A stretch of DNA of 30,402 nt from an uncultured Actinomycetota bacterium (lineage in GTDB: Bacteria; Actinomycetota; Actinomycetes; JAFAQI01). Made by a program: the position numbers and the translations under genes. The notes beneath the pieces are model-generated. The model did not search any database. It was given only the letters and a program-made list of their open reading frames with translations, and was not told the origin of the DNA. Of this stretch, positions 1 through 30,402 are shown piece after piece. The stretch's first letter is position 1, and every line of letters starts with the position of its first letter. The DNA is taken from positions 1-30,402 of the forward strand of contig CAVYQE010000004.1 of NCBI GenBank assembly GCA_963770565.1, read 5' to 3'.

Positions 1-1
1 G

Positions 2-52
2 AAGGTCAACCTTGAGGCGCAGTGGCTGGCCGTGGCGGACGCGGTGTCGTGA
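2..52 (+). CDS. 3' end (partial) of a probable ABC-F family ATP-binding protein (Uup-like C-terminus)
   Basis: Frame 2 reads KVNLEAQWLAVADAVS* (TGA 50-52, then a second TGA). This resembles the LE.rWL.lae C-terminal helix of ABC-F proteins, which often lie near desaturase/tRNA-Gln/glmU in actinobacteria. Only 16 codons are visible. Confidence 0.4.
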   Translation, partial: KVNLEAQWLAVADAVS

Positions 53-56
53 TGAG

Positions 57-1042
57 TCAGGTCCCTCGCGAGAAGATCTGCAGCCGAGCGACGTCGTCGG
101 TGGATCTCGCGCACCCGCGCGACGTCGGCCTCGGACAGCCTGCCGGACTGCGCGCTCAGCGCCTGCTGGCTGCTCATCGGATGGAAGGCCGATCCGGGAC
201 AGGCCGCCCCCCGAATGCTTGCCCACGCGAAAGCCCGGTCGCTGCGGGAGGAGCGACGACGTCGCTGCGCCGATCCGGTCGACCGCGTCGCTGGTCCACG
301 GGAGGTCGAAGAGGCGGTACATCTCGCGGAAGGACTCCGTCGGGTTGCGAACGATGTCGTCGTAGCAGAAGACATGCGGATGTCGGGATGAGGAGTTGAA
401 ACGTGTGGACTGCCTGGTAGGCGACCCCGCCATAGGGTCGCGATGTTGGCAACCTGATCGAGTCCGAGCCGCTGATGTCAGTTGAGCGGCTCGGGGTGGC
501 CGAAATCAGGATCGCGCAAGCAGAAGTGGTTGAGCGAGTACCCCGTCCGGCTGGAACGACCAACCGAGGTTCCGCCAGCTGCCCACCAGTCCGACCGGAT
601 CGCGGACGAGCACGATGGCGCGGGCGCCGACTCGCTCGACGAGCCATCTCGTCGAAAAGATGGCGAACGGGTCGTCCAGCAGCGCCCGACGACCACGTAG
701 TCGACCGGCCGTGAATGCCGAGGCGTACTTGACCATTCGCGCGAGGTCGTAGGCCCCGCGGTTCCTTCGAAGCTCGGCGATGACGCCGTAGCGGAGCTCG
801 GTGGTCCGTCGAAAGGCCGGGAGCCACCGTTCGTCGTTGTCTTCGCAGATGTACTGGAATTGGTGGTCCGGCGACACCGCGAGCACTCCCGGTGAGTGGC
901 CGGGAGGGTGCGAGGGGTTCAAGGGCTCGTTGACGTAGGTGACCGCGCCGCTGGCCTCGAGCATCTTGCCGACCCAGCTGGTGCCGCTTCGTGGGAGTCC
1001 GGTGACCAGAAGGGGCGGCCGGCCACGGCCCTCGCGACGCAT
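57..1042 (-). CDS. Sulfotransferase family protein (several frameshifts in the 3' half, probably sequence errors)
   Basis: ORF 506..1042 has the 5'-PSB loop LLVTGLPRSGTSW, NEPLN and the 3'-PB motif VLVRDP. Other frames continue with ...LWRVAYQAV, YDDIVRNPTESFREMYRLFDLPW and LSEADVARVREI. Stop estimated at TGA 59-57. Confidence 0.8.
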
Positions 1043-1069
1043 AGCGGTGAAGCGTAGTCGGCGGCGCTG

Positions 1070-2028
1070 CTAGCCGATCGCGAGTTTGGCAGCCACTCGT
1101 TCCGGTGTCGGCCAGCGGACGTCGCGAGGCCCAGCCTTTCGAAGGCCCGGATCAGCCGCGCGCTGGTGTCGAGCTGGCCGCGCTGCACGCCGTGGCGGGC
1201 GCTGGTCGGCTCGGCGTGGTGCAGGTTGTGCCAGTCTCGCCCATCGCCAGGATCGCCAGCGGCCAGACGTTGGTCGACTGGTCGCGGGTTTGAACGGCGC
1301 TTGCCGACGGTGTGGCAGATGCTGTTGACCGACCAGGTGACGTGGTGCAGCAGGCCAATGCGCACCAGGCCGGCCCAGAAGAACGCCTCCAGCGCCGCTG
1401 CCAGGACCAGCCCCCGGCACAGCCGACCAACGCCGGGAGCAGCAGGCTGGTGGCGGTCAGCGCGGCGAAGAGCTTGTGCACGACCGACCAGGGACCGGTC
1501 GCGCAGCAGGTCGGGCGCGAAGCGCTGCTGATCGGTCTGCTCGGCGTCGAACAGCCAGCCGAATGGGCGTGGAACATGCCCTTGAGCGAGCGCGGAGCCC
1601 CGCCGTAGCGCCATGGCGAGTGCGGATCGCCCTCGGCGTCGGAGAACGCGTGGTGACGGCGGTGGTCGGCGACCCAGCGGATGACCGGCCCCTCGACGGC
1701 CATGCTTCCCGCCACGGCGAGCGCCACCCGCAGCGCCTCGCTTGGCCTTGAACGCGCCGTGGGTCAGGTAGCGGTGGAAGCCGACGGTGATGCCGTGGCC
1801 GGTGATCGCGTAGAGGACGACCACGAGCACGATCTCTTGCCAGCCGAGCCCCCATCCCCAGGCGACGGGAACCGCGGCGAGCAGCGCGAGCAAAGGCACC
1901 ACGATGAGGGCGAGGAGGACCACCTGCTCTGCCCGAGCGCCCAACGGCGACCGGGTCATGGTGGTAGCCGGAGGCCCGAGTGGTACGGATCCGGTCGATA
2001 GATCTGAAGTGGTCGTTGTCTGGGTCAT
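1070..2028 (-). CDS. Acyl-CoA (fatty acid) desaturase, frameshifted in this assembly
   Basis: Three His boxes are spread across frames: GITVGFHRYLTH, WVADHRRHH..DPHSPW and WHNLHH. Also TWSVNSICH and C-terminal DVRWPTPERVAAK. GAGGA RBS precedes ATG 2028. Confidence 0.9.
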
Positions 2029-2198
2029 GCTCATCCTCAGAACAGCGTCTGGCGTTTCGCTTCGCGAAGTTCGCTGTGGCCTTACCCTGGTTGTGCCCGC
2101 TACTTCGGATCGAGGCGGCATCCAGGTGCCCCGGATGGTCACGATAGCGGCTACATGCTCGCGGCAGATCAGAAGGGTTGGGAGTGGAAGGCCTTGCG

Positions 2199-2910
2199 TT
2201 GAAGCTCGACCGGCGGGACGACTGCCTGTCGGGACTGCAGCACACCGTTGATGAGATAACCGCGAGCTGGGTAGCTCCGCGAGTACTCGAGGCCGGGTGC
2301 GGATCGCTCGAGCGCGTGCGGTTTGCGCCGGATGCGCACGTCGTGGGGATGGACATCGAGCCGGTTCGCATCGAGAACAACTCGACAATCGATGAGGGCA
2401 TTGTCGGAGACGTCGAGACCTACGACTTCGAGCCGGAATCGTTCGACGCTGTTGTGTGCTGGTACGTCTTCGAGCATCTACATGATCCCCTCGCCGCGCT
2501 CGTTCGCTTTGCCAAGGCGCTGCGACCAGGTGGCATTCTCGTGCTCGCCTTCCCCAACCTGCTCAGCCCCAAGGGGCTGGTCACGAAGTCACGCCCTTTT
2601 CGCTGCATGTGTTCTTCCGTCGGCGGATCCTCGGCAGAGTAAATGCCGGTCAGCCTGGCAAGGGCCCATATCCCACGACCTTGCCTTTTGCGCTGACACC
2701 GCCGACCGTGCTGAAGCTGGCGGCGGCGGCTGACCTCGAGGTGGCGTCGCATCCACTCACGAGGACATGAAGCAAGAGGAGTTTCGTCGGCGGCTGCACA
2801 TGCCCGCTGCCGCCTGGCGGGTCTTCGCCCGGCTGGTCACGCGACTCACCCGCGGTCACCTCGACGCTGAACGGACCGAAGTCCTTCTCGTCTTCCGGAA
2901 GCGGTTCTGA
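2199..2910 (+). CDS. Class I SAM-dependent methyltransferase (frameshifted after ~2590)
   Basis: VLEAGCG (motif I), GMDI, ESFDAVVC..VFEHLHDP and LRPGG. Continues in other frames (LHVFFRRRILG..GPYPT, ..TEVLLVFRKRF*) to TGA 2908-2910. Start uncertain (2178 or TTG 2199). Confidence 0.85.
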
Positions 2911-3016
2911 GCACTGCTGCTCGCCCTTAGCCCATGACGGGTTGACCGCGGGCGCAGATAACGCGCCTCAGCGCGGGCGCGGAGCCGAACCGAGCACCTA
3001 GGCTTCGAAAGAGCAG

Positions 3017-3086
3017 TCCCGGATCGTCTAACGGCAGGACGCGAAGTTTTGGTCTCCGTCATGGAGGTTCGATTCCTCTCCGGGAG
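3017..3086 (+). tRNA. tRNA-Gln (anticodon TTG), CCA not encoded
   Basis: Acceptor stem TCCCGGA/TCCGGGA, D arm GTC-TAACGGCAG-GAC, anticodon loop TTTTGGT (3047-3053), T arm GGAGG-TTCGATT-CCTC. Sits in the usual position upstream of glmU. Confidence 0.9.
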
Positions 3087-3233
3087 CTGACAGCCTGCGA
3101 GCGATATCCCTTGCCAGCGCTGAGCCCCCCGTCCCGTGGTTGCCGCGACGATGGTGGGACTCGATCGGTGGGTCGTGAGGCTCGGTAGGCTCGGCGGTGG
3201 CCTTCCCCGTCGTACCGCGTTCCAGGAGCCTGG

Positions 3234-4704
<1,471 letters not shown>

Positions 4705-4736
4705 CCCGACCGAGCACCGAGCAGGCGGCAGACCGA

Positions 4737-5720
4737 GTGACGGGCATCACAGAGCCAGCGCAGAAGAACCTGATGCTCTTCTCCGGCCGCGCCCACCCCG
4801 AGCTCGCCGACGAGATCGCCGCCGAGCTCGGCATGAGCGGTGCCCGACGAGCGACCCACGACTTCGCCAACGGCGAGATCTTCGTCCGGTTCGAGGAGTC
4901 GGTACGCGGCTGCGACGCGTTCGTCGATCCAGAGCCACTCCACGCCGATCAACACCTGGCTCATGGAGCAGCTGATCATGGTCGACGCGCTCAAGCGCGC
5001 CTCGGCCAAGCGGATCACCGTCGTCGCGCCGTTCTACCCTACGCCCGGCAGGACAAGAAGCACCGCGGCCGCGAGCCGATCAGCGCCCGGCTGATCGCCG
5101 ACCTGTTCAAGACCGCCGGCGCCGACCGGCTGATGACGGTCGACCTGCACACCGCGCAGATCCAGGGCTTCTTCGACGGCCCGGTCGACCACCTGTTCGC
5201 GCTGCCGCTGCTCGCCGAGTACATCGCAGACCAGCTCGACCCGGCGAGCTTCACCGTGGTCTCGCCGGACGCCGGCCGGGTGCGGGTCGCCGAGCGCTGG
5301 ACCGACCGGCTGGGCGGCGCGCCGCTCGCGTTCATCCACAAGAGCCGCGACCCGACGTCGCCCAACGAGGTCGTCGCCAACGGGTCGTCGGTGACGTCGA
5401 CGGCCGCACCTGCCTCATCGTCGACGACATGATCGACACCGGCGGCACGATCACCAAGGCCGCCGAGGCGCTGCTCGACGACGGGCGCGACCGACGTCAT
5501 CGTCGCGGCGACCCACGGCGATGTTCTCGGAGCCGGCGGTCGACCGGCTGAAGAACAGCCGGATCAGCGAGGTCGTGGTGACCAACACGCTGCCGATCGC
5601 CGGACGAGCAGCGCTTCGACAAGCTGACCGTGCTCTCGATCGCGCCGCTGATCGCGCCGGGCGATCCGCGAGGTCTTCGAGGACGGCTCGGTCACCAGCC
5701 TGTTCGACGGCAACGCCTGA
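4737..5720 (+). CDS. prs: Ribose-phosphate pyrophosphokinase (apparent frameshifts)
   Basis: [105 protein letters not shown]; ends VTSLFDGNA*. Confidence 0.95.
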
Positions 5721-5776
5721 CCAGGACCGCCGCGTTCCGGGGCCGCTCGCGATCGACCGGGCTCAGCTCTCGTGGG

Positions 5777-6816
5777 TCAGGGCGTGCTGCCTACGACATA
5801 CTTCGTCAGCGAACTTGAGGCGTAGCCGGACATCGCCTGCGATGACTGTGACAGGCGGTAGTCACAGGTCGCTGACTTCTGGGAGTTCCATTCAATCGCG
5901 CCCTTGATCAGCGGCAGCTGTTGTAGTGCTGCTGGCACGGCGGCGTACCACGCTTTACGTTCGGTCCGGCGAGTGACGCGAACTCCGTGAGCATCACGGG
6001 CTTTGACATCATCCCGGGCTGACTCTCGACCCAGTTGTAGTACGGCTGAAACACTTGCAGCGGAGTCTTCCAGATGCCCTTGTGACACGACGAGAAGTTG
6101 TAGGCGTCGTAGCCGATCCAGTCGACGTAGCTCGCTCCCGGATAGCTCGCCGCGATATCTGGCAGATGCGGAAGATAGCCGGTTGAGACCCACACCCAGA
6201 TCACGTTGGTAACGCCCTGATTCGCGAACACCTGATGGATATGGCGATAGGCAGCGATGTACTGAGCCGGGGTGCCCTCGCCGGCTTCCTGAGCCTTGTT
6301 GTCGAACTCGTGTTGGAAGTCGACAAACACCTTCTGGTGGAACGCGATCAGCGTTTTGGCCTCCGGAATGATGACGGATTTGTCCCAGGACCCGTTGGCG
6401 ATCGACTGGTAGGTCACCTTCGAGCGGTTGGTGTAGTTCACCGCGTTCCAGCTGAAGTAGAGCGTCCGCGCTCCGCCGTCGGCGAGCGTTTTCGCCTTGG
6501 GGCTTGGAAATATCTCTCCGACTTTCCAGCCGATGTAGTTCTTGACGATGTCGAAGCGACGGCCGATGGTCTGTTCGACTGGACCGTAGCTCTGCGAGGG
6601 CACGAACATTCCCCAGAGCAGTCCACATGACGGTACGTCGATGCTGGATCGCGCACAGGTGTTGTGCACGACCGCGCGCGAACTCTGCTTACCGGGTTGG
6701 GAATGGGCTGCATAGCTTGCGGTTGCTGGAGCACTCGCCGCGGCTACTGCGCCAAGCGCCAACCCGATGAGCAGAATCGACGCGCGCGGGTGCATAGAAC
6801 GGATAACACGATTCAC
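5777..6816 (-). CDS. Secreted GH26-like glycoside hydrolase (one frameshift at ~5955)
   Basis: Signal peptide (ILLIGLALGAVAAASAPATA). GH26-type motifs FVDFQHEFD (acid/base), NVIWVW, YPGASYVDWIGYDAY, KPVMLTEF (nucleophile). C-terminus continues in the frame ending at 5777. GGGGAG RBS precedes GTG 6816. Confidence 0.8.
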
Positions 6817-6954
6817 TGAAAACGCTCCCCTGACAGGTTGAGGATCCGGCCTGTATGGCGAGCGCGGGGGACTCATACCTACCCGACGCCACCGTGGTGT
6901 CTCTGAACCAACCTAACCGGCGCCTGGCGGGTGGTTCTAGCGGGACACGCGGGT

Positions 6955-6983
6955 TCGCCACGTTCGTTCATCTCGCCTACACT
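6955..6983 (+). promoter_or_regulatory. Candidate housekeeping-sigma promoter for rplY
   Basis: TACACT at 6978-6983 (TAnnnT -10), with TCGCCA 17 nt upstream. Confidence 0.35.
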
Positions 6984-7026
6984 CGACCGCGCAGAAACCG
7001 CCGAATATCCACAAGGAGCCCTGGTC

Positions 7027-7707
7027 GTGCCCGAGGTCCGCATGGTCGCCGAGCCCAGAACCGAGTTCGGGAAGGGTGGCGCTCGGCGTACCCGCCGGGC
7101 CGGCAAGGTCCCCGCGGTTCTGTATGGCCACGGGGCCGATCCGCGCCACCTCTCGCTGCCGACGCGGGATTTCGAGCATGCTCTTCGCACCGATGGTGCC
7201 AACGTGCTGCTCGACCTCCAGCTGGCTGAGGGCAGCGAGCTCGCGCTGCCGAAGTCGATCCAGCGCGACCCGATCCGCGGTGCGATCGAGCACGTGGATC
7301 TCATCCTCGTCCGCCGTGGTGAGCGGATCACGGTCGAGATCGCGATCCAGGTCTCAGGCGAGATCGTGGCCGGCGGCCTGCTGGACCAGTCGCTCAACAC
7401 GCTGTCGGTGACGGCCGAAGCCACCAACATCCCGCAAAGCGTCGAGATCTCGATCGAAGGCCTGGAGATCGGCGAGTCCGTTCACGCCGGCCGGGTGTCG
7501 TTGCCCGAGGGTGTCGAGATCGCGGGCGACCCCGAGCAGGTGGTCGTTCACATCGTGCCGGCGCCGACCGCCGAGGAGCTCGAGGCCGAGCTCGACGTCG
7601 AGGCCGCAGCCGGCGAGGAAGCGGGCGAGGAGGCCGAGGCCGCAGCCGGCGACGAAGCGGGCGAGCAGGCCGAGGCCGCAGCCGACGCCGAGCCCGCGCA
7701 GGGCTGA
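7027..7707 (+). CDS. rplY: 50S ribosomal protein L25/general stress protein Ctc
   Basis: AAGGAG RBS, GTG 7027. RTEFGKGGARRTRRAGKVPAVLYGHG, QRDPIRGAIEHVDL, Ctc C-terminal domain and acidic tail. Confidence 0.97.
   Translation: MPEVRMVAEPRTEFGKGGARRTRRAGKVPAVLYGHGADPRHLSLPTRDFEHALRTDGANVLLDLQLAEGSELALPKSIQRDPIRGAIEHVDLILVRRGERITVEIAIQVSGEIVAGGLLDQSLNTLSVTAEATNIPQSVEISIEGLEIGESVHAGRVSLPEGVEIAGDPEQVVVHIVPAPTAEELEAELDVEAAAGEEAGEEAEAAAGDEAGEQAEAAADAEPAQG
7600..7683 (+). repeat. 36-nt coding tandem repeat (about 2.3 copies) in the L25 acidic tail
   Basis: Units start at 7600, 7636 and 7672 (gaggccgcagcc...), encoding EAAAGEEAGEEA / EAAAGDEAGEQA / EAAA. Confidence 0.8.
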
Positions 7708-7725
7708 CGCCGCCCGTAGGCTCTG

Positions 7726-8300
7726 GTGAGCGAGGACGGACCCTGGCTGGTCCTCGGCCTCGGCAACCCCGGGCCGGGGTACGCCGGCAACCGCCACAAC
7801 GTCGGTTTCATGGTGGTCGACCGGCTCGCCGACCGGGTGGGAGCCCGGTTCAAGCGGCACAAGACCCGCACGGACGTCCTCGAGACGCATCTCGGTGGTG
7901 TGCGCGTGGTGCTCGCGAAACCGCGCTGCTACATGAACGAGTCGGGGGGGCCGGCTGGGTCGCTGCGGGACTTTTTCAAGGTGCCGGCCGAGCGGATCGT
8001 CGTCGTCCATGACGAGCTCGATCTCGATCCTGGCGTGCTGCGATTGAAACTCGGTGGCGGTGACAACGGGCACAACGGCTTGCGTTCCCTTCGCCGGTCC
8101 CTGGGAACCGGCGAGTTCTTCCGCGTTCGGGTCGGCATCGGTCGCCCGCCGGGCCGGCAGGACCCCGCGGACTTCGTCCTCCACGACTTCTCGGCGGTCG
8201 AGCGAAAGGACTCGGTGAAGTGGTCGAGCGGGCCGGCGATGCGGTCGAGGCGCTGATTCGTGACGGACTCGCCGCAGCTCAGAGCCAGTTCAACGACTGA
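7726..8300 (+). CDS. pth: Peptidyl-tRNA hydrolase (frameshift at ~8215)
   Basis: [55 protein letters not shown]-terminus [25 protein letters not shown] is in another frame, TGA 8298-8300. Confidence 0.96.
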
Positions 8301-8308
8301 CCCGGCGA

Positions 8309-8314
8309 TATTCT
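8309..8314 (+). promoter_or_regulatory. -10 element for a probable leaderless ybjQ transcript
   Basis: TATTCT 6 nt before ATG 8321, with no Shine-Dalgarno sequence. Confidence 0.55.
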
Positions 8315-8320
8315 GCGGCC

Positions 8321-8647
8321 ATGATCGTCGTGACGACCAACGATCTTCCCGGCTGGCAGATCGACGAGGTGCTTGGCGAGGTCTGGGGCCTCACCGTGCG
8401 TTCGCGTAACGCCTTCTCGCAGATGGGCGCCGGACTGAAGTCGATGTTCGGCGGCGAGCTCAAGGGCATGACCAAGGCGCTCTACGAGAGCCGCAACGAG
8501 GTCATGAACCGGATGTGCGAGGAGGCCGAGCGGCGCGGTGGCAATGCGATCCTCGCGATGCGCTTCGACACCTCGGAGATGGGTGACGTCTGGACCGAGA
8601 TCTGTGCCTACGGCACGGCGGTGCGGGCCCGCAAGCTCGACGCCTAG
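8321..8647 (+). CDS. ybjQ: YbjQ/UPF0145 family protein
   Basis: 108 aa: MIVVTTNDLPG..LGEVWG..VRSRN..GGELKG..GGNAILAMRFD..AYGTAV, the typical UPF0145 pattern. Confidence 0.92.
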   Translation: MIVVTTNDLPGWQIDEVLGEVWGLTVRSRNAFSQMGAGLKSMFGGELKGMTKALYESRNEVMNRMCEEAERRGGNAILAMRFDTSEMGDVWTEICAYGTAVRARKLDA

Positions 8648-8668
8648 TCGCCGCTGCGGCGCGAACGG

Positions 8669-9634
8669 TCAGACTCCTTTGCCCCGCCGGTGCAGGGTGC
8701 TGAGTACGGTTTCGGCGGGGATGCCGCCGGCAACGGCGATGGCCAGGTAGGCGCGGGGTTCCCGCCAGCGCCGCCGGATCGCGCGACCGGCCCAGCGCAG
8801 GGCGGTCGTACGCTCGCCTGACGCTGCGTAGGCGAACGCGATCTGGCCGTAAACCCGCGCCGCGCCCTTGGGTGATTCCTCGACGATGTCGGGGTGCCGG
8901 TCGAGTATCCACTGCAGGGAGGCGATCTTCTGATCCCAGGCCCGGTTGAAGTGAGACCCTGACGTCCACTGAACCTGCACAAGTGGTTGATCCACATGCA
9001 CGATCGGGCTCAAGCGAGAAGCACGGAGAAGCACGTCCCAGTCCTCATTGTGGCTGCCAGGTATGCCCTCGTCGATCAGACCGAGGTCCCCGAGCAGGGC
9101 CTCGCGGCGGATGAGGAAGGTAGACGAGTGCAGCATCGACATCCGACTCGACCGGAGCTCTGCGTGCGTGATCCGGTTTGCTCCGGCAAGCCGCACGCTC
9201 CGCTTGCCCTCGAAGTCGACTTCGATGGAGCAGCTGACGAAGTTTGCCGACGGCTGGGCGAGCAGTGCATCGACCTGGTTCGCGATCTTGTTCGGACGCC
9301 AGGCATCATCGTCGTCGCAGAACGCGATGAGATCCGCCGTCGACGCCATGATCCCGGTGTTCCGGGCACCGGCGAGTCCGGCTTTGCGTGTATTGGTGAG
9401 AACCTTGATCCGCGGCGACGCCGGGAGTCGCTCGAGGGCGTTGGCATCGGCCTGGTCAAGGACCACGATCACCTGAAGGTCGCCGGCGTAGTCCTGCTCG
9501 AGCGCGCCGAGAACTGCGCGTCGAAGAAGCTCCGGGCGATTCCGAGTGGGGATGACCGCGCAAACCGAGGGCAGGCTCTCGGGTGGACTCGACGCTTCGA
9601 TCGGCACAGCGTAGTGGAGGGTCACGTCCGTCAT
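8669..9634 (-). CDS. Glycosyltransferase family 2
   Basis: VIPTRNRPELL, GLAGARNTG, IAFCDDDDAW (DxD), EDWD. ATG 9634 overlaps the upstream sulfotransferase stop (ATGA). Confidence 0.92.
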   Translation of the reverse strand: MTDVTLHYAVPIEASSPPESLPSVCAVIPTRNRPELLRRAVLGALEQDYAGDLQVIVVLDQADANALERLPASPRIKVLTNTRKAGLAGARNTGIMASTADLIAFCDDDDAWRPNKIANQVDALLAQPSANFVSCSIEVDFEGKRSVRLAGANRITHAELRSSRMSMLHSSTFLIRREALLGDLGLIDEGIPGSHNEDWDVLLRASRLSPIVHVDQPLVQVQWTSGSHFNRAWDQKIASLQWILDRHPDIVEESPKGAARVYGQIAFAYAASGERTTALRWAGRAIRRRWREPRAYLAIAVAGGIPAETVLSTLHRRGKGV

Positions 9635-10581
9635 CTCGGTCGGGCGCGGTCGGTCAGCACCGGGTAGGAGTAGCGGTGCGCGAGTGGCCAGGTCATTGCG
9701 CCCACCGTCCGGCGATCTGCGGTCGGCAGTCGGTCCTGCCACTCGATGTCAGGGCTGATGACGATCTCGCCGGTGTCGAACCGCATCGGGTTTCCGGAGA
9801 GCGTGTGGGTTCGTCGAAGGTTCACGGCGTGGTCCTGGATGGACAGTGTGCCGCTGTCCGGGAGACCCACGAACGCCAAGATCGAACTCACGGTCTGCTG
9901 CGGGTCCTCGACGAAATCCTCGTAGCGGACCCGGTGAACGGGCACGCCACGGGTCCTCAGGGTTTCGATGGCGGTGTTCTCGGCCATCCACATCACGGCG
10001 GTACGCGGCGGTGAGTACCTGCTCATGTATGCATCGCTGTCAGTCGAGGTCACGTCCGGCCGCTCGACGAATTTGCTCCACGAGTACGCCACCGCGCGAG
10101 GATCCCGTACGACGTGGACCACTCGGAGTTCGATCTCGGCCGAGTGCCGGAGGCAGTGGGCGAGTGAGGCGTGCTTGCTGGAGTCGACCAACCAGTGCGC
10201 CCCGCTAACTGCTTGGACTGCTCGGTAGAGGTGAACGTAGTAGAACAGGTATTCATCCAATCCGCGGCTCGACCGTGCCAGTAGCGCGGGTACCCGTCTG
10301 AGCCGGTCGACCTGATGCCGGAGCGTCTCTACCCGCTCGGTGTCGACCTGTGGCCAACCGCCGAAGGCGTCCTTGCCGACCTGCTGCCAGAATTCGCATT
10401 TGCTGAACGGGTCGCCACACCCGCACTTATCATCGTTGTGGAGGCTGCGGACCCAGCCGTGCACCGTCTCGCCGAGCGCTTGCATGCCGTCAATCTGACT
10501 GAGGAGTCGCTCGAGAAGCGTTGTGCCACTGCGCCCGAGCCCGCCCAAGTAGAGCACCTGGATTTCGGATTTTTCGGGCAC
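9631..10581 (-). CDS. Sulfotransferase with a Cys-containing insert
   Basis: VLYLGGLGRSGTTLL (PSB loop), CGCGDPFSKCEFW, VDSSK, HVVRDPRAVAYSW, RYEDFVEDP, GNPMRF. GTG 10581 chosen because of a leaderless -10 upstream. Confidence 0.92.
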   Translation of the reverse strand: MPEKSEIQVLYLGGLGRSGTTLLERLLSQIDGMQALGETVHGWVRSLHNDDKCGCGDPFSKCEFWQQVGKDAFGGWPQVDTERVETLRHQVDRLRRVPALLARSSRGLDEYLFYYVHLYRAVQAVSGAHWLVDSSKHASLAHCLRHSAEIELRVVHVVRDPRAVAYSWSKFVERPDVTSTDSDAYMSRYSPPRTAVMWMAENTAIETLRTRGVPVHRVRYEDFVEDPQQTVSSILAFVGLPDSGTLSIQDHAVNLRRTHTLSGNPMRFDTGEIVISPDIEWQDRLPTADRRTVGAMTWPLAHRYSYPVLTDRARPR

Positions 10582-10705
10582 GAGGACGATGGTAGGCGGG
10601 GGCTTGTCGAGGCCCCGGGCTTTGGGACCACATTCACTCGCCTGGCCTATCAAGTTGGTCCATTTGGCCTGACAAAACCACCCTGAAATCGCGTAAAATT
10701 GCGGC
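10582..10705. promoter_or_regulatory. Divergent promoter region with two leaderless-type -10 elements
   Basis: Minus strand: TACCAT (10594-10589) 7 nt before GTG 10581. Plus strand: TAAAAT (10694-10699) 6 nt before ATG 10706. Neither gene has an SD. Confidence 0.6.
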
Positions 10706-11671
10706 ATGCCCGCACTGACCCCGACCGTTTCGGATGGTCCGGATCGGGTCCGGGTCGCCGGGGTAAAGGTCGATGCGCTGACCGAGAATCAAGTCGTCGA
10801 ACAGGTTATTGCCTCCCTTCTGGTGGGACGTGGCGGGTGGATCGCCACCCCGAACGTCAACTTCCTCCGCCGGGCATCGAGCGACCTCGAGCTGGCGAGC
10901 CTGCTATCAGAAGCGACGTTGCGGGTCGCCGATGGCATGCCGCTGTCATGGGCCAGCCGGCTCGCGCGCGCTCCTCAGCTGCACCGCGTTACCGGCGCCT
11001 CGCTGGTGTACTCCTTGAGCTCGGCAGCCGCACGGTACGAGCGGTCGGTCTACATCCTTGGCGGGCCGCCGGGCGCCGCGGTCGAGGCCGCCGCCAACCT
11101 GCAAGCACATGCGCCGGGCCTGAGGATCGTCGGATCGGAAGCGCCTTGGCTGTCGGCAGACGTCACGGCTGAGGAGGTCGAGCCGATCGTCCAGCGGCTT
11201 GAAGCGGCCAAGCCGGACATCGTCTTCTGCGGATTCGGCTTCCCGAAGCAGGAGCGGCTCATCGCCGCGTGCCGTTCCCGGCTGCCGTCCACCTGGTTCC
11301 TCGGCTGCGGGGCGGCGGTGAACTTCGCCGCCGGGCACGAGCGCCGTGCGCCGCGATGGATGCAGCGCTCCGGTCTGGAATGGCTGCACCGGATGTCAAC
11401 CGAGCCGCGTCGCCTGGCCGGACGTTATCTCGCCGACATTCCCTTCGCCGTTCGGCTGCTCCTCGTCAGTGGGGTGCGAAGCCGGTACGGCTGGACCTTG
11501 CCGGCGAGTGTCGCGCCCTTCCCTGACGAGATCGTGATCCCCTCGCAGCAGGGTGGCGGGTCTCACGGCATTCCGATTCAGCCGGTCCGCCAGCGTGCGA
11601 CCCGTGCACGTTCTCTCGCGAGAACGGTCGCTACCGACGCGGTGCAGGGCGCATCGATGGATGAGACCTGA
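10706..11671 (+). CDS. WecB/TagA/CpsF family glycosyltransferase (GT26)
   Basis: IATPNVNF, VADGMPL, RVTGA, YILGG, DIVFCGFGFPKQE, LGCGAAVNF.AG..RRAPRWMQRSGLEWLHR...EPRRLAGRY. Confidence 0.95.
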   Translation: MPALTPTVSDGPDRVRVAGVKVDALTENQVVEQVIASLLVGRGGWIATPNVNFLRRASSDLELASLLSEATLRVADGMPLSWASRLARAPQLHRVTGASLVYSLSSAAARYERSVYILGGPPGAAVEAAANLQAHAPGLRIVGSEAPWLSADVTAEEVEPIVQRLEAAKPDIVFCGFGFPKQERLIAACRSRLPSTWFLGCGAAVNFAAGHERRAPRWMQRSGLEWLHRMSTEPRRLAGRYLADIPFAVRLLLVSGVRSRYGWTLPASVAPFPDEIVIPSQQGGGSHGIPIQPVRQRATRARSLARTVATDAVQGASMDET

Positions 11672-13179
11672 GCGATCGCGTTCAGCCCGAGCGGGCTCAT
11701 CTCTATGCGGTTGCGCGCGGCGGTGCCGCGAACCTGATCGGTGTCGTCGTCACCTCAGGCCTGAATCTCGCCCTTGTCGTCGTGGTGACCCGCGGCCTAG
11801 ATCGACGGGCGGCAGGTGCGGTATTCGCGCTGACGTCGCTGTACTTCCTGGTCGAGACGATGGTTCGGCTCGGGACCGATGTCGGTGTGGTGCATTTCGT
11901 CGCCGGCGACCGGGTCCACGACCGGCGGGCCGTGATCGACTCGATCTGGGCGTCGTTCATACCGATTGCGCCGACGATGGTCGTCGGCGCAATTGCGATC
12001 GGCGTGCTGACGCCATCGGTGGTCGACGCGCTCGGAGCGCGGCAGTCGCTGGCTCACCTGACCGCCGTTGCGCTTGCACTGGGCATCGCCGTTCTGGTCG
12101 GTGCGACCTACGATTTCATGACCGCGGTCACTCGAGGCCTCGGCCGATCGTCGCCAACGGTCGTGATCGAGCGTGTGCTCCGCCCGGTGCTTCAAACGGT
12201 CGGAGTGGTCGCGGCGATCGCTTCCGGAGGCGGCGCCTCCCTGGTGGTGGCGGCGTGGATCCTGCCGTACCTCGTGACCGGCCCGATCATGGCGGCATGG
12301 CTGCGAGCCCTGCTGGTTGCCGATGAAATACCACTGCGATCGACGGCTTGGCGTCTCCGCTTCCGGGAGATCTGGCGCTTCACGCTTCCGCGGTCGGCGA
12401 CCGGAATACTCCAAATTCTGCTTCAGCGGTTGGACATCATCATCGTCGGCGCAATTCTCGGCAGCGCGTCGGCGGCCGTGTATACCGGCGCCACGAGGTT
12501 CGTTGTGGTGGGGCAGCTCGGCAACCAGGCCATTTCCTACGTGTTCCAGCCTCAACTCGCGGGCCTGCTGCGTCGTCAGCGACTGGACGAGGCCCGAGAG
12601 CTCTATCGAGTGTCGACCGCGTGGATTGTCGGCCTGAACGCGCCGCTGTACCTGACGGTGTGCGTCACCGCGCCGCTGTTGGTTCGCCTCCTCGGGCACA
12701 ACTATCACAGCGGGCTGGGGGCGATGGAGGTCGTCACGGCGGCCAGCCTCGTCGGCTCATCGTGCGGGTTGGTCGACTTCGTCCTCATCACGGCCGGCCG
12801 CACATCCTGGAACCTGTGGAACACCACCCTCGCGCTTGGCATCAACCTTGCCGTGGATCTCACACTGATCGCGAGGTTCGGCATCATCGCCGCGGCGTGG
12901 GGTTGGGCTGCCGCGATTCTTATCAACAACCTGCTACCGCTGGTGCAGGTGCACCGAACACTCGGCTTCAGCCCGATATCGGGCACCTGGTGGCGAATGG
13001 TGATCTTGTCAGGGTTGGCGTTCGGCTTGATACCAGGGCTTGCACTCGCTATTGCGGGTGCCACGCTGCCGGCGATGCTGACTGCGCTGGCGGTGGCGCT
13101 GGTGTGCTATCTGGCGGTGATCTGGCGCTGGCGCGAACACCTGGCGCTGTCTCAGTTGTTGTCGGTGGGTCGGAAGTAG
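11668..13179 (+). CDS. Wzx-type polysaccharide flippase (MOP family)
   Basis: Many hydrophobic segments, N-terminal ARGGAANLIG, RLGTDVGVVHF, LQRLDIIIVG..AAVYTGATRF. The frame is open from CTG 11668; the ORF finder start is 11782. Confidence 0.88.
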   Translation: MSDRVQPERAHLYAVARGGAANLIGVVVTSGLNLALVVVVTRGLDRRAAGAVFALTSLYFLVETMVRLGTDVGVVHFVAGDRVHDRRAVIDSIWASFIPIAPTMVVGAIAIGVLTPSVVDALGARQSLAHLTAVALALGIAVLVGATYDFMTAVTRGLGRSSPTVVIERVLRPVLQTVGVVAAIASGGGASLVVAAWILPYLVTGPIMAAWLRALLVADEIPLRSTAWRLRFREIWRFTLPRSATGILQILLQRLDIIIVGAILGSASAAVYTGATRFVVVGQLGNQAISYVFQPQLAGLLRRQRLDEARELYRVSTAWIVGLNAPLYLTVCVTAPLLVRLLGHNYHSGLGAMEVVTAASLVGSSCGLVDFVLITAGRTSWNLWNTTLALGINLAVDLTLIARFGIIAAAWGWAAAILINNLLPLVQVHRTLGFSPISGTWWRMVILSGLAFGLIPGLALAIAGATLPAMLTALAVALVCYLAVIWRWREHLALSQLLSVGRK

Positions 13180-14171
13180 GGATCAGTCGCGAGGGCGCGG
13201 AATGCCGCGACGACGACCGGGTCGGTACCGAGCGCGTAGGCGTTGTTGATCCGGGCACCAGCGGGGTCGTAGTCGAAGTATGCGACTGCTTTGATCTGGC
13301 GACCCGCGGTCAAGGTGGTCTGAGCCTGCTCCAGCCATCGCGCACGCTCATCTGGTGGGTAGCTGCGCGGCACTCCGAACTCGCCGATCATCACCGGCTT
13401 TTGCTGCTGCTGCGCCCAATTGAGAAAGGGCCGGATCAGTCGGCCCAGTGGCTGGTAAGGCTGAGGACCGAAGACTGGACTTGGGTAGGCGTCCGTGCAC
13501 ACCCAGTCGACTTCGTTGGCCCCTGGGTAATAGGCCAGTGCGCGCCCGTCCGCGAACCCCGCCGCGGTGGGGCACCAGATCCAGGTCACGTTCGATACGC
13601 CAACGGAAGCGAAGACCTGTCTGACCCGGTCCCAGGCAGCGATGTAGTCCTGCGGTGAATGCACGACCCTGGCGAGATTGGGGCGGTCCATTTCCCACCG
13701 GAACTCGAGAAAGACCGGAGCGCGCAGTGAGGCGATCTCCTCGGCTTCGGCCTTGATCGTGCCGTCAACCGCCCCGCTCGCCATGGTTCGGGTGTCCGTC
13801 CCCGTCCAGGAGACGAGGAGATCTTCGCCGCGCTCGGCGAACTGGGTGGCCGAACTGGTGGGAAAAGGTGTCTCCCAGGGGAAGTAGACGTGTGCAAAGG
13901 CCAGCGGTCTGCATGCCTGCGCCGCGAGAGCATTGAAGGACTTCACGTAACCGTCCTGGGTCGCCGGACCGGCCAGCGCGAAGGCGCCGAGGTAGGCACC
14001 GTTGGTAGGAACGGCTGGAGGGCGTGCGGGCGCCCACGATACCCGGGGCTTCGGAGTCACGGTGCACGATGCGGTGCTGCGACCGGCGGAGTGGCCACTG
14101 CAGCCGACCAACGGGCCGAGAAGGCCACCGACGATCAGGAACCGGGCGACGGGTCGCCGCGCCCGCCGCAC
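13152..14171 (-). CDS. GH26-like glycoside hydrolase, probable lipoprotein
   Basis: Arg-rich N-terminus, hydrophobic stretch and lipobox LVGC. FLEFRWEMD, WIWCP, YYPGANEVDWVCTDAY, KPVMIGEFG. Start is GTG 14171 (overlapping the upstream TAG) or ATG 14204. Confidence 0.82.
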   Translation of the reverse strand: MRRARRPVARFLIVGGLLGPLVGCSGHSAGRSTASCTVTPKPRVSWAPARPPAVPTNGAYLGAFALAGPATQDGYVKSFNALAAQACRPLAFAHVYFPWETPFPTSSATQFAERGEDLLVSWTGTDTRTMASGAVDGTIKAEAEEIASLRAPVFLEFRWEMDRPNLARVVHSPQDYIAAWDRVRQVFASVGVSNVTWIWCPTAAGFADGRALAYYPGANEVDWVCTDAYPSPVFGPQPYQPLGRLIRPFLNWAQQQQKPVMIGEFGVPRSYPPDERARWLEQAQTTLTAGRQIKAVAYFDYDPAGARINNAYALGTDPVVVAAFRALATDPYFRPTDNN

Positions 14172-15050
14172 TACTCTCGCCAGCTCGGCTGCCACCCGAG
14201 CCATTCGCCGAGTTCGGCATCGTAGGGCGCGAAGTGAGCTTCAAGGCGGGCCCGAACATGGTCCGCCATCGGCGAGCGTGGCCTGGCGTTGTGTCGCTCG
14301 AAGTCGATGTCGGCGGACGGAGGGAGGCCGAGGAACTCGAGCGTCGCCGCGAAGGTCGGCTCGGGATCGGAGAAGAACCGATGGCTGTCGACGACGTGAA
14401 TTCGCGAACGACCGAGGATCTTCTCCAGCCGGCGCAGTGCGTCGATGTACTGCCCGCGTGCCACATACGCCTGGTGCTGGTGGGCCTGGCTCTCATACGT
14501 CGGGTCGGCGCGCAGCGCCTCTTCTTCGCCTGCGGTGCGCAAGGGCTCGAGCTCGAGCGCCCGTTCGAAAGGCTCGGTCTCGTACCCGCGCGCGAGTTCG
14601 TGCGCATGGGCCGAGTTACGCCCGCTCGACCGGGTCGCGAATCAGCATGATGACGCGAACATCGGCCAGATCCGCACTGAATCGATCGGCCGCAAGCGGA
14701 TGGAAGCCGTAGTACGGACTCGACTCGTAGACGATGGGATCGACTCCGAGCCGGCGCGCAGCGGCTGACACGGCGACCCGCGACGGGAAGTGCGCGCGAT
14801 ACCAGCCCAACCCCTGCGCGTAGTTCATATCGAAGTAGTGCACTCCTTTGTGCATCACGGGTTTGAAAGCACCGGGATGCTGCGTCAGGGCCCGGTACAT
14901 CGACGTGGTTCCGCACCGCTGTCCGCCAACGATCAACACGTTCGGCAGGGCCCGAAATCGACTGGTTGCGCGGCCGTAACCATGCACGACAACGGTTTGC
15001 GCATAGCGTTTCAACGGTACGGGCAACGCCGACTGTCGGTTCGGGCTCAC
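14171..15050 (-). CDS. Sulfotransferase resembling the heparan-sulfate 3-O/N-sulfotransferase domain (one frameshift at ~14617)
   Basis: LPNVLIVGGQRCGTTS, KGVHYFD.NY..GLGWY..HFP, ESSPYY, IRDPVERA. Removing one A in GCGTAACTCG gives RAYSAHAHE, which joins the frame with RGQY and FLGL. Confidence 0.9.
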
Positions 15051-16246
15051 TGGCGCACCCCCCGCTTTGCCCGAATCGTGTCCAATGCAGCGGGCAGAAG
15101 CCAGGTCCGCGTGGGGTGCAGCCTCGACCCCGCGCCGGCCTGATCGTCAACGTCGTAGCGCACCGCAAGTGCCAGCAAATGCAACGCCGCGACGGATGGA
15201 GATGCCGCCTCAGCCACGACGGCCCGCGCGGCGGCCAATGGCGCCATCCGGCGAATGATCAGAAGCTCCTGCAGCCGATAGTGAGTGAGGTCCGATCCGA
15301 CCGGCGCATCTGTGCGAAAGCGTTCCCAATCCCAGACCAGCAGGCCGGCCTCCGTCCGCCACATGTTCCACGGCGACCAGTCGCCGTGGCTTGCACCGAA
15401 GGTGACGTCGATGTTGCCTGCGCAGTCCGTGACGGCGTCGAGCGCGGCGCGAAGTGGATCGCGGCGATCGGCGTCGGCAACACCTTCTGCGCCTTCACGG
15501 AGCCCCATCCAGAAGCTCGACGCGGCGAGCGGAGTGGTCTCAACGGTCGCGGTTGCAACAAGCTCAGCGCTCGCCTGGGCAAGGTCGCTGGCGCTGGGCA
15601 GGCGACCGCGGGACCAGGTCGGAAGTGGGCTCAACACGAGAGATCCGCGGCCGGCGAAGTCCGAGTTGTCGATCACCGTGGGCGTGATGAGCAGCCGGGA
15701 GTCCGCGCCGGCGAGCTGCCTCAGCGCGCGCGCTTCATTCGCGATCAACCCCACGCTGAGGTCGGATTGCGCGACCTTGGCAAACCCGATCGGGTAGCGA
15801 CCTCGGACGGTCAGGGCTTGAACGATGGCCTTGCGGTTGGCCCGAGCAGGAGTCAGGTGGATCGCCGCCGTCACGGGCTGACCAAGGACCCGGGTGAGGT
15901 GGCCATCGATCCCCGACGAGTAGGTATCTCCGGGCGCGATCACGGCGATGTCGGGTCTGAGCAACGCAGACCCGGGCAGTCCGGCGGCCGCGACGAGGCA
16001 CCGATATCCGAGTCTCGCCCGAGCGTTGAGCCGGCCGCCGTAGGCGCGAAGCGCGGCCCTTGCGGTCGCGGGCGAGCCAGCGGGCACGAGCAGCCGAGGT
16101 CGAGACGGCGAAGGGATGATCGCGAACGATCTCTCCGAGTGCTGCCCTCCGCCGGCCGGTGACGACGCGATGTCGCAATCCGGATACAGGCCGGCCAGAA
16201 CAGAGCGGGCATAGGTCAGCCGGTCCCCCGAATCCGGCGATCTCAC
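15047..16246 (-). CDS. APH/choline-kinase-like phosphotransferase
   Basis: FAKVA (ATP-binding Lys), NEARAL, HGDWSPWN (catalytic loop), DWE (metal binding). GTGA overlaps with both neighbours. Confidence 0.7.
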   Translation of the reverse strand: MRSPDSGDRLTYARSVLAGLYPDCDIASSPAGGGQHSERSFAIIPSPSRPRLLVPAGSPATARAALRAYGGRLNARARLGYRCLVAAAGLPGSALLRPDIAVIAPGDTYSSGIDGHLTRVLGQPVTAAIHLTPARANRKAIVQALTVRGRYPIGFAKVAQSDLSVGLIANEARALRQLAGADSRLLITPTVIDNSDFAGRGSLVLSPLPTWSRGRLPSASDLAQASAELVATATVETTPLAASSFWMGLREGAEGVADADRRDPLRAALDAVTDCAGNIDVTFGASHGDWSPWNMWRTEAGLLVWDWERFRTDAPVGSDLTHYRLQELLIIRRMAPLAAARAVVAEAASPSVAALHLLALAVRYDVDDQAGAGSRLHPTRTWLLPAALDTIRAKRGVRQ

Positions 16247-17618
16247 CGAAGGCCGCCGGCAACCAAGGGGCTGAGCTCGCGCGGAGCGGGCTGAGGCTTC
16301 GGTCGCACAACGACCGCCGGCGGAACGGCGATGCTGCGCCAGGCCAAGGAAATGGAGATCAGGGTGATGCCGGCGGCGGAAGGCAGGTTGTTGTAGAAGT
16401 AGCTGTAGAACAACACCAGGATGATGATCAGACGCGCGGCCGTACCGGTCGGACTTCGATCTCTTCGCAGGGCCAAGAACGCAGCGAGGAAGAACCCGAA
16501 GTACAGACCAACTCCGACGAGGCCGTTGCTGAACGCCACCTGCCAGAACTCCCCGGTGCTACCGATGCCTACGTTGCCGCAGTTGAGGCAGTTGGCGGTG
16601 GGTCCGATGGCGATCGATTGGCCGCTCCCGATCGTCTTTCGGGGCCCGCCCCAGCCCAGGATCGGGGACTCCAGAGCACCGTGCCAGGCGGCGGCGTCCG
16701 CGAATGCCCGCACCTCATTGCTTCCGCCGTGGCTCTCGCGCTGGGTGATGACGCCATGCAACGGTGTCAACAGGAAGGCCAACACCGCGACCGGAAGAAG
16801 GAGCAGCGCGCTGATCAAGGCACGCGTGTCGCCTTGAGCGGCCAGCCGCCAGACCAGATACGCGACCGAGATGAGAAGCCCGAACCACATACCGCGGTTG
16901 AGGGAGTAGACGATCGGCACTAGTGCGACCGCGAGCGTGACACCGAGGGCAAGCCGACGCCAACCCGATGCCGGGCGCCACATGTACACGCAGAACCACA
17001 CCAACAGGATGGACAGCAGGTTGCCCCAGGTGTTGGTGTAGCCCCAGGGAGCCGCCGGCCGCGGCGCGGAGTAGCCAAGCACGGTCTGCACCTGTGCGGC
17101 GGCAGGATGGACGAGCGACTGTACGTAGGTGTTCGAGATGATCCCGTGCGGCAGGACTGCTTCAACCGGAGACGTGAAGGAGAACGACGGTGCTGCGAGC
17201 GCGAGATAGCCACCGGCCACGGTCGCGAAGAACAGGACGCACATCCAGCGCATGATCTTGCGCTGCGGAACCTGACTGGTCGGGAGGTTGAGCACATACA
17301 ACGCGATGATCGTCACGGCGCCGAGTTCGAAGAAGCGGAACATCACCCCAAAGGCCCGGCCCGACTGCGATCCAGGAACCGTGTGCGGGGCCCCGAAGGG
17401 GAGCATCACCAGGCTCAGCACGGTCCAGATCAAGAAGAGCATCCACAGGCCGAAACCGGGGGGAGGAGGAGCGGTCGCCACCGGCGAAGCTGCCAGGCCA
17501 TCGGAATCGCGAACAATACGAAGGTGAACTCTCCGGCGCCGATGACCCACCACAGCGGGTAGAAGCAAAGCAGGGCCCACAGCGGCCAACCGGCCTGCAG
17601 GCGCAGTCGCGAAGCCAT
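16243..17618 (-). CDS. Wzy polymerase/O-antigen ligase family membrane protein (frameshift at ~17460)
   Basis: About 10 hydrophobic segments, RPAAPWGYTNTWG, SLNRGMW, SNEVR, SPILGWG. The N-terminus is in ORF 17430..17618 and joins at a G run near 17458-17463. Confidence 0.82.
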
Positions 17619-17638
17619 CGGTCGTTCGCTGCCGTTAC

Positions 17639-19393
17639 CTAGTGGGCTTGATGCGGCTGGCCAGCAGACGACGCCGGGGCGACCTGCTCGGGCGCGGCGG
17701 TCGCGGCGGACACAGTGCCTCCGCCCAATCGGTCAGCGGACTCGTTCCACGACGGCACCGGGACGAAGTTCGATCGAACGACAGGCCCGACCGGAGACGC
17801 CGAAGCCGCTGCACCCACCGAACTCGAACGGCGTCGCTTCATCGTGCGCCGCCAGATGAAGGCGCCCACGACCCTGCTCGAGGTGACCTCAACCTGCTCC
17901 ACCACGTCGGCGAGCTGTGCGCGGGTGGTGACACCGGGTTCGACGACGACCACCGTTGCCAGGCTCATCGACGCGAGTATGTAGGGCTCCGAGCCGAAGG
18001 CACTATCGCGGCCGACCAGAATCACGTAGCGGGAGCGGGTCAGCGCGGCCTGGACCTCGTGCATGAGCGCGGACACGTCGTCAAGGGGGGCGCCGGCCTG
18101 GCGGGGCCGCATCGTCCCCAGCTGCCCGGACCGCGCGGCGGCGAGCTGGTTTCCGACGCTGCTGTCGCGCTGCGGGTTCGCGCGTCCGATGACCCGGGTG
18201 AGAGCGGCGGGTTCGTCGTCGGGCGCGGCGGCGAGCCGGCGCGGATCGTCGAGCATCGAGACGCTCGAGGCGGTCTCTTCCACGGGTGCGTAGCTCTCGC
18301 CGAGCGTCACGATCTCGGTGCTGCTGCCGAAGCGGCCGAGTTCGTCGGCGAGGCGGCTGGCGAATCCTTCGTCCGCCAACGCCGGGGACAGTTGTGCGAC
18401 GTACACCGGACCACCTTGGGCGCCGAGGGCTGCGCCGATTGCCGCGGCAACCCGCTGTTCGGCCCGGACTCTCGATCGCTCGGTGAGTGCCGTAGACCTG
18501 CGGCGAAGCAAGCCACCGCGGGTGGTCGGCATTTCCGCGATGACCGGGAGACCGACCCGGCCGAGGTCGTCCGCGGACCGCACTGATCGGTCGCTGGCCT
18601 CGCGCGCCGTGGCTGCCGTCACGCCGCCCAGAAGGCCGAGAACGATGCCCGCCAGAATCACGATGTAGCGCAGTCGATCCGGCGCGGCGCCGCCGCCAGT
18701 TGCCGGGGACGCGAGGGTGCCGGCCTCCAAGGACGCGCCGCGGAGCGTACCCAGAGTGGTGCTGAGGGCGAGGCTGACGGTCAGCGCCTGGCTCTTTTTC
18801 AGCTCGGCCTGGTGGTGGGCGGCGGAGTTCGGTGGGGTGGAGTTCGCCGTTGCCGCTTCCTGTACGACGGCCTGCCGCTCCGCGTTGAGCTGAGCGTTCA
18901 CCGCGTTGACCTGGGTGGCCTGGTACGCCTTCGCGATGTTCGAGCGGTCCTCGAGATAGCCCTGCGCGAACGCGTTCGCGCCGGCGGTCGCGACCTGAGC
19001 CGAGTGCGCCGCGAACGCGATTCTCAGAATCGTGGTGTTCGGGGGAACGGTCACTGTGACGCGCCCAACGAGCACGCCCGGCGCGGTCGAGGTCTTCATC
19101 AACCGTTGCGCGATGTCCGCGACCGGGAGCGTGGTGACGAGCTGGCTCTGCGTGTCCATATTGATGATGCCGTTGGTCCGCGCGCCGGTCTGGGTGGCGA
19201 CCTGGTCGGTCAGATTGGCCGTGACCTGGACCCGGGCGGTCGCGGTGTAGGTCGGACGAACCAAGCGAGCGCCGGCCACGCCCGCCAGGGTGCCGAGCAC
19301 GACCAACAGCGCGATCAGCGCGCGGTGCCTGCGCAGGGGCCGCAGGTAGTGACTGAGGTCATGCGCGACCACCGGGGCAGCTATGTCGTTCAT
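17639..19393 (-). CDS. Wzz/Wzc-like polysaccharide co-polymerase (chain-length determinant)
   Basis: DLSHYLRPLRRH, TM1, PTYTATARV, NMDTQSQLV, coiled region, TM2 (GIVLGLLGG), REASDRSVRSADDL..GLPVIAEMP, then a degenerate kinase-like domain. Confidence 0.85.
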   Translation of the reverse strand: MNDIAAPVVAHDLSHYLRPLRRHRALIALLVVLGTLAGVAGARLVRPTYTATARVQVTANLTDQVATQTGARTNGIINMDTQSQLVTTLPVADIAQRLMKTSTAPGVLVGRVTVTVPPNTTILRIAFAAHSAQVATAGANAFAQGYLEDRSNIAKAYQATQVNAVNAQLNAERQAVVQEAATANSTPPNSAAHHQAELKKSQALTVSLALSTTLGTLRGASLEAGTLASPATGGGAAPDRLRYIVILAGIVLGLLGGVTAATAREASDRSVRSADDLGRVGLPVIAEMPTTRGGLLRRRSTALTERSRVRAEQRVAAAIGAALGAQGGPVYVAQLSPALADEGFASRLADELGRFGSSTEIVTLGESYAPVEETASSVSMLDDPRRLAAAPDDEPAALTRVIGRANPQRDSSVGNQLAAARSGQLGTMRPRQAGAPLDDVSALMHEVQAALTRSRYVILVGRDSAFGSEPYILASMSLATVVVVEPGVTTRAQLADVVEQVEVTSSRVVGAFIWRRTMKRRRSSSVGAAASASPVGPVVRSNFVPVPSWNESADRLGGGTVSAATAAPEQVAPASSAGQPHQAH

Positions 19394-19623
19394 GGTGTCG
19401 AGCGCCTCACTCCGTCGTCCCCGCAGTTCGGATCAGAGTAACCGGCGCTTCGTCCGTTGGCGGCCAATTGTCGAGCTTAACGGGCAATTAGGGCTGTTCG
19501 GGCGTAGCCGTCTGCGCCGTATGGGTGATCCGACAGACAGCAAGCGGGTGAGCCTTAAGCCACCCGAATGTGCGGTCGAACTAGTCACTACAGGTAGTGC
19601 AGAGCCGAGCAGTGAGGGTAACG

Positions 19624-21887
19624 ATGGCCAGCAGGGGCCGGCACGCGAAGCAACGAGTGCCAAAGGCGCGGGGCAACCACGGCGCGGCTCGGCGGCTGAA
19701 CCTCGGTGTGCTTGCGCTCATCTCCTGCCTCGCTGTGTTCACCGTTGGATCCCCGTTCGCGATGGCAAAGGTGCTGTCGGCCCCACACTCGGCGCACAAG
19801 GTCTCGGCCAGCGTCGCGCATCGGGCCGAGCACCATCGGCGGATTATTCGCATGGTGCACCAGAACAGGATTACCAGGGATATATCGGACAGTTACACCT
19901 CCGCCGCGGCCCCGAACGCGCGGCACGGACACGTGCACCGGCTGTTGGCGACCGACATGCGGCACCACCGCAAGGTCGCGTTCGTCAAGTTCAGGGTGCG
20001 AGGCCTGCCCAGCACCGCGTCCGTCACTCGCGTGACGGTCTCCTTCACCCGAGATCGCCACCGCCTCCCCAGCACCCGGTTGGTGTTGCACAGGGTGAAT
20101 CCACGGTCCTGGAACCAGCGCACGCTCGTCGAGCGGCGCGCCCCTCGGATGGGCCCCCAGCTCGCCGCGGGATATGCGCGGCCGGGGGACAAAAACGTAC
20201 GATTCACTCTTTCCCACGGTATTACCGGTAACGGTTTGTACGGTTTCGCGCTGAGTGCGCAAACCCGCAACCGGGTTGTCCGATTTCAGTCACGCGAGGA
20301 CGCTCACGCACCAGTTCTGACTGTTTCATACGTATACCCGGTGGTTGTCGGAACGGGCGGCGGTCCGTTGCCGACCCCGACCCCGACACCGACCTCGCCG
20401 AGCCCGACACCGACCCACCTCGCCGAGCCCGACACCGCGCGACCGGGTCGCCGACTCCTTGGATCCCCCGCCACCACCCGACCTCGCCGAGCCCGACGCC
20501 GACCCCGACACCGACCCCGACCTCGCCGAGCCCGACCCCGACCCCGACCTCGCCGAGCCCGACACCGTCGCCGACCGGGTCGCCGACTCCTTCGGATTCC
20601 CCGACGCCCACGCCGACCCCCACCTCCACGTCCCCGTCGCCGACTCCCACTCCGTCGACTCCGAGCCCGACGCCAACCCCGACGTCCCCGAGCCCGACGC
20701 CGACGCCGACGCCGACCTCTCCGAGCCCGACGCCAACCCCGACGTCTCCGAGCCCGACGCCGACGCCAACCCCGACGTCTCCGAGCCCGACGCCGACGCC
20801 AACCCCGACGTCTCCGAGCCCGACGCCGACCCCGACCTCTCCGAGCCCGACGCCGACGCCAACCCCGACGTCTCCGAGCCCGACGGCGACCCCCACCCCC
20901 ACCCCCACTCCGACGCCCACGCCTACGCAGAGCGGTAAGACCTGCACGTTGTCCTCGATGCTGGTCCCAAGTTGCGGCGTGCTGTTCGGCGGCATCTTCA
21001 ACAGCTGGGGCGGCGGCGACATCATGAGCGAGTACAACGATGCCGAAGCGGGCACCGGTGCTCATCTCGTGCTGGATCACGACTATCGCCGGCCGGGGCA
21101 GGTCCTTTCGCCGTCCGACATCGAGCTGGCGAAGACGCCGGGAGCGCTTCTTCAACTGAACTGGAAGCCCGCCAATGTCTGGGCAGACGCGAACGGCGGC
21201 AACGCCACCGTCAACGCTCAAATCGATGCGATGGCCAACAGCATCAAGTCGTTGGGCTCGACGAAGATCTTCCTCACGCTGTTCCATGAGCCGGAGAACG
21301 ACGTCAGCGGCGGGGCCAGCGGCTGCTCGAGCTCGATCTACAAGGGCAGCGCCGGCACACCGGCCGACTACCGCGCCATGTGGGCCAACGTCGAGGCGCG
21401 CTTCAACGCGCTCGGTGTGACCAATGTGGTGTGGGTGATGAACTACATGAACTACCCGACCTGGGACTGCATGGTCGACGATCTCTGGCCCGGAAACAGC
21501 CTGGTGGACTGGGTGCTCTTCGAGTCCTACTCCTACGGCAACTCCTCGAGCTTCACCGCCTCGACGTCGCACTTCTACAACCTGCTCACCTCGGAGTCGG
21601 ACTCGACCCACGACTACCTGTCGAAGCCGTGGGGGATCGGCGAATTCGGTACAAATGCGACCGTGGCATCAGTTCATGACACCTACTTCACCGGTATCAA
21701 GGCAGACCTCGACAGCAACGAGTATCCGAACCTCAAGCTGCTCTCGGTGTACGACAGCACCGGCCCGCAAGGTGACTTCGAGGTCGCCTACAACGACTCC
21801 GGGCAGCCCGACCCCGCGAACCTGGCCGCCTTCATCAGCTTGGCCAAGGACCCGTCGGTCACGGATGGCGACGCCGCCGCCTCGTGA
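19624..21887 (+). CDS. Secreted or anchored modular protein: DNRLRE/CBM96-like domain, Pro/Thr linker and GH26-like catalytic domain (frameshift in the linker)
   Basis: N-terminal RGRHAK plus a hydrophobic helix. DSYT...P.......L......KVAFVKF..SWNQRTL..FQSRE...PVLTVSY is a DNRLRE-like pattern. The linker from ~20480 is in frame with ORF 20949..21887, which has LFHEPEN, VVWVM, WPGNSLVDWV and KPWGIGEFG. Confidence 0.78.
20371..20925 (+). repeat. Coding Pro/Thr/Ser tandem repeat (PSPTPTPTS / PSPTPTPTPTS units)
   Basis: 27- or 33-nt units beginning ccgagcccgacg at 20661, 20688, 20721, 20748, 20781, 20814, 20841 and 20874, plus more degenerate units upstream. Confidence 0.95.
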
Positions 21888-22172
21888 TCACGCCCGGACT
21901 TGATCGTCCAATCGGGTGATTCACCTCCGAGTTCTGGAAACCCACCTCGCGCTGTCTGGTCCGTTGTTATCGTCGGTCCACCGCTGACGCAGCCGCGTTG
22001 GTGGCGAGTCGCTGGCCCACGGCGAACGAGGTGACATCGCATGCGCATCCGCCTAACCGGACGTTCGGGGACGGCTGCATCCGCGCATCGATCAACGCCC
22101 GGTCGCAATGGGGGGCTGATCGCGCGTCGGGTGCGGTCGAGGGCGGGTACCGTGGGTTGGAAAGGCAGCGAG

Positions 22173-25100
22173 ATGATCAGAAGTCGCGTCGCATCCTTGT
22201 GTGTGTTCGCGTTGGCGTTCGGCGGAATAGTAGGGCTCGCGGCTCCCGCCCAAGCAGTTCAGGCGGCACAGTCGACTGTCGTCAATGCCGTCCCCGCCAC
22301 CACTACGCCGGACGTCAACAACGGCGCCGTCATGGCGATCGCCCAGGTCGGCGGCCAGATGCTCGCTGGTGGCTCGTTCACTTCGGTGAGCCCGCACGCG
22401 ACTCCGGGCACGGTCTACAGCCTCAACTACGTCTTCGCGTTCAACGCCTCGACCGGTGCCATCGACCACACGGGCTTCCTTCCAGTCGTCAACGGTGAGG
22501 TCGACACGATCATCCCGGGGCCGGCCGCCAACGAGGCGTACATCGCCGGCCAGTTCACCACCGTCAACGGGGTGAAGGAGCGCGTCGCGCTCGTCAATAC
22601 CACCACCGGCGCGATCGTGCCCGGCTGGAAGCCGCCTGCGATGAACGCAATCATCGGCAAGCTGGTGCTGGCCAACGGCCTGCTCTTTGTCGGTGGTGAC
22701 TTCACGGCTCCGACGTCCGGTCTCGTAGCGCTGAACCCGACGACCGGCGCGCTCACCAACTACGTCAATCTTTCCATCACCGGACACCACAACTACGGGA
22801 CTCAGTGCGATCCCAACTCAACGTCATGCGCGATCGCCGGCGTCGGGGTCAAGTCGATGGATATCAACCCAGCCGGCACCCAGATGATCATCATCGGGAA
22901 CTTCACCGGTGTCGGGCCCGCCGGCGGCACCTCGCTGCCGCGCGACCAGGTCGCGATGATCGACCTCGGCTCCACTTCGGCCTCCGTCGACCCGAACTGG
23001 GCGACCGACGCTTACACGGCCGCGTGCTTCAGCTGGGCGTTCGACTCCTATATCCGCGATGTCCAGTACTCGCCGGACGGCTCGTACTTCGTGGTCGTCG
23101 CAACCGGCGGTAGTGGCACGAACAGCGACGGGACGAACTCGTCCTGTGACACCGCAGCTCGCTTCGAAACCACTGGCCAGGGCGCGGACGTGCGTCCGAC
23201 CTGGATCGACTACACCGGGCAGGACTCGCTGTGGAGCGTGGCCATCACGGGAACCGCGATCTACGTCGGTGGCCACCAGCGTTGGCTGAACAACTCGAAG
23301 GGTTTCGACTACGCCGGTGCGGGCGCGGTGCCTCGTCCGGGTCTCGCAGCGATGAACCCGGAGAACGGTCTGCCCATCGCCTGGAACCCAGGCCGGAACC
23401 CTCGCGGCGGCGGTGCCCACTCGGTGCTGGCGACCCCGACCGGCCTCTGGGTCGGAAGTGACACCGACTACATCGGGAACCGGCAGTACCTTCACAAGAA
23501 GATCGCCTTCTTCCCGCTCGCCGGTGGCGCGACGCTGCCGTCAGACGCGACGCCGACCCTGCCGGGCCGGGTCTACACGGCCGGTGCCTACCCGACGCCA
23601 GGTAGCACGAATGTGCTGTACCGCGTCGACACCGGTGGCCCGACGATTCCAGCGATCGACGGTGGCCCCGACTGGCAGGGGGACACTTCCGACCCGTCGC
23701 CGTACCGCAACTCAGGCAGCAACACCTCGAGCTGGTCGCCGATCACCAACGTCGACAGCACGGTGCCGGCCTCCACGCCGTCTGCGATCTTCAACACCGA
23801 GCGCTGGGATCCGGGCAACGATGTCGGCGACAACGGCAACCTGCGATGGACGTTCCCGGTGCCCGCTGGCGACGTGGTCGACGTACGGCTGTACTTCGCC
23901 AATCGCTATGGCGGTACGAGCCAAGTCGGCCAGCGGGTCTTCAACGTCAGCATTGACGGCCAGTCGTTCCTTAACAACTTCGACATCGTTGCGACTGCCG
24001 GCGACCAGACCGGGACCATGAAGGACAAGACGCTGACGAGCGACGGCGAGGTCACGATCGAGTTCTCCCACGTCGTGGAGAACCCGCTGATCGACGGCAT
24101 CGAGATCGTCAAGCAGTCCGGCCCGACCAACTTCACCAACCCGGTTCCGATCTACCGGGTCCACGCGGGTGGCGGCGAGATCGACGCGACCGACGGCCAG
24201 CCTGCGAACTGGCTCGAGGACGACTCCGACACCGTCGGCACCGGCGGCCCGCTGCGTTCCGGTGGCAACGTGGCCAACTGGGGCCAGCCATGGGGCGGCA
24301 CGGTCGGCTCGACGGTTCCGTCGTACGTGCCCGCGGACATCTTCTCGACCGAACGCTGGGCGCCGCAGACCTACAGCTTCCCGGTGGCGTCGGGCACACC
24401 TGTGACCGTCAACCTGTTCATGGCCAACAACTGCGGTTGTACGGCCAGCCCAGGTCAGCGGATCTTCAACGTGGCGATCGACGGCAATCCCGTGCTGTCC
24501 AACTACGACATCGTGAACGACGTCGGAAACCTGGTCGGCGAGATGAAGTCGTTCAACGTCACGGCGCCGGCCAGTGGCATGGTCACGGTGGCGTACACCA
24601 ACGGCCCGGCCGACAACGCCGTCGTCAACGGCCTCGAGGTGGATCAGGACGGGGCGACCCCGATCCTGCCGAGCACCAACGTTGACCGGTTCAGCTACCG
24701 GCACTTCGACGGCACCACTGCGGGCTCCGAGCAGAACCTGTCGACCGGCATCTCGTGGGGCTCGATCCGCGGCGCGTTCACGGTCAACGGCGAGCTCGTC
24801 TACGGCAAGACGGACGGCAACCTCTACGAGCGCACGTTCAACGGTTCGACGTTCGGTTCCGAGGTCTTGCTCGACCCCTGGGCGGACCCATACTGGGAGA
24901 ACATCAGCACGGGCTCCGGTCAGAACTACCTCGGCGCAGAGTCGACCTTCGGGGCCGAGATCCCGTCCGTGACCTCGATGTTCTTCACCAGCGGGCGGAT
25001 CTACTACACGCTGGCCGGTAACCCGACGATGTTCTGGCGCTGGTTCGAGCCGGACGACGGCATCGTCGGATCGGACGAGTTCAGCGTGAACGACGGCAAC

Positions 25101-27101
25101 AACTGGTCCGATACAGCCGGCGCGTTCCTGTCGGGCAGCACGCTCTACTTCGCCGACCGTGGAACCGGCGAGCTGTACTCGATCGGCTGGAACGGCACGC
25201 AGGCGACCGGCTCCTCGAGCGTGGCGGACGCGTCGCAGGACTGGGCGAGTCGCGGGATCTTCATGCTCGCGGATGCGACCAACCCGAACAAGCCACCGGT
25301 TGCGGCTTTCACTCCGTCGTGCTCATCGACGAGCAACGCGTGCACCTTCGACGCGACCGCATCGATCGACCCGGATGGCAACATCACCGACTACGCCTGG
25401 GACTTCGGCGACGGTTCGTCGGAGCACCACACCGATGGCACGCCGTTCTCGCACACCTTCCCGAACCCGGGCAAGTACACGGTGACCCTGACCGTCACGG
25501 ACAACGACGGGGCGACGGACACCCAGACCGAGAACGTCACGGCTGGCGAGACGGCGCCGGTTCCGACCTTCGTCAGTGCAACGACGGCGTGCGGCCCGGG
25601 CACCGGGACGTGCGGCAGCAACTCGACCACGGTGGTCGGCGTGCCATCCGGTACGGCGAGGGGTGACGCGCTGCTGATGTTCGTCACCTGGCCGACCAGC
25701 TCGACGGTCAGCGCATCCGTACCGACCGGCTGGACTCTGCTCGCGAAGGACGCGAACAGCCCGCTCGAGTCGGACGTCTACTACCGGACCGCGACACCGA
25801 GCGACATCGGCTCGACGTGGACGGTGACGTTCAGCGGCAAGACGAAGAACTCCGTGACGCTGGCCGACTACACGGGTGCGGACTCGCACACCATCGAGGC
25901 CTTCGCCAAGGCGACCGACTCCAGCACGGCGTCTCACACGACGCCGACGACCTCCGTGGTCAATGACGGAAGCCTTGCGGTGTCCTTCTGGGCGGACAAG
26001 TCCTCGACCACGACGGCCTGGGCCCCGCCGGGTTCGGTCACAGCGGATGCGACGTCGTTCGACACGGGCAACGCCTATGTGACGTCGCTTCTCGCCCATT
26101 CCGGATCCACGGTCAACAGTGGTCCGTACGGCGGCCTCCTGGCCAAGTCGAGCCCGGGTACGAGCGGCAAGGGCGTGGAGTGGACGATCATCCTCGCGCC
26201 GCTGGGCACGACCAACGCGCCGCCGGTCGCGGCGTTCACGTCCAGCTGCGACACGACCCTCACCTGCTCGCTCGACGGCTCCGGCTCGTATGACCCGGAC
26301 GGAACCGTCAGCACGTGGGCGTGGGACTTCGGGGACGGGAACTCCAGGCCGCAAGTGGGTCGCCGACGACGTCGTACCAGTACGCCGTGCCGGGGACGTA
26401 CAACGTGACGCTGACGGTCACGGACAACAACAACGCGACGACCTCGGTGACGCATGCGGTAACGGTCTCCGGCCCGGTGCAGAACATCGGGTTCGGCGGC
26501 ACGAACGCCGCCGACGGCACCACGTCCGCTCCCACGGTGCTGGTGCCGGGCGCCGCCGCGGCGGGCGACACGTTGTTGATGTTCGTGTCCTACGCATCGA
26601 CGACCATCACGGCGACGACACCGACCGGCTGGATCAAGGCCGCGAGCCAGTCGGCGAGCAACCTCTCGACCATCGTGTACGAGAAGACGGCGACGGCGGG
26701 GGACCTCGGGTCGAGCCCATCGGTGACACTGTCCGGCTCGGTCAAGGCGAGTATCACAATCGCTGACTACTCGAACACGGCGGCCTCGCCGATCGAGACC
26801 AGCGCGTCAGCGACGTCGACCGGTTTCTCGCACGCCGCGCCCGCGGTGTCGGGGCTGGCGAGCGGAAGCTGGGTGGTGTCGTACTGGACCGACAAGTCCT
26901 CGACCACCACTGCGTGGACGCTGCCAGGTGCTGTGACCAAGCGGGGGCTGCCGGTCTACGGCTCCGGCAACGGGGCGATCAGCGCGGCGATCGGTGACTC
27001 GAATGGAGCAGTGAGCGGGGCACCCTGGTCAGACAGCAATGACGAACGTGTCGAGCGGCTCGGCGGTTCAGTGGACCGTCGCGCTCGCACCCTCGTCCTG
27101 A
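22173..27101 (+). CDS. Large secreted protein (~1640 aa): propeller-like N-terminal region, two malectin domains, two PKD domains and two copies of an unnamed domain (frameshifts at ~26345 and ~27020)
   Basis: Signal peptide ending AAPAQA. Repeated GG.FT motifs. Malectin motifs YRV..GG, IF.TERW, GQR.FNV.IDG, DIV...G occur twice. PKD motifs PPVAAFT..DPDG..AWDFGDG occur twice. Corrected end QWTVALAPSS*. Confidence 0.85.
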
Positions 27102-27149
27102 TCGGGACTGAGTAGCCGCCGGCAGGGGGACTGCATCTAGGGAGTGGTG

Positions 27150-30110
27150 ATGCGCGGGAGCCTCGTACCGCGTTCCCGCGCATTCACCGTTCACCTGCCG
27201 TTCATCGCCGGTCTCGCGGTGGTTGCGGCGGTGGGCTCCGCCGCCCTCTCGGCGCTACCCGCGGCGGCGGTGCAAGCGAGCCAGGCGACCCTGGTCAGCC
27301 CGGTGCCGGCACCACAGACGCCGGACGTCAACGACGGCAGAGTAAACGCAATTGCGCAGGTAGGCGACGAGATCATCCTCGGCGGGACCTTCACCTCGGT
27401 GAGTCCCGCCGGGGATCTCAGCACTACCTACCCGCTCGCAAACACCCTGGCGTTCGACGCGACGACCGGGGATCTGGACACGACCGGCTACCTCCCGAGC
27501 GTCAACGGCGAGGTCGACACGGCCATCGCCGGGCCGGCACCCGACGAGGTCTATCTCGGCGGGAAGTTCACGACCGTCGACGGCCGGCCGATGGCGGTCG
27601 CGCTGGTCAGCACGAGGACCGGGCAGCTGGTCCCGACCTGGCATCCGTCGGCCCTCAACGGTTCGGTCAGCCGGCTCGTGCTCGCCGGCGGCCACCTCTT
27701 CGTCGCCGGGACCTTCACCAAGGCCGGGGCTGATCGGCACGGCGGGCTGGTGGCGCTTGACCCGGCGACCGGACATGCAACGTCCTACGTGAACTTCTCG
27801 TTCACCGGGCACCACAACTACGGCTCTCAGTGCGATCCCGACACGAGCAAGTGTGCGACCGGGCGAGTCGGCGTCAAAGCGATCGACGTGAACCCAGCCG
27901 GCACCCACCTGGTGGTCATCGGCGACTTCACCGAGGTCGCCGGCTTCAGCCGCGACCAGATCGCGATGCTCAACCTCGGCACGCCCTCCGCAACCGTCGA
28001 TGCGAGCTGGGCGACCCTCGCTTATACGAGCCCCTGCCTCGCGCACTCGTTCGACAGCTACGTCCGCGACGTGCAGTTCTCACCGGACGGCGGGTACTTC
28101 GTCGTGACCGCGACTGGTGGGATCGGCACCAATCGTGACGGGACGAAGTCGTCGTGCGACGCGGCCGCGCGCTACGAGACGAACGCCAGCGGCGCGAACG
28201 TCCGGCCGACCTGGATCGACTACACCGGCGAGGACTCGCTCTGGACGGTCGCCCTGACCGGCACGGCGATCTACGTCGGTGGGCATGAGCGCTGGCTGAA
28301 CAACTCCCTCGGCCAGAACCAGGCGGGCCCTGGCGCGGTGCCTCGCCCCGGTATCGCGGCGTTGAGCCCGAGCAACGGGCTGCCGCTGAGCTGGAACCCA
28401 GGGCGTGAGCCGCGCGGTGCCGGGTGCTTCGCGCTGCTCGCCACACCTGCGGGACTCTGGATCGGCAGCGACACCGACTACATCGGTAATCGGACCTATC
28501 TTCGCGAACGCGTAGCCTTCTTCCCGCTCGCCGGCGGGGTGGCCGTGCCGGACGCGTCGACTGCGCCACTGCCCGGCCAGGTCTATCCGCCCGGAACTGC
28601 CTCGACGTACACCACAGATCCGGATCGGTTGATCTACCGGGAGTTCAACGGTGTCACCCTCGGGGCCGAGGAGCCGGTGTCGAGCGGCCTGCCATTGGGC
28701 TCCGTCGACGGCGCGTTCACCGTTGACGGCGAAGTGATCTACGGCAAGCCGGACGGGAGTCTGTACGAGCGCAGGTTCGACGGCAGTACCTTCGGTGACG
28801 AGGTCCAGGTCGATCCATACGACGATCCGCTCTGGGACGATGTGCAGACCGGGTCCGGTGAGGCCACCAAGGACAGCCATCCACGTTCGCGGCTGAGATC
28901 CCGTCTGTCACGTCCATGTTCTTCAGGGACGGTCGTCTCTTCTACACACTCGCCGGCAAGAGCGCCATGGATTGGCGCTGGTTCGAGCCCGAGTCGGGCA
29001 TCGTCGGCGCCGACGCATTCACCGTCTCAGGCACCAACAACTGGTCCGATGTTGCCGGTGCGTTCCTCGCCAGCGGAAAGTTGTACTACGCGAGCCGCGC
29101 GAATGGGGGGCTGGGCGGTTCCTTGGTCGGGCCTGAAGCCCGCAGGCGTCCCGACGTTGGTCGATGCGGCGACGGACTGGGCAAGCCGGGGGCTGCTCCT
29201 GCTGGCACAGTCGGATGCGCCGGTGGCGACGCCGACCGCGGAGTTCACCGCCACCTGCAATGGGATCGCGACGTGCTCGTTCGACGCGATGCCGTATCTG
29301 ACCCCGACGGCGGAGTGGTCCGCTACGGGTGGGACTTCGGCGACGGCACGCGCAAGCGCTTTCACCCTTCTCCTCGACCACCCATACCTACACCACCGAT
29401 GGCACTCACAAGGCGACGTTGACCGTCGAGGTCACGGCCGGGGCGAGCGCGACCACGAGCCAGACGATCGAGATCGCGCGGCCGATCGAGAAGGTCGCCT
29501 TCGTCGGCGCCTCGAAGGTCACGTCGACCGGCACCAAGGCGCGGATCAAGGTGCCCGTGACCATTAAGCCGGGCGAGGCCTTGCTGATGTTCGACTCGTT
29601 CGCATCGAACAAGAAAGTGATCCGCCCGAGCGGCTGGACGATGATCCGTGAGACGAAGCACACGCGCTCACCACGGTCGTCTACGAGCGGGTGGCCACCG
29701 CATCCGATGCCGGCCGCGTGGTGACCGTCCGCTACGCGCAGCGGGTCCACTCGAGCCTGGTCCTGGCCGGCTACCGCAACACTGCGGTGCATCCGATCGA
29801 GATGTCCGCAGTGTCGACCGGGTTGGCGTCGAGGCGCCATCGTCCACCGAGCTTCACCGACTCAAGAACGGCACCTCGGTGGTCGGCCTGTGGTCGACCG
29901 TCGGGTCGGACCAGCCTCATGGGTCACGCCGAAGGGCCTCAAGCGCCGCGTCGGCATCCACAGCGCCCGACGTCCGGCGGTCGGTCCTGCTCGCCGACAC
30001 CGGCAAGCCCTGCGCCGGGACCTGCGTGCTCGGGTCGGCGTGGTCGAAACGAAGGAGCAGGGCGGCGGCGCAGTGGCGATCGTGCGCCCACGCTGGGTGA
30101 CGCCGCCTGA
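27150..30110 (+). CDS. Secreted PKD-domain paralog of the upstream protein, lacking the malectin domains (several frameshifts after ~28860)
   Basis: Near-identical blocks TPDVN.G, TGHHNYG.QCDP, FDSY.RDVQ.SPDG, VRPTWIDYTG.DSLW, GSDTDYIGNR, DWASRG, and a PKD motif YGWDFGDG. The end is uncertain (30100 or 30110). Confidence 0.8.
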
Positions 30111-30207
30111 CGAACGGCACCGGTCGGGTGTGTCCGCCCCGCCGAGTAGCGTGGATCGGCCCCGGCGAACGCCGATCGGGCCTTCGAGTAGTGCGCGCTC
30201 GGAACTA

Positions 30208-30402
30208 ATGACCAGCACGACGACTCTTCGGCGTCCTCCGGACCTTGAGGACGACCCCGCGATCGCACCGCCATCGAGGTCGTCGATACCTCGCTGCTCG
30301 ACATCACGCGCCCCCGGCATGCAGCCGTTCGTGATTGCCGCGCTGGCCGGCACCGGACGTCCAGTGCTGGCGGTCGCTGCGACCGAGCGGCAAGCGGAGA
30401 AC
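30208..30402 (+). CDS. mfd: 5' end (partial) of transcription-repair coupling factor
   Basis: ..DDPAI..APGMQPFVIAALAGTGRPVLAVAATERQAE matches the actinobacterial Mfd N-terminus pattern (vLaVtATgReAedL), and mfd commonly lies near pth/glmU. Confidence 0.7.
   Translation, partial: MTSTTTLRRPPDLEDDPAIAPPSRSSIPRCSTSRAPGMQPFVIAALAGTGRPVLAVAATERQAEN

Follow-up and report, generated by a model that had tools for sequence, protein, structure and literature searches.

The core of the window (the whole 30,402-nucleotide stretch analysed here) is likely to encode a Wzx/Wzy pathway of the wps-1 type, lying at 8669-19393 and making a short-repeat anionic glycan with sulfate and probably phosphate. From the genes, the product is predicted to be a sugar polymer, on the surface or secreted, that probably carries sulfate and possibly phosphate as well. 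This reading builds on established points: gene identities, folds, synteny, PAPS genes found genome-wide and the knock-out evidence that Actinoplanes needs its homologues. The initial annotation had proposed a sulfated Wzx/Wzy polymer with no characterised actinobacterial equivalent. Its first part is supported as a prediction by genes, folds and synteny, but its second part is outdated, since the wps-1 cluster of Actinoplanes missouriensis (wpsA-K, AMIS_7280-7380) was studied genetically in 2026 (Tezuka & Ohnishi, Appl Environ Microbiol 2026, PMC13390465). There the genes were knocked out one by one and, according to the accessible part of that article, all except wpsD were required for sporangia to form or release spores normally, with mild phenotypes in the wpsB and wpsE mutants; AMIS_7390, an adjoining sulfate adenylyltransferase/APS-kinase gene, was likewise required.

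Every gene originally claimed (Wzx, Wzy, Wzz, GT2, GT26, two sulfotransferases, a kinase, GH26 enzymes and giant secreted proteins) was found at its proposed position, and two more, ST0 and GH26a, lie outside the range then covered. The genes from GT2 to Wzz below make up the core:

164..1042 (-), ST0, third sulfotransferase (Sulfotransfer_3 7e-7)
5908..6876 (-), GH26a, third secreted GH26 paralogue, between prs and rplY (Glyco_hydro_26 2.7e-9)
8669..9742 (-), GT2 glycosyltransferase, WpsA-like (Pfam Glycos_transf_2, E 5.6e-23)
9631..10707 (-), sulfotransferase ST1, WpsB-like (Sulfotransfer_3 4.6e-17, Sulfotransfer_1 5.1e-11)
10706..11671 (+), GT26 glycosyltransferase of the WecG/TagA/CpsF family, WpsC-like (Pfam Glyco_tran_WecG 6e-53)
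11782..13179 (+), Wzx-type flippase, WpsG-like (Pfam Polysacc_synt_3 8.3e-11)
13152..14204 (-), GH26b, glycoside hydrolase and predicted lipoprotein, WpsE-like (PDB 2bv9)
14171..15050 (-), sulfotransferase ST2 of the heparan-sulfate 3-OST/NDST type, WpsH-like (Sulfotransfer_1/3)
15047..16246 (-), small-molecule kinase of the APH/choline-kinase/FN3K fold, WpsI-like (conserved residues, fold)
16243..17651 (window ORF 16243-17589) (-), Wzy-type polymerase, WpsJ-like (Wzy_C and synteny)
17639..19393 (-), Wzz/PCP chain-length determinant, WpsK-like (Pfam Wzz 2.4e-9)
19597..21887 (+), secreted CBM96, Pro/Thr-rich repeat linker and GH26-like domain (GH26c; CBM96 2.4e-9)
22041..27115 (window ORF 22041-26408) (+), giant 1: signal peptide, 7-bladed beta-propeller, two malectin domains, PKD repeats (Pfam)
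27144..30110 (+), giant 2: signal peptide, beta-propeller as in giant 1, PKD (ORF of the C2 copy)

Among the assembly genes, GT2 is 56% identical to its counterpart in the wps-1-type locus of A. couchii (L060), and GT26 also matches NCBIfam EPS_EpsA at 2.3e-44, below that model's cut-off. Wzx has 10 TM-like segments and Wzy has 7; the Wzy_C match of the latter (7.2e-6, 26.3 bits) falls under the 31.7-bit cut-off, and its orthology is supported by synteny. Wzz (NCBIfam polys_exp_MPA1 1.9e-9, below cut-off) carries TM-like segments at 23 and 240 and a long cytoplasmic C-terminal domain, whose 313 aa gave no match in a PDB sequence search. The start/stop overlaps first described are partly real: GTGA joins Wzy to the kinase (16243-16246) and the kinase to ST2 (15047-15050), TAGTG marks the ST2/GH26b junction (14169-14173), and ATGA (9631-9634) links ST1 to GT2, provided that GT2 starts at ATG 9634, the likely choice among its in-frame starts. 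Three other ORF overlaps (14616-14641, 20232-21027 and 26294-26408) were rejected as frameshift artefacts.

By sequence comparison ST2 is a relative of animal heparan-sulfate 3-O-sulfotransferases. Its Pfam match (Sulfotransfer_1/3, ~5.5e-6) covers the N-terminal part, and an intact orthologue found 3rnl at 1.3e-17 and HS 3-OST-5 at 3.4e-14 in the PDB. ST1 gave weak PDB matches only (4gox at 7.7e-4, and SULT1A); homologues of it occur in 15 of 41 relatives, including 4/4 genomes of the same genus. In both copies of the region (contigs C4 and C2) ST0 is interrupted by an in-frame stop at 503-505 and its middle part is garbled; it shares 47% identity over 164-1027 with the intact orthologue at locus L039, where, as in genome G028, the orthologue sits within the cluster. 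The kinase had no match in a Pfam search. Residues K139, K157, E171, H287-G-D289, N294 and D306 are invariant in 10 orthologues, and its AF2 model (pLDDT 84.5, pTM 0.86) matched 3f7w (4.6e-7), 2ppq, 1nd4, APH(4)-Ia, maltokinase and glucosamine kinase in Foldseek. No TM-like segment was seen in ST1, ST2 or the kinase, and all are predicted to be cytoplasmic.

Beyond the membrane, signal peptides and a lipobox (LVGC) indicate that GH26a and CBM96-GH26c are secreted and GH26b is lipid-anchored. The Pfam GH26 match of GH26b (E 0.004) is below cut-off, while 254 residues (69-322) align with the lichenase CtLic26A (PDB 2bv9) at E 7.7e-12; E171 and E275 align with E109 and E222 of the 2bv9 chain, both Glu positions being retained, and we take these to be the catalytic pair. 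GH26b is 42% identical to the A. couchii GH26, and GH26a adjoins rplY also on C3, C5 and G001. The giants had been described as two lectin-like proteins. This holds for giant 1, with Malectin at 9.8e-26 in two stretches and PKD_4 at 2.1e-31, but not for giant 2, in which the domain search found propeller and PKD only and no malectin or lectin domain. Giant 1 probably starts at M45 (22173), and a tail ORF (26294-27115) carries on its PKD domain. The propellers belong to a DUF5122-like family; that of giant 1 was modelled at pLDDT 67 and is WD40-like by Foldseek/VIA (Z ~28), and the nucleotide sequence of giant 2 is 70% identical to this region.

The gene set recurs beyond chance, being syntenic in 9/9 relatives' loci examined. 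We also centred loci on the kinase gene, taking the best 80 of 514 by similarity, 62 of which have full flanks and come from named genomes. Most of these 62 carry the set (ST2 59, Wzy 60, Wzx 58, Wzz 55, GH26-like 50, GT2 42, GT26 40, ST1 36), with the loci related to one another and the counts accordingly not independent; the expected co-occurrence of sulfotransferases with wzx/wzy is thus seen. The cluster is common and not rare: of 301 genomes sampled across the class, 75 carry the kinase marker. New here is that the giants' beta-propeller family tracks the cluster, both occurring in 64 of the 301 genomes, the kinase only in 11, the propeller only in 6 and neither in 220.

The supply genes suggested for a search elsewhere in the genome are present outside the window: CysD, CysN, CysC (APS kinase) and a CysQ-like phosphatase, all on C2, together with a Bac_transf (WbaP-type) transferase on C2 and two strong PF00953 (WecA-type) matches on C1/C11. 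PAPS genes and priming transferase lie ~190 kb off or on other contigs, and their functional tie to the locus is presumed. From this inventory we infer how the steps follow one another, what the substrates are, that the product is sulfated and what the giants do. Specifically, a phosphoglycosyl transferase encoded elsewhere (the WecA-type genes and the WbaP-type gene being candidates) would start the unit on undecaprenyl phosphate, and GT26 and GT2 would each add one sugar. In the cytoplasm, ST1 and ST2 would move sulfate from PAPS, made by CysDN and CysC, with the phosphatase clearing PAP, and the kinase may phosphorylate a sugar of the unit, a precursor or protein being other possible substrates. 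The unit would then be flipped by Wzx and polymerised by Wzy to a chain length set by Wzz. Outside the membrane, GH26b, GH26a and CBM96-GH26c may trim or release chains, and the two secreted propeller proteins, one with malectin, may bind or organise the polymer. Two features, the relationship of ST2 to the 3-O-sulfotransferases and the presence of only two glycosyltransferase genes, would suit a short, densely charged 'GAG-like' repeat.

We regard it as possible, though doubtful, that the product is not a free exopolysaccharide but a peptidoglycan-linked secondary cell-wall glycopolymer (anionic and teichuronic-acid-like), with GT26 building a TagA-type linkage unit on GlcNAc-PP-undecaprenol. 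GT26 does match TagA/TarA/WecG models, a WecA-type gene exists in the genome, GH26b is membrane-anchored, and the genes surrounding the locus (glmU, pth, mfd) have cell-envelope and housekeeping roles. However, GT26 is found in just 1/9 of the closest relatives' loci, and the Actinoplanes phenotype concerns the sporangium matrix with growth being normal, as far as the accessible text describes it (PMC13390465). Moreover, Pfam scans of the window and 31.5 kb of C2 flanks revealed no LytR-CpsA-Psr ligase. It also counts against the main reading that neither such a ligase nor an export component was found to indicate the polymer's destination.

We consider it improbable that the sulfotransferases and the kinase decorate another target, such as a glycolipid or glycans on the giants, although ST1 weakly resembles CurM-type and cytosolic small-molecule sulfotransferases, the kinase fold family acts mostly on small molecules, and a PMT protein O-mannosyltransferase is encoded in the C2 flank. 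Translational chaining ties ST2 and the kinase to Wzy, and their neighbourhood is kept in 59-60 of the 62 full-flank loci (best 80 of 514), some of which lack the giants. In addition, the closest solved relatives of ST2 act on polysaccharide chains, and wpsH and wpsI mutants resemble wzx and wzy mutants in the available part of the Actinoplanes study (PMC13390465).

Several genes are interrupted in the window, which is the entire contig C4 and duplicates G000:C2:366896-397238 at 96.4% identity (735 mismatches, 299 gap openings). Since the housekeeping genes glmU and prs also switch frame, the breaks point to sequence error. ST2 is split over two frames (switch between 14614 and 14619), its orthologues run in one continuous frame, and one metagenome contig (depth 3.1) lacks 1 base at 14616; the copies show zero differences in the 10-16 kb bins. 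The 5' end of Wzy is misframed at about 17457, where orthologue N-termini change frame (17457-17463) and contigs of runs X1, X2 and X3 (one sample) have a G inserted after 17457. Judging from these metagenome contigs, both frameshifts, in ST2 and in Wzy, arose in assembly. CBM96-GH26c, a single gene in relatives, is frameshifted within its linker (~20400), which reads out of frame: the orthologue from G002 (a stop-to-stop frame of 603 aa) matches frame +1 over 19837-20349 and frame +3 over 20943-21869, and metagenome contig joints omit 222 and 120 bases inside 20623-20895. In the window giant 1 loses its frame near 26300-26400, and its C2 copy stays open to the equivalent end; giant 2 is frameshifted after ~28800 and forms one 990-aa ORF in C2 (L031:1202-4174(-), PKD_4 2.8e-15). 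A decaying locus that makes no polymer, its frame breaks (ST2, ST0, Wzy, CBM96-GH26c, the giants) being true mutations, is also improbable. Frame switches in both C4 and C2 and an identical ST2 break in the two might suggest it, but glmU and prs are broken likewise, stretches broken in one copy are intact in the other (for example giant 2 in C2 and the N-terminal part of giant 1 in C4), and the metagenome contigs correct ST2 and Wzy exactly at the predicted sites.

Read as a wps-1-type pathway for a sulfated glycan, the locus shares 9/11 gene types with wps-1 (PMC13390465): GT2, sulfotransferase, GT26, GH26, Wzx, heparan-sulfate-type sulfotransferase, protein-kinase-like protein, Wzy and Wzz. 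Sequences were compared via the congener A. couchii, to whose locus the window proteins are 35-58% identical; reversed, L060 reads GT2, sulfotransferase, GT26, a gap (no Pfam match), GH26, methyltransferase, Wzx, sulfotransferase, kinase, Wzy, Wzz, which is the published wpsA-K order. Going by the accessible part of the same article, the window differs in that neither DUF4262 (WpsD) nor the methyltransferase (WpsF) was found, in Wzx adjoining GT26, and in the PAPS synthase gene not being adjacent; it adds ST0 as a third sulfotransferase, GH26a and CBM96-GH26c as further GH26 paralogues, and the two giant propeller proteins. Sulfation of the wps-1 product is itself a prediction awaiting verification, according to its authors (PMC13390465). 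A sporangium role cannot be assumed here, since this soil actinomycete is uncultured and, among the best 80 of 514 loci, its nearest named relatives are Frankiaceae MAGs.

For single enzymes, the ST2 orthologue matches animal HS 3-O-sulfotransferases and the NDST domain (3bd9, 1t8t, 1nst) and bacterial 3rnl over the PAPS-binding core (E 1.3e-17 to 4.7e-8), but in contrast to the animal heparan-sulfate sulfotransferases ST2 is bacterial, soluble and ~280 aa long, with the repeat unit as its putative acceptor. The closest known enzymes to GH26b are CtLic26A of Clostridium thermocellum and GH26 beta-1,3-xylanases; unlike CtLic26A, GH26b is lipid-anchored and encoded within a biosynthetic operon. 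For synechan, we know of no kinase, GH26 or propeller partner. As described in the available part of its report, the synechan (xss) cluster of Synechocystis sp. PCC 6803 (Maeda et al. 2021, PMC8205485) likewise combines Wzx/Wzy-type assembly with dedicated sulfotransferases, a likeness by description to a diderm cyanobacterial system, and its sulfated exopolysaccharide was chemically shown, whereas sulfation of the window product is predicted. Also set beside the window by description, from the accessible parts of the reports, are the polysaccharide clusters with sulfotransferase genes of the marine Gammaproteobacteria Vibrio sp. KMM 8419 (PMC11641403) and Cobetia marina KMM 1449 (PMC11766843), whose products carry NMR-proven sulfate; they differ in being capsule clusters of Gram-negative hosts.

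The gene order of the window, which has a GC content of about 67% over its 30,402 bases, was obtained from GC3 frame plots and Pfam scans and is listed below; the features up to position 8647 lie to the left of the range covered by the initial annotation.

164-1042, minus strand: sulfotransferase ST0, interrupted by an internal stop
3242-4704: glmU fragments
4506-5907: prs fragments
5908-6876, minus strand: GH26a (Pfam 2.7e-9)
6931-8647: rplY, pth, ybjQ
8669-9742, minus strand: GT2
9631-10707, minus strand: ST1, sulfotransferase
10706-11671, plus strand: GT26/WecG
11782-13179, plus strand: Wzx
13152-14204, minus strand: GH26b
14171-15050, minus strand: ST2, sulfotransferase
15047-16246, minus strand: 399-aa kinase, without a Pfam match
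16243-17589, minus strand: Wzy
17639-19393, minus strand: Wzz
19597-21887, plus strand: CBM96 protein with a GH26-like C-terminal part (CBM96-GH26c)
22041-27115, plus strand: giant 1, secreted
27144-30110, plus strand: giant 2, secreted

All the gene types named in the initial annotation are present in the window, and its observation as a whole was confirmed. A second copy of the island, on contig C2 of the source genome, has pth/ybjQ at one border and mfd, mazG and eno at the other, with ispE and metG past glmU. The cluster coordinates proposed earlier agree with these borders, and the arrangement fits an accessory block inserted in a conserved housekeeping region. Between ST0 and glmU (1058-3200) lies a high-GC3 coding stretch in which none of the ORFs tried had a Pfam match, and in the 1-2 kb interval of the window the two copies differ by 132 mismatches per kb.

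Translational coupling had been suggested from genes overlapping at their start and stop codons, and this stands for four junctions: Wzy/kinase and kinase/ST2, both with GTGA overlaps; ST1/GT2, with an ATGA overlap provided that GT2 starts at 9634; and ST2/GH26b, which overlap by at least one base. It does not stand for the pseudo-overlaps made by frameshifts. The idea that all the start/stop overlaps are artefacts was rejected for the four junctions.

The source genome consists of 11 contigs (4.43 Mb), and the window, which is all of contig C4, duplicates C2:366896-397238 at 96.4% identity; the 735 mismatches and 299 gap openings between the two are clustered in patches. The locus is also present on two more contigs, C3 (30,554 bases) and C5 (30,778 bases), which derive from other taxa and are about 70-83% identical to it at the nucleotide level, so the bin contains several versions of one region. 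In C4 and in C2 alike, frame changes occur within genes, at sites that differ between the copies, and the housekeeping genes glmU and prs (window 3242-5907) are split over several frames in both. We read these changes as indel error of long-read assembly, the glmU and prs splits being the clearest sign. Either copy can substitute for the other: C2 has giant 2 as one ORF of 990 aa, and giant 1, whose reading frame breaks near 26300-26400 in the window, has its C-terminal part open in C2 up to the equivalent of window 27115. The stop in ST0 (503-505) is present in both copies.

For ST2 and Wzy a pseudogene reading was rejected in view of the reading frames of orthologues and of Logan contigs of soil-metagenome runs, which were compared with window 8601-28600; these contigs are shallow (depth 2-3), cover at best a 0.23 share of that stretch, and may derive from the source sample. 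ST2 switches frame between 14614 and 14619, its orthologues are uninterrupted, and one Logan contig lacks one base at 14616. In Wzy, a G is inserted after 17457 in Logan contigs from three runs of one sample, exactly where orthologous N-termini change frame. The coincidence of the Logan corrections with the frame-switch positions argues that both genes are intact in nature. No such correction came from these contigs for the giant 1 break near 26300-26400 or for the CBM96 linker frameshift, and of the six runs listed none is recorded as RNA. Near the end of giant 1 (27018-27021), a metagenome contig from one run (X1) adds C and T, probably a further assembly indel. C4 is best treated as a noisy duplicate, and its frameshifts are not to be taken as biology.

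The kinase named in the initial annotation escapes sequence methods: Pfam and NCBIfam scans gave no match, and its profile searched against PDB picked out choline kinase, without significance (E 0.19). It was nevertheless borne out by catalytic motifs and modelled fold. Residues K139, K157, E171, H287-G-D289, N294 and D306 are invariant across ten orthologues, and we take them to be the Lys, the Glu, the HxD...N catalytic loop and the metal-binding Asp of a bilobal kinase fold. The AlphaFold model (pLDDT 84.5, pTM 0.86) had 217 Foldseek matches in PDB at E<=0.001 (best E 4.6e-7), among them fructosamine-3-kinase (FN3K), homoserine kinase, aminoglycoside phosphotransferases (APH), choline kinase, maltokinase and glucosamine kinase; among the matches listed, 36 of 36 entries are kinases of the same fold, with FN3K and APH at the top. 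As modelled, the 399-aa ORF is a predicted kinase of the APH/choline-kinase/FN3K fold.

The two sulfotransferases of the cluster are of different character. An intact ST2 orthologue matched in PDB a bacterial sulfotransferase (3rnl, 1.3e-17) and heparan-sulfate 3-O-sulfotransferases (3.4e-14 to 7.5e-9), as well as the NDST sulfotransferase domain, and ST1 has a weak likeness to CurM-type and cytosolic sulfotransferases. TM-like segments are absent from both sulfotransferases and from the kinase. GH26b aligned with the GH26 lichenase CtLic26A (2bv9; E 7.7e-12), its E171 and E275 falling on E109 and E222; these are presumably the two catalytic Glu of the GH26 (beta/alpha)8 domain. GH26b has a lipobox, and GH26a and CBM96-GH26c have signal peptides. 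NCBIfam gave no useful match for ST1, ST2, GH26a, GH26b, Wzy or giant 2, and the Wzy_C Pfam score on Wzy was under the cut-off. Neither Pfam nor NCBIfam placed Wzz (584 aa) in a P-loop family, and its C-terminal 313 aa (17639-18580), a long cytoplasmic domain, had no PDB sequence match; this part may be a degenerate BY-kinase-like domain. In CBM96-GH26c, a Pro/Thr-rich repeat linker (20350-20940, GC skew -0.27), which contains a frameshift, spans about 590 nt in the window versus about 58 residues in the orthologue from genome G002, and metagenome contigs omit 222 or 120 bases inside it, suggesting that the linker varies in repeat length.

We then asked how widely the gene set is conserved. 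ST1 homologues are present in 15 of 41 relatives, among them all four genomes of the same genus. ST1, ST2, GT2, Wzx, Wzy, the kinase and a GH26-like gene are grouped in all nine loci examined (contigs C3 and C5 and genomes G001, G002, G004, G012, G017, G028 and G037), with Wzz in seven and GT26 in one; Wzx, Wzy and Wzz orthologues in syntenic loci are 35-62% identical. A kinase-profile scan of named genomes gave at least 514 confirmed loci. The best matches came from Frankiaceae-labelled MAGs and from many long-read soil MAGs. The locus also occurs in cultured organisms such as Longispora, Dactylosporangium, Actinoplanes couchii, Glycomyces, Actinomadura, Kribbella and Nocardioides; among the matches listed there are also a small number of MAGs from Acidimicrobiia and one from Chloroflexia. 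The best 80 of these loci by similarity were taken, 62 of which have full 10-kb flanks. Sulfotransferases do co-occur with wzx/wzy in these homologous loci, as the initial annotation would have it: ST2 is present in 59 of the 62, Wzy in 60, Wzx in 58, Wzz in 55, the GH26-like gene in 50, GT2 in 42, GT26 in 40 and ST1 in 36, counts that describe a family of mutually related loci and cannot be treated as separate trials. Across the class, sampled evenly, 75 of 301 genomes have the kinase marker; the figure is 59 of 236 for good-quality genomes and 41 of 150 for genera. The class-sample counts for this marker and for the propeller described below, like the ST1 count in relatives, include the unpublished genomes G040, G060 and G067, and no statement rests on these three alone.

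The cysDNC/cysQ and WecA/WbaP genes, for which the initial annotation had pointed outside the window, were found there. The genes for APS kinase, the CysQ-like phosphatase, CysN and CysD occupy C2:584-590 kb, at a distance of about 190 kb from the cluster's copy on that contig; next to them are rmlA, rmlD and the only Bac_transf gene of the genome. Two strong matches to PF00953 (MraY/WecA type) were also found, on C1 and C11. The surrounding stretch of C2 (C2:570000-589999) is a second glycan neighbourhood, with GT2 genes, of which one is fused to a methyltransferase domain, a collagen-triple-helix-repeat protein, an RmlA-like protein, RmlD, the Bac_transf priming transferase and an NlpC/P60 protein, followed by a 742-aa ORF that ends in an APS kinase domain, the CysQ-like phosphatase, CysN and CysD.

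Giant 1 and giant 2 share an N-terminal signal peptide followed by a conserved domain of about 430 aa, modelled as a seven-bladed WD40-type beta-propeller (pLDDT 67, pTM 0.73); giant 1 additionally has two malectin domains and PKD repeats, and giant 2 PKD only. Pfam gave only faint DUF5122/Rax2 hints for the domain, the N-terminal 533 aa of giant 1 had no PDB sequence match, and the propeller profile had a single match, to a WD40 protein (E 6.3e-7). Foldseek and VIA-align comparisons of the model yielded only WD40-type propellers of a generic kind, with neither a lyase nor a hydrolase among them; the domain may nevertheless be an enzyme. In the protein atlas the domain occurs in uncharacterised actinobacterial clusters annotated only as 'hypothetical / DUF5122 / delta-60 repeat', and the literature excerpts available on DUF5122 or the delta-60 repeat hold nothing beyond repeat-protein modelling. 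A further paralogue, a 1009-aa open frame, lies at C2:643181-644590, some 250 kb away from the cluster copy on the same contig.

In 30 of the 62 full-flank loci, a member of the propeller family is found no more than 10 kb away from the kinase gene. With strong matches defined in this analysis as E<=1e-50, the propeller is present in 70 of the 301 genomes of the class sample: 64 have both markers, 11 the kinase only, 6 the propeller only and 220 neither, figures for which relatedness of the genomes inflates any test of co-occurrence. The two genes are at most 20 kb apart in at least 39 of the 64 genomes having both, and in family f4, whose genomes are large, an ORF of about 430 aa far from the cluster encodes the propeller by itself. 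The co-occurrence is a lead pointing to the propeller as the polymer's functional partner.

The closest known system is wps-1 of Actinoplanes missouriensis. In the available parts of its description, the cluster comprises WpsA (GT2), WpsB (sulfotransferase), WpsC (GT26), WpsD (DUF4262), WpsE (GH26), WpsF (methyltransferase), WpsG (Wzx), WpsH (heparan-sulfate-type sulfotransferase), WpsI (protein-kinase-like), WpsJ (Wzy) and WpsK (Wzz) (Tezuka & Ohnishi 2026, PMC13390465). All the genes but wpsD are needed if sporangium formation or spore release is to be normal, with mild wpsB and wpsE mutants and severe wpsH and wpsI mutants; the adjoining AMIS_7390 (sulfate adenylyltransferase/APS kinase) is also required, and the authors predict a sulfated exopolysaccharide, stating that experimental verification is still to come (PMC13390465).

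We compared the window with this cluster through the published gene order, using the Actinoplanes couchii locus as a proxy for the A. missouriensis proteins. Reversed, the A. couchii locus has the wps-1 order, with one unassigned gap at the WpsD position, and its proteins are 35-58% identical to those of the window (ST1 47% and ST2 51-54% against its two sulfotransferases). Like wps-1, the window has Wzx, Wzy and Wzz together, two sulfotransferases of different families (a WpsB-type ST1 and a heparan-sulfate-type ST2), and counterparts of WpsE (GH26), WpsA (GT2) and WpsC (GT26); its kinase sits between Wzy and a sulfotransferase, as in A. couchii. In contrast to wps-1, it has no sulfate adenylyltransferase/APS kinase gene comparable to AMIS_7390, and DUF4262 (WpsD) and a SAM methyltransferase (WpsF) were absent from Pfam scans of the candidate ORFs in 8669-30402, whereas A. 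couchii does have the methyltransferase. Judged by this comparison, the window core is a member of the wps-1 locus family in which wpsD, wpsF and the neighbouring PAPS gene are missing. The synechan xss system is likened to it by pathway logic alone.

The locus is thus probably a wps-1-type sulfated-glycan cluster, whose sulfation we infer. The sulfated Wzx/Wzy polymer put forward in the initial annotation is a sound prediction; the system is not of a new kind, since a genetically studied homologue exists and the family is common. The main alternative concerns the fate of the polymer, which in that variant would be linked to the wall. Sulfated polysaccharides shape animal, algal and cyanobacterial matrices, and to our knowledge those of Gram-positive bacteria have so far been predictions only. 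In the literature excerpts available, chemical evidence of sulfated glycopolymers in actinobacteria is absent save for a sulfate figure in the composition of a Streptomyces EPS (PMC9911575).

Returning to the wps-1-type reading, the Actinoplanes-type cluster is found widely among uncultured actinomycetes of soil, with its marker kinase in about a quarter of the sampled class genomes; it is not bound to sporangia and is usually accompanied by the secreted beta-propeller family. Cultured carriers (Actinoplanes, Kribbella, Glycomyces, Actinomadura, Dactylosporangium) open the prediction to direct testing. A more speculative and rather doubtful reading is that the DUF5122-like propeller family is a dedicated, previously unrecognised partner of wps-type clusters across Actinomycetes, acting either as a receptor or organiser that ties an anionic polymer into a proteoglycan-like matrix or as a new processing enzyme, with the polymer being a GAG-like two- or three-sugar repeat carrying sulfate and phosphate. 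The propeller giants and their co-occurrence with the cluster go beyond what the wps-1 paper covers.
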